The notes beneath the pieces were generated by a model. That model ran no database searches. It was not told the origin of the DNA and saw only the letters and a program-made list of their open reading frames with translations. This document shows, in pieces, positions 1 to 64,000 of a DNA stretch of 64,000 bases. Within the stretch, counting starts at the first letter, position 1, and every line of letters starts with the position of its first letter. The position numbers and the translations under genes were made by a program. Location: positions 4,288,001 to 4,352,000 of the forward strand of contig OZ241867.1 of NCBI GenBank assembly GCA_965203175.1, written 5' to 3'. The DNA is from Candidatus Latescibacterota bacterium. Its GTDB lineage: Bacteria > Latescibacterota > UBA2968 > UBA8231.

Positions 1-3
1 GAG

Positions 4-1581
4 GTGGCACCGCGTCTGAGTCGCGCTTGGGCTGGGGAAGAACAGCGGCTGCGCGTGTACGAGCAGGTGCAGACGTGCATTGACCGCTACCGCGGTCAAT
101 GCTTGCGGCACGGGTTGCTCGACGCATCACTGGTCTTTGAGGTCTGCAATCGCCACCTGATCGCGCAAGAGGAGTTCTGGCGCTATTTCACCGAGCGCTA
201 TCGCCACCTCTTGGTTGACTCAGCCGAGGAACTGGTGCCGGTGGCCGGCGATCTAGTGGGGAGACTCTTGCCGAGGTGCGATTCGGCCCTATTGGGCGGA
301 GATGCACAAGCTGGCTTTCGCATCTTTTTAGGCGTTGATGCCCCTGGTGCCGCTGAGCTACAGCAGCAGTGTACGGAGACGATTGCCGTGGTTCCGGATG
401 TATGCGCCAGCCGGGATATGGTGGCCTTTGCCGACCGCATTGGTGCGAAGTTGGGTCAGGTAACTGACGGAGTCTCGGAAGGATCGCCGCGGCAGGCGGT
501 GGCGGATGTAGTGCAGGCCCGTTACCGAGGGCAGATGATCGAGGCCGTGGCCCAGCGGATTGTCCAGAAAATCGCCGAGGGCGTGGCTCCGGGCGAAATT
601 GCGGTCGTGGCTCCGCACGCCGACGGGGTGTTGCGCTTCCTCTTGTCTGAGACTTTTCGCGCCGCGGATATTCCCTTTGCGATTGTGCGGCGCTACGAGA
701 CGCTGCGCGAAGAGCCGGTGGTGCGAGCCTGTCTGGCGCTGGCCATTCTCGCTCATCCCGATTGGGGACAGCGGCTCTCGCTCTTTGATTTGTCCGGGGC
801 GTTGGAGCGGGCGCTCAAGCCCCTGGACCGGCTGCGGGCCGAGTTGATTGCGCGACACTTGTATGATTCGCGTTCAGGCCAACTCAAACCTGCGAGCGAG
901 TTGAATGCCGCGATGGGTGAGCGGATCGGCAGAGCCGCGCTCGCTCGCTACGAGGCTCTGCGCGCCTGGATCGAGGTGTATCGCGGTGGTGGGGCCGACC
1001 CTTGGGACCACTTTTTGCGCCGGCTCTTCGGGGAAGTGTTGTCGCACGCCGCGCTGGAGCCTGAAGAAGCCGAGGTGTACAGCAAGTTGATCGCTTCGGC
1101 TGCCTCATTCCGCGAGGTAGCCCCGGCCATGGCGCTAGAAGGCGCGACCATTGGCCAGCGCTACGTCGAGATGATATGGTCTGGGGTCGTCGCTGCTCAA
1201 TACCTGACCGATGTCGATCTCGACGAGGCTCCAGAGTCCATTGCCCTCGTCGCTCCGGTCTATACCTATTTGCTCTCCGGCCATGTGGCGCGCTACCAGT
1301 TCTGGCTGGATATTGGCTCGGCTAACTGGTGGGAGCCTCTGCACCAGCCCTTGACCAACCACTACGTACTGACCCGGCGCTGGAACTCGGAGGAACGTTG
1401 GACCGACGCCGTGGATTACTCGATCCGCAACCGCAACCTCTATCGCTTGGTGCGGGGCCTGTGTTTGCGCTGCCGCGACGGGATCTACCTCTGCGCCAGC
1501 GAGTCGGAAGGGCACGGCTCGGCGCAGGACGGGCCGCTGATGATGGCGGTGCAACAGGTCCTACAGGAGGGGCGCGCGTGA
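4..1581 (+). CDS. Degenerate (probably inactive) UvrD/SF1 helicase-like protein, probably 5'-truncated by the window edge
   Basis: SF1-like layout with decayed motifs (RYRHLLVDSAEE at Walker B, LGGDAQAG at motif III, EIAVVAP). Stop overlaps the next start (GTGA 1578-1581). Confidence 0.6.
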   Translation: MAPRLSRAWAGEEQRLRVYEQVQTCIDRYRGQCLRHGLLDASLVFEVCNRHLIAQEEFWRYFTERYRHLLVDSAEELVPVAGDLVGRLLPRCDSALLGGDAQAGFRIFLGVDAPGAAELQQQCTETIAVVPDVCASRDMVAFADRIGAKLGQVTDGVSEGSPRQAVADVVQARYRGQMIEAVAQRIVQKIAEGVAPGEIAVVAPHADGVLRFLLSETFRAADIPFAIVRRYETLREEPVVRACLALAILAHPDWGQRLSLFDLSGALERALKPLDRLRAELIARHLYDSRSGQLKPASELNAAMGERIGRAALARYEALRAWIEVYRGGGADPWDHFLRRLFGEVLSHAALEPEEAEVYSKLIASAASFREVAPAMALEGATIGQRYVEMIWSGVVAAQYLTDVDLDEAPESIALVAPVYTYLLSGHVARYQFWLDIGSANWWEPLHQPLTNHYVLTRRWNSEERWTDAVDYSIRNRNLYRLVRGLCLRCRDGIYLCASESEGHGSAQDGPLMMAVQQVLQEGRA

Positions 1582-3776
1582 GGTTTGAGCCGCGCGCGGG
1601 GCAGCGCGAGATCTTGGCCTACCAAGGCGGCCTGCTAGGCGTATCAGCCGTGCCCGGTAGCGGCAAGACCGCCGCGATTGTCGCCTTGGCGACTCGGCTG
1701 ATCGCCGAGAGGCGCGCTGAGGGGGGGCAGGTGCTGATCGTAACCTACCAGAATGCGGCCGTGGATAATGTCCGCGCTCGGATCGCCCAGCGCTTGCAAG
1801 AGATGGACAGGCTACCGGTCGGCTACGACGTGCGGACTCTGCACAGCTTGGCCTACGGCATCGTCCAAGCCAACCCTGGGTTGGTGGGGGCTGTGGCCGA
1901 GTTCACGGTACTCGACGAACGCGCTAGCGAGAGCCTGCTCGACAAGGCGGTGCGGACCTGGAACGACGACAACAAGGGGGTGTGGGGTCGATTGGGGCCT
2001 GGGGAATACGTAGATCAGCAGTGGGAGCAGGAGTGGCGCGACATTGCGCGGAAAGTCGCCCGCACGGTCATTACCACGGCCAAAAATCGCCGGCTGCGGG
2101 CCGAGGACCTCTTGGCGCGGCTTGGCGGTCGGGAGGACGGCGACCCGTTTTTGCGGATCGGCGCGGAAATCTACCAGCTCTACCAGCAGCAAGTCGAGAC
2201 CATCGGCGGCCTCGACTTCGACGACTTGGTGTGGATGGCCGTAGAGATGTTGCAGCAATACCCGGATTTGTGCCGCCGCTACCGGCGGCGTTGGCCCTTT
2301 GTCTTGGAGGATGAGGCGCAAGACAGCGTCCCCTTGCAGGAGGAACTGATCGCGCTATTGGTGGGGCCGGGCGGCAATTGGATCCGGGTCGGTGACCCCA
2401 ATCAGGCGATTATGAGCACCTTCACCGCGGCCGATCCGCGCTATTTGCGCGACTTCTTGGAGCGCGAAGATGTCGCGGTCGCAGAGATGACGATCTCCGG
2501 CCGCTGCGCCCCCAAGATCATGGCTTTGGCCAACTTTTTGGTCGATTGGGCTGCGGTCGAACACCCATTGGCCGAGGTGCGCCAGCGCGCTTTCCGTCCC
2601 CAGCAGATGCAGCCCACCGATCGCGGCGATCCCCAGCAAAACCCCGCAGACGCGGACAGTGCCATAGGACTCCGCGAATACAACAACCGCCACGATGAAT
2701 TCGACAGCATTGCGCGCCGGGCCAAGGGCTTTGCCGAAAGCAATCCGAATCTGACGGTAGCGGTGCTAGTACCGACTAACCGCATCGGCTACGACATGGC
2801 CGAGCGCTTGCGCCAAGCCGGAGCGGACTTCGACGAGGTGCTGCAAAGCCCGCGCTCGGCACGGCGGGTGGGTGAGGCTCTGTGCATAGTGTTAGATTTT
2901 CTCGCTGATCCTTTGGGACGCAATCAGTTAGAGAGATCCTATCGCGCCTTGGTCGGCTTTTGGCCCGGGCCGAGTGGGCCGGGGAACGAGGAGGCCGTGG
3001 CCATGTTGTTGCGCAGTTGCTATCGGCCCGAAGCGCTGCTCTACCCGGAGGCTGGTCAGCGCATGGAAGCGGCCCTACCCCCAGTGGAACACATAGAGCC
3101 GCAGGATTTGGAGGCCATTGGCCTCTTGTGTGGTTATCTGCGGCGCTGGCTGCGGGCGGTTGCGCTGCCGGTAGATCAGCTTCTGATGACGGTTGCCCAA
3201 GATCTGCTGCAGGAAGAGGATATGGCGCGGGCGCAGCAACTAGCGGTCTATGTGCGCACTCGTGCCGACCAAAACGCAGACTGGCAATTGCCCGAGTTGG
3301 TGCGCGAGTTGAGCGAGGCCGTGCAGGGTCGGGCGGGTGTGCTTGCCGAGGCGGATGATGCATTGGCACCTCAGCCCGGGCGGATTTTCCTGACGACCAT
3401 GCACAAGGCCAAGGGGATGGAGTGGGATCTGGTATATGTCATGGGGGTTGATGGCGACTGGTTTCCCCACGACCTCGACGCGCGGTTTTTGGGCGAGTAC
3501 GAATTCTTAGGCGGCGATCCCTGCGAGGATGCAAAGGCCGAACTGTTGGACCTGATCGGCGAAATCGGGTCGAGCCGGCTGTCGGCCACCGATCGCTCCC
3601 ACGCCGAGGTGATCGCCGAGCGGCTGCGGCTGCTCTACGTGGCCATCACCCGTGCGCGGCGCTATTTAGTCTTGAGTTGGAGCCGTCAGATTCCGCGTGT
3701 GACGCGCACACAGCCCGTGCCCATGGCGGAGGTGTTCCGCCAGTTGCAACTCTATATCGAGCAGCGGAGCCGATGA
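1578..3776 (+). CDS. ATP-dependent DNA helicase, UvrD/REP (SF1A) family
   Basis: Walker A AVPGSGKT, Walker B LEDEAQD, motif III VGDPNQAI, TTMHKAKGMEWD, ERLRLLYVAITRAR. Start moved to GTG 1578 (AGGAGG upstream, GTGA overlap). Confidence 0.9.
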   Translation: MRFEPRAGQREILAYQGGLLGVSAVPGSGKTAAIVALATRLIAERRAEGGQVLIVTYQNAAVDNVRARIAQRLQEMDRLPVGYDVRTLHSLAYGIVQANPGLVGAVAEFTVLDERASESLLDKAVRTWNDDNKGVWGRLGPGEYVDQQWEQEWRDIARKVARTVITTAKNRRLRAEDLLARLGGREDGDPFLRIGAEIYQLYQQQVETIGGLDFDDLVWMAVEMLQQYPDLCRRYRRRWPFVLEDEAQDSVPLQEELIALLVGPGGNWIRVGDPNQAIMSTFTAADPRYLRDFLEREDVAVAEMTISGRCAPKIMALANFLVDWAAVEHPLAEVRQRAFRPQQMQPTDRGDPQQNPADADSAIGLREYNNRHDEFDSIARRAKGFAESNPNLTVAVLVPTNRIGYDMAERLRQAGADFDEVLQSPRSARRVGEALCIVLDFLADPLGRNQLERSYRALVGFWPGPSGPGNEEAVAMLLRSCYRPEALLYPEAGQRMEAALPPVEHIEPQDLEAIGLLCGYLRRWLRAVALPVDQLLMTVAQDLLQEEDMARAQQLAVYVRTRADQNADWQLPELVRELSEAVQGRAGVLAEADDALAPQPGRIFLTTMHKAKGMEWDLVYVMGVDGDWFPHDLDARFLGEYEFLGGDPCEDAKAELLDLIGEIGSSRLSATDRSHAEVIAERLRLLYVAITRARRYLVLSWSRQIPRVTRTQPVPMAEVFRQLQLYIEQRSR

Positions 3777-4576
3777 TACCGCAGGGATTCAATTACAGCC
3801 AGAGCAGTCTGACGGCCTTTGCGCGCTGTCGGCGGCAGTTCCTGTTGCGCTATGTCGAGCGGCTGGCGTGGCCAGCGCCGCTGACCGACCAGCTCGACGA
3901 ATGGGAAGCTGCCGCTGATCGGGGAAGGTCGTTTCACCAGTTCGTGTTGCAGGAGAGCCTGGGCATGGATGTGGAGGACGCGGTGCAGCGGAGCCGCGAC
4001 CCGCTGTTGGCCGCTTGGTGGCGCAATTGGCGCGAGCAGCCGCCGGTTGTGCCCGAGGGAGCGGTGTTTGGGGAAACCATGCTCTCCGTGCCTCTGGCCG
4101 GGCGGCGTCTCGTCGCCAAGTTCGACCGCGTGGTACTGGCCGACGATGGGTGCGCTTGGATATTCGACTGGAAGACCGGCCGTAAGAAACCAGAGCAAGC
4201 CGCCTATGCCCAAAGCTGGCAAACGCTGGTTTATCGCTTTGTCCTAGTCGAGGCTGGCGCGGTCTTGAACGAGGGCCGCGCACTCGCGCCCGACGACGTG
4301 ACATTGGTCTATTGGCACGCGCAGTACCCGCAGGTTCTGCAGCCGATTACCTATTCAGCCGCCGAGCACGAGCGTGCGCGCGCGCTTTTGTCAGAGGCGA
4401 TTGCCGCCATTGAGGCCCTTCCAAATGCGGATGCGTACGCCAAAACCGACGACGAGGGCGAGTGCCAGCGCTGCGCATTTCACACCTATTGCAACCGGCC
4501 AGCGGCGCGGAGCGACGATTGGGACATCGACGAGGACGAGCTGGATTGGGAGCAGGTTCCCGAAGCAGAGCTTTGA
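3773..4576 (+). CDS. PD-(D/E)XK nuclease, AddB/Cas4-like, with predicted 4Fe-4S cluster
   Basis: SQSSLTAFARCRRQF, GRSFH, KFDRV, FDWKTG, Q..VY, and C-terminal CQRCAFHTYC. ATG 3773 overlaps the helicase stop (ATGA). Confidence 0.85.
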   Translation: MIPQGFNYSQSSLTAFARCRRQFLLRYVERLAWPAPLTDQLDEWEAAADRGRSFHQFVLQESLGMDVEDAVQRSRDPLLAAWWRNWREQPPVVPEGAVFGETMLSVPLAGRRLVAKFDRVVLADDGCAWIFDWKTGRKKPEQAAYAQSWQTLVYRFVLVEAGAVLNEGRALAPDDVTLVYWHAQYPQVLQPITYSAAEHERARALLSEAIAAIEALPNADAYAKTDDEGECQRCAFHTYCNRPAARSDDWDIDEDELDWEQVPEAEL

Positions 4577-4582
4577 CGCCGG

Positions 4583-6064
4583 TCAGCCTTTGAGCGCACC
4601 GAGCTGGATGCCGCGCACGAAGAACCGCTGGCCAAAGACAAAGAGCACGATCATTGGCAGCATCATCAGGACGCTCCCCGTCATCAAAAGCGAGTAGTTG
4701 GTTCCCTGTGACGAATCGAAGTAGCGCAGAGCTACCGGCAGGACTCGCATGTGCTCGGAGTGGGTGACGATCAGCGGCCACGTAAAGGACTGCCAAGTGC
4801 CCATAAAGGAGAAGATCGAGAGGGTGATTAGCGCCGGCTTGGACAGGGGCATGACGATGGTCCAGAAGGTCTTCCAGAGATTGGCACCGTCGATTTCAGC
4901 AGCCTCTTCGAGTCCTCTGGGCAGCCCGGTCATAAACTGGCGCATCATAAAGGTGCCAAAAGCGGTGAACATGGCTGGGATGATGAGCGCTTGGAACGAG
5001 TCGAGCCAGCCGAGGCTTTTGAGAATCACGTAATTGGGCAGCAAGGTGACGATCCCGGGGACCATCAAGGTGGCCAAGTAGAGTAGAAAGACGGCGTCGC
5101 GGTAGCGCCATTCGAGGCGGGCAAAGGCAAAGCCGGCCATGGCCGAGGTCACCACTTGGCCGACCATCACGCAGACGGCGACAAAGAGGCTGTTCCAGCC
5201 GTAGAGCGAAAACTTGATGTCCTTGTCGCGCAAAACCCGGATGTAGTTGGACCACATGAAGCGCGGCTCGCTGATTTGCAACACATCGCTGCCGTACGCG
5301 ATGCGCAGTTGGTCTTCGCCGGGGAAGCGGACGTAGAGGACATCGCCTCCGGCTTTTTCCGTCAGCGGGTCGTCGTCGCTTCTGAGCAGGGGAAAGGCCG
5401 AGCGAAAGGGAATGGTGTTGCCGTCGGCGTCGAGAATCGGCTCTTTGGCTTGGACGTCCAAAACCGGGTCCCCGACGCGATCCCAGGAGATATCGCGATA
5501 GGTGTAAGCCTCGCCGTTGGCGCGCAACAGCGGGGTGCCGTCAGCAAGTTCGACCGAGGCCGGCGGTAGCTGTTCGGCCGTGCGCCATTTCTGGCGCTGC
5601 TGCACGAGCCGCTGCTGCCACTTGTCGCGCAGGGCTTCGGTCAGCAGCAGGGGAGCACCATCAACGAGGACTGGGTTCCAGCGGTTTTTGTACACGGCGA
5701 TGCCGCCGCGCTCTTCGACGTTTTTGCCGGGGATGGGCTGGCTATCTGGGTCGTAGATTAGGCGGCCCTGCTGGTCGCGGATCGGGTCGCCGGGGGCACC
5801 GAGTATCACCGGGTTGCCGAGAGTGATGCGGATCGGCTCGCCTTGGCCGTCGAGCAGCGGTTGACCATCGCGAGTCCTCAGCAGGTCGCCTTCGTTGCCG
5901 AGGCGCACTTCCTGCGGCCAGACATGGCTCTGGAAAACCTCGTTTTCGCTCTTGAGCGAGGTGAGTACCATCCACAGGAACGGCACGAGCGTGGTGAAGC
6001 CGAAGAGGACGAGCAGCCCGTGGCTCAGCGAATGGATCGCGGTCGTTTGCGCAACTTTGGCCAT
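4583..6064 (-). CDS. Carbohydrate ABC transporter permease (MalG-like) with large extracytoplasmic insertion
   Basis: PFLWMVLTSLK, NSLFVA, MAGFAFARL, EAA loop LEEAAEIDGAN, C-terminal QRFFVRGI..GALKG. Confidence 0.9.
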   Translation of the reverse strand: MAKVAQTTAIHSLSHGLLVLFGFTTLVPFLWMVLTSLKSENEVFQSHVWPQEVRLGNEGDLLRTRDGQPLLDGQGEPIRITLGNPVILGAPGDPIRDQQGRLIYDPDSQPIPGKNVEERGGIAVYKNRWNPVLVDGAPLLLTEALRDKWQQRLVQQRQKWRTAEQLPPASVELADGTPLLRANGEAYTYRDISWDRVGDPVLDVQAKEPILDADGNTIPFRSAFPLLRSDDDPLTEKAGGDVLYVRFPGEDQLRIAYGSDVLQISEPRFMWSNYIRVLRDKDIKFSLYGWNSLFVAVCVMVGQVVTSAMAGFAFARLEWRYRDAVFLLYLATLMVPGIVTLLPNYVILKSLGWLDSFQALIIPAMFTAFGTFMMRQFMTGLPRGLEEAAEIDGANLWKTFWTIVMPLSKPALITLSIFSFMGTWQSFTWPLIVTHSEHMRVLPVALRYFDSSQGTNYSLLMTGSVLMMLPMIVLFVFGQRFFVRGIQLGALKG

Positions 6065-6076
6065 GCGCCTTTTCCC

Positions 6077-7234
6077 TCAGTTGACCGCGCCCCGACCGAA
6101 GCGCCAGTTGAACAGCGTGATAGTGAATATGATGACGAACATAAACCAAGCCACCGCGGCCGCGTACCCGAACTCTAGGTTTTCAAAGGCCGAGCGGTAG
6201 ATGTAGTAGCCGAGCGTGACCGTGTTGTCCCCGTCCTTGCCCGGGCCGCCATTGGTCATCAAATAGGCGATCTCAAAGCCCCCTTGCAGCCCACCGATAA
6301 TGGACATGACACATATAAAAAAGGTCGTCGGGGCGATCATCGGCCACGTGATGTGCCAAAATTGCTGCCACTTGGAGGCTCCGTCGATGTCCGAGGCTTC
6401 GTACAGCTCCTCGGGCACATTGGCTAGGGCCGCGAGGTAGAGGATCATATTGCCCCCGCCCATGGACGCCCAGATACCCATAAAGATGATGGCCGTCTTG
6501 GCCCAATAGGCGGCTTGTTCTAGGCCGAGCCAAGAGAGCCAGCCCAAATCGACGCTGCTGGAAAGCCAATTGGGCAAGTCGTCGATGCTGTTGAGACCAG
6601 CGAGGAGGGCCATGCGTCCCGACAGCCAAGCCCACGGGCCGCCGTACTCGTATAGACCGCTGACGACCCAGTAGAGTGTAGTGGCCGAGAGGAGTGCAAA
6701 CAGGACTTGGGCCGGTCGTTCAGACATGGCTTTGCGCGCTAGGGATTGTAGGACCAAACCTACCAGTACCAGTACCGCAACGCGCACGGCGAGCGAGAAG
6801 TAGGGCCAAGAGAGCACGGGCAGCAGGACTGAGTTGACGAGGCCGTACTTGGGATTGTAGAGCCACTTCCAGAGCAAGAACAGCGCGACCCCATTGGTGA
6901 CGGTGGGGAGGTAGAAGACCGTGCGATAGATGATGATGCCGCGCAACTTTTGCGAAAGGACGATAGCCAAGAGGAGCGAGCCGCCGATGGACAGGGGCAA
7001 GCCTATCATGAGAAAGACCGTGTTGTAGAGATAAAACCAGAGCTTGGGATCGGTCAGCAGCCGAATAAAATTGTCAAAGCCAATGAAACGCGGCGCAGAG
7101 AACGTGTCCCACTGAAAGAACGCGAGGCCAAAGGAGAACAGCACCGGCAGGGACGTGAAGATCAAGAACCCGGTCAGATTGGGCGCGAGAAAGAGCAGCG
7201 CCCAGCGCAGAATTCTCTTTTCGCGGGGCTTCAA
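6077..7234 (-). CDS. Carbohydrate ABC transporter permease (MalF/UgpA-like)
   Basis: FLAPNL, FIGFDNF, YRTVFYLP, EAA loop LYEASDIDGAS, HITWPMIAP, GYAAAVAW. Confidence 0.9.
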   Translation of the reverse strand: MKPREKRILRWALLFLAPNLTGFLIFTSLPVLFSFGLAFFQWDTFSAPRFIGFDNFIRLLTDPKLWFYLYNTVFLMIGLPLSIGGSLLLAIVLSQKLRGIIIYRTVFYLPTVTNGVALFLLWKWLYNPKYGLVNSVLLPVLSWPYFSLAVRVAVLVLVGLVLQSLARKAMSERPAQVLFALLSATTLYWVVSGLYEYGGPWAWLSGRMALLAGLNSIDDLPNWLSSSVDLGWLSWLGLEQAAYWAKTAIIFMGIWASMGGGNMILYLAALANVPEELYEASDIDGASKWQQFWHITWPMIAPTTFFICVMSIIGGLQGGFEIAYLMTNGGPGKDGDNTVTLGYYIYRSAFENLEFGYAAAVAWFMFVIIFTITLFNWRFGRGAVN

Positions 7235-8940
7235 GCGTCCATCTCCGCGCGTTGCCGCCGCGCGTAAAACGCCAAGCCGACGCCGATTGCCCCTAGAAGG
7301 ATCGCGATCCCGAGGAGATCGAGTGCGTGGCTGCGGCTGGAGAGCGTGCGGTTGCGCTTGGACTTGGCCAAGGACTCGCGCATACGGACGGACATTTCAG
7401 TGACAGCCGCTTGACCGACCGTGGGGTTGCTCACCACGCTCTGGTCGGGCATGCGGCCGAGGAATTGGTAGGTCTGGCGGGCCGTTGAGTCGGTGGGCTG
7501 ATAAGCCGCGTTGATGAGGTTGGTGCCCAAGGCGCCCTGCAAACGGGTAATGTCAAAAGCGGCTCCGTAGGCTGCGGCCTGCTCTGCGACCGGGTGTTCC
7601 ATGGCGTCGAGCAGGGCCGAGCGGTGTTGATCCTCATCGGGGAACTCAGGGTCGGGCTGGGAGAAATAGCGCACCGAGAATTGCTTGCGGCTGCCGAAGG
7701 CATCTGCGTCCTTGGTCAACAAGTTGTTGAAATCCGGGCTGGACAGATATTCCAAGAAGTAAAAGGCCTCCCGCTCGTGCTGCGTGCCCTTGCGAATGGC
7801 CGTCACGCGTCCGCCCATCTCGCCCGCCTTGCCCCGGTAGCGACCGGTCTCACTGATCTCGCCCCAAGGGCCGTCGCGCAGACTCGAGTTGGCGCGGATC
7901 TCGGGATCGCTCATCCAGCGCTCCCACTCCTCATAGGGCACGTAGCGGGGCATGGGGTAAATTTCGGTAGTAAAACGGGCCTCGCGACGCACCTTGATCA
8001 GCCCCCAGCGGCCGATGAGGATAGTGCCCAGTTTGCCCGCCGAATACAGCCCCAAGATGGATTGCCCGCCCCAACCGCCTCCACCTGTTTGCGCGGATTG
8101 GTCTTCGGCTGAGGGCACGACGTGGAAGGTGTTGACCAAATCGTACAGATATTGGGCGGCTATGGCACCGGCTGGAGAATCAAGGGCGATTTCAGTGCCA
8201 TCGTCGCTGAGGAAGCTGCCACCGGCCTGGTAGATGAAGTTGTTCAACCCCCCGCCAAAGCCCGCCCCGCCCGAGCCAAAGGTTTCATAGCGCCGGCCAT
8301 CGGCGCTCTTTTTGGTGAGGGCCTGACACAAGAGGACGTAGTCCCACCAAGTCCAGTGATTCCACGGCAAGGGTGGCATGGCCAAGCCCCGTGCTTGGCG
8401 CTCGCGCTGGACTGCGTCGTAGAGCGAGCGGTTGAGAAAGGTGACGCTGACGGTGACGTTGTTGGGGACGGCGTAGATGCGAAAGCGCTCGTATTCGTCG
8501 GCCTCGGCCGGCGCACCGGCCACGGGCACGGCGAGGGCGTTGCGCCGATGCAGCCAGAAATCGTCGAGGCTTAGCTTGGCCTCGTGCATGTAGTCGTTTA
8601 GTTCGACCATGACGCCCTTGGAAGCATAGAGCGCAAAGGTCGCATAACTATAAATGTCGAAGACGTCCGGACCGGAGCCGGCCGCTGCTTGGGTGAGGAT
8701 CTTTTGCACATCCGCGCTTGGGTCGAGGACGACGCGCACTTTCTTGTCTTCGTAGAGCCGGTTGAAGAGAGCCATTTGTTCGGTGCGCGCCGGGTTGGGG
8801 TCAGAGGCCCAGCGGATGACAGTGTACTCGCCGCCCGCAGACGGATCGTCTGGATAGACGGATAAGACCCAGCGGTTAAGGGCGTACCAACCGACCAAAA
8901 TCAGGGTGAGGACGGCGATAGTCGTAGATAGATCGCGCAA
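7231..8940 (-). CDS. Extracellular solute-binding protein of sugar ABC transporter
   Basis: SBP family 1-like motifs (AAGSGPDVF, IYAVP, FLNRSLY, WTWWDY, EAFYFLEYL). N-terminal hydrophobic helix. Directly upstream of two permeases. Confidence 0.8.
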   Translation of the reverse strand: MRDLSTTIAVLTLILVGWYALNRWVLSVYPDDPSAGGEYTVIRWASDPNPARTEQMALFNRLYEDKKVRVVLDPSADVQKILTQAAAGSGPDVFDIYSYATFALYASKGVMVELNDYMHEAKLSLDDFWLHRRNALAVPVAGAPAEADEYERFRIYAVPNNVTVSVTFLNRSLYDAVQRERQARGLAMPPLPWNHWTWWDYVLLCQALTKKSADGRRYETFGSGGAGFGGGLNNFIYQAGGSFLSDDGTEIALDSPAGAIAAQYLYDLVNTFHVVPSAEDQSAQTGGGGWGGQSILGLYSAGKLGTILIGRWGLIKVRREARFTTEIYPMPRYVPYEEWERWMSDPEIRANSSLRDGPWGEISETGRYRGKAGEMGGRVTAIRKGTQHEREAFYFLEYLSSPDFNNLLTKDADAFGSRKQFSVRYFSQPDPEFPDEDQHRSALLDAMEHPVAEQAAAYGAAFDITRLQGALGTNLINAAYQPTDSTARQTYQFLGRMPDQSVVSNPTVGQAAVTEMSVRMRESLAKSKRNRTLSSRSHALDLLGIAILLGAIGVGLAFYARRQRAEMDA

Positions 8941-8976
8941 GAAAAACCCCGTTGAGGATGCGAGGCGAAAGGGCCA

Positions 8977-9004
8977 AGTGTAAAAAAAAACGCCGGATTG
9001 TCAA
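8977..9004 (-). promoter_or_regulatory. Putative sigma70 promoter for the ABC transporter operon
   Basis: Minus strand TTGACA (9004-8999), 16 nt, TACACT (8982-8977), about 37 nt before the start at 8940. Confidence 0.55.
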
Positions 9005-9072
9005 TGTGGTAAAGAGGTGCTCTTGATCTTTAGAGAGATAACTATAACTAAAAATCGATAATAATAATTAGC

Positions 9073-9101
9073 TTGACAGGCAGGCGGACAGTCCATAGAT
9101 T
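9073..9101 (+). promoter_or_regulatory. Putative sigma70 promoter for the envelope cluster
   Basis: TTGACA (9073-9078), 17 nt, TAGATT (9096-9101), preceded by an AT-rich UP-like tract. RBS AAGGAGG lies before TTG 9156. Confidence 0.7.
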
Positions 9102-9155
9102 GAGCACTTCGTCTCTCGCTCTATCAACCTTGAACCTTGCCAAAGGAGGTTTCCC

Positions 9156-10055
9156 TTGAAGAGACTGAGTCTTATTGCCTTGGTCGCGGTGATGGCTGCT
9201 TCGGCTGCTTTCGCGCACCAGGCTAACTATTTCATGCCGCAGATTCCCAACCCCGACAACATGGTCGTTGACGGCAACGACGACGACTGGGGCTGGATCG
9301 ATCCGGCTTTTGCCATCAACCCGGACACCATGTACGAAATTCTCGGTAGTGAGTGGCCCCCGGCCAAAGACGACTGGGACTGCATTCTCTACGTGGCTTG
9401 GAGTTCGTCCCCCGACAATTCGCTCTACTACTTTGCTCGGGTTACCGATGACTCGCTGGGCCTCTTCGTCGAGAACCCCCAGGAGTATTGGAAGGACGAT
9501 TCGCTGGAAATCATCGTCGATGCCGACCACTCGAGCGAGAACTTCAACGAGACCGAGATGACCTCCGGCCAGCAGTACGGTATCCGCGTTCTGCCCGCCG
9601 CCGGTCAGAAGGACACTTGGATCTTCAACGTGCCGCAGGAGAGCATCCTGTGGTCCACCGAGCGTCCTTATTTCGTCTATGAGTGGACCCTCGATCCGCC
9701 GGACGCTCGTCCGATGGAACAGCCCGCTGGTAGCTCAGTGACCTATACCTACGAGGTCAAGCAGGCTGTGTGGACCTTCCACGACAAGACGGGTCCCGAT
9801 GGCAGCGCTCGCCACAACTTTGCCTCCGACCAGATCATCGGTCTGACCTTCCAGTTTGACGAGACCGAGAATCCCGAGGTGGGCCGCGAGAAGCAGCCGG
9901 GCACGACGCCGGTTAACGGCGCGTTCCAGGACAACTCGAACGGCTCGGACTTCATCACAGTGGAGACCGAAGGCGCTACGGGCGGCACGGGCGTTACCGA
10001 CACGTCTGTTGAGGCCGATAGCTGGGGTCGGATCAAAGGCTATATGATCCAATAA
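9156..10055 (+). CDS. Secreted CBM9/DOMON-like sugar-binding protein with C-terminal SWGRIK motif
   Basis: Signal peptide ending AFA. VVDGNDDDW and YWKDDSLEIIVDADH motifs resemble CBM9-like domains. G/T linker then TSVEADSWGRIK. Strong RBS. Confidence 0.6.
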   Translation: MKRLSLIALVAVMAASAAFAHQANYFMPQIPNPDNMVVDGNDDDWGWIDPAFAINPDTMYEILGSEWPPAKDDWDCILYVAWSSSPDNSLYYFARVTDDSLGLFVENPQEYWKDDSLEIIVDADHSSENFNETEMTSGQQYGIRVLPAAGQKDTWIFNVPQESILWSTERPYFVYEWTLDPPDARPMEQPAGSSVTYTYEVKQAVWTFHDKTGPDGSARHNFASDQIIGLTFQFDETENPEVGREKQPGTTPVNGAFQDNSNGSDFITVETEGATGGTGVTDTSVEADSWGRIKGYMIQ

Positions 10056-10177
10056 AGCACACCCCTAGCATTTTTCGCTAGGTAGCACATTGGACGTAGG
10101 TAGGTAAAGAGAGGTGGAGGTTGACTTCATCTCTCTTTATCTATCGCCTCTGCACCGTTTTCAGGAAGGCATTTTCA

Positions 10178-10924
10178 ATGAGGATACGGAACATCGCAAC
10201 GAGCGGGCTCTTGTCGGCCCTTTATCTGTTCGTGCTCGCCGGTTGTATCTCGCAGGTGGGGCTGCGGCGCTTTGCAACGTTCCCCGAGCCGGTTCCGCAA
10301 CAGGACGAGGCCATGACTGTCCTCGACGACGGCGCGATCGTCTATGCCAAGGATCGCTTGGAGATCTCGCTACAGGTGTTGGATGACGGATTCCTCAATC
10401 GCCAGTTCGCGGCGGATTCAAGGAAGGGCGCTGAATCGACCAATCCATACACGTATGGCAATTGGAAGCCTTGGGGCCAAGACTGGACTCCAGAGCGCTT
10501 TACCGTGGTCTTGCTGAAGGTCAAAAACTACGAGTATCCCAAGGTTTTCATCGACCCCAAGGCGCTCGTGATCACTACGTCGAACAACCGAGTGTACAAC
10601 GCGCTCGACAGCGGACAGCTTGAAGATCTCTTCAGCCCGTATCTGCGGGCTTATGCTGGCAACCAGCGGCGGCAGTTTGAGGCTACCACCGACCTGCTCA
10701 AACGCACTGTCTATCCGCCTGACATAATCTTTTCCGGTCAAGAGGAAGTCGGGTATATCGTCTTTCCGGTTTTGCACCGAGACGTGGGCAACTTCACCGT
10801 CAACGTGCCGGACATGGCCGTGCGCTTCGACTACAAGGGCGAACCGGTGGAGACCATTGATCTAGCATTCAAATTCCAACGCGAAATTTACCACGCACTT
10901 CATCCGCGCGCGGAGACGCCGTAA
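10178..10924 (+). CDS. Lipoprotein of unknown function
   Basis: ATG 10178 after AGGAAGG. Hydrophobic leader ending LAGC (lipobox). Stop overlaps the next ATG. Confidence 0.7.
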   Translation: MRIRNIATSGLLSALYLFVLAGCISQVGLRRFATFPEPVPQQDEAMTVLDDGAIVYAKDRLEISLQVLDDGFLNRQFAADSRKGAESTNPYTYGNWKPWGQDWTPERFTVVLLKVKNYEYPKVFIDPKALVITTSNNRVYNALDSGQLEDLFSPYLRAYAGNQRRQFEATTDLLKRTVYPPDIIFSGQEEVGYIVFPVLHRDVGNFTVNVPDMAVRFDYKGEPVETIDLAFKFQREIYHALHPRAETP

Positions 10925-12885
10925 TGAATCGGGGGACAGCCCGCATTGCGGCGCTGTTGTTCGCCTTGTGTGCCTATGCGCAGTGGCTCAGCGCCGACGA
11001 ATGGGTGCTCGGGGGGCATGGGTTTTCTTGGGGCGATCTCGTCGAGGTCCGCGCCCAGATCGACGATCAAAGTAGCCCTGGCGCGATTCAGATCCGCGGC
11101 TTTACGCCCGACGAGAACATCATCACCACGCTCTCTTGGAAATACGGCAAGCCCAACGATTTGGTCAGCGAGGGCAATGCGGCGCTGTGGGACAATACAG
11201 CGGCCAGGAATTCCATTTCGCTGTCGATTGTCGATGGCGACGACACCACAAGTACGGCAGACCTCTTTAAAACCGCTGGCGTCGATCAAGACGGGCGCAC
11301 GTTCTTTTTGGATATAGGCTCGCGCGTGCCGGCCGACAGCTTGGTCTTTTTTCCTCGGCAAGAGGGGACGTACGCCAACGGCAAGCCTTTTAGAGACGAC
11401 TTTGTCCGCAAGCACCGGATTTCCGTCAGCGATGGGCTGACGTACGTGAACGAGCAGCCACTCTTCACCTTACTGCGCGACGTCCCGGTGAACCCCAACA
11501 GTGTGTTCACTATGAAATTTCCCCAGCAGTTCATTCGCTTTATTCAGTTGCGCGTGGGGTCGCGGAGTCCCTTTGAAATTGCCGAATTTGAACTCTACGG
11601 TAACGGCTTCGTGCCGCGGGCCACGTACCGGAGCCAAGTTATCGACTTAGGCGAGGTCTCCAACTACGGCACCATATCTTGGGCCCAGCGGGCACTGGAA
11701 CTGGTGGACGGCGAGTTGATCGAGTTGTCGGATCTGGGGCAGACCTCGGTCGCGGTGCGCATGAAGACGGGACAGGACGACAGCCCGCTGGTTCACTTCC
11801 AAAAGGTTGTTGACGACGAAACGCGAGCCGTCAGCCAAGTAGTGGTCTCGGAAGCGGATTACAACAAGCTGCCCTCGGGCGAGAAGGGCGATATCGAGGA
11901 CGACGCTGACAACTGGAGTCCCTGGTCGTTGCCGCTCGAATCCGGGCAATTGATCCCACTGCCCAGCCCGCGCCCCTATTTTCAGCTACAGATTATCATG
12001 GAGAGCCAATCCGTGACGCAGACGGTGCGCATCGACTCATTGCGGATTGAGCATTCGCTACCCCCGGCTGCTGCAGTCGTCGGCGAGATCTCCTTGGCCG
12101 ACGAGCCCAACCCACCAGCCGACATCGGCGTAATCGACAAAGACGATGCCGTTGTGCTGCCGAGCATCGACGGGGGTGAAGAGGTGCTCTTCGCCTATGA
12201 TGTGCGAGCCATAATAAACAACAACCAGAACGGCTTTGATGCTTTGCGCATCGATACGCCGACGCCAGCGCGCTTTGTCGGCTTGCAGATGGGCGATCCG
12301 CTCGAGCCTGTGGAGCCAGATCGCGTGAGCGCGGGCGACAGAAGCATTGAAGTGATTTTCACTAGCAACAAGGTCACCTTTGACAACAATGTGCCACTAC
12401 GCGTGCTCTTTGAGGGATCGACCGTGGTATTCGGTACGATTTTCACTGGCACGGTCTGGGATACCCAGTCCGATATTCTCGGCCAGCCCGTGCTCGAAGG
12501 CGATGCCAATTTCGACGTCAGCACCAACTCGCTGCGCGTGGCCTTGACCCAGCAGTCCGTGGGCGAAATCGTCCGCGCTATAGAGTTTAATCCTTCGGTC
12601 TTCACGCCGAATGGAGATGGCATCAACGACCACATCGCCATCAAGTACACCGTAATTCAGATTTCCGAGCCCAAGCCCATCGAGGTGGCCATTTACGACT
12701 TAGCGGGTCGGCTGGTGCGCGTGCTGGCCGATCGCGATCAGCCCGGCGGAATTTACACCGAGATGTGGGACGGACGGAGCGATGTCGACGAGGCCGTGCC
12801 TCCAGGTAGTTACGTGGTTTCGCTCTCAGTTGATAGCGGGATCGGCAACTTCAGGCGAGTCGGCGTCGTCGGCGTGGCCTATTGA
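10924..12885 (+). CDS. Secreted protein with discoidin-like domain and C-terminal FlgD-Ig/CHU_C-like domain (AY-tail family, copy 1)
   Basis: Signal peptide. IVDGD...FFLDIG...FIRFIQL..EIAEFELYG pattern. FTPNGDGIND, IYDLAGRLVR, WDG, PPGSY. Ends VGVAY. Confidence 0.7.
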   Translation: MNRGTARIAALLFALCAYAQWLSADEWVLGGHGFSWGDLVEVRAQIDDQSSPGAIQIRGFTPDENIITTLSWKYGKPNDLVSEGNAALWDNTAARNSISLSIVDGDDTTSTADLFKTAGVDQDGRTFFLDIGSRVPADSLVFFPRQEGTYANGKPFRDDFVRKHRISVSDGLTYVNEQPLFTLLRDVPVNPNSVFTMKFPQQFIRFIQLRVGSRSPFEIAEFELYGNGFVPRATYRSQVIDLGEVSNYGTISWAQRALELVDGELIELSDLGQTSVAVRMKTGQDDSPLVHFQKVVDDETRAVSQVVVSEADYNKLPSGEKGDIEDDADNWSPWSLPLESGQLIPLPSPRPYFQLQIIMESQSVTQTVRIDSLRIEHSLPPAAAVVGEISLADEPNPPADIGVIDKDDAVVLPSIDGGEEVLFAYDVRAIINNNQNGFDALRIDTPTPARFVGLQMGDPLEPVEPDRVSAGDRSIEVIFTSNKVTFDNNVPLRVLFEGSTVVFGTIFTGTVWDTQSDILGQPVLEGDANFDVSTNSLRVALTQQSVGEIVRAIEFNPSVFTPNGDGINDHIAIKYTVIQISEPKPIEVAIYDLAGRLVRVLADRDQPGGIYTEMWDGRSDVDEAVPPGSYVVSLSVDSGIGNFRRVGVVGVAY

Positions 12886-12944
12886 TGGTTGATTGTGGTG
12901 CTGATGGTACTGACTGGCAAAAATTCAAAAGGGAGGATTCCAGC

Positions 12945-15575
12945 GTGAGGTGCATGCTCTACGCAGCAGTTGTCACAGCCGGCGTCGCACTCCTATGCGA
13001 TGCCGCTTTTGCCCAACGGGTCGGCTTTCTGACCGGACGCGAACCGCGCGGTGTGGATGTCTATGAGATGGCGATGACGCCGGCGCAGCGAAAGTGGCAG
13101 TATCCGCAAAGCCTGTATCACTTCTACCGTTGGACCGGCGAGGAATACAGCAATTACGCCCGCCAAAACTACGAGCGCTACGTATCTACCGAGCTTGAAG
13201 GCTTTCGCACCTACGACCTCTACGGGAACTATATCACTCGCGGTTTTGAGGTGTACAACTGGTCCATTGACAGTCCAGTGACTTCGGGCAGTACGGTGCG
13301 CAAGGGTCCCAAGTATGGGGGGTGGTTTCAAAGTTTGATCGTCTCGTCGATGTCCAAGGGGCAGTTTTATTCCTCAATGACCATTGGCGAGGCCCTGCGC
13401 ACCACCCTGACGCCGCTGACTTTTTCCAAGCCAGCCTTCAACGGGGTGCAGTGGGACTTTGCCGCCGACAAGTACCAGATGACACTCTTGGCGTCGCGCC
13501 TGGCCTCCCCGGGCTCAGCCGTGTCGTTTGAAAACTCAATCGGCCAGATATTGGGCGACATGACGAATCTCTTCGGCGTGCACTCTAAAGTGCAGCTCGG
13601 AGATTTTTCTAAGTTGGGCTTTACTTATCTCAACATTGCCAACTTCTCTACAGGTCGCAAGCTGGGTGCCAACTCGCTCAAAGGCGTGTTGACCGAGGCC
13701 CAAAACGGCGGCAATGTCGAGACGATCGTCCTGCGGCTCTCCGATGATTCGCCCGAAGACGGCGTAGGCGGTGCTCAGCTTTTTGCCGAGCGCATTATCA
13801 TCAACGGAGTCGATCACCCCGAAATCGTCCCCTCGCCGCGCGGAGGTGTGCGGCGCGCCGGCGTCATCGAGGCCAATGGTGCTGAGACGTTGGAGCTGAC
13901 CTACAACATTGCCCGCGACTTCCGCCAACAGCCCGATGACGAGATCACCACGTTTCAGGAAATCAGCGAGATCGAGTTCGAGTTGGTCATCGCCAACGAC
14001 TACCGGATCGAAATCACTTCTAACCTCCAAGTCAATGCCCAGGGCGAACCCGTGTTCTTGGAGGTCGAGCGCGCCCATGGCAACGTCAGCGATGGCTCTA
14101 ACCAACGCTTCATCCGCTTTGAATACGGCCTGCCCACCGGCAAGGATATCATCGGCTTCAACTTTGATATAGACGATATCAAGGGCTTCAATATGCGCTC
14201 GGAGCTTGCTTTCAGCCGGGCGTTTCGCCGCTTCCCCAACCAAAATTTCCAAGATCACGCTCTCGCCCAAGACCAGGGCATGGCCTATTACATCACGGCC
14301 TCGCAGGACGCTTATCCGTTTTTCGCGTACGGAGAATTCTACCGTCTAGAGCCTGAGTACCAGACCAATGCATTTATCTCGGATGCGCGGGGTTTCATCG
14401 ATTACGAGCACCCGGAGCGCTATTCCTTTGAGGCGGTTGACGACAACGACGACCAAGATCGCTTTGCCGACTGGAAGCGTCTGTGGCAAAACGGCGACAA
14501 CGCCTTTCGCGAATCGCCTTTTGGCACAGGTGGCCAAGCCGACCCGCAGGTTTTCCCTGGATATGACGAGAACGCGGACTTCATCTCGGACTTTAACCAA
14601 AACGACAACAGCGAGCCGGATTTCGCCGAGCCGTTTCTGCGCTACAACGTCGATCCACCCGAGTTCCTCTTCGGCGTTGACATGAACAACAACAACGTCA
14701 TCGACCGCTTTGAGAACGATACGTTCGCCGACTATCCCTACCGACACGACCGCGATGGCTACAACGTGTACGGGGGCGTTCACTTGACCGAAGCGATCAA
14801 GGCGACGATGGGCTACTCAACGGCCGACGAGATCAGTTCCAAGCGCAGCGCGCAGATGAGCTATGCGGTGGTCTCGGGCGAGTGGAAATGGCCGGGCATT
14901 GAGGCTCGGGCTTTCCAATACGCTCGCTCGGTCCAAGACGACATCGAAGACGATGTGATCCAATGGGTCGATCCAGATGGATTTCGCGAAACTATCGATC
15001 CGCTGATCGCCCAAGACACCTTTGTTTGGACTGGCTATCTGACGTTCGATTACCTGCGCCTTAAAAACCTGAACATCTACAACAAGGTGAAGTACGATTG
15101 GTTCAGGCAGCGCGGCGAGCAGGCCGAGGTCAAGGACGACCGCCTCTTCTTTGGCGCTATCAACAAGGTGGACTACCCCCTGCCGATTACTGACAACCTG
15201 TCTTTTTGGCCGCGTTACAAGAGCGTGTACCGCAAGATCAACCCGACCTTTAGCACTGACCTCGACATTACCGAATGGTCGCAGTTTTACATGCTGACCT
15301 CGAAGTACTTCCTCCTGCCCGGCACCTTTATCGAATACGGCGTCGAGTTAAACCTCTTCCGCAACCTTGAAGAGCGCCCAGAGATCTTGCCGCCTGGATA
15401 CGTCGATGACTTTACGGGTTCGGTGCTGGCCTTACAGCTTTCCAACAGGTCGGCGTACCTCGGTTATTCGCTGACTATGAATACGGGCTTTCGCTGGGAG
15501 CGCCGGGCCTTTGCCGAGGCGACCGAAACCAACTCTCTGCTCTTCATTCGGGTTTTCGCAGGCCTCCAAGACTAG
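12945..15575 (+). CDS. Large exported protein, probable outer-membrane beta-barrel with Ca-binding-type loops
   Basis: GTG 12945 after GGGAGG. Signal peptide ending AFA. Many alternating aromatic/hydrophobic strands, terminal strand LLFIRVFAGL. DxNxD/N motifs (DDNDDQD, DENADFISD, DMNNNNVID). Confidence 0.55.
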   Translation: MRCMLYAAVVTAGVALLCDAAFAQRVGFLTGREPRGVDVYEMAMTPAQRKWQYPQSLYHFYRWTGEEYSNYARQNYERYVSTELEGFRTYDLYGNYITRGFEVYNWSIDSPVTSGSTVRKGPKYGGWFQSLIVSSMSKGQFYSSMTIGEALRTTLTPLTFSKPAFNGVQWDFAADKYQMTLLASRLASPGSAVSFENSIGQILGDMTNLFGVHSKVQLGDFSKLGFTYLNIANFSTGRKLGANSLKGVLTEAQNGGNVETIVLRLSDDSPEDGVGGAQLFAERIIINGVDHPEIVPSPRGGVRRAGVIEANGAETLELTYNIARDFRQQPDDEITTFQEISEIEFELVIANDYRIEITSNLQVNAQGEPVFLEVERAHGNVSDGSNQRFIRFEYGLPTGKDIIGFNFDIDDIKGFNMRSELAFSRAFRRFPNQNFQDHALAQDQGMAYYITASQDAYPFFAYGEFYRLEPEYQTNAFISDARGFIDYEHPERYSFEAVDDNDDQDRFADWKRLWQNGDNAFRESPFGTGGQADPQVFPGYDENADFISDFNQNDNSEPDFAEPFLRYNVDPPEFLFGVDMNNNNVIDRFENDTFADYPYRHDRDGYNVYGGVHLTEAIKATMGYSTADEISSKRSAQMSYAVVSGEWKWPGIEARAFQYARSVQDDIEDDVIQWVDPDGFRETIDPLIAQDTFVWTGYLTFDYLRLKNLNIYNKVKYDWFRQRGEQAEVKDDRLFFGAINKVDYPLPITDNLSFWPRYKSVYRKINPTFSTDLDITEWSQFYMLTSKYFLLPGTFIEYGVELNLFRNLEERPEILPPGYVDDFTGSVLALQLSNRSAYLGYSLTMNTGFRWERRAFAEATETNSLLFIRVFAGLQD

Positions 15576-15601
15576 GGGCCGCACTATTTCTCTGTGGATC
15601 C

Positions 15602-15641
15602 AAAGCGCCCGGCGTTCTCTAGCGGAGATGCCGGGCGCTTT
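15602..15641 (+). terminator. Stem-loop (terminator or mRNA-stabilising hairpin) after the outer-membrane protein gene
   Basis: Perfect 12-bp inverted repeat AAAGCGCCCGGC / GCCGGGCGCTTT. Confidence 0.6.
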
Positions 15642-15653
15642 ACTGCCTAACAA

Positions 15654-16898
15654 ATGGACATGCGCCTTGCTGTGATGTGGATAGGGCTAGTCGGCCTTCT
15701 CGGAGGGATCGGCTGTGGTGCTCCGGAACGCCACGTCCTCAAAAAGCCTGCCACGCCCCAGTCCCTTGCATTCTACCAACGCGCCTACGGGCAAAATCCG
15801 GCAGACCCGGAAGTGCTCTTGGCCTTGGGGTGGCTCTACCTGCAAAAGGACCGCACGCGCCGCGCCGTTGATGTGCTGTCCGAACTGGTCGCGATCGCGC
15901 CCGACGACGCGGATGCTCACTACTACCTCGGGGTTGCCCTCGCCAAAGAGCACCGCAAGAGCGAGGCCATAGCTACCTTTAAGCACGCACTCGAAAAAGC
16001 GCCGGGCTTTGCCGAAGCGTACTGGGCCTTGGCGCTGCTATACAACGAGCGCGGCGACGGGTACGAAAAGGCGCTTGCAACGGTCGAAGAGGGGCTGCAG
16101 TTGGCCGGACAGAGCGGCTATGGGCACTTTGTGTTGGGATTTGTGCTGTGTTCGCGCGGCGACAATGAAAATGCCAAGACCGCGCTGCTGAAGGCGATTG
16201 AACTCGACCCTGACTTGGCACACGCCCACTACTACTTGGCGCTGGTGTACTTGCGCTTGCAGGACGATCCGCGGGCCATGGCGGCCATGGAGCAGACCAT
16301 TGCCGCAGACCCGGGTTACACCTCGGCCTATTACAGCTTGGGCACGCTCTATGCGCGCACGGGCCGCGACGCCGAGGGCGCGCGAATGATCGAACTTTTT
16401 CAGCAGTTGAGTAGCGCGACAATGGACGAGGACCACTACCGCCGCTTGCTCTATCGCCAGGCCGTGCCGCTGGCGACCGACAAGCAGGCTGCCACGCATT
16501 TCAACTTGGGGTTGGTCTATTTGCGCAGAAAGGAGTTGGCGGCGGCACTCGAACAGTTCGAGGCGGCCTTGGCCCTCGATTCCACGTATGCGGAGGCCAG
16601 CCACAACATTGGGGTGATCTATTCGCTGCAAGAGCAACACGCGGCTGCTCGGCCCTTTTTGCTGCGCGCGGTCCGCCACAAGCCCGACTACGCGTTGGCC
16701 TTTGAAAACATAGGCAACAACAGCTTGGCCCTCGGCGAGTACGCAGAGGCGGTCGCTGCGTTTCGCCGCGCCTTGTCCCTCGACGGGAGCATGGCCTCAG
16801 CCCTCGACGGCTTGGGGACTGCGCTAATCCAGCAGGGCCAAGTGGCAGAAGGCCGCGCGGCTCGTGCCGAGGCCGCAGCCTTGAGGGCGCAACAGTAA
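15654..16898 (+). CDS. Tetratricopeptide-repeat lipoprotein
   Basis: Leader ending GIGC. Repeated 34-aa units (AHYYLGVAL, AYYSLGTLY, HFNLGLVY). Confidence 0.85.
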   Translation: MDMRLAVMWIGLVGLLGGIGCGAPERHVLKKPATPQSLAFYQRAYGQNPADPEVLLALGWLYLQKDRTRRAVDVLSELVAIAPDDADAHYYLGVALAKEHRKSEAIATFKHALEKAPGFAEAYWALALLYNERGDGYEKALATVEEGLQLAGQSGYGHFVLGFVLCSRGDNENAKTALLKAIELDPDLAHAHYYLALVYLRLQDDPRAMAAMEQTIAADPGYTSAYYSLGTLYARTGRDAEGARMIELFQQLSSATMDEDHYRRLLYRQAVPLATDKQAATHFNLGLVYLRRKELAAALEQFEAALALDSTYAEASHNIGVIYSLQEQHAAARPFLLRAVRHKPDYALAFENIGNNSLALGEYAEAVAAFRRALSLDGSMASALDGLGTALIQQGQVAEGRAARAEAAALRAQQ

Positions 16899-18590
16899 AT
16901 GTGGGTTGTACTAGTTGTTATTGGGGCATTAGTAGGATGCGGGGGTGAGGCAGCGCGACCCCTTTTCGTCGATGTAGCCGCCGAAGCGGGAGTCCAATTG
17001 CGCACCGTATCTGGAACGCCGCAAAAAGAGCACATCGTCGAATGCAATACGGGCGGGACGGCCCTTTTAGACCACGACCTAGATGGGGACGTGGATATTT
17101 TCATTGTCAATGGCACGCGCCTCTCCGGCTATGCCCCAGGCCGAGAACCCCGCGCTGAGCTGTACCGCAACGACGGCGCTTGGCGATTTACAGGTGTTGG
17201 CCGAGAGGCTGGCGTCGCGCACGTGGGATGGGGTATGGGGGTCACGGCGGCTGACTACAATGCCGATGGATGGCCCGATCTGTACTTGGCGAACTACGGT
17301 CCCAATGCCCTGTACGAAAACGAGGGCGACGGCACGTTCGTCGATGTGGCGGCCGAGCGGGGCGTGGACTTTAGCGGCTGGAGCTCGTCTGCGGCCTTTG
17401 GCGACTACGACCTCGACGGCGACTTGGACTTTTACTTGGCTAATTACATCGACTTTGACCCGGCGTTTCGCCCGATTGATCCGAGCTATTGCACCTGGCG
17501 CGGGATAGACGTATTCTGCGGCCCGCGCGGGATGCCGGGCGAGCGGGATCAATTCTATCGCAACGACGGCCCGAGTGCGGGTTGGACTTTTACCGACGCC
17601 ACTGAGGCTTTTGGCATTGCCGACTACGAGTACTATGGTTTTGCCGCGCTGGCCGGCGACTGGGATGAGGACGGCGACTTGGACATTTACATTGCCAACG
17701 ATTCGACACCGAATGTGCTCTACCGCAACGACCAAGGTGCATTTGCGGATGTATCGCTCCTGTCGGCGACTGCGTACAGCGAGGACGGCCGCGAACAGGG
17801 CGGCATGGGTTTAGCGGGAGGCGACTACGATCAAGACGGCGATTTTGATCTCTTTGTCACCAATTTCTCGCACGACAATAACTCGCTCTACGACAACAAT
17901 GGCCGGGGGTTTTTCACCGACGCCAGTTTCAGTTCAGCCCTAGGCCGTGCGAGCATCAGTTCTTTAGGGTGGGGCACGGGTTTTTTCGATTACGACAACG
18001 ACGGCGACGACGACCTGTTCGTCGCCAACGGGCACGTGTACCCAGCCGTTGACCGCCGCGACTTGGGGACTCGCTACGCCCAGCGCAACCACCTGTTTGA
18101 GAATCGCGACGGCGCTTTTGTCGAAGTCGGTGCAGCCTCAGGTCCGGGCCTAGCAGTGGAAAAGTCCAGTCGCGGCTCGGCCTTCGGCGATTTGGACAAC
18201 GACGGCGACTTGGACCTTGTGGTGGTCAATATCGACGACACGCCGACCTTGCTGCGCAACGACGGGGGCAATCGCCACAACTATCTGATGGTGAGGCTGC
18301 TCGGCGATGGAGGAAATACAGAGGCCATTGGTGCGCGAGTCTCGGTGTCGGTGGGTGGTGCGGTGCAGATGCGGGAGGTGCGCGCGGGCACGAGCTATCT
18401 GTCACAGGACGACCTACGGCTGCACTTCGGCTTGGGGGCGGCGACCGAGGCCGATCACCTCGTGGTGCGCTGGCCCGATGGAGTGGAAGAGCGCATCGAC
18501 GGGGTGGCGGGCAATCGGCTGATTACCATCCGGCACGGCGCGGGTCTCGTCGCCGAGGGGTTTGGGCCAGTGCCGAGGCCGGGGCCGTGA
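16899..18590 (+). CDS. CRTAC1-family protein (FG-GAP/VCBS propeller plus ASPIC/UnbV domain), lipoprotein
   Basis: Lipobox LVGC. Repeated DYDxDGDxD motifs. SRGSAFGDLDNDGDLD, AIGARV, SYLSQDDLRLHFGLG, VRWPDG. Confidence 0.9.
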   Translation: MWVVLVVIGALVGCGGEAARPLFVDVAAEAGVQLRTVSGTPQKEHIVECNTGGTALLDHDLDGDVDIFIVNGTRLSGYAPGREPRAELYRNDGAWRFTGVGREAGVAHVGWGMGVTAADYNADGWPDLYLANYGPNALYENEGDGTFVDVAAERGVDFSGWSSSAAFGDYDLDGDLDFYLANYIDFDPAFRPIDPSYCTWRGIDVFCGPRGMPGERDQFYRNDGPSAGWTFTDATEAFGIADYEYYGFAALAGDWDEDGDLDIYIANDSTPNVLYRNDQGAFADVSLLSATAYSEDGREQGGMGLAGGDYDQDGDFDLFVTNFSHDNNSLYDNNGRGFFTDASFSSALGRASISSLGWGTGFFDYDNDGDDDLFVANGHVYPAVDRRDLGTRYAQRNHLFENRDGAFVEVGAASGPGLAVEKSSRGSAFGDLDNDGDLDLVVVNIDDTPTLLRNDGGNRHNYLMVRLLGDGGNTEAIGARVSVSVGGAVQMREVRAGTSYLSQDDLRLHFGLGAATEADHLVVRWPDGVEERIDGVAGNRLITIRHGAGLVAEGFGPVPRPGP

Positions 18591-20224
18591 AGGCGCGCTA
18601 CGGAATGGTCCTGCTGCTTTGTTGCAATGCTGCGGCGGAATCGCGTTTTGTCGATATCGCGCAATCCGCTGGGGTTGATTTCATCCACCGCAGCGGCGCG
18701 GCCGGCGCGCGCTATTTGCCCGAGACCTATGGCTCTGGAGCCGCGTTTTTGGATTTCGATGGCGATGGTGCGCTCGACCTGTACTTGGTCAACGCCGGGC
18801 GACTGCCTCAGTTGTCGGATGCGCCTGAAGCGGCCAACGCGCTTTTTCGCAACGAAGGTGCAGGCCGCTTCTCAGAGCAGACGGCGCAGGCTGGCGTCGG
18901 TGATCGCGGCTACGGCATGGGCGCAGCCGTTGGCGATTACGACAACGACGGCTGGGCCGACCTCTACGTCACCAATTTTGGCTCCAACGCGCTTTTCCAC
19001 AATCGCGGAGAGGGTCGCTTTGCCGATGTCACGGCCACAGCCAGCGTTGGCTGCCCGGGATGGGGGACGAGCGCGGCCTTTGCCGATGTGGATCTCGACG
19101 GGGATTTGGACCTATTCGTCGGCAACTACCTCGACTATCCAACCGAAGATCCGCTCGTGTGCCGGATCGGCAACAGCGAGGAGCGGCTCTACTGCGACCC
19201 GCGCAAGTTCGACGGCCAAGTCGACCGCCTCTATATCAACGAGGGTCGCGCCAGGGGTTGGGCTTTTGCCGACCGCACTGCAGCCTTCGGCCTCGCCAGC
19301 ACTGCCGGCAAAGAGTTAGGAGTCGTCTTTGGCGACTACGATCAAGACGGCGATCCTGACCTGTACTTGGCCAACGACCTCGTGCCCAACATGCTCTATC
19401 GCAACGACGGCGCGCGCTTTGTCGATCGCGGGCTTGCCAGCGGCACCAGCCTCAACGGCGAGGGGGTTGCCGAGGCCGGGATGGGAGTTGACATGGCCGA
19501 TGCAGACGGCGACGGCGACTTGGATCTATTCGTGACCAACTTCCAGTGGGAGAGCAACACCCTGTACAGCAACTTGGGTGGGGGGTTCTTTGCCGACGCG
19601 ACCGTAGCGTCGGGCATCACCCGTGCCAGTATGGCCTTTCTCGGGTTCGGCACGGGGTTTTTTGACTGCGACAATGACGGCGATCTCGACCTGTTTGTCG
19701 CCAATGGCCACGTGTACGACAACGTGGAAAAGGTCGATCGAGCGGCTGAGTACGCGCAGCGCAATCAGCTCCTAGAAAACACCGGTGCGGGCACTTTTGT
19801 CGACCGCGACGGCCGCGGCCCAGGACTGGCGCTGGTGCAGGTCAGTCGCGGTACTGCATTCGGCGATATCGACAGCGACGGCGACTTGGATATTGCGGTG
19901 AACAACTCCAATGAACGGCCAGCCCTGTTGCGCAACGACGCAGATGCCGGCGGGTGGTTGGGGCTTAGGTTGCGGGGCGCGGCGAGCAATCGCGACGCCA
20001 TTGGGGCGCGAATCGCGCTGACGACTGGCGGCCGCACTCTCGTGCGCGAGGTTCGCCGCAACGCGAGCTATCTGTCGTCGAACGATCCCCGAGTGCTCTT
20101 TGGCCTTGGGGATGCCGAGGTCGCCGAGCGGGTTGAGATCCGCTGGCCGTCCGGCGTCATCCAAGTTGTCGAGACCCTGCCCGGGCGGCAATACGTGGCC
20201 ATAGAGGAGGAGACTAGCCAGTGA
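18587..20224 (+). CDS. CRTAC1-family protein (FG-GAP/VCBS plus ASPIC/UnbV)
   Basis: Same motifs (DYDNDGWAD, SRGTAFGDIDSDGDLD, SYLSSNDPRVLFGLG, IRWPSG). GTGA overlap with the previous gene. Confidence 0.9.
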   Translation: MKARYGMVLLLCCNAAAESRFVDIAQSAGVDFIHRSGAAGARYLPETYGSGAAFLDFDGDGALDLYLVNAGRLPQLSDAPEAANALFRNEGAGRFSEQTAQAGVGDRGYGMGAAVGDYDNDGWADLYVTNFGSNALFHNRGEGRFADVTATASVGCPGWGTSAAFADVDLDGDLDLFVGNYLDYPTEDPLVCRIGNSEERLYCDPRKFDGQVDRLYINEGRARGWAFADRTAAFGLASTAGKELGVVFGDYDQDGDPDLYLANDLVPNMLYRNDGARFVDRGLASGTSLNGEGVAEAGMGVDMADADGDGDLDLFVTNFQWESNTLYSNLGGGFFADATVASGITRASMAFLGFGTGFFDCDNDGDLDLFVANGHVYDNVEKVDRAAEYAQRNQLLENTGAGTFVDRDGRGPGLALVQVSRGTAFGDIDSDGDLDIAVNNSNERPALLRNDADAGGWLGLRLRGAASNRDAIGARIALTTGGRTLVREVRRNASYLSSNDPRVLFGLGDAEVAERVEIRWPSGVIQVVETLPGRQYVAIEEETSQ

Positions 20225-21609
20225 CTAAATGGATTTCGTTCGCACTGAGCATTGCGCTGGCAGTCGGCTGCGAGACCAAGCCGGAAGCCCCGCCCGCTCA
20301 GCCGGTAATGCAGCCGCCTCCAGTTGAGGACCCGCTGCTGATCGGGCGTGCCCTGTTGCGGCAGAAGCGCTACGCGGATGCGCTCGAGGTGTATGGGGAA
20401 GCGCGCAAGCGCCATCCGCAGTCGGGCGAGGTGCTGGCCACGTTGGGCCGGATCCATTTGGCCTTGGGCCAGTCCGAAGAGGCGACCCAATTCTACGAAA
20501 TGGCCGTGGCCCTTGAATCCGATCAGCCCGAATGGCTCGTTGCCCTAGGCAATGTGCATCTGAAACTGAGCCGCTACGACGAAGCCCATGCCGCGTTTGC
20601 TGCGGCCTTGGCCTTGGACTCGACGTACGCGCCAGCGCGGCGCAACAAGGCGGCGGTGTACAGCAAGCAGGGGCGGTTGGGCGACGCCGCTCACGAATAC
20701 GAGCGCGCCTTAGCACTGCGTCCCGAACACCTCCACACCCGCTTTAACCTCGGGCTGGTGTACGCCGGTTTAGGCCGCTATGCAGACGCCAGCGAGGCCC
20801 TGCAACAGGTCTTGACGGCAGCGCCGAAAAATGCGCGCGCACTCTACGCGATGGGGGAAATTCGGCTACAGGACGACGACGACAAGGGAGCAGTCGAGTA
20901 CTTTGAGCGCACGCTGGCGGCCGACACTACGTACGCGGAGGCGCATCTGCAATTGGGGAGGATCCAGATGCGCCAAAACGATCTAGCGGCTGCGGCCGAT
21001 CACTTCCGCCGGACCATTCTAATCGAACCTGGGCTTGCCGAGTCCTTCCGTCTGCTAGGCCAGATCCACCTGCGGCAGGGCCGTGAGGCAGCCGGAGAAA
21101 AATCTCTCGCCGCCTACGAGAAGATTAAGCGGGTCGAAGGGGATATCCAGCGCTATCGCGAGCAGGTACGCAGCGATCCGGACGACGCCGAAGCTCATTA
21201 TAGCTTAGGTTTTATATACAACCGCTTAGGGTTTACCGGCGTGGCCCTGCCGCACTACGCCCAAGCTGTGCGGATCAACCCCGCACATGTGCGGGCGCTG
21301 AACAACATGGGCAATATCTACTTGCGCACTGGCCATTTCGATCAAGCGGCAGCCGCCTATCAGCAGATCGTCCAACAAGACCCCGAGCACGTGGCCGCCT
21401 TTGTGGCCCTCGGTCAGGTTTATTTGAACCAGCAGCGCACGGATGAAGCCATCGCCATGCTCAACCGCGCCCTCGCGCTCGACGAAAACTGGCTCGGTGC
21501 CCACCAAGCCTTGGCCGAAGCCTACAAGCGGCTGGGGCAGATTGCCAAAAGCGAAGAACACAAACGCATGGCCGACGCTTTGATTAGAAAGCAAAAAGAT
21601 GACCAATAA
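20221..21609 (+). CDS. Tetratricopeptide-repeat lipoprotein
   Basis: Lipobox AVGC, Pro-rich linker, many TPR units (RFNLGLVY, AHLQLGRI, AHYSLGFIY, ALNNMGNIY). Confidence 0.85.
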   Translation: MTKWISFALSIALAVGCETKPEAPPAQPVMQPPPVEDPLLIGRALLRQKRYADALEVYGEARKRHPQSGEVLATLGRIHLALGQSEEATQFYEMAVALESDQPEWLVALGNVHLKLSRYDEAHAAFAAALALDSTYAPARRNKAAVYSKQGRLGDAAHEYERALALRPEHLHTRFNLGLVYAGLGRYADASEALQQVLTAAPKNARALYAMGEIRLQDDDDKGAVEYFERTLAADTTYAEAHLQLGRIQMRQNDLAAAADHFRRTILIEPGLAESFRLLGQIHLRQGREAAGEKSLAAYEKIKRVEGDIQRYREQVRSDPDDAEAHYSLGFIYNRLGFTGVALPHYAQAVRINPAHVRALNNMGNIYLRTGHFDQAAAAYQQIVQQDPEHVAAFVALGQVYLNQQRTDEAIAMLNRALALDENWLGAHQALAEAYKRLGQIAKSEEHKRMADALIRKQKDDQ

Positions 21610-23362
21610 CGCGAAAAAATGGGTGGGGCTTGCAGCTTGTGCGCTCCTTCTTTGTTGCGCCCAAGAGTCGGCGGTCCCGACTGCGGAGAGTGGTGGTTTA
21701 GTGGTAGTTGGTACCGCTTTGGCCCAAGTTGGCGACGACCTAATCGACGAGCGCGAATTCCGCCGCTACGAAGCGCAGATCCAACCGCAGCACCACTCGT
21801 TAGCGCACGGCGTGGAAAAGCACCGCGAGCACCTGATAAGTTTGATCGACATCAAGCTCATGGTGCGCGAGGCGTATGCGCGGGGATTGGACAAAAATCC
21901 CGCATGGATCAAAGCTGTGGACCTAGCTCGGCACAAGGCCATGGTCGAAGCCTATATACGCAAGCAGGTCGGTCTACAAATCGAGATTTCCGAAGACGAG
22001 CTGCGAGCCAATTTTGCCGCGCATCCGGCTCGCCACGCCGTGCGCGGTGCGCACATCCTGCTCGACAGCCGCGCCCGCGCTGATTCTATCTACGCGGAGA
22101 TCACATCAGGTCGGGCCACCTTTGAGGACATGGCGCGCAAGCACTCGCTGGACGAGGCGACTGCGGCCGCTGGGGGCTGGTTTGATTCGTACTATGCCTT
22201 TGACCGGGTCTCAGACCGAGTGTACGAGCGCGTGTTCTCGTTGGACGTAGGCGAGGTCAGCCAGCCTTTTCGCACGCCCCAAGGCTGGGAAATCGCCAAG
22301 GTAGTAGATAAGAAATTGGTGCCTTTTGAGAAGTATCGCACGGTGATCCAGCGGGCGACTTTTCTCGAAAAAATCGAGAACTTGCGCAGCGAGCACATCG
22401 ACAAGCTGGTCGCCGAGAGCGGCTTGCGCCCGGTGGGGGAGCAGGTGCGGCGCTTCGTCGCGGCGTGGAACGAACAGCCTGGCTCGCCGCAGTTAACGCC
22501 CGAGGAGTGGGCCGCCCCGCTCTATGAGTACGATGGCGGCGTCATCACTGTGCAGCAGGGCAGCTATTTGCTGCACAATACGCGGCTGGGCCACGCCCAA
22601 ATCGACAGCGCCTTGCTCGACGATCGAATCCGCCGCCGTGGGGCACCAGATCTACTATTGGGCTTGGCGGCCGAGCGCGGTGGATACGGCGAGCGGCCAG
22701 AGGTGCAGGAGAAAGTGGAAGCCGAAAAGGAGCGGCTGCTGCTGCAAGGGCTGTGGGAAGAACTACTCGAAAATGCCCTAGCGGTGAGCGAAGAGGAAAC
22801 GCGTGCCCACTACGAGGCGCATCCAGAGATGTACTGGGCACCAGAGGAAATCGTGGTCCAAGAAATCATGGTCGCCGACGAGTCGCTTGCACAAGAGCTG
22901 CTGGAGCAGATTCGCAACGGGGCCGACATGGCCGCACTGGCAACCAAACACAGCATCCGCCGCGACGCGGATGAAAACGGCGGCCTCTACGCGCTGCGCG
23001 CATTTGAAAAAATCGTTTACAAGGAGCTAATGGACGCGGCCATATCCGCGCCCGAAAGGGAATTGCAAGGCCCAATTGAACTAGCCAGCCCCTTGCCGTC
23101 TTCCTTGCGCGACCCTCGCCCCTTAGAAAGGGCCTTTTCGATCTTCAAGGTCTTGCAGCGTCGGCCCAAGCGAGTGCAAGAATACGACTTGATCCAACAG
23201 AAGGCCTACTACTTGGCTCGGCAAGCAAAGCAACAGCGCGAATTGCGAACCCTCAACCTGCAGTTGCGCGACAAGTGGCACAGTGCATGGGGCATCAACG
23301 ACGACGCACTGGCTGAGTACGCACTCGCCGTTGATAGAGAGAAAAAAGCGCCGCTGCCGTAA
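21599..23362 (+). CDS. Parvulin-type peptidyl-prolyl isomerase/foldase (PrsA/SurA-like) with two PpiC domains
   Basis: VRGAHIL...FEDMARKHSLD...GG...GEVSQPFRTPQGWEI, and a second unit VQEIMV...DMAALATKHS...GG. Probable lipoprotein leader. Confidence 0.85.
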   Translation: MTNNAKKWVGLAACALLLCCAQESAVPTAESGGLVVVGTALAQVGDDLIDEREFRRYEAQIQPQHHSLAHGVEKHREHLISLIDIKLMVREAYARGLDKNPAWIKAVDLARHKAMVEAYIRKQVGLQIEISEDELRANFAAHPARHAVRGAHILLDSRARADSIYAEITSGRATFEDMARKHSLDEATAAAGGWFDSYYAFDRVSDRVYERVFSLDVGEVSQPFRTPQGWEIAKVVDKKLVPFEKYRTVIQRATFLEKIENLRSEHIDKLVAESGLRPVGEQVRRFVAAWNEQPGSPQLTPEEWAAPLYEYDGGVITVQQGSYLLHNTRLGHAQIDSALLDDRIRRRGAPDLLLGLAAERGGYGERPEVQEKVEAEKERLLLQGLWEELLENALAVSEEETRAHYEAHPEMYWAPEEIVVQEIMVADESLAQELLEQIRNGADMAALATKHSIRRDADENGGLYALRAFEKIVYKELMDAAISAPERELQGPIELASPLPSSLRDPRPLERAFSIFKVLQRRPKRVQEYDLIQQKAYYLARQAKQQRELRTLNLQLRDKWHSAWGINDDALAEYALAVDREKKAPLP

Positions 23363-23399
23363 ATTTTTTATACTATATAGTCTAGCGGGAGAAGAAGTT

Positions 23400-25451
23400 A
23401 TGAAACGTCTAGCGAATTTGTGGCTTTGGTTTCTCGTCGCAGCATCGGCTACGGCCGCGGCGGCGGACATTTCTTTGTGGCAGATCGGAGGGAGTGGCCT
23501 TCGGTGGGCCGATAGCGACTCGGCTCAAGTGATGATCGACTTTGCCAGCCCGAATAACTCAATCCAGCCGGTGCTGGTCAGCGCGGATACGACGGTCTTT
23601 CCCCTGCTCGAAAACTGGTCGCCAAAAAAGAATCCAGACGAGCTGGGTTTTGTCGATGGCGAGCGGCCCCGCGCTTGGAAGGGCCAGGCCGGCACCTCTT
23701 CGACGGTTGACAACGCGCTCAACCTCATCGACGGCAGCGGCAAGACGTACAATCCGGTGACTAGCAACAGCATTAACAGCGAGTACTACACCATTGATTT
23801 GGGGGTGCCGGTGCCGTTGTTCCGCTTTGCCATGAGCACGCCGGACAAGGGGTTTTTCCGCTCGGATGGAACCCCGCTAGAGGAAGACGCCATCCCGGCC
23901 TTTGAAGTGTCGATCGCCCCAGACACCAACAACGACGTGCTGCACACGCCCAACGGGCCCCCTATCGGGGAAATCATCGCCGAGGCGCGCGAGAATGTCG
24001 TCCCCAAGATTGTGGCTGATTTTCCCCTGCAATACGTGCGCTATGTCCGCTACAAGCGCAAGAATTCGATCCTCGACGAGGCGACGAATCAGTCGTCTGG
24101 GCATTCGGGCACGGCGCGCAAGGGGACGGTGGCCGAGTTCTTTCTCTGGGGAGAGGGAATCCCCAAGCGGGCCACGTACAAGACGTTCATTTTTGACCTC
24201 GGCACGGTCGTCAACTTCGGTCGGCTGTTCTGGAAGGCCACGCCCATGCGCCTAGTCGACGGCGTGGCCGAGGAAGCTCCGGATGCCAACGTGCAAATCG
24301 AGGTCGAAGCGCGCACTGGGATCGACGCAGATCCAGACATCTACTACGAATTCACGGATATGGGGACGCGCGTCGTCGTCGAGCAAAAACGCTATCAGGG
24401 CGTGCTGAAAAACCAGAGCGCGGCCGTTACGAATGCCGATGGGTTGGGCGGAACCCTGACTCTTTCCACGCGGCCCAAGCCGGGGCTCCGCGCTGGCATT
24501 GAGTACGACCAACAAAACTGGACGTTTTGGTCTTTTCCGACGACCGAGTCCGACCGACCCCTCAATCTCAATCGGGGATCCCATCTGCAAATTAAGGTGG
24601 TGCTGCACAGCGAGCGGTTCGACGAATTCGTGCGCCTCGATTCCCTGTGGATTGAGACCTCGCCGATCTTGGCCAGTCGCGTCGTGGCCGAGGTGGCCGA
24701 GCTTGGCCAGCCCAACCCGGCGCGCGGTGTGGCCGAGGTCCCCTTGGGCGAGATGACGGACTTCACCTACGACATCAAGGCGGAATTCGCGGCTGGTGAG
24801 GTGGGTTTTGACGCCCTGCGGATTAGCACCGGCAGCACCCAGACCGAGTTCAAAGGGCTGGAAGTGGATGGAATTGCAACCGATCCAGCCGGGGTAGAGG
24901 TTGTGGACGACGGCTTTGTGGTGCAGTTGCCGCAGCGCATAAACAGTGCCTACAATCCGAATTTACGGGTGACCTTTGCCGCCGAAGTCTTCGACTTTGC
25001 GCGCACCTTTGAAGGCGAGGTCTTTAACTCCGGTGGTACCGAGCTGCCACAGCCTGTCGAAAGTGGGGACGTCAGCGATGCGATCGGCACCAATAGCCTG
25101 CGGGTTTTGGCTGCAAGCGCGACCAATCCGCAGTTAGTGCAGGATGTGCGGTTTTCCAGCGGCGTGGTCACTCCTAACGGCGACGGAGTCAATGACGAGT
25201 TGGTCATTTCCTACTCGCTCTTCGCCCTGCCACAATCGGTGCCGGTGCAGTTGCAAGTGTTTTCGCTGGACGGTCGCCGAGTGGCTCAAGTCCAGCGCGG
25301 TCAGCAGGGGTCCGGTCCCCAGCAATTGCACTGGGATGGCCGCGACCAACGCGGTGAGACGCTCGCCCCGGGCCTTTATCTTTTGGGGATCGGCATTGAG
25401 GCCGAAGACAAGAGCGCCCTACAACTGCGGCCCATTAACATCGCTTATTGA
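23400..25451 (+). CDS. Secreted AY-tail family protein (copy 2)
   Basis: ATG 23400 begins a signal peptide. LIDG...YYTIDLGVPVP discoidin-like motif. VTPNGDGVND, WDG, LAPGLY. Ends INIAY. Confidence 0.7.
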   Translation: MKRLANLWLWFLVAASATAAAADISLWQIGGSGLRWADSDSAQVMIDFASPNNSIQPVLVSADTTVFPLLENWSPKKNPDELGFVDGERPRAWKGQAGTSSTVDNALNLIDGSGKTYNPVTSNSINSEYYTIDLGVPVPLFRFAMSTPDKGFFRSDGTPLEEDAIPAFEVSIAPDTNNDVLHTPNGPPIGEIIAEARENVVPKIVADFPLQYVRYVRYKRKNSILDEATNQSSGHSGTARKGTVAEFFLWGEGIPKRATYKTFIFDLGTVVNFGRLFWKATPMRLVDGVAEEAPDANVQIEVEARTGIDADPDIYYEFTDMGTRVVVEQKRYQGVLKNQSAAVTNADGLGGTLTLSTRPKPGLRAGIEYDQQNWTFWSFPTTESDRPLNLNRGSHLQIKVVLHSERFDEFVRLDSLWIETSPILASRVVAEVAELGQPNPARGVAEVPLGEMTDFTYDIKAEFAAGEVGFDALRISTGSTQTEFKGLEVDGIATDPAGVEVVDDGFVVQLPQRINSAYNPNLRVTFAAEVFDFARTFEGEVFNSGGTELPQPVESGDVSDAIGTNSLRVLAASATNPQLVQDVRFSSGVVTPNGDGVNDELVISYSLFALPQSVPVQLQVFSLDGRRVAQVQRGQQGSGPQQLHWDGRDQRGETLAPGLYLLGIGIEAEDKSALQLRPINIAY

Positions 25452-25462
25452 GGGAAGCACTC

Positions 25463-27919
25463 ATGTTCAATCGAGCCACCGCCTTAGTGCTGCTGCTCAC
25501 CTGCCACGCCCGCGCCGAGTTTCTCACCTTCGACAGCCAAGAGACCTGGGAGGCCAACTGGTCGCTTAAGCCGCAGTTAAACGTCTTCACCCCAGAGGGG
25601 CACTTGGGGCTGATCAAGTTCCGCAAGGACATCAATGCCACGCTCGACGCCCATCTCTTCGTCCACCCGACCAATGAGCGCGGGGATGTGCCCGGCGGCA
25701 TCTGGTCTGCGCTGAGTAACCCCAACACCGCTCCCCGGATCATAGACGGGGATGCAGCCACCTTTTGGAAGCCAGCCGGCGGCGACCCGCTCGACAAGTG
25801 GATCGTGCAAATCGACTTGGGTCGCGCGGTACTGGCCAAAGAGATCCGCCTCCACTTCCCCGATGAAGAGGGGGCCAAGCCCTTTCGTCAGTTCAGCGTT
25901 TTCGCTTCTACAGGTGCCCACGTGGCGGCCTTAGAGGACGTATATCGCTTCGCGCCAATCTATCGCACGACCAAGCCCAACTTGGATACGTATGTCAGCT
26001 TTGGGTTCAAGCCGGCTGTGGAGGATACCACCCGCGCTGTAGAACAACTGAGCGGTGCCGGAGGCAGCGCGGATTTTACCGCTCCGGAGTTTACCGGTGA
26101 TGCCAATACCGCCACCACGGGAGGTCGCAACAAGGTAGTGGCTACCGGCCAAGCGGATTCGCGGGTAGCCGCTAACTCTAGGTGGCAAATGATCCAGTTC
26201 ATCCGCTTCCTCGTCGATGAGCACCAGCTCGATGGCGCGCTTGCCGAAATCGAAGTCATTACCGTTGGCGACAACATCAGCCTTGGGGTCGAGGAAAAGG
26301 GCGGCACGTACATCAATGGATCGCGGGCGACCGACCCCTTCTTTTGGCTCGACGGAGATCTTAATACGTACGGGGTCATCGAGGTGCATCAGCAGTTTAC
26401 TGAGTCGCGCGGCACGGCCTATGAAGGGGGCTTGTGGTGGCAGGTGGATCTGGGGGCGACCTACTGGGTGGACGACGCGTTCGTCTATTGGCAAAAAGCT
26501 GGCGAGCGTCTGGCCGACTTCCGCTTGGGTACCAATAACGCCGGCACAGGGTACACTTTCTTCTCTTCCGACGGCACCAAGACCCTGACCGGTGAAATTG
26601 ACTTTGATACGTGGATTTTTGAACCGGAATGGGCCAACGAGCGCGAGAAATACAAGCGGCACTATCGCTATTTGTTCAATCCGCGCAAGGTGCGGCATAT
26701 CTTCTGGCTGGCCCTACACGACTTGGGTTGGCGCGCCCATCCCATGGAGCTACAGATGTTCTCCCCAGGCCACCCGGCCGAAGTCGTGATCCAATCCAAT
26801 TTTTTGGATCTGAGCGCGCTTGCTGGCGACGGACAGCCCAAGGTGATCAAGGCCCTCCACTACGACGCTGATCTGCCGCCCAATACTCAGATTGAACTGC
26901 GTTCCCGCTCGGGCAACGAGATGGGCGAGGTGTACACTTTTCACAACAAGATCGGCGAGGTCGTCACTGAGGAGAAGTGGAACAGCTCGCCCAAGGTACT
27001 GCGGGGCCGAGTGGATACCTCGGTCGTCGTTGGGGAGACTTGGAGCGAGTGGAGCAACGTGTACAAGCTGTCGGGCGAGCCTTTTAAGTCGGATTCGCCG
27101 CGCAAATTCGTGCAGCTAGAGTTGGTTATGAGCACGGAAGACCCGGAGGTGGCTCCCACAGTGCGCTCGGTCGAACTGGAGTTTGTCGATGCGCTGGTCA
27201 ACGAGGCGCGCGGATCGATTCTACCGCGCCAAGCCAAGCCCAACGAGGCTACCCGTTTCACTTATATGCTGTGGCCGTCCGTGACCCCGGAGAACACGGG
27301 CTTTGATCGCCTGCGCTTGGTCGTGCCCGACCTAGTGCAGGCCGAGGAAGTCGAGGTAATGATCGCCGGTCAGGTGGTCGTGCCAACCGCTATGGATATT
27401 GCCGCTGATTCGCTGCTGATCAACTTGCCGCAGGTAGTCCAAGGCGACTCCGTGCAGGTCGCTTTCACCACTCGGCTGGTGCGGAATGCCGCGGTTGTAG
27501 AAGCCGATCTGGGCCTGAGCGATGCGCCGGGCCTGTGGCAAGATGTCGAGCCGGCCGAGCGCCGATCTAACGTGGTACTTCTACCTGAACTGGCCGACAG
27601 CGACCGCTTGATTGGCGACTTGCAGCTTTCGAGCCGGGTACTCACGCCCAATGGCGATGGGGTCAACGACGCTGTGGAGTTGAGCTTTGTCGTCTTCAAG
27701 GCCCAAGATGCGGTGCCCATAGTCGAGGTGAGCGACTTGGTAGGCCGGCCCGTGGCCCAATTGACGCCGGTCTCAGAGGGACCGACTCGCCGCTTTGAGT
27801 GGAATGGCCAAAACGCAGCCGGCGCGATTGTGCCCCCGGGCATCTATCTCTGGCGCATAGACGTAAACGCAGACTCAGGCGATGCCATTGAGCTGCGCGT
27901 CGTCGAGGTGGCGTACTGA
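25463..27919 (+). CDS. Secreted AY-tail family protein (copy 3), two discoidin-like domains
   Basis: Signal peptide ending ARA. IIDGD..TFW..QIDLGR and WLDGD..WWQVDLGA. LTPNGDGVND. Ends VEVAY. Confidence 0.7.
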   Translation: MFNRATALVLLLTCHARAEFLTFDSQETWEANWSLKPQLNVFTPEGHLGLIKFRKDINATLDAHLFVHPTNERGDVPGGIWSALSNPNTAPRIIDGDAATFWKPAGGDPLDKWIVQIDLGRAVLAKEIRLHFPDEEGAKPFRQFSVFASTGAHVAALEDVYRFAPIYRTTKPNLDTYVSFGFKPAVEDTTRAVEQLSGAGGSADFTAPEFTGDANTATTGGRNKVVATGQADSRVAANSRWQMIQFIRFLVDEHQLDGALAEIEVITVGDNISLGVEEKGGTYINGSRATDPFFWLDGDLNTYGVIEVHQQFTESRGTAYEGGLWWQVDLGATYWVDDAFVYWQKAGERLADFRLGTNNAGTGYTFFSSDGTKTLTGEIDFDTWIFEPEWANEREKYKRHYRYLFNPRKVRHIFWLALHDLGWRAHPMELQMFSPGHPAEVVIQSNFLDLSALAGDGQPKVIKALHYDADLPPNTQIELRSRSGNEMGEVYTFHNKIGEVVTEEKWNSSPKVLRGRVDTSVVVGETWSEWSNVYKLSGEPFKSDSPRKFVQLELVMSTEDPEVAPTVRSVELEFVDALVNEARGSILPRQAKPNEATRFTYMLWPSVTPENTGFDRLRLVVPDLVQAEEVEVMIAGQVVVPTAMDIAADSLLINLPQVVQGDSVQVAFTTRLVRNAAVVEADLGLSDAPGLWQDVEPAERRSNVVLLPELADSDRLIGDLQLSSRVLTPNGDGVNDAVELSFVVFKAQDAVPIVEVSDLVGRPVAQLTPVSEGPTRRFEWNGQNAAGAIVPPGIYLWRIDVNADSGDAIELRVVEVAY

Positions 27920-27949
27920 ACTTACAACGACCCGCAGGAGCTTGAAGCC

Positions 27950-28612
27950 ATGTCGAACCTCGTGAGCATTTCCGCGCTAGCGGTACTCATCGCGCTCACG
28001 GCCTGCGCCCAAGGATCGGGCGCGAGGGCCAAACGCCAGTTGAACTTATCCGAGCGAGTGTTATCGGAGGCCCCGCCCAGCGTTACCGAGGGACAGATCG
28101 GGCCTTTGCTGATCCGGGGCCGCTCGGCCTATCAGAACAAAATCGAAAGGGCAATAGTGCGCGCCCAAACGCCGCCGCTGGAAGATCACGGTCTATTCGC
28201 CTTTTTCGGCACTGTTAATAAAAGCTACCTCCGCTCGCAGGTGACAGACCTCCATCTGGCGATCATCCCCCGTCTCATCAGGGAATTGCAAAGCAAAGGC
28301 GACGCCTTTAGGAGCAAAAATGTATCGCCTGAGTTCGCGGTTTCATTTGTGGTAACAGACCTCCATTTCTGGCAACAAATAACCCCGTCCCAAGTAATCA
28401 CTAGGAACCATCGGGCGGGCCACGGCCACATGCACTTGGAGCTAGAAATAAGGCACTTGGCAACCAACAAGGTGGAAGCGACGCATGTTCTGATCGGGCA
28501 AGTGGAAAAACCCGAGTCAGCCGGCGTGTACACTGTGGATGATCTACTCGATGAGGTCGCACAGCAGACGGGTGAGACTGTCGTAGAATTCATGAGGTCG
28601 TTGGAACTGTAA
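27950..28612 (+). CDS. Lipoprotein of unknown function
   Basis: AGGAG RBS, lipobox LTAC, fills the gap between paralogs. Confidence 0.65.
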   Translation: MSNLVSISALAVLIALTACAQGSGARAKRQLNLSERVLSEAPPSVTEGQIGPLLIRGRSAYQNKIERAIVRAQTPPLEDHGLFAFFGTVNKSYLRSQVTDLHLAIIPRLIRELQSKGDAFRSKNVSPEFAVSFVVTDLHFWQQITPSQVITRNHRAGHGHMHLELEIRHLATNKVEATHVLIGQVEKPESAGVYTVDDLLDEVAQQTGETVVEFMRSLEL

Positions 28613-28669
28613 AACCTTCTGGTGATGAGAAGTTTTACTTCAATATCAACGAGGCTTGCAGTAGCATGC

Positions 28670-31018
28670 ATGATCGAGAGACGCGGGATTTACTGCGTGC
28701 TCACGGCCCTGTTCATCTGCGGTGTTAGCCATGCCGAAGAAATCCGCTTCGACTCCCCGGCCGAGTGGGCGACTTGGGAGGTTCCGGTTGATATCGTCCA
28801 GTTTGCAGACGACGGCTCGCTAGAGCTGAGAAAATTCCGCAAGGAAATCAACGCCACTCTTGATGCTCATCTTTTCACCCAACCCACTCAGACCCGTGGC
28901 AAGGTCCAGGGGGGGATCTGGCAGGTCGGATCCAATCCGACGGCGGCCCGACGCATCATGGACGGCAATCTGGAGACGGTGTGGCGACCTAGTCAAGCCG
29001 ACGACTTGGTCGATTGGGTGGTGACCATCGACTTGGGGCGGCCCGTGCTAGCCGAGCGCATCCGCTTGGTGTTTCCCGACCGCGCAGGAGCGCGTCCTTG
29101 GCGGCAATTTAGCGTTTTCACGGCCAATGGTGCGCGCATCCAATCCACGGATGACGTCTTCAAATTCGACCAAGCCTTTCAGACGACTCAGCCCAACCAA
29201 GAGCAGGTCGTCGATATCGAACTGGTCGGCGAGCGCGACGTAACGCGGGTCATTGACGAAAACCTCGGGCTGGATCCAGCCGCGCTAAATACCTTCCGCA
29301 TGGTGCGCTTTGTGCGCGTGCGCGCCGACGAAAAAAGTGCGGATGCAGCTTTGGCCGAAGTGGAGGTGGTCGCCGCAGGCGACAACATAAGTCTCGGAGT
29401 CTTGGCGCGCGGCGGCAGCTTCGACAATGGACTTTTGGCGCGCGAGCCGCAGAATATGTTCGACGGCATCACCGACACGTACGGCAATATATTCACTGTT
29501 AAGACTAAGGGCGGCTGGCGCGAGAGTGGGGTGTGGTGGTCGGTTGATTTAGGGGCGCTGTTCTGGCTCGACGAGGCATTCATCTACTGGCAGGATCGCG
29601 GCGAGGGCCTGTCGAGCTTCCTATTCGAGGGATTGCAGGCTGGTTCTGGATACCAAATCCTCTTTTCCGATGGGCGGCGCACCATTGCCGGCGACATCGA
29701 CTACACGCCGCTGATCTTCGAGCCAAGGCCAGTCGGCGCGGAGTGGAACTTGCGCCACCATCGCTACGCGTTTGCTCCGCGCAAGATCCGCTACTTGTTC
29801 TGGCATTCGCTGACCGATACGGGCTGGTTTTCCCACCCCATGGAGTTGATGCTGTTCTCGCCGGGCTATCCCGCGCAGGTGGTATTGCTCTCGGACTTTA
29901 TCGACCTCGGCCAACTCGCTGGCGATGGCCGCGCCAAGGCCATCAAGCGCTTGCTCTGGGAGGCGACAACGCCGGATCAGACGCGGTTACAGGTGCGCTC
30001 GCGGTCGGGCAATACCCTGCAAGAGTTCTACACGTTCTACGATAAAAAGGGTGAGGAAGTCACCGAGACGCGCTACGGGAGCCTGCCCAAAGTCATCCGC
30101 GGCCCCATTGACACCACGGTCGTCGTAGGAGCCGATTGGGGCGCGTGGAGCAACTTCTACCAGTTTTCCGGCGAGGCGTTTAAGTCGGAGACGCCACGCC
30201 GCTTTATCCAATTGGAGTTGATTCTCTCTACGGAGGATCCCGCTGTCGCACCGGTGCTACACGCGCTGGCACTGGATTTTGAGGATGCGCTGGTCTCGCA
30301 GGCGGCTGGACAGGTTGCTCCGCGCTATGTCGTACCCAACGAGGCGACGCGGTTTACGTATGCGCTGCGGACGAGCGCAACGGAGGGCGATTCAGGGTTT
30401 GACCGGATGCGCTTTTCTACGCCTAGCGCTGTGGATGCAGCAGATGTGCGGCTGTGGATTGGTGGTGCGGCGCACGAGCCGAGTGCCGTGCGGGTAGTGG
30501 GGGATTCGCTGCTGTTTGTCGATTTGCCGGAGACGGTGCGGACGGATTCTGTCACCGTGGAATTCACCACTAAGGTCCTGCGCAACGCCACGGTTTTTGC
30601 CGCGGACTTAGGGCAAGAAGCACGTCCTGATCTGTGGCAGTCGGTGGAAGCGGCTGAGCGGCAATCGAACTTGGTGTTTCTGCCGGATTTACCCGGCAGC
30701 GAGCGGTTGATCGGCGATTTGCAGGTTGTGCCGCCGGTGTTTTCGCCCAACGGCGATGGGATCAACGACCACGTGCAGATACACTTTGCGCTGTTTAAGG
30801 CGGTGGATGCGTCTCCGAGCGTGCGCATTTTCGATTTGGCGGGGAGGGAAGTGGCGGTTCTTACTTCGTCGGGTGCGGATGTGTTGCAGTCGTTTAGTTG
30901 GGATGGATTGGATGCGTCGGGTGAGTGGGTGGCACCGGGCGTTTACGTATGCCGCATTGCTGCGGGAGCCGATGCTGGGCAGGGAGAAGTAGTGCGCACC
31001 CTAGCTGTAGCCTATTGA
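28670..31018 (+). CDS. Secreted AY-tail family protein (copy 4)
   Basis: Collinear with copy 3. Signal peptide ending SHA. FSPNGDGIND. Ends LAVAY. Start uncertain (28622-28670). Confidence 0.7.
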   Translation: MIERRGIYCVLTALFICGVSHAEEIRFDSPAEWATWEVPVDIVQFADDGSLELRKFRKEINATLDAHLFTQPTQTRGKVQGGIWQVGSNPTAARRIMDGNLETVWRPSQADDLVDWVVTIDLGRPVLAERIRLVFPDRAGARPWRQFSVFTANGARIQSTDDVFKFDQAFQTTQPNQEQVVDIELVGERDVTRVIDENLGLDPAALNTFRMVRFVRVRADEKSADAALAEVEVVAAGDNISLGVLARGGSFDNGLLAREPQNMFDGITDTYGNIFTVKTKGGWRESGVWWSVDLGALFWLDEAFIYWQDRGEGLSSFLFEGLQAGSGYQILFSDGRRTIAGDIDYTPLIFEPRPVGAEWNLRHHRYAFAPRKIRYLFWHSLTDTGWFSHPMELMLFSPGYPAQVVLLSDFIDLGQLAGDGRAKAIKRLLWEATTPDQTRLQVRSRSGNTLQEFYTFYDKKGEEVTETRYGSLPKVIRGPIDTTVVVGADWGAWSNFYQFSGEAFKSETPRRFIQLELILSTEDPAVAPVLHALALDFEDALVSQAAGQVAPRYVVPNEATRFTYALRTSATEGDSGFDRMRFSTPSAVDAADVRLWIGGAAHEPSAVRVVGDSLLFVDLPETVRTDSVTVEFTTKVLRNATVFAADLGQEARPDLWQSVEAAERQSNLVFLPDLPGSERLIGDLQVVPPVFSPNGDGINDHVQIHFALFKAVDASPSVRIFDLAGREVAVLTSSGADVLQSFSWDGLDASGEWVAPGVYVCRIAAGADAGQGEVVRTLAVAY

Positions 31019-33404
31019 GGTGGATTAGAGCGGTATGAGGTGGAGAAAATACAGGGTTTGCCATTTGCTCTTGGGCCTGTTCATCTGTGGTGCGAGCCGA
31101 GCGGAGGAAGTTCGTTTCGACACTCCGGAGGCGTGGGAGGCTTGGGATATCCCGGTAGATATCGTCCAGTTTGCGGACGACGGTTCGCTGAAGTTGAAGA
31201 AATTTCGCAAACAGATCAACGCTGTCCTCGACGCACCCCTCTTCACTCATCCCTCTCAGAAGCGCGGCGAGGTCCAGGGCGGGATATGGAGTGCCGGTAG
31301 CAACGAGGTGGACGCGCCCAAGCTCATAGATGGCGATCCAGCGACCTATTGGCAGCCCGATGTAGCAGACCAGCTCGTCGATTGGTCGGTCGGTATCGAC
31401 TTGGGAAGGCCGGTACTGGCGCGGGAGATCAAGCTGATATTCCCCGACGAAGAGGGCGCTCGGCCCTTGCGGCAGTTTAGCGTCTTTGTCACTCAGGGTG
31501 CCCGGATTCAGTTCCGGGACGACGTGTTCCGCTATCGCAAGATCTTCCAGACGACCAAGCCCAATACCGAGACTACCATTGCGATTCCGCTGCTAGGCAG
31601 TGCGCTGGATACCACGCGGGTGCTTGATGAGGACAGAGACGTTGACTTGAATGCCGAGCAGGACTTCCAGATGGTGCGGCTAATCCGCGTCGTCGCCGAT
31701 GAGCAAAGCAGCGATGCAGCCCTAGCCGAAATTGAAGTCCTCGCCCAGGGGGACAACGTCAGCTTGGGGACTTTGGAACGAGGTGGGCGCTTTGAACACG
31801 GCTTGCTGGCGCGCGAGCCGCAGAACATGTTCGACGGCAATATGGACACCTTCGGCAATATTCTCACCTCGGGGGGGACCAAGGGCGGCTGGCGCGAGGG
31901 CGGGCTATGGTGGCAGGTGGATTTGGGTGCACTGTTCTGGATCGACGAGATGTTTATATATTTTAAAACTCGGGGTGAGGGCATGTCGAGTTTCTTGTTC
32001 GAAAGGCTGCACCACGGAAGCGGTTACAACATCCTGTTCTCAGACGGGCGGCTCACCACGGGCGGAGATTTGGATCTGACCTTCCTGCTGCGCGAGGACA
32101 TCGCCATTAACGCGGCGTCGGCAGCCGCACGGGGGATTCGCCACATCCGCTATCTTTTTCAGCCGCGCAAGATCCGCTACATCTTCTGGCACGGCCATCT
32201 GGATCAAGGCTGGTTTTCGCATCCAACGGAATTTATGCTGTTTTCACCGGGCTATCCCGCGCAGGTGGTGTTGCTCTCGGGCTTTATCGATCTCGGCCAA
32301 CTCGCCGGAGACGGCCGTCCCAAGGCTATTAGGCGTTTGCGCTGGGAGGCGACAACGCCCGATCTGACGCAGTTGCAGGTGCGCTCTCGGTCGGGCAATA
32401 CCCTGCAAGAATTCTACACGTTCTACGACAAAAAGGGTGAGGAAGTCACCGAGACGCGCTATAACAGCCTGCCCAAAGTCATCCGCGGTCCCATCGACAC
32501 CATGGTCGTCGTAGGAGCCGATTGGGGCGCGTGGAGCAACTTCTACCAGCTTTCCGGCGAGGCGTTTAAGTCGGAGACGCCGCGCCGTTTTATCCAGTTG
32601 GAGCTGATTCTTTCCACCGAGGACCCCGCTGTCGCACCGGTGTTGCACGCGCTGGCACTGGATTTTGAGGATGCGCTGGTCGCACAGGCGGCTGGGCAAG
32701 TTATGCCGCGCCATGCCGTACCCAACGAGGCGACGCGGTTTACGTATGTGCTGCGGACGAGTGCGGCTGCGGACGACTCGGGCTTTGACCGGTTGCGCTT
32801 TTCCACGCCGAGTGCTGTGGATGCAGCAGACGTGCGGCTGTGGATTGGTGGTGCGGCGCACGAGCCGAGTGCCGTACGCGCGATGGGGGATTCGCTACTT
32901 TTTGTAGATTTACCGGAGACGGTGTGGACGGATTCTGTCACCGTGGAATTCACCACTAAGGTCCTGCGCAACGCCACGGTTTTTGCTGCGGACTTAGGGC
33001 AAGAAGCGCGTCCTGATCTGTGGCAGTCGGTAGAGGCAGCCGAGCGGCAAGCGAACTTGGTGTTTCTGCCGGATCTACCCGGCAGCGAGCGGCTGATCGG
33101 CGATTTGCAGGTTGTGCCGCCGGTGTTTTCACCCAACGGCGATGGCATCAACGACCACGTGCAGATACGCTTTGCGCTGTTCAAGGCGGTGGATGCGTCT
33201 CCGAGCGTGCGCATCTTTGACTTGGCAGGTCGGGAAGTAGCGGTGCTGATGCCGTTTGGTAGGGATGTATTGCAGTCGTTTAGTTGGGATGGATTGGATG
33301 CATCGGGTATTCGGGTCGCGCCTGGGGTGTACGTGTGCCGCATTGACGCGGGAGCCGATGCCGGACAGGGGGAAGTAATGCGTACCCTAGCCGTAGCCTA
33401 TTGA
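29861..33404 (+). repeat. Direct repeat of about 1.16 kb: 29861-31018 and 32247-33404 (3' halves of copies 4 and 5)
   Basis: Near-identical DNA with the same 2386-nt offset at both ends, from CCGGGCTATCCCGCGCAGGT to GCCTATTGA. Confidence 0.9.
31035..33404 (+). CDS. Secreted AY-tail family protein (copy 5)
   Basis: Close paralog of copy 4. Signal peptide ending SRA. FSPNGDGIND. Ends LAVAY. Confidence 0.75.
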   Translation: MRWRKYRVCHLLLGLFICGASRAEEVRFDTPEAWEAWDIPVDIVQFADDGSLKLKKFRKQINAVLDAPLFTHPSQKRGEVQGGIWSAGSNEVDAPKLIDGDPATYWQPDVADQLVDWSVGIDLGRPVLAREIKLIFPDEEGARPLRQFSVFVTQGARIQFRDDVFRYRKIFQTTKPNTETTIAIPLLGSALDTTRVLDEDRDVDLNAEQDFQMVRLIRVVADEQSSDAALAEIEVLAQGDNVSLGTLERGGRFEHGLLAREPQNMFDGNMDTFGNILTSGGTKGGWREGGLWWQVDLGALFWIDEMFIYFKTRGEGMSSFLFERLHHGSGYNILFSDGRLTTGGDLDLTFLLREDIAINAASAAARGIRHIRYLFQPRKIRYIFWHGHLDQGWFSHPTEFMLFSPGYPAQVVLLSGFIDLGQLAGDGRPKAIRRLRWEATTPDLTQLQVRSRSGNTLQEFYTFYDKKGEEVTETRYNSLPKVIRGPIDTMVVVGADWGAWSNFYQLSGEAFKSETPRRFIQLELILSTEDPAVAPVLHALALDFEDALVAQAAGQVMPRHAVPNEATRFTYVLRTSAAADDSGFDRLRFSTPSAVDAADVRLWIGGAAHEPSAVRAMGDSLLFVDLPETVWTDSVTVEFTTKVLRNATVFAADLGQEARPDLWQSVEAAERQANLVFLPDLPGSERLIGDLQVVPPVFSPNGDGINDHVQIRFALFKAVDASPSVRIFDLAGREVAVLMPFGRDVLQSFSWDGLDASGIRVAPGVYVCRIDAGADAGQGEVMRTLAVAY

Positions 33405-33412
33405 GGAATGCC

Positions 33413-35296
33413 ATGACTGTCGCTCCAGCGGTGTATCGCGATCAGAAGTGGATCATCTCGCCTTTTGGCGACCTGTTCTTTTTTATTGGCACGCCGCTTT
33501 TGTGCTTGGTGACCATGTTGCCATTGCGGGCCGTGTTCGACTCGCAGACCATCGCCTTCTACGCGCTGGCGCTGTTTGCCACCGGCCACCACCTGCCGGG
33601 CTTTATGCGCGCATACGGCGACCCAGAGCTATTCAGCACCTTCAAGGAGAAGTTCCTCGTTGCGCCGGTCGTCGTGCTCATCGTGACGGCGCTGGCGCAA
33701 TTCAATACCCTGCACGGGCTTTTCCTGATGGTACTAGTGTGGGAGATCTGGCACCTCTTTATGCAGCACTACGGCATCATGCGGATCTACGATGCCAAAA
33801 ACAAGATCTTCTCCAAGCTCGACGCTCGGCTCGACTGGCTGCTGACCTTGTGTGCCTTTGCAACAGTGGTCATCTATAGCCCCGAATACTTCCACCGCAT
33901 CCTCGACCACAACCAGCGGGTTGGCGTGCCCTTCCTGTCGGCCGAGTTGACGTTCCTGCTCAAAAAGGTGCTGTTCTATGTTACGATGGCCGTGCTTGCG
34001 GCGTACTTGGCCAACATCGGCCGGCGGGCGATCACCGGTCAGAAGATAAGCCTGCCCAAAATCGCGGTGATGGCGACTACGGTGTTCATCATCTATTACG
34101 GCTGGATACATATCAACGATCTCGTCATCGGCTATGCGGCTTTTGCCGTTTTTCACGATATCCAGTACTTCGCCATCGTCTGGGTCTACAACAACAACCT
34201 CGTCAAAAGGCAGGAGCGAACTACCAAGCTCCTGCGCACCTTTTTCACTACGCGCACCTTGCCGATACTGGTCGCGTACGTGCTTGTTTGCTTTGCCTAC
34301 GGCAGCATCAACATGATGGAGGGCTTTCTCAAGTCCGAGCAGGCGATCAAAATGGTCGAGATCTTCGTCATCACCTCGACGCTTTTGCACTACTATTTCG
34401 ATGGGTTCATCTGGAAAATCCGCGACCGCAAAAACCAAGCCAATCTGGGGATCAACGCCGAAGAGGGGGCGGACCGCATTGGATTGCGGGCGTTGACTGG
34501 CGGCTTGGCCTCGTACTTTCGCGAGACGGGCCGCCAGTTGGCCTATTTTGCGGTGCCGGTGGTGGCGCTCTCGCTTTTCCAGTTTTACTGGACGGCCGAT
34601 GAGGCCGAGGCGCGGGAGAAGATGGTCGAATTGTTTCCGGACTTGGCCGGTGCCCACAACAATCTCGGCGTCTTCTATGCGCGGCAGGGAGATTGGGAGA
34701 GAGCTGCCGGCGAATATCAGCGGGCGCTAGAGCTGGATGCGGGAGCCTATGAGGCGCACAAAAACCTCGGTTTACTCTACGCGCGACGGGGACTACGGGA
34801 CGATTGGGAAAAGGCGCATATGCACTACCAGCAGGCGATAGACCACAAGCCGCGCTACGTCGAAGCGCTCAACGCGCAGGGGTTGATCTTTTTGGAGCGG
34901 GGCGAGTTCGCCAAGGCCGAAGAACGCTTCCGCGAGGCCCTCGACGAATTTGACTATGCCCCGGCATACAACAACCTCGGTACGGCCTATTTGCAGATGG
35001 GAGACTTTCCGCAGGCGATCTCCGCCTACGAAAAAGCCGTCGCGCTCGACCGGGCCGACGCCTCGCACCACTTCAACTTGGGGTTAGCTTTGCAGAAGGC
35101 CGGAGAGAACGAGCAGGCGGTTGCCTCGTTTGCCTCAGCACTCTCTTTAGATCCGCGCCACGTCAAAGCTTATTTGAGCATGGCGCTTTCCTACCAGCGG
35201 CTGGGTCACCTCGCTGAGGCGCGGCAGGCGCTGCAGCAGTTGTTGGTGGTGGATCCGAACCACGCCACAGCAGCGCGGCTATTGGCCCGGTTGTGA
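33413..35296 (+). CDS. Polytopic membrane protein with His motifs fused to C-terminal TPR domain
   Basis: Many hydrophobic helices with GHH, WHLFMQHYG, FHDIQY, LHYYFD, followed by TPRs (AHNNLG, AHKNLG, AYNNLG, HFNLG). ATG 33413 after GAGG. Confidence 0.75.
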   Translation: MTVAPAVYRDQKWIISPFGDLFFFIGTPLLCLVTMLPLRAVFDSQTIAFYALALFATGHHLPGFMRAYGDPELFSTFKEKFLVAPVVVLIVTALAQFNTLHGLFLMVLVWEIWHLFMQHYGIMRIYDAKNKIFSKLDARLDWLLTLCAFATVVIYSPEYFHRILDHNQRVGVPFLSAELTFLLKKVLFYVTMAVLAAYLANIGRRAITGQKISLPKIAVMATTVFIIYYGWIHINDLVIGYAAFAVFHDIQYFAIVWVYNNNLVKRQERTTKLLRTFFTTRTLPILVAYVLVCFAYGSINMMEGFLKSEQAIKMVEIFVITSTLLHYYFDGFIWKIRDRKNQANLGINAEEGADRIGLRALTGGLASYFRETGRQLAYFAVPVVALSLFQFYWTADEAEAREKMVELFPDLAGAHNNLGVFYARQGDWERAAGEYQRALELDAGAYEAHKNLGLLYARRGLRDDWEKAHMHYQQAIDHKPRYVEALNAQGLIFLERGEFAKAEERFREALDEFDYAPAYNNLGTAYLQMGDFPQAISAYEKAVALDRADASHHFNLGLALQKAGENEQAVASFASALSLDPRHVKAYLSMALSYQRLGHLAEARQALQQLLVVDPNHATAARLLARL

Positions 35297-35310
35297 GCGG
35301 CTTCTTCTGT

Positions 35311-37485
35311 CTAATGGCGATGCGCTTGGTGGCCTTGGGTCGCTAGCGCGAGGGGATAGACGGCCAAACGTTCTAAGGCCGAGGCGTCTTCGCGGACCCG
35401 GTACACTCTATTAATCGGTACCTCTGTAAAGCTTTGCACTGTGCCCGACGGCCAGTGCAAAGTCAGCTCGTCGAGTACCTCAGCTTCCCCCAGCCCAATC
35501 TCCTGTTGTAAGGTCGAAGCCCCAAAGCTCGCGCCTGTGCCGGCGACGATGTGGATCGTCCGCGTCCCAGCGTGGGCTTGAATCCGCGTCCCGATCCCGG
35601 CTCGATTCGACTTGGTCCCCTCTAGTTTGAGGGTGATCCAATGGTTGCCGTGCCCGGGGTTTTCAAAGAGCACATTGGTGTACACGTCTCCCGAATAGGC
35701 TCCACCGACCACCGCATAGATGTCCTGATCGCCGTCGTTGTCGATATCGCCGAAGGCCACGCCATGCCCTTTTTGCAGGTGTCCGAAGCCACCAGAGGTA
35801 GTTACATCTTCGAAGCGCTGACCCGCGGCGTTGCGAAACATGCGGTTGGGCATCAGCGAACGGTAGTCGGGGTCGCCAGTGCCAGCGTAGAAATCGAGCC
35901 AGCCGTCGTTGTCGAGGTCGCCGAAGTTGCAGCCCATCGTATAGAGGACCTTGTCGCTGTGGGTCTGGCGGGCCATGTCGGCGAAGGTGCCGTCGCCTTG
36001 GTTGCGATAGAGGCGAGGCGGCTCACCCTTGTGTGGCAGACCCATGTAGTCGGCGGCTACATCGCCGGCGTCGGCCTTGTAGCCTGAGACGAATAGGTCG
36101 AGCCAGCCGTCGTTGTCGTAGTCCCAAAACCACACCGGAAAGCTGAACGTCGGCTGACCCACGCCAGCGCGGGCGGTTATATCGGAGAAACGCCAGCGGC
36201 CATTGGCATCTGGCCCATCGTTGTGGAAAAGTAGATTGGGCTGTCCGAGGCGGGAGATGTAGAGGTCGGGCCGGAGGTCGTTGTCGATGTCGCCCCAAGC
36301 CACTCCTTTAACGAAGCCATCGACGTCTAAGCCGACTTCTGCCGCCACATCAACAAAGGTTCCGTCGCCTTGATTGCGGAAAAGCTCACAGGGATGATAC
36401 TCTTCGGCAGAGGACTCGTTGCCCACGAATAGGTCGAGCCAGCCGTCGTTGTCGAAGTCGGCCCAGGCCGCCGTCTGCGTGGGGTGCAAAGTGAGCAGCC
36501 CAGCCGTTTGGGTTACGTCGGCGAAGGTGCCGTTGCCTTGGTTGCGCAATAGCGAATTGGGGTGGAGTCCGTCGGCACCAAACCAGCCGCCGCGCAGGAC
36601 CAGCACATCGGCGAAGCCGTCGTTATCAAAGTCCGTCTGTACGGCGTTGAGGCCGCCAACTAGGCCGGTCAAGCCGGCGGCGGCAGTGCGCTCGGCAAAG
36701 GTTCCGTTGCCTTGGTTGCGAAAGTAGCGCAGGGGATCGTCGAGGCCCCAAGAAGTGGCGATGATGTCGAGAAAGCCGTCGTTGTCAAAGTCTTCCATAA
36801 TGCCGCCTCCGGCCAAGCCGAGGACATTCAACCCCAAGGCGGGAGCCCGGTCGGGGAAGCGGCCAATATCGGCGTCAGCGGCGAAGACTTCTGGGGGAAT
36901 GAGATGGGCGACAGGTACTTGGTGGGGGTACTCGCCTACGGTCATATAGGCGATGTTGAGCAACCAGCGAGAAGTCAGGTCGTAGGGCGTTTTTTCTAAG
37001 ATTGCTCGGTAGTAAGCAATGGCTGCACGCGATCCATCTTGTAGCTTATGGACCCCTTCGGCTGAGATGGGGAGCAGGCAGGAAGCGAGGTTGTGGTCGT
37101 CGATGCAGTTTAGCTGCTCGCCGAGACGCAAGTAGGCGAGGGCGATCATCTCTTCGAGACTCGGTCGGGTGCGGAAGCGGTGGGCATCGGCTTGCTCGCG
37201 CACCTGCTCGAACAGGGTAGCTGCCTCGGCAGATACGCCGGCGCGCAGCAACTCTTTGGCTAGTTCGACCTGTTGGCTGAGCTGTTGCACGGGGTCGTCT
37301 GGTGCGGGCTGACGGCGCAGCCAGTCAACGCGGTGCTGGCTCAAATAGATGTTGTCCTCGGCGTTGGCATCAGCGGCGAGGGTGGCAAGTTGCTCGGCCA
37401 TGTGCTGAGTGCCGGGAGTCTGGTAGGGATCGGCAGCGCAACTCGCTAGCGCGAGGACCAAGAAGACGAGGGCGCAGGGGTTCAT
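35311..37485 (-). CDS. CRTAC1-family lipoprotein (helical N-terminus, FG-GAP propeller, ASPIC/UnbV)
   Basis: Lipobox LASC. Many DFDNDGWLD repeats. KGHGVAFGDIDNDGDQD, SNRAGIGTRI, LHWPSG. Confidence 0.9.
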   Translation of the reverse strand: MNPCALVFLVLALASCAADPYQTPGTQHMAEQLATLAADANAEDNIYLSQHRVDWLRRQPAPDDPVQQLSQQVELAKELLRAGVSAEAATLFEQVREQADAHRFRTRPSLEEMIALAYLRLGEQLNCIDDHNLASCLLPISAEGVHKLQDGSRAAIAYYRAILEKTPYDLTSRWLLNIAYMTVGEYPHQVPVAHLIPPEVFAADADIGRFPDRAPALGLNVLGLAGGGIMEDFDNDGFLDIIATSWGLDDPLRYFRNQGNGTFAERTAAAGLTGLVGGLNAVQTDFDNDGFADVLVLRGGWFGADGLHPNSLLRNQGNGTFADVTQTAGLLTLHPTQTAAWADFDNDGWLDLFVGNESSAEEYHPCELFRNQGDGTFVDVAAEVGLDVDGFVKGVAWGDIDNDLRPDLYISRLGQPNLLFHNDGPDANGRWRFSDITARAGVGQPTFSFPVWFWDYDNDGWLDLFVSGYKADAGDVAADYMGLPHKGEPPRLYRNQGDGTFADMARQTHSDKVLYTMGCNFGDLDNDGWLDFYAGTGDPDYRSLMPNRMFRNAAGQRFEDVTTSGGFGHLQKGHGVAFGDIDNDGDQDIYAVVGGAYSGDVYTNVLFENPGHGNHWITLKLEGTKSNRAGIGTRIQAHAGTRTIHIVAGTGASFGASTLQQEIGLGEAEVLDELTLHWPSGTVQSFTEVPINRVYRVREDASALERLAVYPLALATQGHQAHRH

Positions 37486-37515
37486 AAGGGTATAGGTCGG
37501 AAGATTAGACGACTT

Positions 37516-40437
37516 TTATTTGAGCAAGGTTAGTTGTTTGGTGGCTAAATAGCCTCCGGCTCGCAATTGGTAGAAATAGGTGCCGCTGGCGACTGTGTGT
37601 CCGGCGTCGTTGCGCCCATTCCACTGGGTGCGATAGTATCCAGCGGCGAGATGTTGTGCGACCAAGGTGCGGATCTTTTGGCCGATAGCGTCGTACAGGG
37701 TCAATTCGACGGCGGCCGGAGTCGCTAGCTGGAATTCGATGGTCGTGGCTGCATTGAAGGGATTGGGGTAGTTCTGGGTAAGGGCAAAGGCGGCCGGTGT
37801 GGTCCCTTTGGCTGCGACGGGGTCTAGACGGGCGATCCATGTAGCTATGAGATCAGCTCCGCGCTCGTCGATGACTGAGGAAGCCAGCGGCGGCATGCGA
37901 AAGGTGCCCATCGTCAGCATCCGCAGGTAGAGCGTGGAAAGCTGCGGTTCTCCAGGGGAGAGGATGAGGGCCTCTGGCTCGCCTATATCGCCGAGCGTGG
38001 GGAAGGCCCCGACCGTATTGGTTTCGGCCAGGGGCGTGTCGTAGCGCAGGTCGATGATGGTGCGGCCGACGCTCTCGGGCCGGTGGCACGGCGCACAGTT
38101 GACGTCCAAGTACGAGCGGGCGCGCTGGTCGAGCGGGATGCTGGGGTCGAAGGGATTGGGCAGGTGAGGCAAGGAAGACAGGTCGGTTGGCAACTCCTCG
38201 GTGAAAAGGCCCTGTTGGGCGAGGGTGTGCAGCTGGTTTTGCTCCGCGTCTGTGTAGAGTTGGGCCGCGTGTACGCCGAGGACGTAGCCCGCGCCCTTGG
38301 TGTGGCAGACCTCGCAGTCTTGGCGCGCGGGAAAATAGTACTCCTGCAAGAGAAATCCCACTGGATCTTGGGGATCGTCAATCACGTATGCAACAGTCGT
38401 GCTGTCGGCGAGTAAGGTGGCGTCGGTGCCGGTTTCGTTCCACAGGTAGCTATAACCGTCCCAACCTGGAGTACCTACGCGCTTGATGAGGAAGCGCGTT
38501 TCGATGATGCGCCGGCTGGCCGGATCGCCGCGCACCAAGTCGAGGTAAAAGTTTTTGATCAGCAGGGTTTCGTCGGGAAAGCCCCAAGGCCCACGGCTGG
38601 CAAAGTCAATGCGCTCGCCGGGCGGCAGGCGAATGAACCGCGTTTTTGTGGTTCCGTCCGACCAAAACGGCGCATTGACTTCGTACGGCACCACGCCGGC
38701 CGCGGGTGTTTGCGCGGCGAGGTCGCTGAAAACCTGCGCATCGGCCAAGCTCGCAGGTGGGAACTCCTCAGCAGGCGGTAGGACGATTTCCCACAGCCCG
38801 CGCTTGCCACTCCATTCGATCACATAGAGACGATTGCCGATGATTTCCGCGTCAATAGGGTTGGAAAATCCGCCGACGATGCGGGTGACACGCGCCTCGT
38901 AGTTGTCGCCGACTTTGGCTAAGTCGAGATGCAGCAGATCTTGGCTAGGGTCGTTGAACGGTCCGTTGACACTGTCCCCGTCGGGATCGCCCCGAGTCCA
39001 ACTGAGCGTGAAGCCGTCACCTTGAAACGGCTCGGCAAGGGCATGGTCCGCGTCGAATACCAATCCGAGCGGCGAGCGATGCGCGGTGAAGGTGCCGAAG
39101 CGCACGCCCTCTTCGCTGGCATCCTTGATTTGGCCGTCGGCTGGGTCTCGGTAGGCGTCGGCGTCTGGTCCGAGATTGATCACTGGGTCGGTGAAATCGC
39201 GCGGTGGCGGTGGGTATGTGGGATCGTTGTGGTAATAGCCTTCGCGCACGGCCGTGGAGCGGGGAGATAGAAGGAAATCGGTGGCTGGGTCGTAGTCGGG
39301 AAATTGCTGCGGGGTGTCGTCGAGACCCATGCGCCAGGGGAAGCCGTAGTGATGCCCTTGACGCAGCCAATTGAGTTCCTCGGGCATGTCGCGGCCCGGT
39401 CCGTTTTCCGTGGTGAAAAGGTCGCCGTTGGGGGCGAAGGCGAAGTCATAGGCATTGCGCAGGCCCTCGGCAAAGAGGAGTCCTTGGTCGAGCAGGGCAT
39501 AGCGGCTGTTGGGCAGCACGAGGTCGCGGGCATCGGTCGGGACGCGCAAAATTACGGCGGTAAGCGCGGTTTCGCGCAGCCCAGGGAAGTGCCCATTGCC
39601 GTCTTGGATCTCGCCGTGATCGGTGCGCGAGCCGCTGTTGATAAAGAGTGTGCGATTGTCGGGGCTGACGATTAGCGCGTTGACCTCGTGGTTGTAGATG
39701 CAGTCGCACCGCTCATAGGGTTCGGTTTCCGCGAGGGTAAACCAGATGCGCTCGCCGCTGCTCGGATCGACTTCGCCTTTGGTGATGGTGGCGATATTGT
39801 AGATGGACAGGTCAATGCGTTTGAGGACGTAAAAGGTGCCGGCTTCGTCGATAAACAGGGCGCTTGGGCGGATGAAGCCGTGGTCAGCGACCGTGTACGC
39901 CGTGCCTTCAGGCAAGAGGGTGATGTCGCCATTGGTTGTCTTGAGGACGTAGCGGTTGTTGGTCGTAGGGTCGCGGCCAAAGATGGAGGCGGCGAGGATG
40001 TCGTCGATGGGAACGTCGGCGGGCAGGTTGTCCGGGGCGAGCTGTTCCCACTGCCGCTCGCCGGTGTCGGCGTCGAGCAAAATGCCTCGGGCGAGGGCAA
40101 ACTGGCCGCTGTCGCGGGGGCCGTGGCGATTGGACGCAAGATAGAACGAGCCATCCGGCCCGATGGCAAAGCCCGTGAAGCCGCTGCTGATGCCGTGATC
40201 GCGGTGGGAGTATGTTGGGACGCGCCTAGCCGCTGTTAGGTTGATGCGTTCAATCGCGCCGTCCTGCCGCAAGATATAGAGCGCGTCGTCGCGCGGATCC
40301 TTGGCGATGCGGATGGTGCCTTGGGTGACGTTGAGGATGCGGCGGATTTCAATGTCGTCGCGGGTGGCTTGCGGCTCGGCGTACACGGTTGAGCAAAAGG
40401 CAACGAGCGCGACGAGCGAGAGGCAACGGACCAGCAT
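37516..40437 (-). CDS. Glucose/sorbosone (PQQ-type) dehydrogenase-like propeller plus diheme cytochrome c plus T9SS type-A-like C-terminal domain
   Basis: GLRNAYDFAF, ENGP, EELN, HYGFP. Two CXXCH (CEVCH, CAPCH) with RMPP. Tail FALTQNYPNPFN...ASGTYFYQL...LTLLK. Signal peptide. Confidence 0.8.
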   Translation of the reverse strand: MLVRCLSLVALVAFCSTVYAEPQATRDDIEIRRILNVTQGTIRIAKDPRDDALYILRQDGAIERINLTAARRVPTYSHRDHGISSGFTGFAIGPDGSFYLASNRHGPRDSGQFALARGILLDADTGERQWEQLAPDNLPADVPIDDILAASIFGRDPTTNNRYVLKTTNGDITLLPEGTAYTVADHGFIRPSALFIDEAGTFYVLKRIDLSIYNIATITKGEVDPSSGERIWFTLAETEPYERCDCIYNHEVNALIVSPDNRTLFINSGSRTDHGEIQDGNGHFPGLRETALTAVILRVPTDARDLVLPNSRYALLDQGLLFAEGLRNAYDFAFAPNGDLFTTENGPGRDMPEELNWLRQGHHYGFPWRMGLDDTPQQFPDYDPATDFLLSPRSTAVREGYYHNDPTYPPPPRDFTDPVINLGPDADAYRDPADGQIKDASEEGVRFGTFTAHRSPLGLVFDADHALAEPFQGDGFTLSWTRGDPDGDSVNGPFNDPSQDLLHLDLAKVGDNYEARVTRIVGGFSNPIDAEIIGNRLYVIEWSGKRGLWEIVLPPAEEFPPASLADAQVFSDLAAQTPAAGVVPYEVNAPFWSDGTTKTRFIRLPPGERIDFASRGPWGFPDETLLIKNFYLDLVRGDPASRRIIETRFLIKRVGTPGWDGYSYLWNETGTDATLLADSTTVAYVIDDPQDPVGFLLQEYYFPARQDCEVCHTKGAGYVLGVHAAQLYTDAEQNQLHTLAQQGLFTEELPTDLSSLPHLPNPFDPSIPLDQRARSYLDVNCAPCHRPESVGRTIIDLRYDTPLAETNTVGAFPTLGDIGEPEALILSPGEPQLSTLYLRMLTMGTFRMPPLASSVIDERGADLIATWIARLDPVAAKGTTPAAFALTQNYPNPFNAATTIEFQLATPAAVELTLYDAIGQKIRTLVAQHLAAGYYRTQWNGRNDAGHTVASGTYFYQLRAGGYLATKQLTLLK

Positions 40438-42495
40438 GACGTTCCTTAACGCAGCTCACTTGAGTAGCATGAGCTGGCGGGTGGCGACAAAGTCTCCGGC
40501 CGATAGTTGGTATAGATACGCGCCGCTGGCTACTGATTCGCCGCGCTCGTTGCGGCCGTCCCATTGCAGGCGGTGATGTCCAGCGGGCAGGGAATCGCTG
40601 ATGAGGGTGCGCACGCGCTGGCCGTTGATGCTGTAAATGGACAACTCGACTCGGGACGGAAGACCGAGTTGGAAGGTAATAGTAGTGCTTGCGTTAAAGG
40701 GGTTGGGGAAGTTCTGCGCCAGCGCAAACTCTGCGGGTACAACACCTTCGGCCTCGGCAATAGCCGTCTCGGTTGCAGCCTGCGGTAGGACTATTTCCCA
40801 TAGCCCGCGCCCGCCACCCCACTCGATAACGTAAATGCGATTGCCGATGATCTCCGCGTCGATGGGATTGGAAAACCCGCCGACGATGCGGGTGACGCGC
40901 GCTTCGTAGTTGTCGCCGACTTTGGCTAAGTCGAGGTGTAGCAGGTCTTCACTGGGGTCGTTGAACGGGCCGGCAACATCATCGCCGTCGGGATCGCCCT
41001 CGGTCCAGCTAAGCACGAAGCCGTCGCCTTGGAATGGCTCGGCGAGGGCATTATTTGCGTCGAATACCAGCCCCAAGGGGGAACGATGCGCGGTGAAGGT
41101 ACCAAAGCGCACGCCCTCTTCGCTGGCATCCTTGAGGTGGCCGTCGGCTGGATCGCGGTAGGCGTCGGCGTCTGGGCCGAGGTTGATCACCGGCTCGGTG
41201 AAGTCGCGCGGCGGCGGTGGATACGTGGGATCGTTGTGGTAGTAGCCTTCGCGCACGGCGGTGAATCTAGCGGGGAGGAGGAAGTCGCTGGCTGGGTCGT
41301 AGTCGGGGAATTGCTGTGGGGTATCTTCGAGACCCATGCGCCAAGGGAAGCCGTAGTGATGGCCTTCGCGCAGCCAGTTGAGCTCCTCGGCCATGTCGCG
41401 ATCCGGTCCGTTTTCCGTGGCGAAGAGGTCGCCGTTGGGCGCGAAGGCGAGGTCGTAGGCGTTGCGCAGGCCCTCGGCAAAGAGGAAGCCTTGGGCGCGA
41501 AGATCGTCGCGGTCGTTGGGTAGTACGAGGTCCCGCGCATCGGTCGGGACGCGCAAAACGATAGCCGTGAGCGCGGTTTCGCGCAGGTCAGGGAACTGCC
41601 TATTGCCGTCTTGCACCTCGCCGTGATCGGTGCGCGAGCCGCTGTTGATAAAGAGCGAGCGGTTGTCGGGGCTGACGACTAGCCCATTGACTTCGTGGTT
41701 AAAGATGCAGTCGCACCGCTCGTAGGGTGCGGTTTCCGCGAGGGTAAACCAGGTGCGCTCGGTGCTGACGATCATAGTATCGACCTGGCCCCTCTGTGCC
41801 TTGGGGAAACTATACCACTTCTTCTCGGTGATAATCCTGCCCTGCTTGTCGTGAAAGACGTACCATTCCTCTCCGCTGCTTGGATCGACTTCGCCTTTGG
41901 TGATGGTGGCGATGTTGTAGCTGGATAGGTCGATGCGTTTGAGGACGTAAAAGATGCCGTCGGCGTCGATGAACAGGGCACTGGGGCGGCTGAAACCGTG
42001 GTCGGCAGCCGTGTACACCGTGCCTTTAGGTACGAGAGTGATGTCGCCGTTGGTCTTGAGCGCGTAGCGGATGTCGGTCGTGGGATCGCGGCCGAGGCTG
42101 GTGGCGGTGAGGATGTCGTCGATGGGAACGTTGGCGGGCAGGTTGTCTGGGTCGAGTTGTTCCCATTGCCGCTCGCCGGTGTCAGCGTCGAGCAAAATGC
42201 CTCGGACAAGGGCAAAGTGGCCGCTGTCGCGCGGACCACGGCGGTTCGACGCGAGGTAAAACGAGCCATCTGGCCCAATGGCAAAGCCCGTAAAGCCGCT
42301 GCGGATGCCGTGATCGTCTCTGGAGTATGCGGGTGTGTGCGCGGCTGTCGCTAGGCCAATGCGATCAATCGAACCGTTCTGCCGCAAGGTATAGAGCGCA
42401 TTGTTGCGCGGATCCTTGGCGATGCGCACCGTACCTCGGGGGACGTTGAGGATGCGGCTAATTTCGATGTCGTCGCGGGTGGCTTGCGGGTCGGC
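38778..42495 (-). repeat. Tandem duplication of the dehydrogenase domain (about 38778-40380 and 40785-42495)
   Basis: Long stretches of near-identical DNA. Offset is 2007 nt at one end and 2115 nt at the other, consistent with a 111-nt insert and a 3-nt indel. Confidence 0.85.
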
Positions 42496-42552
42496 ATAGG
42501 CGGTGGAGCAAAGAGCAGCGAGTACAGCAAATAAGAGGTAATGGGCGAACAT
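40456..42552 (-). CDS. Glucose/sorbosone dehydrogenase-like protein with T9SS type-A-like tail, no heme domain
   Basis: Paralog of 37516-40437 lacking CXXCH. Tail FALAQNFPNPFN...ASGAYLYQL...LMLLK. Signal peptide ending AYA. Confidence 0.8.
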   Translation of the reverse strand: MFAHYLLFAVLAALCSTAYADPQATRDDIEISRILNVPRGTVRIAKDPRNNALYTLRQNGSIDRIGLATAAHTPAYSRDDHGIRSGFTGFAIGPDGSFYLASNRRGPRDSGHFALVRGILLDADTGERQWEQLDPDNLPANVPIDDILTATSLGRDPTTDIRYALKTNGDITLVPKGTVYTAADHGFSRPSALFIDADGIFYVLKRIDLSSYNIATITKGEVDPSSGEEWYVFHDKQGRIITEKKWYSFPKAQRGQVDTMIVSTERTWFTLAETAPYERCDCIFNHEVNGLVVSPDNRSLFINSGSRTDHGEVQDGNRQFPDLRETALTAIVLRVPTDARDLVLPNDRDDLRAQGFLFAEGLRNAYDLAFAPNGDLFATENGPDRDMAEELNWLREGHHYGFPWRMGLEDTPQQFPDYDPASDFLLPARFTAVREGYYHNDPTYPPPPRDFTEPVINLGPDADAYRDPADGHLKDASEEGVRFGTFTAHRSPLGLVFDANNALAEPFQGDGFVLSWTEGDPDGDDVAGPFNDPSEDLLHLDLAKVGDNYEARVTRIVGGFSNPIDAEIIGNRIYVIEWGGGRGLWEIVLPQAATETAIAEAEGVVPAEFALAQNFPNPFNASTTITFQLGLPSRVELSIYSINGQRVRTLISDSLPAGHHRLQWDGRNERGESVASGAYLYQLSAGDFVATRQLMLLK

Positions 42553-42579
42553 GGGGTCCTTTCAAAAGGAAAAGTGGGG

Positions 42580-42957
42580 TCAGGGCCGAAAGATTTTTAG
42601 ATCGAGTTCGTTGATTTCGCGGTAGTGTTTTCTATTGGCTGTACAAAGTGTTAAGTGATGTTCAATAGCGGTTGCAGCAATCAAGGCATCGGCCAGATAC
42701 AGCGCTGTTTTAAGGGTGTATTCTTCCATATATACAGACGCTCGGTGGCCGATGTTTTCAGTGAGAGGTACGGTCTGAAAAGCGTGATCCATGAGAAAAT
42801 TCTTGATCTTTTTTAACTCCTGCCGATTTCTTGCACCCTGGATAAATTCCATATACGTAACAATTGATATCTGACGATCAGCGATACGGTCAACGAGGTT
42901 TGCAGCCCCTGCATGGCCTCTGAAAACCCATATCACAACATCGGTATCAAAAATCAT
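42580..42957 (-). CDS. vapC: PIN-domain toxin (VapC family)
   Basis: IFDTDVVI, ISIVTYME, LADALIAATA, LCTANRKHY. Overlaps the upstream small gene. Confidence 0.9.
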   Translation of the reverse strand: MIFDTDVVIWVFRGHAGAANLVDRIADRQISIVTYMEFIQGARNRQELKKIKNFLMDHAFQTVPLTENIGHRASVYMEEYTLKTALYLADALIAATAIEHHLTLCTANRKHYREINELDLKIFRP

Positions 42958-43192
42958 TCAAGCGGCCTTTGCGCAGATTGCGGACGTACGCATCGACATC
43001 GGTCATATCTTTTCTGTCTCGCCACAGACCAAAAGCCTCGTGGTCTTTTACCGATTTGTCTGTTCGCTGTCGGCTGGGAGACAGGATAGCTTTTTCCTTG
43101 CCGCGATAAAAGATAGTGACCGATTCGTTGCGGTCGAGCGCGAGCAAAACATCTTTCATGCGTCGTCTTAAGTCGAGAATAGATGCTTTCAT
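42947..43192 (-). CDS. Type II antitoxin, Phd/YefM-like N-terminus
   Basis: 81 aa, MKASILDLRR...ESVTIFYRGKEKAIL. AAGGAG RBS. Directly upstream of vapC with 11-nt overlap. Confidence 0.75.
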   Translation of the reverse strand: MKASILDLRRRMKDVLLALDRNESVTIFYRGKEKAILSPSRQRTDKSVKDHEAFGLWRDRKDMTDVDAYVRNLRKGRLNDF

Positions 43193-43210
43193 AATTTCTC
43201 CTTAAAGTGG

Positions 43211-43244
43211 ACACATAATGTGTGCAATTAAAATAAAATGTCAA
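43211..43244 (-). promoter_or_regulatory. TA operon promoter with overlapping palindromic operator
   Basis: Minus strand TTGACA (43244-43239), 18 nt, CATTAT (43220-43215). Palindrome ACACAT-A-ATGTGT at 43211-43223 covers the -10. Confidence 0.6.
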
Positions 43245-43375
43245 GCGGTGCGTTGGGTTTGAGCCGGATCTGGATAGCGATGTGAAAATCGGCGAACCCC
43301 TTGGTTTGCCCACTACCTGACGCCCTAAAACGCGCCTCTTGGCTGCCAGTTGCTCGCCAGGGCGGTAAACAGAAT

Positions 43376-43408
43376 AAGCCCAACGAGTTAGAGGGGGTCG
43401 TTGGGCTT
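43376..43408 (-). terminator. Stem-loop, probable terminator downstream of the LRR gene
   Basis: 11-bp inverted repeat AAGCCCAACGA / TCGTTGGGCTT with T-rich flanks on both strands. Confidence 0.5.
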
Positions 43409-43441
43409 CTTATTGCAATGCGGTTTTCTATTGCGAGATTT

Positions 43442-43633
43442 CTACGTCTGGCTTGAAAGGGGCCTCGCGCTTTGGGCTATGGGCTCGTCGTGGTATAAGC
43501 GGCGGAGTAACAGGCTGCGAGCGAGAGGCCACGGGCGAACATGGATCGCATTATTCGCACGCAAAGCATCGCCAGAGCAGGCTAAGTCCGCTAGCGCAAC
43601 GGCGAAAACGACAAGCCTTTCGAGGTGAGTCAT
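43442..43633 (-). pseudogene. Possible remnant of a lipoprotein gene
   Basis: ATG 1 nt after the LRR stop. Leader MTHLERLVVFAVALADLACS resembles a damaged lipoprotein signal. The rest is short and unrecognisable. Confidence 0.2.
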
Positions 43634-43634
43634 A

Positions 43635-45404
43635 TCATCCATCGCAGACAGACAATCCCAGTTGATCTAGGTCATTGTCCGTTATCGTTTGCAAATTGGC
43701 TGGGATACACCCACTGAAGTTGTTGCCGCGCAGAGCCAGCCATTCCAAGTTGTTCAGTTGGGCTAACTCAGCAGGGATCGAGCCGCTGAGCTGGTTGCCG
43801 TCCAGACCCAGCGTTTGCAGGTTGTTCAGTTGGGCTAACTCAGCAGGGATCGAGCCGCTTAACTGGTTGTTGGACAGAGCCAGCCATTCCAAGTTGTTCA
43901 GTTGGGCTAACTCAGCAGGGATCGAGCCGCTTAACTGGTTGCCGTCCAGACCCAGCAATTCCAGGTTGTTCAGTTGTCCTAACTCAGCAGGGATCGAGCC
44001 GCTTAACTGGTTGAAGGCCAGAACCAGCGTTTGCAGGTTGTTCAGTTGGGCTAACTCAGCGGGGATTGAGCCGCTTAACTGGTTTTTGAACAGAATCAGC
44101 GTTTGCAGGTTGTTCAGTTGGGCTAACTCAGCAGGGATTGAGCCGCTGAGGCCGAGTTCAGTCAACCTCAGCCCGGTAACGCGCCCCTCGATATCGGTGG
44201 TCACGCCCTGCCAGATGCTGATCGGTTCGTCGCTGCCCCAATTGTCGCCCGTCCAAGCACTACCGCCGCCTGTAGCTGCATAGAAGGCTATCAGGGCCGC
44301 CCGATCAGCAGGATGCTCAGGCAACTCGGATGCATCGCAGAGAGACAATCCCAGTTGATCTAGGTCATTGTCCGTTATCGTTTGCAGACTGGCTGGGATA
44401 CACCCACTGAAGTTGTTGCCGCGCAGCCACAGCCATTGCAGGTTGTTCAGTTGGGCTAACTCAGCAGGGATCGAGCCGCTGAGTTGGTTGCCGTCCAGCC
44501 ACAGCCATTGCAGGTTGTTCAGTTGGGCTAACTCAGCGGGGATCGAGCCGCTGAACTGGTTGTTGGACAGAGCCAGCCATTGCAGGTTGTTCAGTTGGGC
44601 TAACTCAGCGGGAATTGAGCCGCTGAGCTGGTTGTTGGACAGAGCCAGCCATTGCAGGTTGTTCAGTTGGGCTAACTCAGCAGGGATCGAGCCGCTGAGC
44701 TGGTTGTTGGACAGAGCCAGCGTTGTCAGGTTGTTCAGTTGGGCTAACTCAGCAGGGATCGAGCCGCTGAGCTGGTTTATGGACAGAGCCAGCCATTGCA
44801 GGTTGTTCAGTTGGGCTAACTCAGCAGGAATTGAGCCGCTTAGGCCGAGTTCATACAGCTCCAGCTTGGTAATGCGCCCCTCGGTATCGGTGGTTGCGCC
44901 TTGCCAGGTGCCGATCGGTTCGTCGCTGCCCCAATTGTCGCCTGTCCAAGCACTACCGCCGCCCGTGGCTTCATAGAAGGCCAGCAGTACAGCGCGATCA
45001 TCGGATTGTTCGGGCATGGGTTCGGGCTCCGGCTCGTCTTCGACCGTCACGGGTGACGACTTGGTCAGGTCCGCCAAGGGTTGGATGTCCGTAATGTCGT
45101 TTCCCCACAAGAGCAACGTGTCCAGGTTGATGCAGTGCTGGATGCCGGCCAGATTCGTGATGCCTTGCTCGTTTGCCCGGAGTCGGGTCAGAGCCACCAG
45201 CTCATCGATGGTGATAGTAGCGCCGCGCGGCTTCTTCAGCGCCCAACGGAGGACGCGCGCCAAGTCCTGGTCGGCAAAGGAAGCACCTGCCAGTGCCTTG
45301 CCCGCGCCTGCGGTGGGCGCGGGACCTGGATTGACGCTTTTGTCCTCTGAGCAAGCAAAAAGGGCCAAAAGGGTAAAAAGGGCGATGAAAATGCGAGCGG
45401 TCAT
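43635..45404 (-). CDS. Leucine-rich-repeat lipoprotein with 12 plant-type 24-aa LRRs in two capped blocks
   Basis: Lipobox LFAC. Repeats LSGSIPAELAQLNNLxxLxLxxNQ. N-caps DRAxLxAFY.ATGG..W...W.....WQG. ATG 45404 after a purine-rich RBS. Confidence 0.9.
   Translation of the reverse strand: MTARIFIALFTLLALFACSEDKSVNPGPAPTAGAGKALAGASFADQDLARVLRWALKKPRGATITIDELVALTRLRANEQGITNLAGIQHCINLDTLLLWGNDITDIQPLADLTKSSPVTVEDEPEPEPMPEQSDDRAVLLAFYEATGGGSAWTGDNWGSDEPIGTWQGATTDTEGRITKLELYELGLSGSIPAELAQLNNLQWLALSINQLSGSIPAELAQLNNLTTLALSNNQLSGSIPAELAQLNNLQWLALSNNQLSGSIPAELAQLNNLQWLALSNNQFSGSIPAELAQLNNLQWLWLDGNQLSGSIPAELAQLNNLQWLWLRGNNFSGCIPASLQTITDNDLDQLGLSLCDASELPEHPADRAALIAFYAATGGGSAWTGDNWGSDEPISIWQGVTTDIEGRVTGLRLTELGLSGSIPAELAQLNNLQTLILFKNQLSGSIPAELAQLNNLQTLVLAFNQLSGSIPAELGQLNNLELLGLDGNQLSGSIPAELAQLNNLEWLALSNNQLSGSIPAELAQLNNLQTLGLDGNQLSGSIPAELAQLNNLEWLALRGNNFSGCIPANLQTITDNDLDQLGLSVCDG
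43638..45000 (-). repeat. Nested repeats: two copies (693-nt offset) each containing six 72-bp tandem units
   Basis: TTGTTCAGTTGGGCTAACTCAGCAGGGATCGAGCCGCT recurs every 72 nt. Identical block ends at 43675 and 44368. Confidence 0.9.
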
Positions 45405-45580
45405 ATCGTTCCCCCCTTCATTCAAGCGCTTTTACATGCTCTAAATTTCAAACGGATACACTACCGAAATGATGAAGCCACCAATTGCTCTTTTTCACGT
45501 CTCCTCTCTAGCCATCCCAGCCGGAGTCAGTGCGTGTAGGTCGCCTCCAAATTGCTATCGTGTACTCAGACCATTATTTA

Positions 45581-45597
45581 ATCAATATCTGTGCCAA
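45581..45597 (-). promoter_or_regulatory. Putative sigma54 (-24/-12) promoter facing the LRR gene
   Basis: Minus strand TTGGCAC-AGATA-TTGAT. It matches TGGCAC-N5-TTGC except C to A at -12. Confidence 0.5.
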
Positions 45598-45697
45598 TGT
45601 GAGTTGTTCCAAAAATTATATCCATAAGATGTTATTTTTAATCAAGATAGAATCACTACAAGATCGAAAACAAAAAGCCTGTCTGACTGTCTGTGGA

Positions 45698-45800
45698 CGA
45701 TATATCGCCCCCAAAGCAGTTAGACAGGCTCTCAAATTAATTAATTAACAGTTAGTTATAATCAATGGGCGATATATCGCCTCAAATCCAATATATCGCC
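45698..45800. promoter_or_regulatory. Three related palindromic sites, candidate enhancer (UAS) elements
   Basis: CGATATATCG (45698-45707), GGCGATATATCGCC (45768-45781), partial ATATATCGCC (45791-45800). Confidence 0.6.
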
Positions 45801-45867
45801 CTTAGGGAAAGGGGCTTTCCCCGCCAGCGCAGCGGCCCTCTATAGCTAACAAACTGCCGCCGTTATT

Positions 45868-48800
45868 TTAACTAAAAGCAGGATGTATTCGTTTGATGCC
45901 CAGTTTTTTCATGCGACTATACAGAGTAGAAGACGGCAATCCTAGCAGAGCCGCTGCGCCTTCGGAGCCCTTTACCTGCCAGTTGGTGGCCTCGAGTACT
46001 GAGAGGATGTAGCGGCGTTCAAATTCATCCAGAGACATGATTTCGCGTTCTGGAAAAGCTGGTAAGTGAAGGAGAGCTCTGCCGCTGGTTCGAGCTCCAT
46101 CCCCATCAAGTCCGAGCTCCTCCACTTTGATGCGGGTACCTTGGCATACGGTTACAGCCCGCTGCATGGTATGCTCCAGTTCTCGCACATTCCCCGGCCA
46201 ATGGTAGGTTTGCAGCGCCGCCATAATTTCTGGCGTCAAAGCACCGATTCGCTTGCCCAGATGCGCTGCCATGCGATCCTTGAAAAACTCGGCCAAGAGG
46301 GATATGTCCTCCCGGCGCTTGTGCAGGGGGGGCAAATAGAGCGGAAAAGCTCGGAAACGGTGATAGAGGTCTTTGCGGAAATCACCTGCGCTGACCATCG
46401 CCTCTATATCGCGATTGGTCGCTGCCACAATGCGCGTCTGCACTGCCAGCGTCTTACTACCCCCAAGGCGCTCAAAAGTGCGCTCTTCCAGTAAGCGCAG
46501 CATCCTGGTCTGCGTTGTCAGCGACATATCGCCGATCTCATCTAAAAAGAGCGTGCCCCCCTTGGCTAGTTCCACCTTGCCCAACCGGCGGGAAACGGCA
46601 CTGGTAAAAGCCCCTCTTTCGTGACCAAAGAGTTCACTATCAATCAGCGATTCAGGCAAAGCACCACAGTTGATCTGTATAAAAGGCCCATCGCAGTAGG
46701 CACTCAGTGCGTGTAACATCCGCGCAGCTAGTCCCTTACCCACACCCGTCTCACCCATAATTAGCACGGTCAGATCAGTGGATGCCGCCTTTCTGAGCAT
46801 AATTTGAAATTGGTGCAGGGCCGTGCTCTGACCGATAAATTTTTGGCTTCCCTGACTGTTGAGTGCAGTAGTCAGAGCTTCGATGCGCGGATCTGGCTCT
46901 ACCGAGAGCCGTACCTGCGCTATTTGGGAGTAATTGAGGTCGCGATCTACAGCCCTGACCTGGAAGGTGTAGTCGCCCGGCGGCAGGTCTCGATAATGGG
47001 TCCGTCTATTTCGGGTCGCTGGCTGCCAGTCGGGATCGTGTCCGTGCAAGCGGCAGATGTAGAGCATGTCGTTGGAAGGGGTGGAAAAACTTAGGCCCTT
47101 GTACTCGAAAATCACCTGCTGGTCTGTAGTAGATAGGATGACTTCCTCCGCCGGATTCTCATAGACCTGATCGGCGATCACCTGAAGCAGGCGAATCCGG
47201 GGCGGCGTTTGCCGCAGACGGTAGCGTATCACAGAACCGAGGACGGTGCCAAACCAGAAGGTTCCGTCGCGATCTTCAAGTATCCGGCAAACCAGTCCTA
47301 TATGCGGTGAGTTGATGGTCTGGAAGAGCCGACCATCGTAGTGAACCACGCCACCGTGGGTACCGAGCCAGAGGTGTCCGCGCCGGTCCTCGAACAGGCA
47401 ACGGATGTGGTTGCTCGGCAGACCGTCTTCCGTCGTGAAGGTGCGGAAGGTGCTGCCATCAAAGTGACTGAGACCGTTTGCAGTGGCGATCCACACGTTT
47501 TTATGGCGGTCTAATAGCAGGTCGGTGATGTTGTCGTCTAGCAGCCCGTCTGCAATCCCATAAAATGTAAGGCCATCATCGGGATGCCAGCGAGCCAAGC
47601 CGGTGCCGCTAGCAGCTAGGCCGTCACTACTCATCAAATGGAAATAGATTTCGTTGTTGCGCGTGGCAATCACAGTGCCAATGCGGCTGTACGGTGTTTT
47701 TTTGTCGTCCTCCACAAAAATGGTTTGGAACTGCTCGTCCCGCTGGTACACGATCTTCAGTGGGCTGGTATAAAGTCCTTTTATTGACTCAGAGTCGTTT
47801 TCCCAATAGCCGAAAAGGAATTGTCCTTCCCGGTCTTGGGCGATGGCGCTGACACTTTTTCCGCTTAAGCATGCGATGGGTTCTCTTTCCTTCAGTTTCT
47901 GTCCGTCGCAGCGGAACAGGCCCATGTGACCGCCAAACCATAGGTTCCCGTCAAAGTCCTCGTAGATGGCAAAACAGTTGCCGATATCATTGCTGATATC
48001 ATTGCCGATATTATAGATACGCTCGGTCTCTACAAATACAAAGTGCTCGCCATCGAAGCGAACGACGCTTTTTTTTTCGGGATAAAGACTGGGAGACGCA
48101 TACCCGAGCCATATATGACCTTGCCGGTCTTGCACTACCTGTGAGACCTCGCCCGTGTTTTCGGGGCGCTCCGCACCGAAGGCGAAAACGCTGATACTAT
48201 GCTCATCGTAAACCTCGACACCGCCCCACGTGGCGAACCAAAATCGATCCTCGCGATCGTGGAACACGGCTTTGACTATGGGATGGGGTAGGCCATCGGC
48301 AGGCGTAAACCGGCTGAAGCCGTCACCGTCTTGGTAGAGCACCCCTTGCGAGGTGCAGAACCACCCCCGTCCCGCCCGGTCACATTGAATTTTGCGCAGG
48401 CCGCCAACCAGATCTACCTGAACAGACTGAAAGGCACCATTGGCATAGTAGTGGAGAATGTCTCGATTGCGCGGCAGACCAATCCACACCTTGCCGGTAT
48501 GATCTTGGCCCAAGACGTAGCTGATGTGGGCTTGGGGAAAACCCTCCTCCTCTTCGTAGCGGTGGAAGGACTCGCCGTCGAAGCGGATGAGATAGTCAAA
48601 TCCAAACCACAGATGGCCAGCAGAGTCCTGGGTAATGCCCCGACATAGGTTGGGCCACTCAGGCGAAGGAGGCTGCTGGTAGTGCTGCAGGTAGAGCGGG
48701 ATCAAGTCGTGGAAAGCACTGCCGTCATAATATCCCAAGGTACCCGGACCCCCACACCATATACGGCCCTGCCGGTCTTCATAGAGAAATTCCACGGAGC

Positions 48801-49113
48801 GGCCTAAGATGCTGTCGTCCTCCAAGTGGTGGAAAGAGGTGCCATCGTACCAACAGACGCCATTAACTGTGGCAAACCACAACCGCTCCTGACGGTCCTT
48901 AAGAATAAAATAAACCCGGTTACTACAAAGACCGTCCTGTTGGGTAAACGTCTGGAACTCATCCCCGTCAAAGCGGCCGGCACCGTTGTCCAAGGTGGCA
49001 AACCAGATATAACCCTTGCTGTCTTCAGCGATATGTTGGACGTGCACCCCAGGCAGACCATTGGCCACGGAATAAGTCCGCCAGGTACCCGTGCGGTCAA
49101 GTGGCTTAATCAT
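45868..49113 (-). CDS. Sigma54-dependent enhancer-binding protein with N-terminal two-component-regulator beta-propellers and Y_Y_Y domain
   Basis: Repeats of ED..G.LWFGT..G and DGLP.N. YRDLPPGDYTFQVRA. AAA+ GETGVGKG, ELFGHERGAFTSA, FLDEIGD, WPGNVRELE. C-terminal HTH AAALLGLPSSTLYSRMKKLGI. Confidence 0.9.
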   Translation of the reverse strand: MIKPLDRTGTWRTYSVANGLPGVHVQHIAEDSKGYIWFATLDNGAGRFDGDEFQTFTQQDGLCSNRVYFILKDRQERLWFATVNGVCWYDGTSFHHLEDDSILGRSVEFLYEDRQGRIWCGGPGTLGYYDGSAFHDLIPLYLQHYQQPPSPEWPNLCRGITQDSAGHLWFGFDYLIRFDGESFHRYEEEEGFPQAHISYVLGQDHTGKVWIGLPRNRDILHYYANGAFQSVQVDLVGGLRKIQCDRAGRGWFCTSQGVLYQDGDGFSRFTPADGLPHPIVKAVFHDREDRFWFATWGGVEVYDEHSISVFAFGAERPENTGEVSQVVQDRQGHIWLGYASPSLYPEKKSVVRFDGEHFVFVETERIYNIGNDISNDIGNCFAIYEDFDGNLWFGGHMGLFRCDGQKLKEREPIACLSGKSVSAIAQDREGQFLFGYWENDSESIKGLYTSPLKIVYQRDEQFQTIFVEDDKKTPYSRIGTVIATRNNEIYFHLMSSDGLAASGTGLARWHPDDGLTFYGIADGLLDDNITDLLLDRHKNVWIATANGLSHFDGSTFRTFTTEDGLPSNHIRCLFEDRRGHLWLGTHGGVVHYDGRLFQTINSPHIGLVCRILEDRDGTFWFGTVLGSVIRYRLRQTPPRIRLLQVIADQVYENPAEEVILSTTDQQVIFEYKGLSFSTPSNDMLYICRLHGHDPDWQPATRNRRTHYRDLPPGDYTFQVRAVDRDLNYSQIAQVRLSVEPDPRIEALTTALNSQGSQKFIGQSTALHQFQIMLRKAASTDLTVLIMGETGVGKGLAARMLHALSAYCDGPFIQINCGALPESLIDSELFGHERGAFTSAVSRRLGKVELAKGGTLFLDEIGDMSLTTQTRMLRLLEERTFERLGGSKTLAVQTRIVAATNRDIEAMVSAGDFRKDLYHRFRAFPLYLPPLHKRREDISLLAEFFKDRMAAHLGKRIGALTPEIMAALQTYHWPGNVRELEHTMQRAVTVCQGTRIKVEELGLDGDGARTSGRALLHLPAFPEREIMSLDEFERRYILSVLEATNWQVKGSEGAAALLGLPSSTLYSRMKKLGIKRIHPAFS

Positions 49114-49177
49114 GGGAAGGAATCTTTTAGAAATGAGCCAATAACTCTTTGCCTAACAGGTTATTAGCACATTTATA

Positions 49178-50556
<1,379 letters not shown>

Positions 50557-50560
<4 letters not shown>

Positions 50561-51882
50561 TGGCGCACTCCGAAAGTTAGCTCTTCGCGGGCTTGCTCGA
50601 TTTGCACGTCCACAAACTCGTTGGGTTCGGCCGGGCCGGCGAAGAGAACCTTAATGTAGTTGTCGCTCAAGCCGATCTGCAAACCGGTGGCCGGGTCTGA
50701 ACGTCCTTCGGCGAGGACTCGGAGCGAGCGGCCGACAAAGCGCTGGTGGAAGGCAAGTCGCTTGGCTGTGCCGAGGGCGATGAGCGCTTGGCTGCGCTCC
50801 TTTTTGACGGCGGCATCCTGGTGCTCGGGCAGACGCTCGGCCGGGGTGCCTTCTCGCTGGGAGAACGGAAAGACGTGGAGATACGTCAGCGGTAGGTCGG
50901 CCAACAAGGAGCGGGTCTGGGCAAAATGCGCGTCGGTTTCTCCGGGGAAACCGACCATGACGTCGGCACCAATAGCACAATCGGGGATGCGGCTGGCGAT
51001 TCGCTCGATCCGCTCGGCGTAATAGGCGCGGGTGTAGCGCCGCCCCATGCGCTTGAGAATGTGGTCGTCGCCGCTTTGCAAAGGCACGTGGAAGTGGCGG
51101 CAGATTGCTGGGGAAGCTGCGGCTTGGTCAATCAGCGCGTCGGTGACGTAACCCGGCTCAATGGAGTTGAGGCGAATGCGCTCTAGGCCGTCGATTTGCT
51201 CCAGTGCTGCGAGCAGCTCGACGAGGGCCTCGGGCTGGCCTTGGTCGAACCCGTAACGGCCCGTGTGGACGCCGGTCAGGGCAAGTTCGCGGTAGCCGGC
51301 CGCGACCATGCGTTGGGCTTGGGCGACGACTTCGGCGGCTGGGCGGCTGGCGCTGTGCCCGCGCACCGCCGGGATGATACAATAGGTGCAGTGTTCATCG
51401 CAGCCGTCTTGGATTTGCAGGCTGCCACGCGTGCGGCCTTGGGGCACCGCGCCGTCAATGGCGAGAAATTGCTCCGTGCGCGGCCTCGTCGCCGAGGGCG
51501 CGGGGGGCTCGGCACCCGCTAGATGCGATTCGAGCAGCTCGACGAGCTGGGCCTTCTGACCATTGCCCACGACCAAGTCAGCACCGGCCGCGGTGAGGTC
51601 TGCTGGTCGCCGCTGGGCATAGCAGCCAGTGGCAACGACTTCCGCGCTTGGATTGCGCCGCCGGGCGCGGCGCACAGCCTTGCGCGAGTCCGCATCACCC
51701 GCGCCGGTGACCGTGCAGGTATTGACCACGTACACATCGGCCTCAGAGCCGAAGGGCACGACTGAATAGCCGCGTTCGGTCAGACGGTGGGCGAGGGCTT
51801 CTACTTCGTAGGCATTGAGCTTGCAACCCACGTTTTGCAGGGCCACGCGCGCATTTGCATTTGCGGATGTTGGAGTGCCCAT
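50557..51882 (-). CDS. mtaB: tRNA t6A37 methylthiotransferase
   Basis: GCKLNAYE, VNTCTVT, IQDGCDEHCTYCIIP, LTGVHTG, LHVFPFSQREGT. Confidence 0.88.
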
Positions 51883-51951
51883 AAGTCCGTCAAGGAAAAC
51901 GAGATAGACTATAAAACTTAAAGATTGGCCCTCTCTGGGGCAATGGGCGGT

Positions 51952-54174
51952 TCAGGCGGGTTCGAGTTGGGCGTAGGCGACGGCGATGCGTTTGGTCCGC
52001 GTCCCAAAGCGGATGGAGAGTTTCATCTTTTCGCCGTGCCCTTCGCGGCTGACGATCTGGCCGCGCCCCCATTGGGGATGGCGCACCCACTGGCCAACGG
52101 CGAGGAAGTCGTCTTGATCGACAAACTCGTCGAAGCCGGGCGACTGTTCGGCGTCCCACTCGTAGTGGACGCCTTGGGCAGCCGGAGGCTTTTTGCGGCG
52201 CGGTGGTTCGACGCGTTGCCGCGAGCGGTCAACGCCGCGGTCCAACTCGTAATTCTGGGTTGTCAACTCGGCGGGGATTTCGCTTAAAAACCGCGAGGGT
52301 TCGGTTGAGAACTGCGAGCCGTACGTATAGCGGCGCAGGGCATAGGTGAGGCTGAGTTGCTCTTGCGCACGGGTCATACCCACGTAGCAGAGCCGGCGTT
52401 CCTCTTCGATGGCTTGGGGATCGGGATCGTCGACGGCCCGCCCCGTGGGAAAGAGGTTTTCTTCGAGGCCGCAGACAAAGACCAAGGGAAACTCTAATCC
52501 CTTGGCGCTGTGCAGGGTCATCAAGGTAATAGCGTTGCCGTTGCTGTCGTTTTCGTCTGCCGAGGTCAGCAGCGACTTTTCTTCGAGATAGGTGGCTAAC
52601 GTCGAGTCTGGGTTTGCGTCAGCGAACTCGGTCATATCGGCTAATAACTGGTCGAGATTCTGCAAGCGCGCTTCGGCTTCAGGGGTATTTTCCGCTGCGA
52701 GCATGGCGCGGTACCCACTCTTTTCGACGACGGCAAAGCCCAACTCGGGCAGGGAGAGGGCCTCGGCAGCGGCCACCAGTTCGCTGATCAGGTCGGCGAA
52801 GGTAGCGAGGCTTTTTTGCGCGCGGCCAGTGAGGTTGGGTACATCGTCGAGGTGTTCAAGTGCAGTGGAGAGGCTCCAGCCTTGGGCTTGGGCAAAAGCT
52901 TGCAGGCGATCGAGGGAGGTGTCGCCAATGCCACGACGGGGCGTATTGATGATGCGGCGCAAAGCAATGTCGTCGGCCGGGTTGACCAACAGGCGCAAAT
53001 AGGACAGCACGTCGCGGATTTCGCGGCGGTCGTAAAAGCGAATGCCCCCGACGATTACATAAGGGAGGCGGGCACGCTGTAGCTCCTCTTCAAAGGGCCG
53101 CGATTGGGCGTTGGTGCGGTAGAGCACTGCGGCATCCCCAAGCCCATAGCGTCCCAAGCGGTCGTAGCGGCGAATGGCATCGACGACGTGGCGGGCCTCG
53201 CGGCGGTCCGAGTCGCATTCGACGACCCCGACCGGGTCGCCCTCAGGGCCGTCCGTCCACAGCTCTTTGCCCTTGCGGCCTTGGTTGTGGCTGATGACGG
53301 CATTGGCCGCGGCGAGGATGCGACCGGTGGAGCGATAGTTTTGCTCCAGCCGCACGCTGCGGGCATCCGGATAATCGCGCTCAAAGTCGAGGATGTTGCG
53401 GATGTCGGCACCGCGGAATTGGTAGATCGACTGGTCGTCGTCTCCGACCACGCAGATGTTGCGGTGGTGAGCCGCTAGCTGGCGGCAGAGCAGGTACTGG
53501 GGCCGGTTCGTGTCTTGGTATTCATCGACGAGCAGGTGCTCAAAGCGCTCTTGGTAGGTTTGCAAAATGTCCGGGTGGCGGTCAAACTGGCGCACGACCT
53601 CGATGAGCAGATCGTCAAAATCAAGGGCTTGGTTGCGGCGCAGTTCGCGCTCGTAATCGGCGTAGAGTTCGGCGATTTGCCGTTGGTGCTCATTCGCTTG
53701 ATGAGCAAATTCCAACGGGTCGAGCATGGCGTTTTTAGCGCGGCTGATCTGGCTGATGACCGCGCGCGGGGCGAGGTCGCGCTCGTCGATCTGGTGGGCG
53801 TCGAGGACGCGACGGATGGTGGCGCGGCGGTCGTCTTCGTCGTAGATGGAGAAGTTGGGATCTAAACCAAACCCCTCGGCTTGGCGGCGCAGGATGCGCG
53901 CACAGATCGAGTGGAAGGTGCCGATCCATAGTTCGGTGGCCGCCGGTCCGACTAGCTGCTCAATGCGCTCGCGCATTTCGCCCGCAGCCTTGTTGGTAAA
54001 GGTCGCGGCGAGAATGCGCCACGGGGGCACACCGACTTCTTTGATGAGGAAAGCGATGCGATGGGTGAGTACGCGGGTCTTGCCCGAGCCGGCCCCGGCG
54101 AGAATCAACAGCGGACCGCCTGGGGCCTCGGCGGCGCGGCGTTGTGCTGGATTGAGGGCGTCTAGTATGGACAT
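51952..54174 (-). CDS. pcrA: ATP-dependent DNA helicase PcrA/UvrD
   Basis: LNPAQ, AGAGSGKT, TFTNKAA, VDEYQDTN, VGDDDQSIY, LEQNYRST, TLHSAKGLEF, EERRLCYVGMTRA, C-terminal Tudor-like domain. Confidence 0.9.
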   Translation of the reverse strand: MSILDALNPAQRRAAEAPGGPLLILAGAGSGKTRVLTHRIAFLIKEVGVPPWRILAATFTNKAAGEMRERIEQLVGPAATELWIGTFHSICARILRRQAEGFGLDPNFSIYDEDDRRATIRRVLDAHQIDERDLAPRAVISQISRAKNAMLDPLEFAHQANEHQRQIAELYADYERELRRNQALDFDDLLIEVVRQFDRHPDILQTYQERFEHLLVDEYQDTNRPQYLLCRQLAAHHRNICVVGDDDQSIYQFRGADIRNILDFERDYPDARSVRLEQNYRSTGRILAAANAVISHNQGRKGKELWTDGPEGDPVGVVECDSDRREARHVVDAIRRYDRLGRYGLGDAAVLYRTNAQSRPFEEELQRARLPYVIVGGIRFYDRREIRDVLSYLRLLVNPADDIALRRIINTPRRGIGDTSLDRLQAFAQAQGWSLSTALEHLDDVPNLTGRAQKSLATFADLISELVAAAEALSLPELGFAVVEKSGYRAMLAAENTPEAEARLQNLDQLLADMTEFADANPDSTLATYLEEKSLLTSADENDSNGNAITLMTLHSAKGLEFPLVFVCGLEENLFPTGRAVDDPDPQAIEEERRLCYVGMTRAQEQLSLTYALRRYTYGSQFSTEPSRFLSEIPAELTTQNYELDRGVDRSRQRVEPPRRKKPPAAQGVHYEWDAEQSPGFDEFVDQDDFLAVGQWVRHPQWGRGQIVSREGHGEKMKLSIRFGTRTKRIAVAYAQLEPA

Positions 54175-54176
54175 CC

Positions 54177-55208
54177 TCAGTTCGTCTGCATGCGCTGGGC
54201 CAGCTTGACTTGGCGCTTGGCGCGCTCGTGTTCCCTGTTGGTGCGGCTGAAGATGTGAGTGCCGTCGCCGCGAGCGACGAAGTAGAGATACTCGGTTTCC
54301 TCGGGGTAGAGTACGGCGAAGAGGGCCGTGCGGCCGGGATTGCTGATGGGGCCAGGGGGCAAACCGTGGTAGCGATAGGTGTTAAAGGGCGAATCCACCT
54401 CCAAGTCGGCATAGGTCAGCCGCTTCTTGTTCGTGCCGAGCGCGTAGTTGATGGTCGCGCAGGATTCGAGGCGGCGGTTGAGCTTGAGGCGGCGCTGGAA
54501 GACTCCGGAGATAATGGACTGTTCTTCGACGGCCACAGCTTCGCGCTCGACGATTGAGGCCAGCGTCACAGCTTCGTGCAGCGAGAGGCCAAGTTCATCG
54601 AGCCGCTGGTGTAGGGAGTCGGCGAATACGCGGTGGAACTGATTGACCATGAGGGAGGCGATGGTGTGTTCGTCGACGTCTAAGTCGAAGAAATACGTCT
54701 CGGGGAAGAGGTAGCCTTCGAGACTGGGCGCGGCCACGCCCAGTTGGCGGATGAGACGCGGGTCTTCGGTGGCGGCGATGAAGCGAGCCGAGTCGGCTAC
54801 ACCCGAGACTTGGAGTTGGGCCGCGATCTGGTGGCGATTAAGGCCCTCGGGGATCGTCGCAGGCTGGGTTTGGATGGGGGCCTTGAGCAGGGATTGGGCA
54901 ATGGCGGCTGTCGTACCGGTGCCGTCGAGCTGATAGGTGCCGGCTTTGAGCTGATGACCGAGGCCCTTGAGCCGAACGGTCCAAGCAAAGACGTGTGCGT
55001 TGTGGATTAGGTTTTCTCGCTCTAGCAACTGGCCGATCCAGCGGGCGCTCGCCCCCTGGGGGATGTGAATTTGCCGCGCCGGATATTCGTAAGTCGGTTG
55101 GTTTAAATACCACAACGCCCCAAGCGGCAACGCCGTCCCCACCAAGGCGATAGCCGCGATGAGTAAGAGCGCGCGGAACCAGCGTGCAGACTTGGCTTTA
55201 GTTGACAT
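54177..55208 (-). CDS. mltG: Endolytic murein transglycosylase
   Basis: N-terminal TM, TIPEG, LEGYLFPETY, LASIVEREA, SPFNTY...GLPPGPISNPG, YLYFVA. Confidence 0.92.
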   Translation of the reverse strand: MSTKAKSARWFRALLLIAAIALVGTALPLGALWYLNQPTYEYPARQIHIPQGASARWIGQLLERENLIHNAHVFAWTVRLKGLGHQLKAGTYQLDGTGTTAAIAQSLLKAPIQTQPATIPEGLNRHQIAAQLQVSGVADSARFIAATEDPRLIRQLGVAAPSLEGYLFPETYFFDLDVDEHTIASLMVNQFHRVFADSLHQRLDELGLSLHEAVTLASIVEREAVAVEEQSIISGVFQRRLKLNRRLESCATINYALGTNKKRLTYADLEVDSPFNTYRYHGLPPGPISNPGRTALFAVLYPEETEYLYFVARGDGTHIFSRTNREHERAKRQVKLAQRMQTN

Positions 55209-55347
55209 ACCGTCGGCCCTACCGAAAAAAGTAATTCGGGTGTGTCGAGTTTCGCGCCCATCTATAGAGGATACGGGCTGCGAACATCATAAGGTCTAGC
55301 GCAAAAGTATGAATCGGGATTTTTTTACAACCAAGACTGAGGACAAA

Positions 55348-55419
55348 AATCTATAAGAAAAGGAAGTCGGTGTCAATTTGCGCTGCTTTCTTGACGCTAG
55401 CAGGGAATCCGGTTAATTT
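55348..55419. promoter_or_regulatory. Back-to-back sigma70 promoters for mltG and the ABC exporter
   Basis: Minus: TTGACA (55376-55371), 17 nt, TAGATT (55353-55348). Plus: TTGACG (55391-55396), 17 nt, TAATTT (55414-55419). Confidence 0.6.
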
Positions 55420-55482
55420 CCCAACTTTTTGTCTTATCGCCCACCGCGCTCGACCTTGCGGAGCGGCTACAGGAGATTTCCG

Positions 55483-56436
55483 TTGGCCCCCCAAACAATC
55501 ATCAGCATTTCGCAGCTTTCCCACGTCTATGCGGGTACGCGCAAGAAAACTGGCCGCCGCGCACTCCACGAGGTCGATCTAGACATCCACTCCGGGGAGA
55601 CGATGGCCCTGTTGGGGCCTAATGGCAGCGGTAAGTCCACCCTCCTGCGCGTGCTGACTACCGCGCTGGTGCCCACCTCGGGTGCGGTGCGAATCGGCGG
55701 TGCGCTCTTGGAGCAAGACCCGGCTGCAGTGCGTCGCCAATTGGGGGTCGTCTTTCAGAATCCCGCGCTCGACGGTAAAATGACGGTCGGCGAAAACCTG
55801 CGGATGGCGGGTCTGCTCTACGGCATGAGCCGTCGCGTCGTGCGCCAGCGCAGCCAACAGTTGCTGGAGGCCGTCGGTTTGTGGGAACGGCGCAACGAGC
55901 GGACGGAGAAGCTGTCTGGGGGTATGCGGCGGCGCGTCGAATTGGCCAAGGTGCTGCTGTCAGCACCGGCCATTCTCGTGCTCGACGAGCCGACGGCCGG
56001 GTTGGATCCAGTGGCGCGCCAAGAGTTCTGGCATCAAGTGGAGGCCCTCAGGGAGGATGGACAGTTCACGGTCGTGGTCTCGACTCACCTCTTAGACGAG
56101 GCCGAGCGCGCAGACCGAGTCGCCATTTTACATCAAGGGCAACTACTCGTCTGCGGCCCTCCAAGGGTCTTGCAGCGCCAATTGGGGCGCGAAATCCTCA
56201 CATTGCGCAGTGATGATGCAGTCGCGTTGCAAACTGCACTGCGCAGCGCCATGGGCCTAGAGGGCCAAATCATCGATCAAGACCTGCGCGTTCCGCTCAA
56301 AAGCGACATCCGTCTCGACGAGGTATTCCAACGCTTCGGCTCCCAGATCCGCTCGCTGTCGCTGGCCCCCCCGTCGCTCGACGATGTGTTTGTGCGCCAC
56401 ACTGGCCAGCATCTCGAGGAAGGAAACGCCGCTTGA
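55483..56436 (+). CDS. ABC-2 type exporter ATP-binding protein (DrrA-like)
   Basis: GPNGSGKS, LSGGMRRR, LDEPTAGLDP, STH. TTG 55483 after AGGAG. Confidence 0.88.
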   Translation: MAPQTIISISQLSHVYAGTRKKTGRRALHEVDLDIHSGETMALLGPNGSGKSTLLRVLTTALVPTSGAVRIGGALLEQDPAAVRRQLGVVFQNPALDGKMTVGENLRMAGLLYGMSRRVVRQRSQQLLEAVGLWERRNERTEKLSGGMRRRVELAKVLLSAPAILVLDEPTAGLDPVARQEFWHQVEALREDGQFTVVVSTHLLDEAERADRVAILHQGQLLVCGPPRVLQRQLGREILTLRSDDAVALQTALRSAMGLEGQIIDQDLRVPLKSDIRLDEVFQRFGSQIRSLSLAPPSLDDVFVRHTGQHLEEGNAA

Positions 56437-57197
56437 CCGGCATCTGGATTCTGGCCCAGCGCGAAGTGCTGCGCTTTTTCCGCCAGCCTTCGCGGCTTTT
56501 GGGGAGCTTGGTACAGCCGCTGATGCTGTGGTTTTTCATGGGCTCGGGTTTTGCCGACAGCTTCATCAGCAGGAGCAGTGAGTTGAGCTACGGAGAGTTC
56601 TTCTATCCGGGCATCGTGCTGATGCTCCTGCTATTCGCGGCGATTTTTTCCACCATCACCCTCATCGAAGATCGCAGCGTCGGCTTTTTGCAAGGCGTGC
56701 TGGTAGCCCCAGTGCCGCGTCTGAGTATAGCGTTGGGCAAGCTGGTCGGCGGAACGCTCATCGCCCTCTTGCAGGTGCTTGTGTTTTTGCTGCTGGCGCC
56801 GGTGGCTGGCATTAGCTTGGCAGCGGAGATGATATTGGCGCTCTTGGCCCTCTGCGCGCTGATCGGCATGGGCTTCACGGGTTTGGGCTTCATGGTCGCG
56901 TGGAAGTTGGATTCAGTGGCAGGCTACCACTCAGTGATGAGCGTCGTTCTCATCCCCTTGTGGTTTCTTTCCGGTGCGCTCTTTCCCATTGAGGGGGCTG
57001 CGCCTTGGCTTGAGTGGGTGATGCAGTGCAATCCCGTGACCTATGCGCTGGTCGTTTTGCGCAAGGCGTTCTACTTGGTGCCGACTCAACTGATAGCCGA
57101 TGGGGCGTTTGTACACGCCCTGCTAATCACTGGGGGTTGGACGGTGCTGACGACCGTTGGTGCCGCTTGGATGGTAGCTCGCAATCGCGGCCCCTGA
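56433..57197 (+). CDS. ABC-2 type exporter permease (DrrB-like)
   Basis: About six TM helices, FFYPGI, LVAPV, FLSGALFP, NPVTY. TTGA overlap with the ATPase gene. Confidence 0.88.
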   Translation: MTGIWILAQREVLRFFRQPSRLLGSLVQPLMLWFFMGSGFADSFISRSSELSYGEFFYPGIVLMLLLFAAIFSTITLIEDRSVGFLQGVLVAPVPRLSIALGKLVGGTLIALLQVLVFLLLAPVAGISLAAEMILALLALCALIGMGFTGLGFMVAWKLDSVAGYHSVMSVVLIPLWFLSGALFPIEGAAPWLEWVMQCNPVTYALVVLRKAFYLVPTQLIADGAFVHALLITGGWTVLTTVGAAWMVARNRGP

Positions 57198-57199
57198 TT

Positions 57200-57613
57200 T
57201 CAGAGCCGGTAGAGCATCAGATAGACCACCACGCCGCTAACCGAGACAAAGATCCACGTCGGCCAGACCCAGCGGGCCAACCTACGGTGGCGGGCAAAAT
57301 CTTGGTTGTAAGCGCGCCAGACGACGAGGACCACAAAAGGGGCCATCAGCGCGGCGAGGATCACGTGGGGTATGAGTACGGCGAAGTACAGGGGGCGGGT
57401 CCAGTCGTAGTGAGGATAGGGCACTGAACCTACCTGAACGTGGTAAACCAAATACGAACAGAGAAAGAGCGCGGAACAGACGAGGGCGGCCAGCATGGAC
57501 TTTTGGTGGGCTTGGCGCGCGCCGCGGCGGATTTGCAGAAAGCCGCGCACGAGCAAAAGCGTGCACAAGGTGTTGAGACAGGCGTTTAGCGTGGGAAGAT
57601 CTGAGCTGGACAC
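57200..57613 (-). CDS. DUF420 family membrane protein
   Basis: LPTLNACLN, H..SML.A...SALFL.SYLVYH, LIPHVILA, HRRLARW..P.W.FVSVSGVVVYLMLY. Confidence 0.8.
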   Translation of the reverse strand: MSSSDLPTLNACLNTLCTLLLVRGFLQIRRGARQAHQKSMLAALVCSALFLCSYLVYHVQVGSVPYPHYDWTRPLYFAVLIPHVILAALMAPFVVLVVWRAYNQDFARHRRLARWVWPTWIFVSVSGVVVYLMLYRL

Positions 57614-57640
57614 GGGCTGAACAGGAAAGGGAATAATGTA

Positions 57641-57702
57641 AACGAGGGCTTGCGAGCCGTCCGACCTTCAGTACTGGGTCGACTAGTGCGCAAGCCCTCG
57701 TT
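57641..57702. terminator. Large hairpin immediately 3' of the tRNA
   Basis: 14-bp perfect inverted repeat AACGAGGGCTTGCG / CGCAAGCCCTCGTT enclosing an inner CGACC/GGTCG stem. Confidence 0.5.
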
Positions 57703-57708
57703 GTGTTG

Positions 57709-57784
57709 TGGAGCCGCCACCCGGACTTGAACCGGGGACCTACTCATTACGAGTGAGTTGCTCTACCAGCTGAGCTATGGCGGC
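57709..57784 (-). tRNA. tRNA-Thr(CGT)
   Basis: 76 nt: GCCGCCA acceptor stem, TAGCTCAGCTGGTAGAGC D-arm, ACTCA-CT-CGT-AA-TGAGT anticodon arm, GGTTCAAGTCC T-arm, encoded CCA. Confidence 0.97.
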
Positions 57785-57799
57785 CATACTGTAGCGTAG

Positions 57800-57828
57800 A
57801 AACTAGGCGGGCCCAGCTACGGTGTCAA
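57800..57828 (-). promoter_or_regulatory. Putative sigma70 promoter of the tRNA
   Basis: TTGACA (57828-57823), 17 nt, TAGTTT (57805-57800). Confidence 0.55.
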
Positions 57829-57853
57829 GAACCGCCCCTAGCCGCACCGCGCA

Positions 57854-59068
57854 TTAAAAGAAATTGAACAGCTTGCCTATCGCGTGGGCAAGGCCGTTGC
57901 GGGGCCGGTCGGCGTCGTGCGACTCGACCGGTGCACCGTGTTCGTTGGCGACAAAGCGCAACAGCCCAATCGCGGTAGCATAGCTAGGGTCGCTGACTGT
58001 GGCTGGAGCGATCACGTCTTGGGGGACGCCAATGCGGACGTGGTGGCCGAGCACCTCCTCGGCGAGCGGCGCGATCTGGTCGAGCGAGGCTCCGCCACCG
58101 GTGAGCACGATACCAGCGGACAAACGGTCGTTGTAGGAGGAATTGACTAAGGCTTGGCGCACGTATTCAAAAATCTCGCGCTGCCGGGCTTCGATGATTG
58201 CGCTGACCTGCTGCCGGGTTAAGGTACAGGCACGGCCGGCGGTCGTGTGATAGGTAACGGGTTGGTCGCCTTCTTCGCCAGAGCAGCTAACGCTGCCGAA
58301 GCGGCATTTGAGCTGCTCGGCTTCGCGAACTGGGATACTCAAGACGACCGAAAGATCGCGCGTTATATCGTCTCCGCCCAGCGGAATTTCCTCCACGTGA
58401 CGCATCGGGCCTTGGAATACGGCTATATCACAGGTGCCAGCACCAAGATCGAGCAGGGCCACGCCCATGTCTCGTTCATCTTGGGATAAGGTGGCGTGGG
58501 CAGCGCCGACGCTTTCGAGGACGCCGCCGGCGATCTCAACGCCGGCTTTGGAGGCGGCGTGGCGAAAGGCTGTGCATAAATGCTCGGCTATGGAAACGGT
58601 TAGCACTTCAATCGACAGGCGATTGCCGTGTAGCCAGAGTGGGTTTTGTACCGGCTCGTCATCGACGGCATAGCTCTGGACGAAGCGGTGCATCACCGTC
58701 TGATCCTCGGCGACCTGTTCTTGTGCAACGGCGAGTAGGGCGCGATCCCGGTCCTCTTCGGAGATAGGGTTGGAGGAGCCGGAGATACCCACGGTGCTTA
58801 CAGCACGATGGGTACTGATGCCTTCGCCAGCCATGCCGAGATAGGCCCCGGCGATTTTGAGACCGGTCGAGCGTTCAGCTTCGGCTAGGGCCGTGTGGAT
58901 CGACTCTGCTACTTGGGGCATGTCGATGACGGCGCTGCGGCGCAGACCGGTGCAGGGGCTGTGTCCTAGGCCCAAGATCTTGACTTGAGAATTGTTTTGC
59001 ACTTCGCCGACTAGGCATAGAACTTTTGATGCACCAACATCGAGAACGACGACAGGGGATCCAGCCAT
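57854..59068 (-). CDS. ftsA: Cell division protein FtsA (stand-alone copy)
   Basis: LDVGASKV, G.G..P..GLRR..V.D, LLDLGAGTCD, GGDDITRDL, AEQLK, IIEAR..EI, VLTGGGA, YATAIGL, amphipathic C-terminus. Confidence 0.85.
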   Translation of the reverse strand: MAGSPVVVLDVGASKVLCLVGEVQNNSQVKILGLGHSPCTGLRRSAVIDMPQVAESIHTALAEAERSTGLKIAGAYLGMAGEGISTHRAVSTVGISGSSNPISEEDRDRALLAVAQEQVAEDQTVMHRFVQSYAVDDEPVQNPLWLHGNRLSIEVLTVSIAEHLCTAFRHAASKAGVEIAGGVLESVGAAHATLSQDERDMGVALLDLGAGTCDIAVFQGPMRHVEEIPLGGDDITRDLSVVLSIPVREAEQLKCRFGSVSCSGEEGDQPVTYHTTAGRACTLTRQQVSAIIEARQREIFEYVRQALVNSSYNDRLSAGIVLTGGGASLDQIAPLAEEVLGHHVRIGVPQDVIAPATVSDPSYATAIGLLRFVANEHGAPVESHDADRPRNGLAHAIGKLFNFF

Positions 59069-59278
59069 GGTTGGCGTACCTTCTTTCTAAGCGCAGCCGC
59101 AAAATGCAGCGCAGTAGGAGTAAGGCGGGGACATACAGGGAGGGGGAAAGGCTACCGCACTAACGGCGGCGATGCGACACAACAAATTGGGACGCTCGAC
59201 TCCAAATTGCCAGTGCTTACAACGCCGACAAGGGGGAAGTCAGCCCTCCGTAAGCACTTAGTAATAGTTGAGATATGA

Positions 59279-59362
59279 AGAATAGGAAAGCTGCCAGAGA
59301 AAGTCAAGCCCGCCGGAGGGCTAAGGGCTGGCCTTGACTGGGCTAAGGCTTGGGCCTAAGAT
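59279..59362. promoter_or_regulatory. Divergent sigma70 promoters for ftsA and ssb
   Basis: Minus: TTGACT (59307-59302), 17 nt, TATTCT (59284-59279). Plus: TTGACT (59334-59339), 17 nt, TAAGAT (59357-59362). Confidence 0.55.
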
Positions 59363-59428
59363 AAGCGAAATTGCGAACATTATGGAGGCATGCGCATTTG
59401 CGGTGTGCCTGTAAAAAGGAGCGGATAT

Positions 59429-59899
59429 ATGGCCCGGGGAGTAAACAAAGTAATCTTGATCGGCAATTTGGGCAGCGATCCTGAAGTGCGCTACACGCCA
59501 GATGGAGTGCCCGTAGCCAATTTTAATCTGGCCACTTCTGAAAGCTGGAACGATCGCAATACAGGCGAGCGCCAGGAGCGGACCGAATGGCATCGGCTCG
59601 TGCTCTGGCGCAAGCTAGCCGAGATCGCCGGACAGTACCTCAAAAAGGGTGCCAAAGTCTATGTCGAGGGCAAGTTGCAGACTCGTTCTTGGGATGATCA
59701 GAGTGGCCAGAAACGCTATACGACCGAGATCGTAGTTAACGATATGCAGATGCTCGATTCCCGCGGCGAGGGCGGCGGCAGTGGTGGTAGAGACGCCGGC
59801 TACTCCGACCGTCCGGGCGGAGGGCAAAACGTCGGCCCGGCTGCACAGCCCGATGCGCCCCCACCGCCGGGTGGCGACGACGACGACCTGCCGTTCTAA
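59429..59899 (+). CDS. ssb: Single-stranded DNA-binding protein
   Basis: [39 protein letters not shown], acidic tail DDDDLPF. AAGGAG RBS before ATG 59429. Confidence 0.97.
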
Positions 59900-59902
59900 A
59901 GT

Positions 59903-60746
59903 TTGGCAGGCAGCTTCTTCCACTTGTGGCTGGCCGAGCGCGTCTTTCCCCTAGTTTTTGGCGATTGCGCGGGCGAAGGAGAGATGCAGGCGGCCTTTGC
60001 CGCTGGTTCCGTAGGCCCGGATATTGGTTTTTTCCCCGGTGGCCCGGCGGCCTTGTCGCATCGTGTACATCTGGAGCGGTGTGGCGACTTTTTGCGCGCC
60101 CTGACCCAAGAGGCCGCCAGCCCTGACGAGCGGGCGTTTGCAGCGGGTTGGGGACTTCACGTCTATGCGGATATAGCTGTGCATCCTTGGGTTGAGGCCC
60201 GCGTAGCTGCCTTGCTCCGCGAAGGTACCCGTCCGGCTGCACCTGATTTGTGGCACATGCGCTTGGAATGGGGGGTTGATTGCCGCTTGCTGGCCAGTGA
60301 GGGGATGGACGGGTTGTGGTGCGCGCGCCTGCACTTTCCCCGCCGCGCTGATGGCCGCAGCTTGCTAGGGGAGGTGGGGCAGACTTTCTACGGACGGGAT
60401 GCCGACGAGCGATTGCTGGAACGAGGAGGTGAGGCCACCGCCCGGTGGCTGCAGCGAATCCCCAAGATTCTCTGGTGGGGAGGGCACATCCGCGTGGCTA
60501 GACGCCCCAATCCCCTGTGCACATTGGCGTTTGCCCACCTAGGACACAAGGTCCTCGGAGATTGGCTCCAGCACTGGGCGCGCTTTAAGGATGGCGCGGC
60601 CTTGGCGCGACCGCTGTTGCCCTCAGATCAAGCTTACGAGGAGGCCCTCAAGCTAGGCGAATCGGCTGTGGAAAGGTTTTGCCAAGGGTTTGATGAGGGC
60701 TTCGCTCAGTTGGGCAATCCTGATTTATACACGGGCGAAGTACGCG

Positions 60747-60754
<8 letters not shown>
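59903..60754 (+). CDS. Zinc-dependent phospholipase C / S1-P1 superfamily protein
   Basis: N-terminal His (FFH), GSVGPD, HRVH, GWGLHVYADIAVHP, WHMRLEWGVD. Confidence 0.65.
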
Positions 60755-63287
<2,533 letters not shown>

Positions 63288-63308
63288 TTAATCAACAAGC
63301 CCTTGGGA

Positions 63309-64000
63309 ATGCTGTCAACACAGGTTCTATTGGGCTTGTTGATCCTGTTGGGCACTGTCGCCGCCGGAGCGGATTCGTCGGTTTACGTACCCTTGGAACA
63401 CTGGGTTTATCGCTTTGTCGAGCGGCTCGAAGCCCGAGGACGAGCCAACGGCATTGCAGATGGCATTAAACCATACAGCCACAATAAAATAATAGAATTA
63501 CTTGATGAGATCGATAAAAAGTATCGCCCCGAATTATCGCCGATCGAACTGGGCGAACTGGACTTGTTGCGCGGCGAGTTTGCACACGAGCAAGCCATGT
63601 TTCAATATCGCGCCCACGGAGGGGCAATTTTCGCCGACTTTCTCGCCCGCCAGCAAACTGATCGCTTTAGCGGCCGCGGACGGTCGGAGGCCGAAGTGGT
63701 GTACCGCCATCGAGGTGGGGGCATCGTCCGTGGGCACTTAGGCCGCAGGGTGGGCTTCCGCATGGCTTTTGAACAGGTGCGGGAGCAAGGCTCGCGCGAT
63801 TACGAGTATCGCCACGATCTGTACGAGCGACGGATTGACCTGCCCCAGTTAAAGGGCGAGGCGGTCGATTTTCACGAGGGCACGGCGTACGTCAAGTTCG
63901 CGGTGGGGCCGGTAGATGTGCAATTGGGCAAAGATGAGGCCTTGTGGGGGCCAGCCCCAGAGCAAAATTTAGGACTGAGCAACAATGCTCCGTCGTTTAA
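63309..64000 (+). CDS. Capsule assembly Wzi-like outer-membrane protein, 3'-truncated (absent from the ORF track)
   Basis: Translated by hand, open from ATG 63309 to the window end: signal peptide, VPLEHWVYRFVERLEARG...IKPYS, and QLGKDEALWGPAPEQNLGLSNNAPSF. Confidence 0.65.
   Translation, partial: MLSTQVLLGLLILLGTVAAGADSSVYVPLEHWVYRFVERLEARGRANGIADGIKPYSHNKIIELLDEIDKKYRPELSPIELGELDLLRGEFAHEQAMFQYRAHGGAIFADFLARQQTDRFSGRGRSEAEVVYRHRGGGIVRGHLGRRVGFRMAFEQVREQGSRDYEYRHDLYERRIDLPQLKGEAVDFHEGTAYVKFAVGPVDVQLGKDEALWGPAPEQNLGLSNNAPSF

Follow-up and report, generated by a model that had tools for sequence, protein, structure and literature searches.

An uncultured, sponge-associated bacterium of the Latescibacterota/Gemmatimonadota type (FCB group) carries, in a row of 15 envelope genes, a cell-surface module that its genome repeats many times. 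The row spans positions 9156..35296 of the 64,000-nucleotide stretch of DNA analysed here (the window), and its arrangement goes far beyond what chance would give, as this set of genes recurs in 41 clusters of the genome. Three features of the module are new: a family of modelled outer-membrane beta-barrels (BAR), a variant of the type IX secretion (T9SS) C-terminal domain (CTD) that ends in an invariant tyrosine and is carried by lectin-like proteins (AY proteins), and the scale of the expansion. A preliminary description had read these genes as a lineage-specific functional module and as a candidate undescribed secretion system, an interpretation that is partly supported. The module stands, since its components recur together within the genome and across related genomes. 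Conversely, because the AY tag is a T9SS CTD variant and genes for SprA, PorU and a PorV-like protein are present in the genome, the evidence does not support an unknown secretion system, and the export of AY proteins maps onto a described one.

The gene row and its copies in the genome

An open reading frame check placed all 15 genes (g01 to g15) on the plus strand, abutting, overlapping by 4-11 nt or separated by at most 78 nt. As had been described, every translation displays a signal peptide, a lipobox or transmembrane helices; the secretion signals of g02, g04 and g10 require internal Met starts (~10175, 12954 and 23397, respectively). The spacer in front of the row (8940-9156) contains a candidate sigma-70-like promoter on the plus strand (9073..9101; TTGACA, 17 nt, TAGATT; 10/12 matches, by consensus only), after which come AAGGAGG and then g01 with its TTG start. 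A promoter-like site on the minus strand (9004-8977) points to a divergent ABC importer (4583..8940, minus strand), which comprises a solute-binding protein and two permeases and is a possible downstream partner. At the other end, the gene of a further CRTAC1-family paralog, extended at its N-terminus, runs convergently (35311..37485, minus strand). A eukaryote-like LRR protein is encoded 8 kb downstream.

The canonical operon, CBM9-Lip2-AY-AY-AY-BAR, is opened by g01 (9156..10055), a secreted CBM9-like protein whose match to CBM9_1 (PF06452; 27.1 bits, cut-off 23.4) is partial, covering only profile positions 41-87 of 185. It is followed by the lipoprotein Lip2 (g02, 10121..10924; lipobox LAGC). 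The two families have 17 genome copies each, of which 12 and 14, respectively, are no more than 10 kb away from BAR. Lip2, the barrel gene g04 and the lipoprotein g12 (27950..28612) have no family in Pfam or NCBIfam, even at E<=10. With its 17 copies, Lip2 is not the orphan lipoprotein that it had been called; g12 is single-copy in the genome. Downstream of the barrel gene, two TPR lipoproteins (g05, 15654..16898, and g08, 20221..21609; Pfam TPR and lipobox) flank two CRTAC1-type propellers (g06, itself a lipoprotein, 16899..18590, and g07, 18587..20224; Pfam FG-GAP_3 and UnbV_ASPIC). The CRTAC1 family counts 59 non-overlapping genome copies, 29 of them at most 10 kb from BAR. The next gene, g09 (21599..23362), encodes a SurA/PrsA-like periplasmic double-parvulin foldase/chaperone with two Rotamase stretches in Pfam and weak, below-cut-off matches to the SurA and PrsA families; for 29 of its 34 genome copies, BAR is at most 10 kb away. 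The row is closed by g15 (33401..35296), in which a polytopic membrane domain (~390 aa) is fused to TPR. Pfam recognises TPR only, the membrane part matches no Pfam family in homologs either and, with one of three genome copies near a BAR gene, g15 has just a loose link to the module. Pfam agrees with the domain types first assigned to g01, g05 to g09 and g15.

Genome-wide, there are 62 BAR genes in the 41 clusters and 168 AY genes, and the multiplication of BAR, AY, CRTAC1 and double-parvulin genes takes up ~10% of the genome DNA. BAR directly follows an AY gene on the same strand in 43 of 62 cases and comes after another BAR gene in a further 14, and for 60 of the 62 an AY gene is no more than 10 kb away. 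Seen from the other side, the BAR genes with 10 kb around them make up only 15% of the genome but contain 120 of the 168 AY genes. Architectures such as CBM9-Lip2-AYa-AYb-AYc-BAR recur repeatedly, and no conserved extra gene was found between family members of the canonical operons in nine clusters mapped in full, extra open reading frames lying outside the domain scan.

The tagged proteins and the barrel

The five tagged proteins of the row are paralogs, as had been proposed: they are homologous along their full length and end in V/I/L-A-Y. They are also lectin-like, as had been expected, with CBM32/discoidin and Ig-like domains. The AlphaFold2 (AF2) model of g03 (AY type a, 10924..12885; pLDDT 88.7), a lectin-like surface protein, displays lectin and Ig folds. 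Together with fold and profile matches, it indicates CBM32/discoidin-like and Ig-like domains and a 7-strand T9SS-type CTD ending in GVAY. The type b protein g10 (23283..25451) has a T9SS-type CTD ending in NIAY. Type c is represented by g11 (25448..27919), with two F5/8 type C domains (F5_F8_type_C_2, 49 bits) and a CTD ending in VEVAY, by g13 (28622..31018), with an F5/8 type C domain and the ending LAVAY, and by g14 (31035..33404), a recent tandem duplicate 77% identical to g13.

The tag is recognisable by its profile matches. CHU_C scores above the Pfam cut-off in three of the five proteins (g03, 34.4 bits; g10, 28.1; g13, 28.7) and just below it in g14 (26.7) and g11 (23.6). FlgD_ig is matched as well (g03, 28.6 bits; g10, 30.1), as are PorU-type CTD and PorZ-CTD profiles, and in public pipelines homologs already go by the names 'gliding motility-associated C-terminal domain-containing' or 'FlgD immunoglobulin-like domain containing'. 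The AY tail is a variant T9SS CTD and a member of the T9SS CTD superfamily. The terminal Tyr is present in 168 of 168 AY-family frames of the genome, and Y653 is nearly invariant in a 41-row alignment. Besides PorU itself, the genome has 50 PorU-CTD-like matches; 13 end in Tyr, of which 12 overlap the AY family and one falls outside it. All 13 have a G-x-Y-x-Y-R strand in common with the K/R-ending type A CTDs. The curated NCBIfam cut-offs are not reached, the best scores being 24.1 bits against 35 for type B (TIGR04131) and 17.9 against 23 for type A.

The giant barrel, g04 (12882..15575; 873 aa from the probable start at 12954), had been listed as a probable outer-membrane protein of ~880 aa. 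AF2 modelled it as a large beta-barrel, and two fold searches, Foldseek and VIA, returned outer-membrane barrels only. Its layout comprises ~140 conserved residues at the N-terminus, a beta domain inserted at residues ~240-375 and, at ~495-560, an acidic loop rich in D/N. All of these fold matches are generic, with TM-scores of 0.2-0.3 and Z values tied within ~1 among porins, Omp85 proteins and TonB-dependent transporters. Foldseek matches include FimD/PapC ushers (E 1.6e-5), and the best VIA matches include the TpsB/Omp85 barrels CdiB (Z 14.7), FhaC (14.4) and TamA (14.3). Full-length VIA alignments reach 22-26-strand barrels, namely MtrB (Z 13.3, 379 aligned), the SusC-like BT1762 (Z 13.3, 385 aligned) and TonB-dependent transporters (Z ~12). 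No sequence relative of BAR was found in Pfam, NCBIfam or the PDB.

T9SS genes, relatives and host

The reported lack of T9SS core genes holds for the window, where none was found among 37 open reading frames scanned, but not for the genome. Elsewhere it encodes PorU (632 bits, cut-off 420), a single SprA (SprA_N, 82 bits against 27, in a 2133-aa frame) and, adjoining PorU, a PorV-like protein (E 1e-42). PorP/SprF gave no match above the cut-off in the genome, and a GldM search was silent, as was its control. BAR has no NCBIfam match and is unrelated in sequence to both PorP/SprF and PorV. Aligned by hhalign with two of the genome's PorV-like proteins, it reached a probability of 0.8%, and it is ~2.5x as long as the 325-378-aa PorV/PorP-like frames.

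The co-occurrence anticipated in the preliminary description was found in 151 genomes of the same phylum, of which 94 have BAR and 92 have AY. The two follow the same family pattern, being present in 63/63 genomes of one family (f1) and in 0/30 and 0/19 of two others (f2, f3). SprA was detected in 143 of the 151 and in 88 of the 94 BAR-positive genomes. All of these co-distribution counts are drawn from related genomes and are not independent. Five of the six exceptions are at most 80% complete; the sixth, G015 (96% complete), has weak BAR and AY matches and no SprA_N match. Adjacency of AY and BAR is visible in the coordinates of other genomes too. Near-identical DNA is present in sponge metagenomes and metatranscriptomes. 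Contigs from four sponge RNA libraries (two studies) match g01 to g04 and other genes with 95-99% likeness, a weak hint of expression because DNA carry-over is possible in such libraries.

How the tagged proteins may be placed at the surface

Domain content, barrel fold, CTD homology, T9SS presence, gene order, copy number and co-distribution are shown by the analysis. The one preferred here, tentatively and with a little less than an even chance of being right, is that AY proteins are T9SS cargo with a lectin-like character which a BAR encoded at the locus holds in place of PorP/SprF, probably for glycan capture. According to this best explanation, AY proteins are Sec-exported, non-catalytic lectin-like proteins that would cross the outer membrane via the genome's single SprA translocon and, unlike K/R-ending type A cargo, would not be passed to PorV/PorU. 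BAR would receive them, presumably by binding the CTD, and keep them at the surface, filling the place that PorP/SprF shuttles have for type B cargo in Bacteroidota. The SurA-like double-parvulin protein may chaperone barrel and/or cargo in the periplasm, and the CBM9-like protein, Lip2 and the TPR/CRTAC1 pairs may each be accessory envelope parts. The module's likely purpose is the capture of what would be glycans or glycan-coated particles, with dozens of specificities.

Among the closest known counterparts are the T9SS type B pairs, exemplified by SprB/SprF and Fjoh_3952/3951 of Flavobacterium johnsoniae and PG1035/PorP of P. gingivalis. According to PMC12618676, the gene of a type B cargo immediately precedes that of its own PorP/SprF shuttle, the Flavobacterium cargoes are known or predicted adhesins, and PorE, a TPR and propeller protein, is often in the same operon. 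The module resembles this scheme in its CHU_C-matching cargo, in its many cognate pairs per genome with adhesin- or lectin-like cargo, and in TPR and CRTAC1 pairs that echo PorE; the analogy drawn earlier with PorP-SprF pairs also holds for gene order, AY preceding BAR directly in most cases. It differs in a barrel of ~875 aa that belongs to an unnamed family, in two or three cargo genes per barrel with barrels often in tandem, in the terminal Tyr and sub-threshold TIGR04131 score, in its 168 cargo genes against 12 reported for F. johnsoniae, and in a host outside Bacteroidota. Further, the AY CTD is predicted to be a 7-strand sandwich, whereas a four-strand sheet is predicted for Flavobacterium type B CTDs in that same paper. 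What counts against the preferred explanation is the missing SprA_N match in G015, the lack of relation between BAR and PorP/PorV, the far greater length of BAR, AY CTD scores under curated cut-offs, the difference in predicted CTD strands and the GldM search without a match; nor does an anchor obviously need BAR's inserted domain and conserved N-terminal part.

A less likely, though plausible, reading is uptake in the manner of a polysaccharide utilisation locus (PUL), which overlaps with the preferred one and differs in the barrel's job. BAR would be an import channel, a functional SusC analogue without a recognisable TonB plug, with AY lectins, the CBM9-like protein and Lip2 as its surface binding and lid proteins. 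Oligosaccharides would pass through BAR to the periplasm and then to ABC importers, and T9SS would only place AY proteins on the surface. As in Bacteroidota PULs (SusC/SusD), a large outer-membrane barrel gene stands beside several non-catalytic glycan-binding surface proteins in dozens of paralogous loci, 62 barrels being an expansion on PUL scale. The full-length alignment with 22-26-strand barrels suits a channel, whose lumen the N-terminal part and the inserted domain could gate. An inner-membrane importer is sometimes adjacent, and the earlier suggestion that the row feeds it receives modest support: paralogs within 10 kb of a BAR gene, in 15% of the genome, amount to 4/4 for PermB, 2/2 for SBP and 2/3 for PermA, but such an importer is near only 4 of 41 BAR clusters. 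Against uptake, BAR has no Plug, TonB_dep_Rec or SusD-like match even at E<=10, the binding proteins are T9SS-tagged instead of surface glycan-binding lipoproteins, the canonical operons of the nine mapped clusters have no conserved extra gene, and all ten Reg_prop/Y_Y_Y sigma-54 regulators are more than 20 kb away from BAR. Uptake also leaves the cargo-then-shuttle gene order and the invariant Tyr unexplained.

Very unlikely is a self-contained system in which BAR, as a usher-like or two-partner-like translocon, exports and assembles AY proteins independently of SprA, with the parvulin protein as a dedicated chaperone in the periplasm and a recognition or beta-augmentation signal in the terminal Tyr strand. 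Ushers carry a plug inserted between barrel strands, as BAR does its beta domain, and an invariant terminal aromatic residue resembles the beta-signal of outer-membrane proteins. The usher and TpsB/Omp85 fold matches, the chaperone genes close to BAR, the several paralogous Ig-domain subunits per operon, as in chaperone-usher pili (FimD/PapC), and G015 all fit. The fold matches are generic, however, and BAR has no usher, POTRA or TpsB family match. The module also lacks C-terminal usher domains and a PapD-like chaperone family match, and SprA accompanies BAR in nearly all BAR-positive genomes. Moreover, the AY CTD, which is a homologue of T9SS signals and joined to lectin domains, is modelled as a complete sandwich of the Ig-like type and not as an incomplete fold that needs a donor strand. 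The same machinery could instead serve another purpose, although this is unlikely: a lectin array that adheres to or recognises other cells or the matrix of the sponge host, its paralogs supplying variation, rather than one for nutrient capture. The known or predicted adhesin nature of the Flavobacterium cargoes (PMC12618676), the sponge-derived DNA and RNA matches, the LRR protein downstream and the g13/g14 duplication, which points to ongoing diversification, speak for it. Against it, the family has homologs whose names point to sources other than sponges, among them marine and groundwater MAGs, and the linkage to ABC importers suits feeding better.

The gene row and its predicted barrel

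The 15 open reading frames on the + strand at 9156-35296 (g01 to g15) abut, overlap by 4-11 nt or are separated by gaps of at most 78 nt, and export signals are present in all 15 translations when the starts of g02, g04 and g10 are shifted to an internal Met. Searches of Pfam and NCBIfam bore out every item of the gene list in the preliminary description. The first gene, g01, is CBM9-like (Pfam, partial match, 27.1 bits); g05 and g08 encode TPR lipoproteins (Pfam/NCBIfam); g06 and g07 encode CRTAC1-type FG-GAP/UnbV_ASPIC proteins, g09 a double-parvulin protein and g15 a fusion of a polytopic membrane part with TPR (all Pfam). Five full-length paralogs ending in A-Y, referred to here as AY proteins, are encoded by g03 (AYa), g10 (AYb) and g11, g13 and g14 (AYc), and g13/g14 is a recent tandem duplicate with 77% identity. 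The CRTAC1/ASPIC-UnbV assignment rests on matches to both the FG-GAP propeller and UnbV_ASPIC (155 + 78 bits for g06, 161 + 69 bits for g07). Assignment of g09 to SurA was rejected, as it scored 45 bits against a cut-off of 394 for the equivalog NF008038 and the two have in common two parvulin domains only. No Pfam family, even at E<=10, and no NCBIfam family matched the lipoprotein g02 (Lip2), g04 or g12 (L12), and nothing in Pfam at E<=10 was found for the membrane part of g15 or the N-terminal bodies of g03 and g10. Homologs of the g15 membrane domain come from Latescibacteria, Gemmatimonadota, Handelsmanbacteria and Planctomycetota, none of them with a family on that part, and g15 is not counted among the core genes of the module. 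This domain (33401-34570, + strand) contains several conserved His-containing stretches that belong to no family model, and in nearly all homologs it is joined to TPR.

Within the region, strong sigma-70-like sites occur in the 8940-9156 spacer alone and are directed divergently toward g01 and toward a CUT1-type ABC importer on the opposite strand (4583-8940, - strand). Terminator scans were near chance, with no listed hairpin within a + strand intergenic spacer. A sigma-54 promoter scan of the window gave 37 matches against 34 expected, close to chance, and therefore no link is drawn to the nearby sigma-54 activator (45868-49113, - strand). This activator carries fused Reg_prop and Y_Y_Y domains, a sensor of the kind found in the hybrid two-component systems that regulate PULs in Bacteroides, and none of its 10 paralogs in the genome lies within 20 kb of a g04-family gene. 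At 49178-51882 (- strand), two MiaB-like genes in tandem encode radical-SAM methylthiotransferases (UPF0004 + Radical_SAM + TRAM).

The proposal that the protein at 12945, g04, is an outer-membrane barrel (hence BAR) was confirmed by an AlphaFold2 model and two fold searches, and the family to which it belongs has not been previously described. The signal peptide of BAR is MLYAAVVTAGVALLCDAAFA. Modelled from a 36-row alignment, the ~875-aa protein is mostly beta. Long antiparallel strands span residues ~160-871 (pLDDT per 10-residue block mostly 70-90), an additional beta domain, modelled with confidence, is inserted between barrel strands at ~240-375, and the loop at 495-600 has low confidence. 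Foldseek returned mostly large outer-membrane barrels at TM 0.2-0.3, among them MtrB (E 1.8e-8), SlpA, FimD, LptD and TonB-dependent transporters. The Foldseek-independent fold search VIA listed 50 matches, all of them outer-membrane barrels: at Z 11-15, Omp85/TpsB barrels, porins, TonB-dependent transporters, a SusC-like chain, MtrB, PapC and LptD aligned without any of them standing out. From the barrels that align over the full length, the strand number may be estimated at roughly 22-26. Strong conservation, but low confidence in the model, marks the ~140 residues at the N-terminus and an acidic segment rich in D/N at ~495-560. Within the gene (12954-15575), residues 16-164 and 495-560 are the most conserved parts, in which many D, N, W and Y residues are invariant, and the worst modelled, with pLDDT <50; in the model they look as if folding might require a partner or bound metal ions.

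Several known families were considered for BAR. It is not a PorP/SprF protein (TIGR03519), since no NCBIfam family matched at E<=0.01, nor a sequence relative of PorV, with a probability of 0.8% in hhalign against the PorV-like pair of this genome. A TonB-dependent transporter or SusC was rejected by sequence, as neither Plug nor TonB_dep_Rec of Pfam matched at E<=10, and the likeness to these folds is generic (Z 10.7-13.3, rmsd 11-13 A). A sequence search of the PDB with the BAR profile found chance antibody matches only (E 0.45) and no solved sequence relative. In public data, 970 representatives of the family (clustered at 50% identity) match at E<=0.001, and 309 do so at E<=1e-30. In the protein Atlas, the BAR homolog P0010 falls among unnamed Gemmatimonadota and Latescibacterota clusters only, and the nearest named cluster, DUF6029 at 0.89, is a mere lead.

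The C-terminal tag and type IX secretion

The shared C-terminus of the AY proteins is a recognisable tag, with matches to CHU_C, which is the type B sorting domain of type IX secretion (T9SS), to FlgD_ig and to the C-terminal domains (CTDs) of PorU and PorZ. For CHU_C (PF13585, cut-off 27), g03 (34.4), g13 (28.7) and g10 (28.1) lie over the cut-off and g14 (26.7) and g11 (23.6) under it. None of the five reached the cut-off of 35 for the NCBIfam type B model TIGR04131 (top scores 24.1, 19.0 and 17.3), and with the type A sorting domain (TIGR04183/PF18962, cut-off 23) g03 scored 17.9 and the other four gave no match. The final ~105 residues of g03 form seven strands in its AlphaFold2 model (pLDDT 88.7), and its profile matched FlgD Ig domains at E 3e-9 and the PorU CTD weakly. 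In the alignment, the stretch PNGDGxND, which is also typical of type B CTDs, is conserved at the beginning of the AY CTD. When the genome was searched with the PorU model, 50 CTD-like matches besides PorU itself were found, 37 of which have K, R, E or P as the last residue (LLLK being typical) and 13 have Tyr; 12 of these 13 overlap the AY family, and a G-x-Y-x-Y-R strand is common to the two groups. In the whole genome, all 168 AY-family frames end in Tyr (AY 109, VY 50, IY 5, SY 3, TY 1). Because of the CHU_C- and PorU-type matches and the Tyr ends in all frames, the AY tag is, judging by sequence, probably a distinct, lineage-specific class inside the T9SS CTD superfamily.

The bodies in front of the tag resemble lectins. 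Matches to F5/8 type C (PF22633) were obtained for g11 (49 bits), g14 (32.9) and g13 (32.3), and g03 matched CBM32-type chains at a profile E of ~1e-3, with 2v72 as a fold match at TM 0.71. Other fold matches of g03 include the jelly rolls of galactose-oxidase domain 1, CBM32, F-lectin and neuropilin b1b2, as well as Ig/Fn3 domains and the PorU CTD. The AY proteins, in which no catalytic domain appeared, are non-catalytic and lectin-like.

The preliminary description had also proposed an undescribed secretion system. The export route maps instead onto T9SS, given the CHU_C-type tag and the core genes SprA, PorU and PorV-like found elsewhere on the 6.58-Mb single contig of the genome. PorU scored 632 bits against a cut-off of 420, and SprA_N, in a 2133-aa frame, 82 bits against 27; directly after PorU lies the PorV-like gene, at 147.5 bits (E 1e-42) and under its cut-off of 250. 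No PorP/SprF (TIGR03519) exceeded the cut-off in the genome, the sole match (21 bits) lying elsewhere than BAR. A GldM search gave no match in the genome and was equally silent in the control genomes. The names of close homologs place the host, as a Latescibacterota/Gemmatimonadota-type bacterium, in the FCB group, and T9SS genes have been noted outside Bacteroidota, Gemmatimonadetes included (PMC11285876).

In the window itself, two paralogous GSDH/PQQ-type propellers (37516-40437 and 40456-42552, both - strand) carry classical type A CTDs ending in LLK (TIGR04183 31.5 and 35 bits, cut-off 23), and the first also has an SO2930-type dihaem cytochrome c part (TIGR03806 235 bits, under the cut-off of 313). 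Their domain content suggests that they may be surface-displayed dehydrogenases beside the lectin module.

Multiplication of the module and possible roles of the barrel

Family copies were counted by tblastn of the window proteins against the genome, at a coverage of at least 50%. BAR is present in 62 copies grouped in 41 clusters, and the 124-155 matches obtained per AY query reduce to 168 non-overlapping genes; CRTAC1 (59), double-parvulin (34), CBM9-like (17) and Lip2 (17) genes complete the six families, which together occupy 660,702 bases, 10.0% of the genome. The immediate same-strand upstream neighbour of BAR is an AY gene in 43 of the 62 cases and another BAR gene in 14. An AY gene lies within 10 kb of 60 BAR genes, and for three the nearest family gene is >1.5 kb off. 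Conversely, 120 of the 168 AY genes, 29 of the 34 parvulin genes and 14 of the 17 Lip2 genes are found within 10 kb of a BAR gene, although only 15% of the genome is that close. Fixed architectures recur (CBM9-Lip2-AYa-AYb-AYc-BAR; AYa-AYc-AYa-BAR-BAR-PPI and PPI-AYc-BAR-AYa-AYa-BAR, where PPI is the double-parvulin gene), so that the system spread through the duplication of entire clusters. The window copy is rearranged, with CBM9-Lip2-AYa-BAR followed by TPR-CRT-CRT-TPR-PPI, CRT being the CRTAC1 type, and then by AYb-AYc-L12-AYc-AYc. Tandem BAR pairs or triplets are frequent, for example at 901780-925655, 3657027-3673696, 5381196-5395047 and 6154657-6164882 of the source contig (G000:C1), which hints at hetero-oligomeric barrels or at two barrel subtypes. 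On the same contig, one example of the canonical order CBM9-Lip2-AY-AY-AY-BAR lies at 6391008-6401683. The 41 BAR clusters also include 280 ORFs without an assignment.

A study on F. johnsoniae reports that every type B cargo depends on its own PorP/SprF shuttle, which is encoded directly downstream and produced in stoichiometric amounts, and that some such operons include a PorE homolog which anchors the complex (PMC12618676). The module resembles this arrangement in that an AY cargo with a CHU_C-like CTD has the barrel gene directly downstream (43 of 62 BAR genes), in its many cognate sets and in the TPR and propeller genes nearby. In contrast, its barrel is unrelated to PorP/SprF, of which none was found in this genome. 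Because the module copies the cargo-shuttle logic with an unrelated barrel, the favoured reading, held tentatively and by analogy, is that the AY lectins would exit through SprA and would then be received and held by BAR. When BAR (residues 21-873) was predicted in complex with the g03 CTD (residues 540-653), without controls, the score was 0.00 in both runs, which counts neither for nor against binding.

BAR is large, has an inserted domain and is conserved in its N-terminal part, features that leave room for other roles. BAR could be the import channel of a PUL-like system, and modest support comes from PermB, one permease of the adjoining ABC importer, whose four paralogs each have a BAR gene within 10 kb. 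However, such an importer accompanies only 4 of the 41 BAR clusters, and neither a plug, TonB or SusD-like match nor a linked regulator was found. This role is the main rival of the favoured reading and the less likely of the two. That BAR is a translocon of its own, usher-like or TpsB-like, is improbable: although TpsB barrels and ushers appear in the fold searches, a fimbrial usher was rejected, with no Pfam match, a model that ends in a barrel strand and a generic Foldseek likeness (E 1.6e-5, TM 0.2). A bolder and rather doubtful reading makes BAR a new class of outer-membrane machine, and AY-BAR a third way, after SusC/D utilisomes and PorP/SprF anchoring, of building a surface apparatus specific for its substrate, in which a giant gated barrel would take T9SS-type tagged lectins by their Tyr-ended last strand and conduct captured substrate, or even export the lectins itself. 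If true, the FCB group would hold a PUL-equivalent evolved from secretion parts.

About one-tenth of the genome thus consists of six gene families whose central member, BAR, has no name, family model or solved relative. If BAR is the cognate partner of T9SS-type cargo, as in the favoured reading, the sorting logic of cargo classes with different shuttles extends beyond Bacteroidota, an unrelated barrel can replace PorP/SprF, and the invariant terminal Tyr is a simple, testable sorting signal. If BAR also imports substrates, the result would be a PUL-like system made from different parts, which bears on glycan feeding and attachment by uncultured sponge and marine FCB bacteria. The predicted export route, T9SS, is already known; the barrel family, the Tyr-ended CTD class, the use of several cargoes per barrel and the expansion to 10% of the genome appear to be new. 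No such module was found in literature outside subscription journals and supplements on T9SS in Latescibacteria and Gemmatimonads (the latter judged by title and abstract), ASPIC/UnbV/SusD or Latescibacterota outer-membrane paralogs.

Related genomes and sponge metagenomes

In a sample of 151 genomes of the same phylum, which are kin, so that the counts are descriptive and carry no test, 94 have BAR and 92 have AY, and the two agree in their pattern across families. Both were present in all 63 genomes of the window's own family and in none of the 30 and 19 genomes of two other families of the same class. SprA_N is more widespread, being found in 143 of the 151 genomes, families without BAR and AY included. 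SprA occurs in 88 of the 94 BAR-positive genomes; of the other six, five have a completeness of no more than 80% and one, G015, of 96%. AY-BAR adjacency is seen in the listed coordinates of several other genomes (e.g. G121, G131, G141, G064 and G128).

Near-identical DNA is present in sponge metagenomes. RNA contigs from four sponge libraries of two studies map on g01-g04 and other genes with 95-99% likeness and leave some bins of 9001-29000 uncovered, these parts being uninformative. The contigs are compatible with transcription in situ; DNA carry-over is possible and genes cannot be ranked from them. At 9001-9700, over g01, contig depth in each of the four runs was much above that of the other parts of the row, though such depth cannot rank genes. 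Elsewhere in the window, a eukaryote-like leucine-rich-repeat protein is encoded at 43635-45425 (- strand) in a stretch of lower GC (0.53 versus about 0.60), which fits a host-associated lifestyle.

Follow-up and report, generated by a model that had tools for sequence, protein, structure and literature searches.

A short coding segment of the AY-tail family copied in frame into the gene for a secreted dehydrogenase

The stretch of 64,000 nt analysed here (the window) contains two gene blocks that converge upon one another, one encoding a secreted dehydrogenase together with a tandem paralog, and the other encoding four AY-tail proteins (Table 1). Assignment of the dehydrogenase rests on matches to the Pfam families GSDH (32.0 bits; cut-off 25) and FlgD_ig (43 bits), with its tail additionally scoring 35 bits against TIGR04183 (T9SS type A sorting; cut-off 23). 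TIGR03606, on the other hand, is reached with just 41 bits against a cut-off of 434, so that the protein is to be regarded as a distant member of the glucose/sorbosone dehydrogenases. The cytochrome domain that distinguishes the paralog is recognised by TIGR03806 with an E-value of 8e-70, at a score below the cut-off of that model.

The AY-tail proteins have an arrangement of their own. In copies 3–5 there are matches to F5/8 type C (CBM32-like) families, which in copy 3 cover two stretches, and the middle part of all four proteins falls within no Pfam family. Their tails are CHU_C (T9SS type B)-like and score near the Pfam cut-off of 27, with 23.6, 28.7 and 26.7 bits for copies 3, 4 and 5, respectively, and 28.1 bits for the fourth protein; TIGR04131 yields 17–19 bits against a cut-off of 35. 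For both families, the source names of relatives are those of metagenome-assembled genomes (MAGs) from uncultured Gemmatimonadota or Latescibacterota.

Table 1. Positions within the window of the insert, its host gene and paralog, the AY-tail segments and the junction repeats
Feature	Position	Strand	Basis or remark
In-frame insert of 111 nt (37 aa) in the dehydrogenase gene	41761..41871	-	Gap in paralog; match to AY-tail copy 3
Host gene, 698-aa secreted glucose/sorbosone-type (PQQ-family) dehydrogenase with C-terminal FlgD_ig / T9SS type A sorting domain	40456..42552	-	Matches to GSDH, FlgD_ig and TIGR04183
Tandem paralog, 973 aa, without insert, with an extra SO2930-type diheme cytochrome c domain	37516..40437	-	BLASTP; TIGR03806
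Segment in AY-tail copy 3 (gene 25448-27919), closest donor type in the window	26924..27034	+	14.7 kb from insert, inverted
Segment in AY-tail copy 4 (gene 28622-31018)	30020..30130	+	Sequence, ungapped alignment
Segment in AY-tail copy 5 (gene 31035-33404)	32406..32516	+	Sequence, ungapped alignment
Divergent, longer version of the segment in the fourth AY-tail protein (gene 23283-25451)	24339..24515	+	MAFFT alignment only
Left copy of 10-nt direct repeat, CAGCGGAGAG, 9/10 bases as in empty site	41869..41878	-	
Right copy of 10-nt direct repeat, CAGCACCGAG, 8/10 bases as in empty site, starting 111 nt after left copy	41758..41767	-	
Empty site in paralog, CAGCGGCGAG, to which both insert flanks align	39751..39760	-	

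The feature of interest is a peptide of the dehydrogenase, EEWYVFHDKQGRIITEKKWYSFPKAQRGQVDTMIVST, occupying residues 228–264. When the protein is aligned with its tandem paralog by BLASTP (76 % identity over 616 columns), this peptide stands opposite a single, clean gap of 37 residues, bordered by S-S-G before and by E-R-(T/I)-W-F after, which is exactly where the preliminary description of this DNA had placed a clean in-frame insertion of 111 nt relative to the twin gene. The same description had reported a gapless match of 19/37 residues to AY-tail copy 3, along with related matches in copies 4 and 5, and these too are borne out. Ungapped identity of the insert to copies 3, 4 and 5 is 19/37, 16/37 and 17/37, with E-values of 6e-11, 5e-10 and 5e-9, respectively, in a tblastn search of the whole window, for which the next match stands at 0.26. 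The corresponding ungapped BLOSUM62 scores are 102, 97 and 90, whilst shuffled sequences, 300 of which were scored across 127,780 six-frame positions, gave a mean maximum of 23.4 (SD 4.6; highest 42). Similarity extends to the DNA, where blastn aligns the insert with copy 3 at 72.5 % over 80 nt (E-value 2e-7), and 71 of the 111 nt are identical overall. This match is far above chance, and the two unrelated families share a homologous segment. The divergent version borne by the fourth AY-tail protein is absent both from the tblastn matches and from the profile matches considered below.

In its native place, the segment is predicted to lie within a larger domain. A structural model of copy 3 (mean pLDDT 85.8; 71–86 in 10-residue blocks over the segment) positions it at residues 493–529, within a beta-rich domain of approximately residues 465–581. 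Here, a long strand (492–500), which follows strand 480–489 after a turn of two residues, leads via a further turn, a two-residue strand and a helix (508–513) to a second long strand (519–528). Comparison of this model with the PDB returned matches driven only by the two F5/8 type C (CBM32-like) domains and none for the domain of the segment, which is covered by no family or solved structure found; look-alikes of this domain in the ESM Atlas belong to unnamed clusters only.

With regard to the distribution of the segment in either family, residues 130–360 of the dehydrogenase were used as a query and retrieved 241 relatives (E-value up to 1e-3), the best 120 of which were examined. The insert occurs in five of these best 120 (P0005–P0009, of 695–734 aa) and is absent from the other 115, which mostly measure 661–662 aa, i.e. 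698 minus 37; carriers would be expected at the top of such a listing, because the insert adds to the score. A corresponding query with residues 430–640 of AY-tail copy 3 retrieved 330 relatives, and the segment is present without gaps in 119 of the best 120 of these as well as in the three paralogs of the window, the one exception being P0149, which is garbled. It is found, moreover, in distant AY-type proteins of 770–1027 aa. Constant in the AY-tail family and rare among dehydrogenases, the segment was evidently copied from the former to the latter. As to the type of donor, the inserts of P0008 and P0009, which are the least diverged, have 26–27 of 37 residues in common with copy-3-type proteins, as opposed to 20–22 for copy 4. 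Third codon positions agree at 23/37 between the window insert and copy 3, compared with 15/37 between copies 3 and 4, and both observations identify a donor of the copy-3 type. A conserved coding piece of approximately 102–111 nt, from the third, beta-rich domain of an AY-tail gene of copy-3 type, has been copied in frame into the dehydrogenase gene; the copy is old enough to have diverged, and is carried by a minority of otherwise orthologous dehydrogenases. The insert is, as such, a real and fairly rare case of protein graft.

The genomic setting bears on the origin of the copy. Donor and acceptor genes are 14.7 kb apart in the window, in inverted orientation. A similar arrangement is evident on L001, a contig from a Gemmatimonadota MAG, which encodes a dehydrogenase that is 42 % identical and without the insert. 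Gene order on this contig runs from a UvrD-type helicase through two radical-SAM methylthiotransferase-like genes and a T9SS-tailed protein to the dehydrogenase, which is met convergently by a gene for a TPR membrane protein and by three AY-tail genes; the latter all contain the segment and lie within 10 kb. L001 was the sole locus with a full-length relative amongst the 79 fetched; in the remaining 78, the match starts at residue 504 of the query or beyond, in its C-terminal part. The profile of the segment, applied to six-frame translations of these 79 loci and the window (1.23 Mb), identified only the four window copies and the three AY genes of L001. The dehydrogenase and AY-tail blocks are old neighbours in inverted orientation, which makes the AY-tail block a natural donor. 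As L001 keeps both blocks without the insert, their linkage is independent of it. The suggestion that the insert links the two convergent blocks is therefore sustained in one respect, in that the blocks are conserved convergent neighbours, but not in the other, since this neighbourhood exists on L001 without any insert.

Concerning the point of insertion, the predicted structure of the dehydrogenase is of low confidence (mean pLDDT 44.5, from an alignment of 51 rows, every one at least 78 % identical), so that both the placement of the site in a hairpin turn and its exposure at the surface are read from the pattern of the sequence. Two hydrophobic stretches flank a D-P-S-S-G turn, and the L001 homologue has a short turn of the same length; the site is thus probably a beta-hairpin turn on the outside of the propeller, where an extra piece would be tolerated. 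The PDB match of the dehydrogenase profile to soluble glucose dehydrogenase is confined to profile positions 319–386, and PDB searches with profiles of both families, of the domain of the segment and of the L001 dehydrogenase returned nothing covering the segment or the insertion site.

The junctions themselves carry further information. Both flanks of the insert align with the paralog at approximately 90 %, and the two flank alignments overlap on the 10 nt of the empty site, with the two copies of the direct repeat being identical to each other at 7/10 positions in the window. At the protein level, the insert is preceded by S-G-E and closes with S-(G/S/T)-E, both of these being S-G-E in P0009. 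Position 36 of the insert is S in five of the six carriers (the window copy and P0005–P0009) and N in the sixth, as in the target; AY proteins have V here in 90 % of cases. As judged from the DNA of one carrier, GGN-GAG codon pairs lie on either side of the segment in both donor and target; the fit is imperfect, as one codon is left over if the left G-E homology is taken as the crossover, and G-E pairs are common. No terminal inverted repeats were found at the ends of the insert, and no other DNA copies of it in the window besides the coding segment of AY-tail copy 3. A small transposable element (MITE or IS-derived), of which inverted repeats and multiple DNA copies would be the marks, is therefore unlikely as the source.

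Whether the segment has travelled more widely was assessed with a 37-position profile built from the four window copies and scored on 1,835,955,588 representative proteins, one per 50 % cluster, which gave 39 matches at E-values up to 1e-3. By their flanking motifs, 28 of the 39 are AY-type. Amongst the other 11, P0261 likewise has AY-type domains, P0248 and P0275 are short fragments with near-full-length matches, and P0260 is a frameshifted dehydrogenase fragment with the insert. The final seven cover just 15–22 of the 37 positions. Two of these are WG-repeat proteins and three are Cys-rich repeat proteins, whilst one is a DUF6273 protein and one is a repeat protein that belongs to no family; the Pfam annotation covered 19 of the 39 matches. 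Outside AY-type proteins, these 1.84 billion representatives yielded one full-length match, a dehydrogenase fragment. In a library with a single entry for each 50 % cluster, inserts that occur patchily in other families could go unnoticed, and the dehydrogenase case itself surfaced only via this fragment. Within this library, the segment is not a widespread domain.

P0261, an AY-like protein of 838 aa, nevertheless provides a second context, as it harbours the segment at its usual place (442–466) and, in addition, two tandem copies of its core (564–589 and 596–621). Four of 14 relatives within the P0261 subfamily possess this double unit of approximately 66 residues, cleanly inserted in the following domain at a hairpin-like loop, whilst the other ten have a short loop at the same site. 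Taken together with the dehydrogenase insert, the segment has been copied into loops at least twice, which gives real though limited support to the notion that it is insertable. The preliminary description had envisaged a portable mini-domain and proposed a profile search for further host proteins. What survives of this is a homologous segment that moved as a unit at least twice, with the tandem copies of P0261 as a second context; what does not is wide portability, given the single full-length profile match outside AY-type proteins.

The subsequent history of the insert differs from that of its host. Amongst the six carriers (15 pairs), identity is 51–84 % in the insert versus 88–96 % in the remaining propeller, and the situation is reversed in AY proteins, in which the segment is approximately 70 % identical versus 45–65 % elsewhere. 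Conservation in AY proteins reaches 90 % or more at 19 positions, and there the AY consensus is found in 89 of 114 cells of the six inserts, compared with 42 of 108 cells elsewhere. Per-position variability of the dehydrogenase inserts shows a weak correlation with that of the AY segment (Spearman rho 0.33, p 0.046). These values fit an insert that still folds in its own way, under a constraint weaker than in its native place.

Host trees were calculated on propeller columns, with the insert columns removed. Carriers require five state changes on a FastTree phylogeny of 116 of 122 rows, from which six with fewer than 500 residues in the region had been dropped, and likewise five on an IQ-TREE phylogeny of 47 chosen rows (the six carriers, four cytochrome-fused outgroups and 37 others). 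P0009 is the sister of the insert-less P0073 with a support of 97, and a single clade of carriers is rejected by the AU test (delta lnL 116, p 1.9e-6). Relations amongst the inserts parallel the host tree, in that the inserts of P0008 and P0009 come closest to AY proteins, with the window copy and those of P0005–P0007 forming a group. The 661-aa and 698-aa forms appear to be orthologues, and P0053/P0120, P0060/P0114 and P0019/P0124, the members of each pair having contigs of equal length, probably represent pairs of insert-less and cytochrome-fused paralogs as in the window. This pattern is most simply read as a single gain, after which the insert was repeatedly and precisely lost, or filled and empty alleles were exchanged among related strains. 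No flanking residues linked to the insert were found near the site. Gene conversion by the tandem paralog, which has no insert, found no support as a cause of loss, as insert-less orthologues keep ortholog-type residues beside the site and are also without insert-linked flanking residues.

The explanation that we favour, with a probability of roughly 0.7, is that the insert arose by templated insertion from an inverted gene nearby and is tolerated in a loop, mostly as a passenger that is easily lost. The donor would be the neighbouring, convergently oriented AY-tail block, a piece of which would have been inserted by a template switch, or by the capture of a fragment, at short homologies between G-E codons, either as approximately 102 nt of donor sequence plus a target duplication of 9–10 nt, or by crossovers within the G-E microhomologies. 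The landing site would be a permissive beta-hairpin turn on the propeller surface, where the insert may since have persisted mostly as a passenger decoration under relaxed constraint, keeping its own small fold. Flanking direct repeats, or exchange between strains, could then allow its precise removal. Direct repeats of this size, lying 111 nt apart, would allow precise excision by slippage, and removal in this way or by strain exchange would explain the scattered distribution. The intact frame and the kept core in six diverged carriers fit a retained function as well as a retained fold.

One such function would be that of a docking tag, as had been proposed at the outset, i.e. an autonomous binding mini-domain that engages the same partner on both hosts and thereby brings the enzyme to a surface assembly. 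In keeping with this, no part of the AY-tail proteins is better conserved than the segment, whose core residues have also persisted in each of the six dehydrogenase copies. Two copying events have placed it in loops, and all hosts are secreted with T9SS-type tails and belong to a conserved neighbourhood. Set against these points are its presence in merely five of the best 120 of 241 dehydrogenase relatives, its scatter over the host tree, which implies repeated loss or exchange, a rate of change faster than that of the host, the absence of a third host family from the 39 profile matches, and the fact that the gene blocks adjoin without it on L001. Rare among relatives and dispensable to the neighbourhood, the insert does not behave as a recruitment tag. 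The likeness to dockerins that had been drawn fares no better, as Pfam scans revealed nothing dockerin- or cohesin-like: no family was obtained for the insert with its flanks or for the AY-tail segments, even at E-values up to 10, and neither a dockerin nor a cohesin family was present among the 39 window proteins scanned. With no positive support and several observations against it, the docking idea is a minority possibility, and an unlikely one.

A more far-reaching proposal, and one that we consider rather improbable, is that a self-folding cassette of approximately 30 residues spreads repeatedly between genes of the locus, the two independent loop insertions being the cases to date, and lands as a docking or assembly handle for a common partner. 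If this were true, some 100 nt copied from a neighbouring gene would recruit a new enzyme to a surface complex, which would be a very cheap evolutionary route. Equally improbable, in our view, is a new function unrelated to that in the donor, whereby the insert alters, for example, oligomer state, stability or substrate access and some lineages retain it on that account. All six carriers have an intact frame despite inserts that are as little as 51 % and at most 84 % identical, and their fast change could be adaptation instead of drift; however, no linked changes occur near the site, and the putative hairpin turn is seemingly situated away from the conserved catalytic stretch. Finally, the idea that the similarity stems from chance, convergence or an assembly artefact, for which one might cite the common hairpin pattern of the first half of the segment and the partial profile matches (15–18 of 37 positions) to WG-repeat and Cys-rich repeat proteins, is refuted to the point of being negligible by the tblastn E-value of 6e-11 and the shuffle control, by the DNA-level match with its excess identity at third codon positions, and by six independent, diverged carriers, each on different contigs.

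The templated insertion favoured here would make this locus a clear natural case in which a bacterial protein acquired a new surface loop as a copy of a foldable piece of an unrelated, neighbouring gene, and a single window of 64 kb displays the donor, the target, the empty site and the junction repeats. It also carries a caution for annotation, namely that a segment common to two families need not imply a common partner. For engineering, the combination of a permissive site in a propeller enzyme and a unit of 34–37 residues tolerated in three different loops may serve as a lead.

Several known systems invite comparison. As in dockerin–cohesin pairs, a short module is found on a secreted enzyme and is common to other surface proteins of the locus; unlike in those pairs, the segment resides in an internal loop, not at an end, and in a small minority of orthologues. 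WG repeats (PF14903) are resembled by the first 17–18 positions of the profile, which weakly and repeatedly match the WG-repeat proteins P0273 and P0280, but the second half of the segment is without counterpart there, and the segment itself gave no match to WG_beta_rep (PF14903), nor to any other Pfam family, at E-values up to 10. Small mobile elements, MITE-like or REP-like, insert in frame into bacterial genes, and the present insert resembles them in its variable presence among close relatives, the short direct repeats at its ends and the maintained frame, whilst differing in having neither terminal inverted repeats nor a multi-copy DNA family.

In MMBIR and FoSTeS, a short stretch is copied from a donor elsewhere in the genome, with short homologies at the junctions and a small target duplication. 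Microhomology-mediated template switching of this type, with its templated insertions, is among the closest known systems. The likeness lies in an identifiable donor in the same genome, nearby and inverted, in the putative junction homologies and in what is probably a small target duplication. The case described here departs from it in that donor and target are unrelated bacterial protein-coding genes, with a mechanism that we infer, and in that the copy is in frame, constitutes a foldable piece of protein and has long been kept.

Copies 4 and 5 of the AY-tail genes are, judged by their sequences, a tandem duplication of recent date, and their versions of the 37-residue segment are identical at 102 of 111 nucleotides and at 35 of 37 amino acids. 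The version in the fourth AY-tail protein is strongly diverged and approximately 22 residues longer, and was missed by both tblastn and the segment profile when the window was searched. The listed GTG start of its gene, at position 23283, results in an 80-nt overlap with the preceding gene; an internal ATG ahead of a signal-peptide-like stretch looks more likely to be the start. A further CHU_C-tailed protein (653 aa, at 10924) does not carry the segment, and a Pfam scan returned no family for the locus proteins at 10121 (267 aa), 12882 (897 aa) and 27950 (220 aa).

Additional copies were seen in P0261, an AY-like protein of 838 aa from the segment-profile search. Residues 560–625 form a clean insertion of approximately 66 residues, within a loop of the next domain, which consists of two additional tandem copies of the segment core. 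This double-copy insertion is found in 4 of 14 relatives within that AY-like subfamily (P0261; relatives P0281–P0283).

In the alignment of dehydrogenase relatives, the carriers show an excess of two residues that lie well away from the insert: L473 is present in 4/6 carriers versus 9/99 others, and H552 in 5/6 versus 12/99. Both probably represent states that are ancestral in the basal lineages. The fusion of the dehydrogenase's tandem paralog with a diheme cytochrome c domain suggests that an electron acceptor is built into the enzyme pair.

The PIN-domain gene and its small overlapping ORF, which sit immediately upstream of the dehydrogenase gene, likely constitute a toxin–antitoxin pair. 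In the leucine-rich-repeat gene the repeats are 24 residues long and very regular, and its two halves are almost identical; the long ORFs that these repeats drive on the opposite strand are probably spurious. The sigma-54 activator fusion gene adjoins the secreted-protein locus.

Features of the window and of the related locus L001
Feature	Position	Strand	Remarks
Locus proteins	10121–15575 and 27950–28612	+	
Diverged segment, fourth AY-tail protein	24339–24515	+	gene 23283–25451
AY-tail copies 4 and 5	28622–31018 and 31035–33404	+	tandem duplicates
Dehydrogenase tandem paralog	37516–40437	-	fused SO2930-type diheme cytochrome c domain (TIGR03806, E 8e-70)
PIN-domain (VapC-like) gene and small overlapping ORF upstream of it	42580–43192	-	
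Leucine-rich-repeat lipoprotein-like gene	43635–45425	-	
Sigma-54 activator fusion	45868–49113	-	fused to two-component regulator propeller (Reg_prop repeats) and Y_Y_Y domain
L001	1–22354		Gemmatimonadota MAG contig JAYPJE010000009.1

Unlike the window, the distant Gemmatimonadota locus L001 has neither an FG-GAP/ASPIC gene nor a cytochrome-fused paralog between its dehydrogenase and AY-tail blocks, which are directly convergent. Around these two blocks, gene order is conserved between L001 and the window at a protein identity of 42 %.
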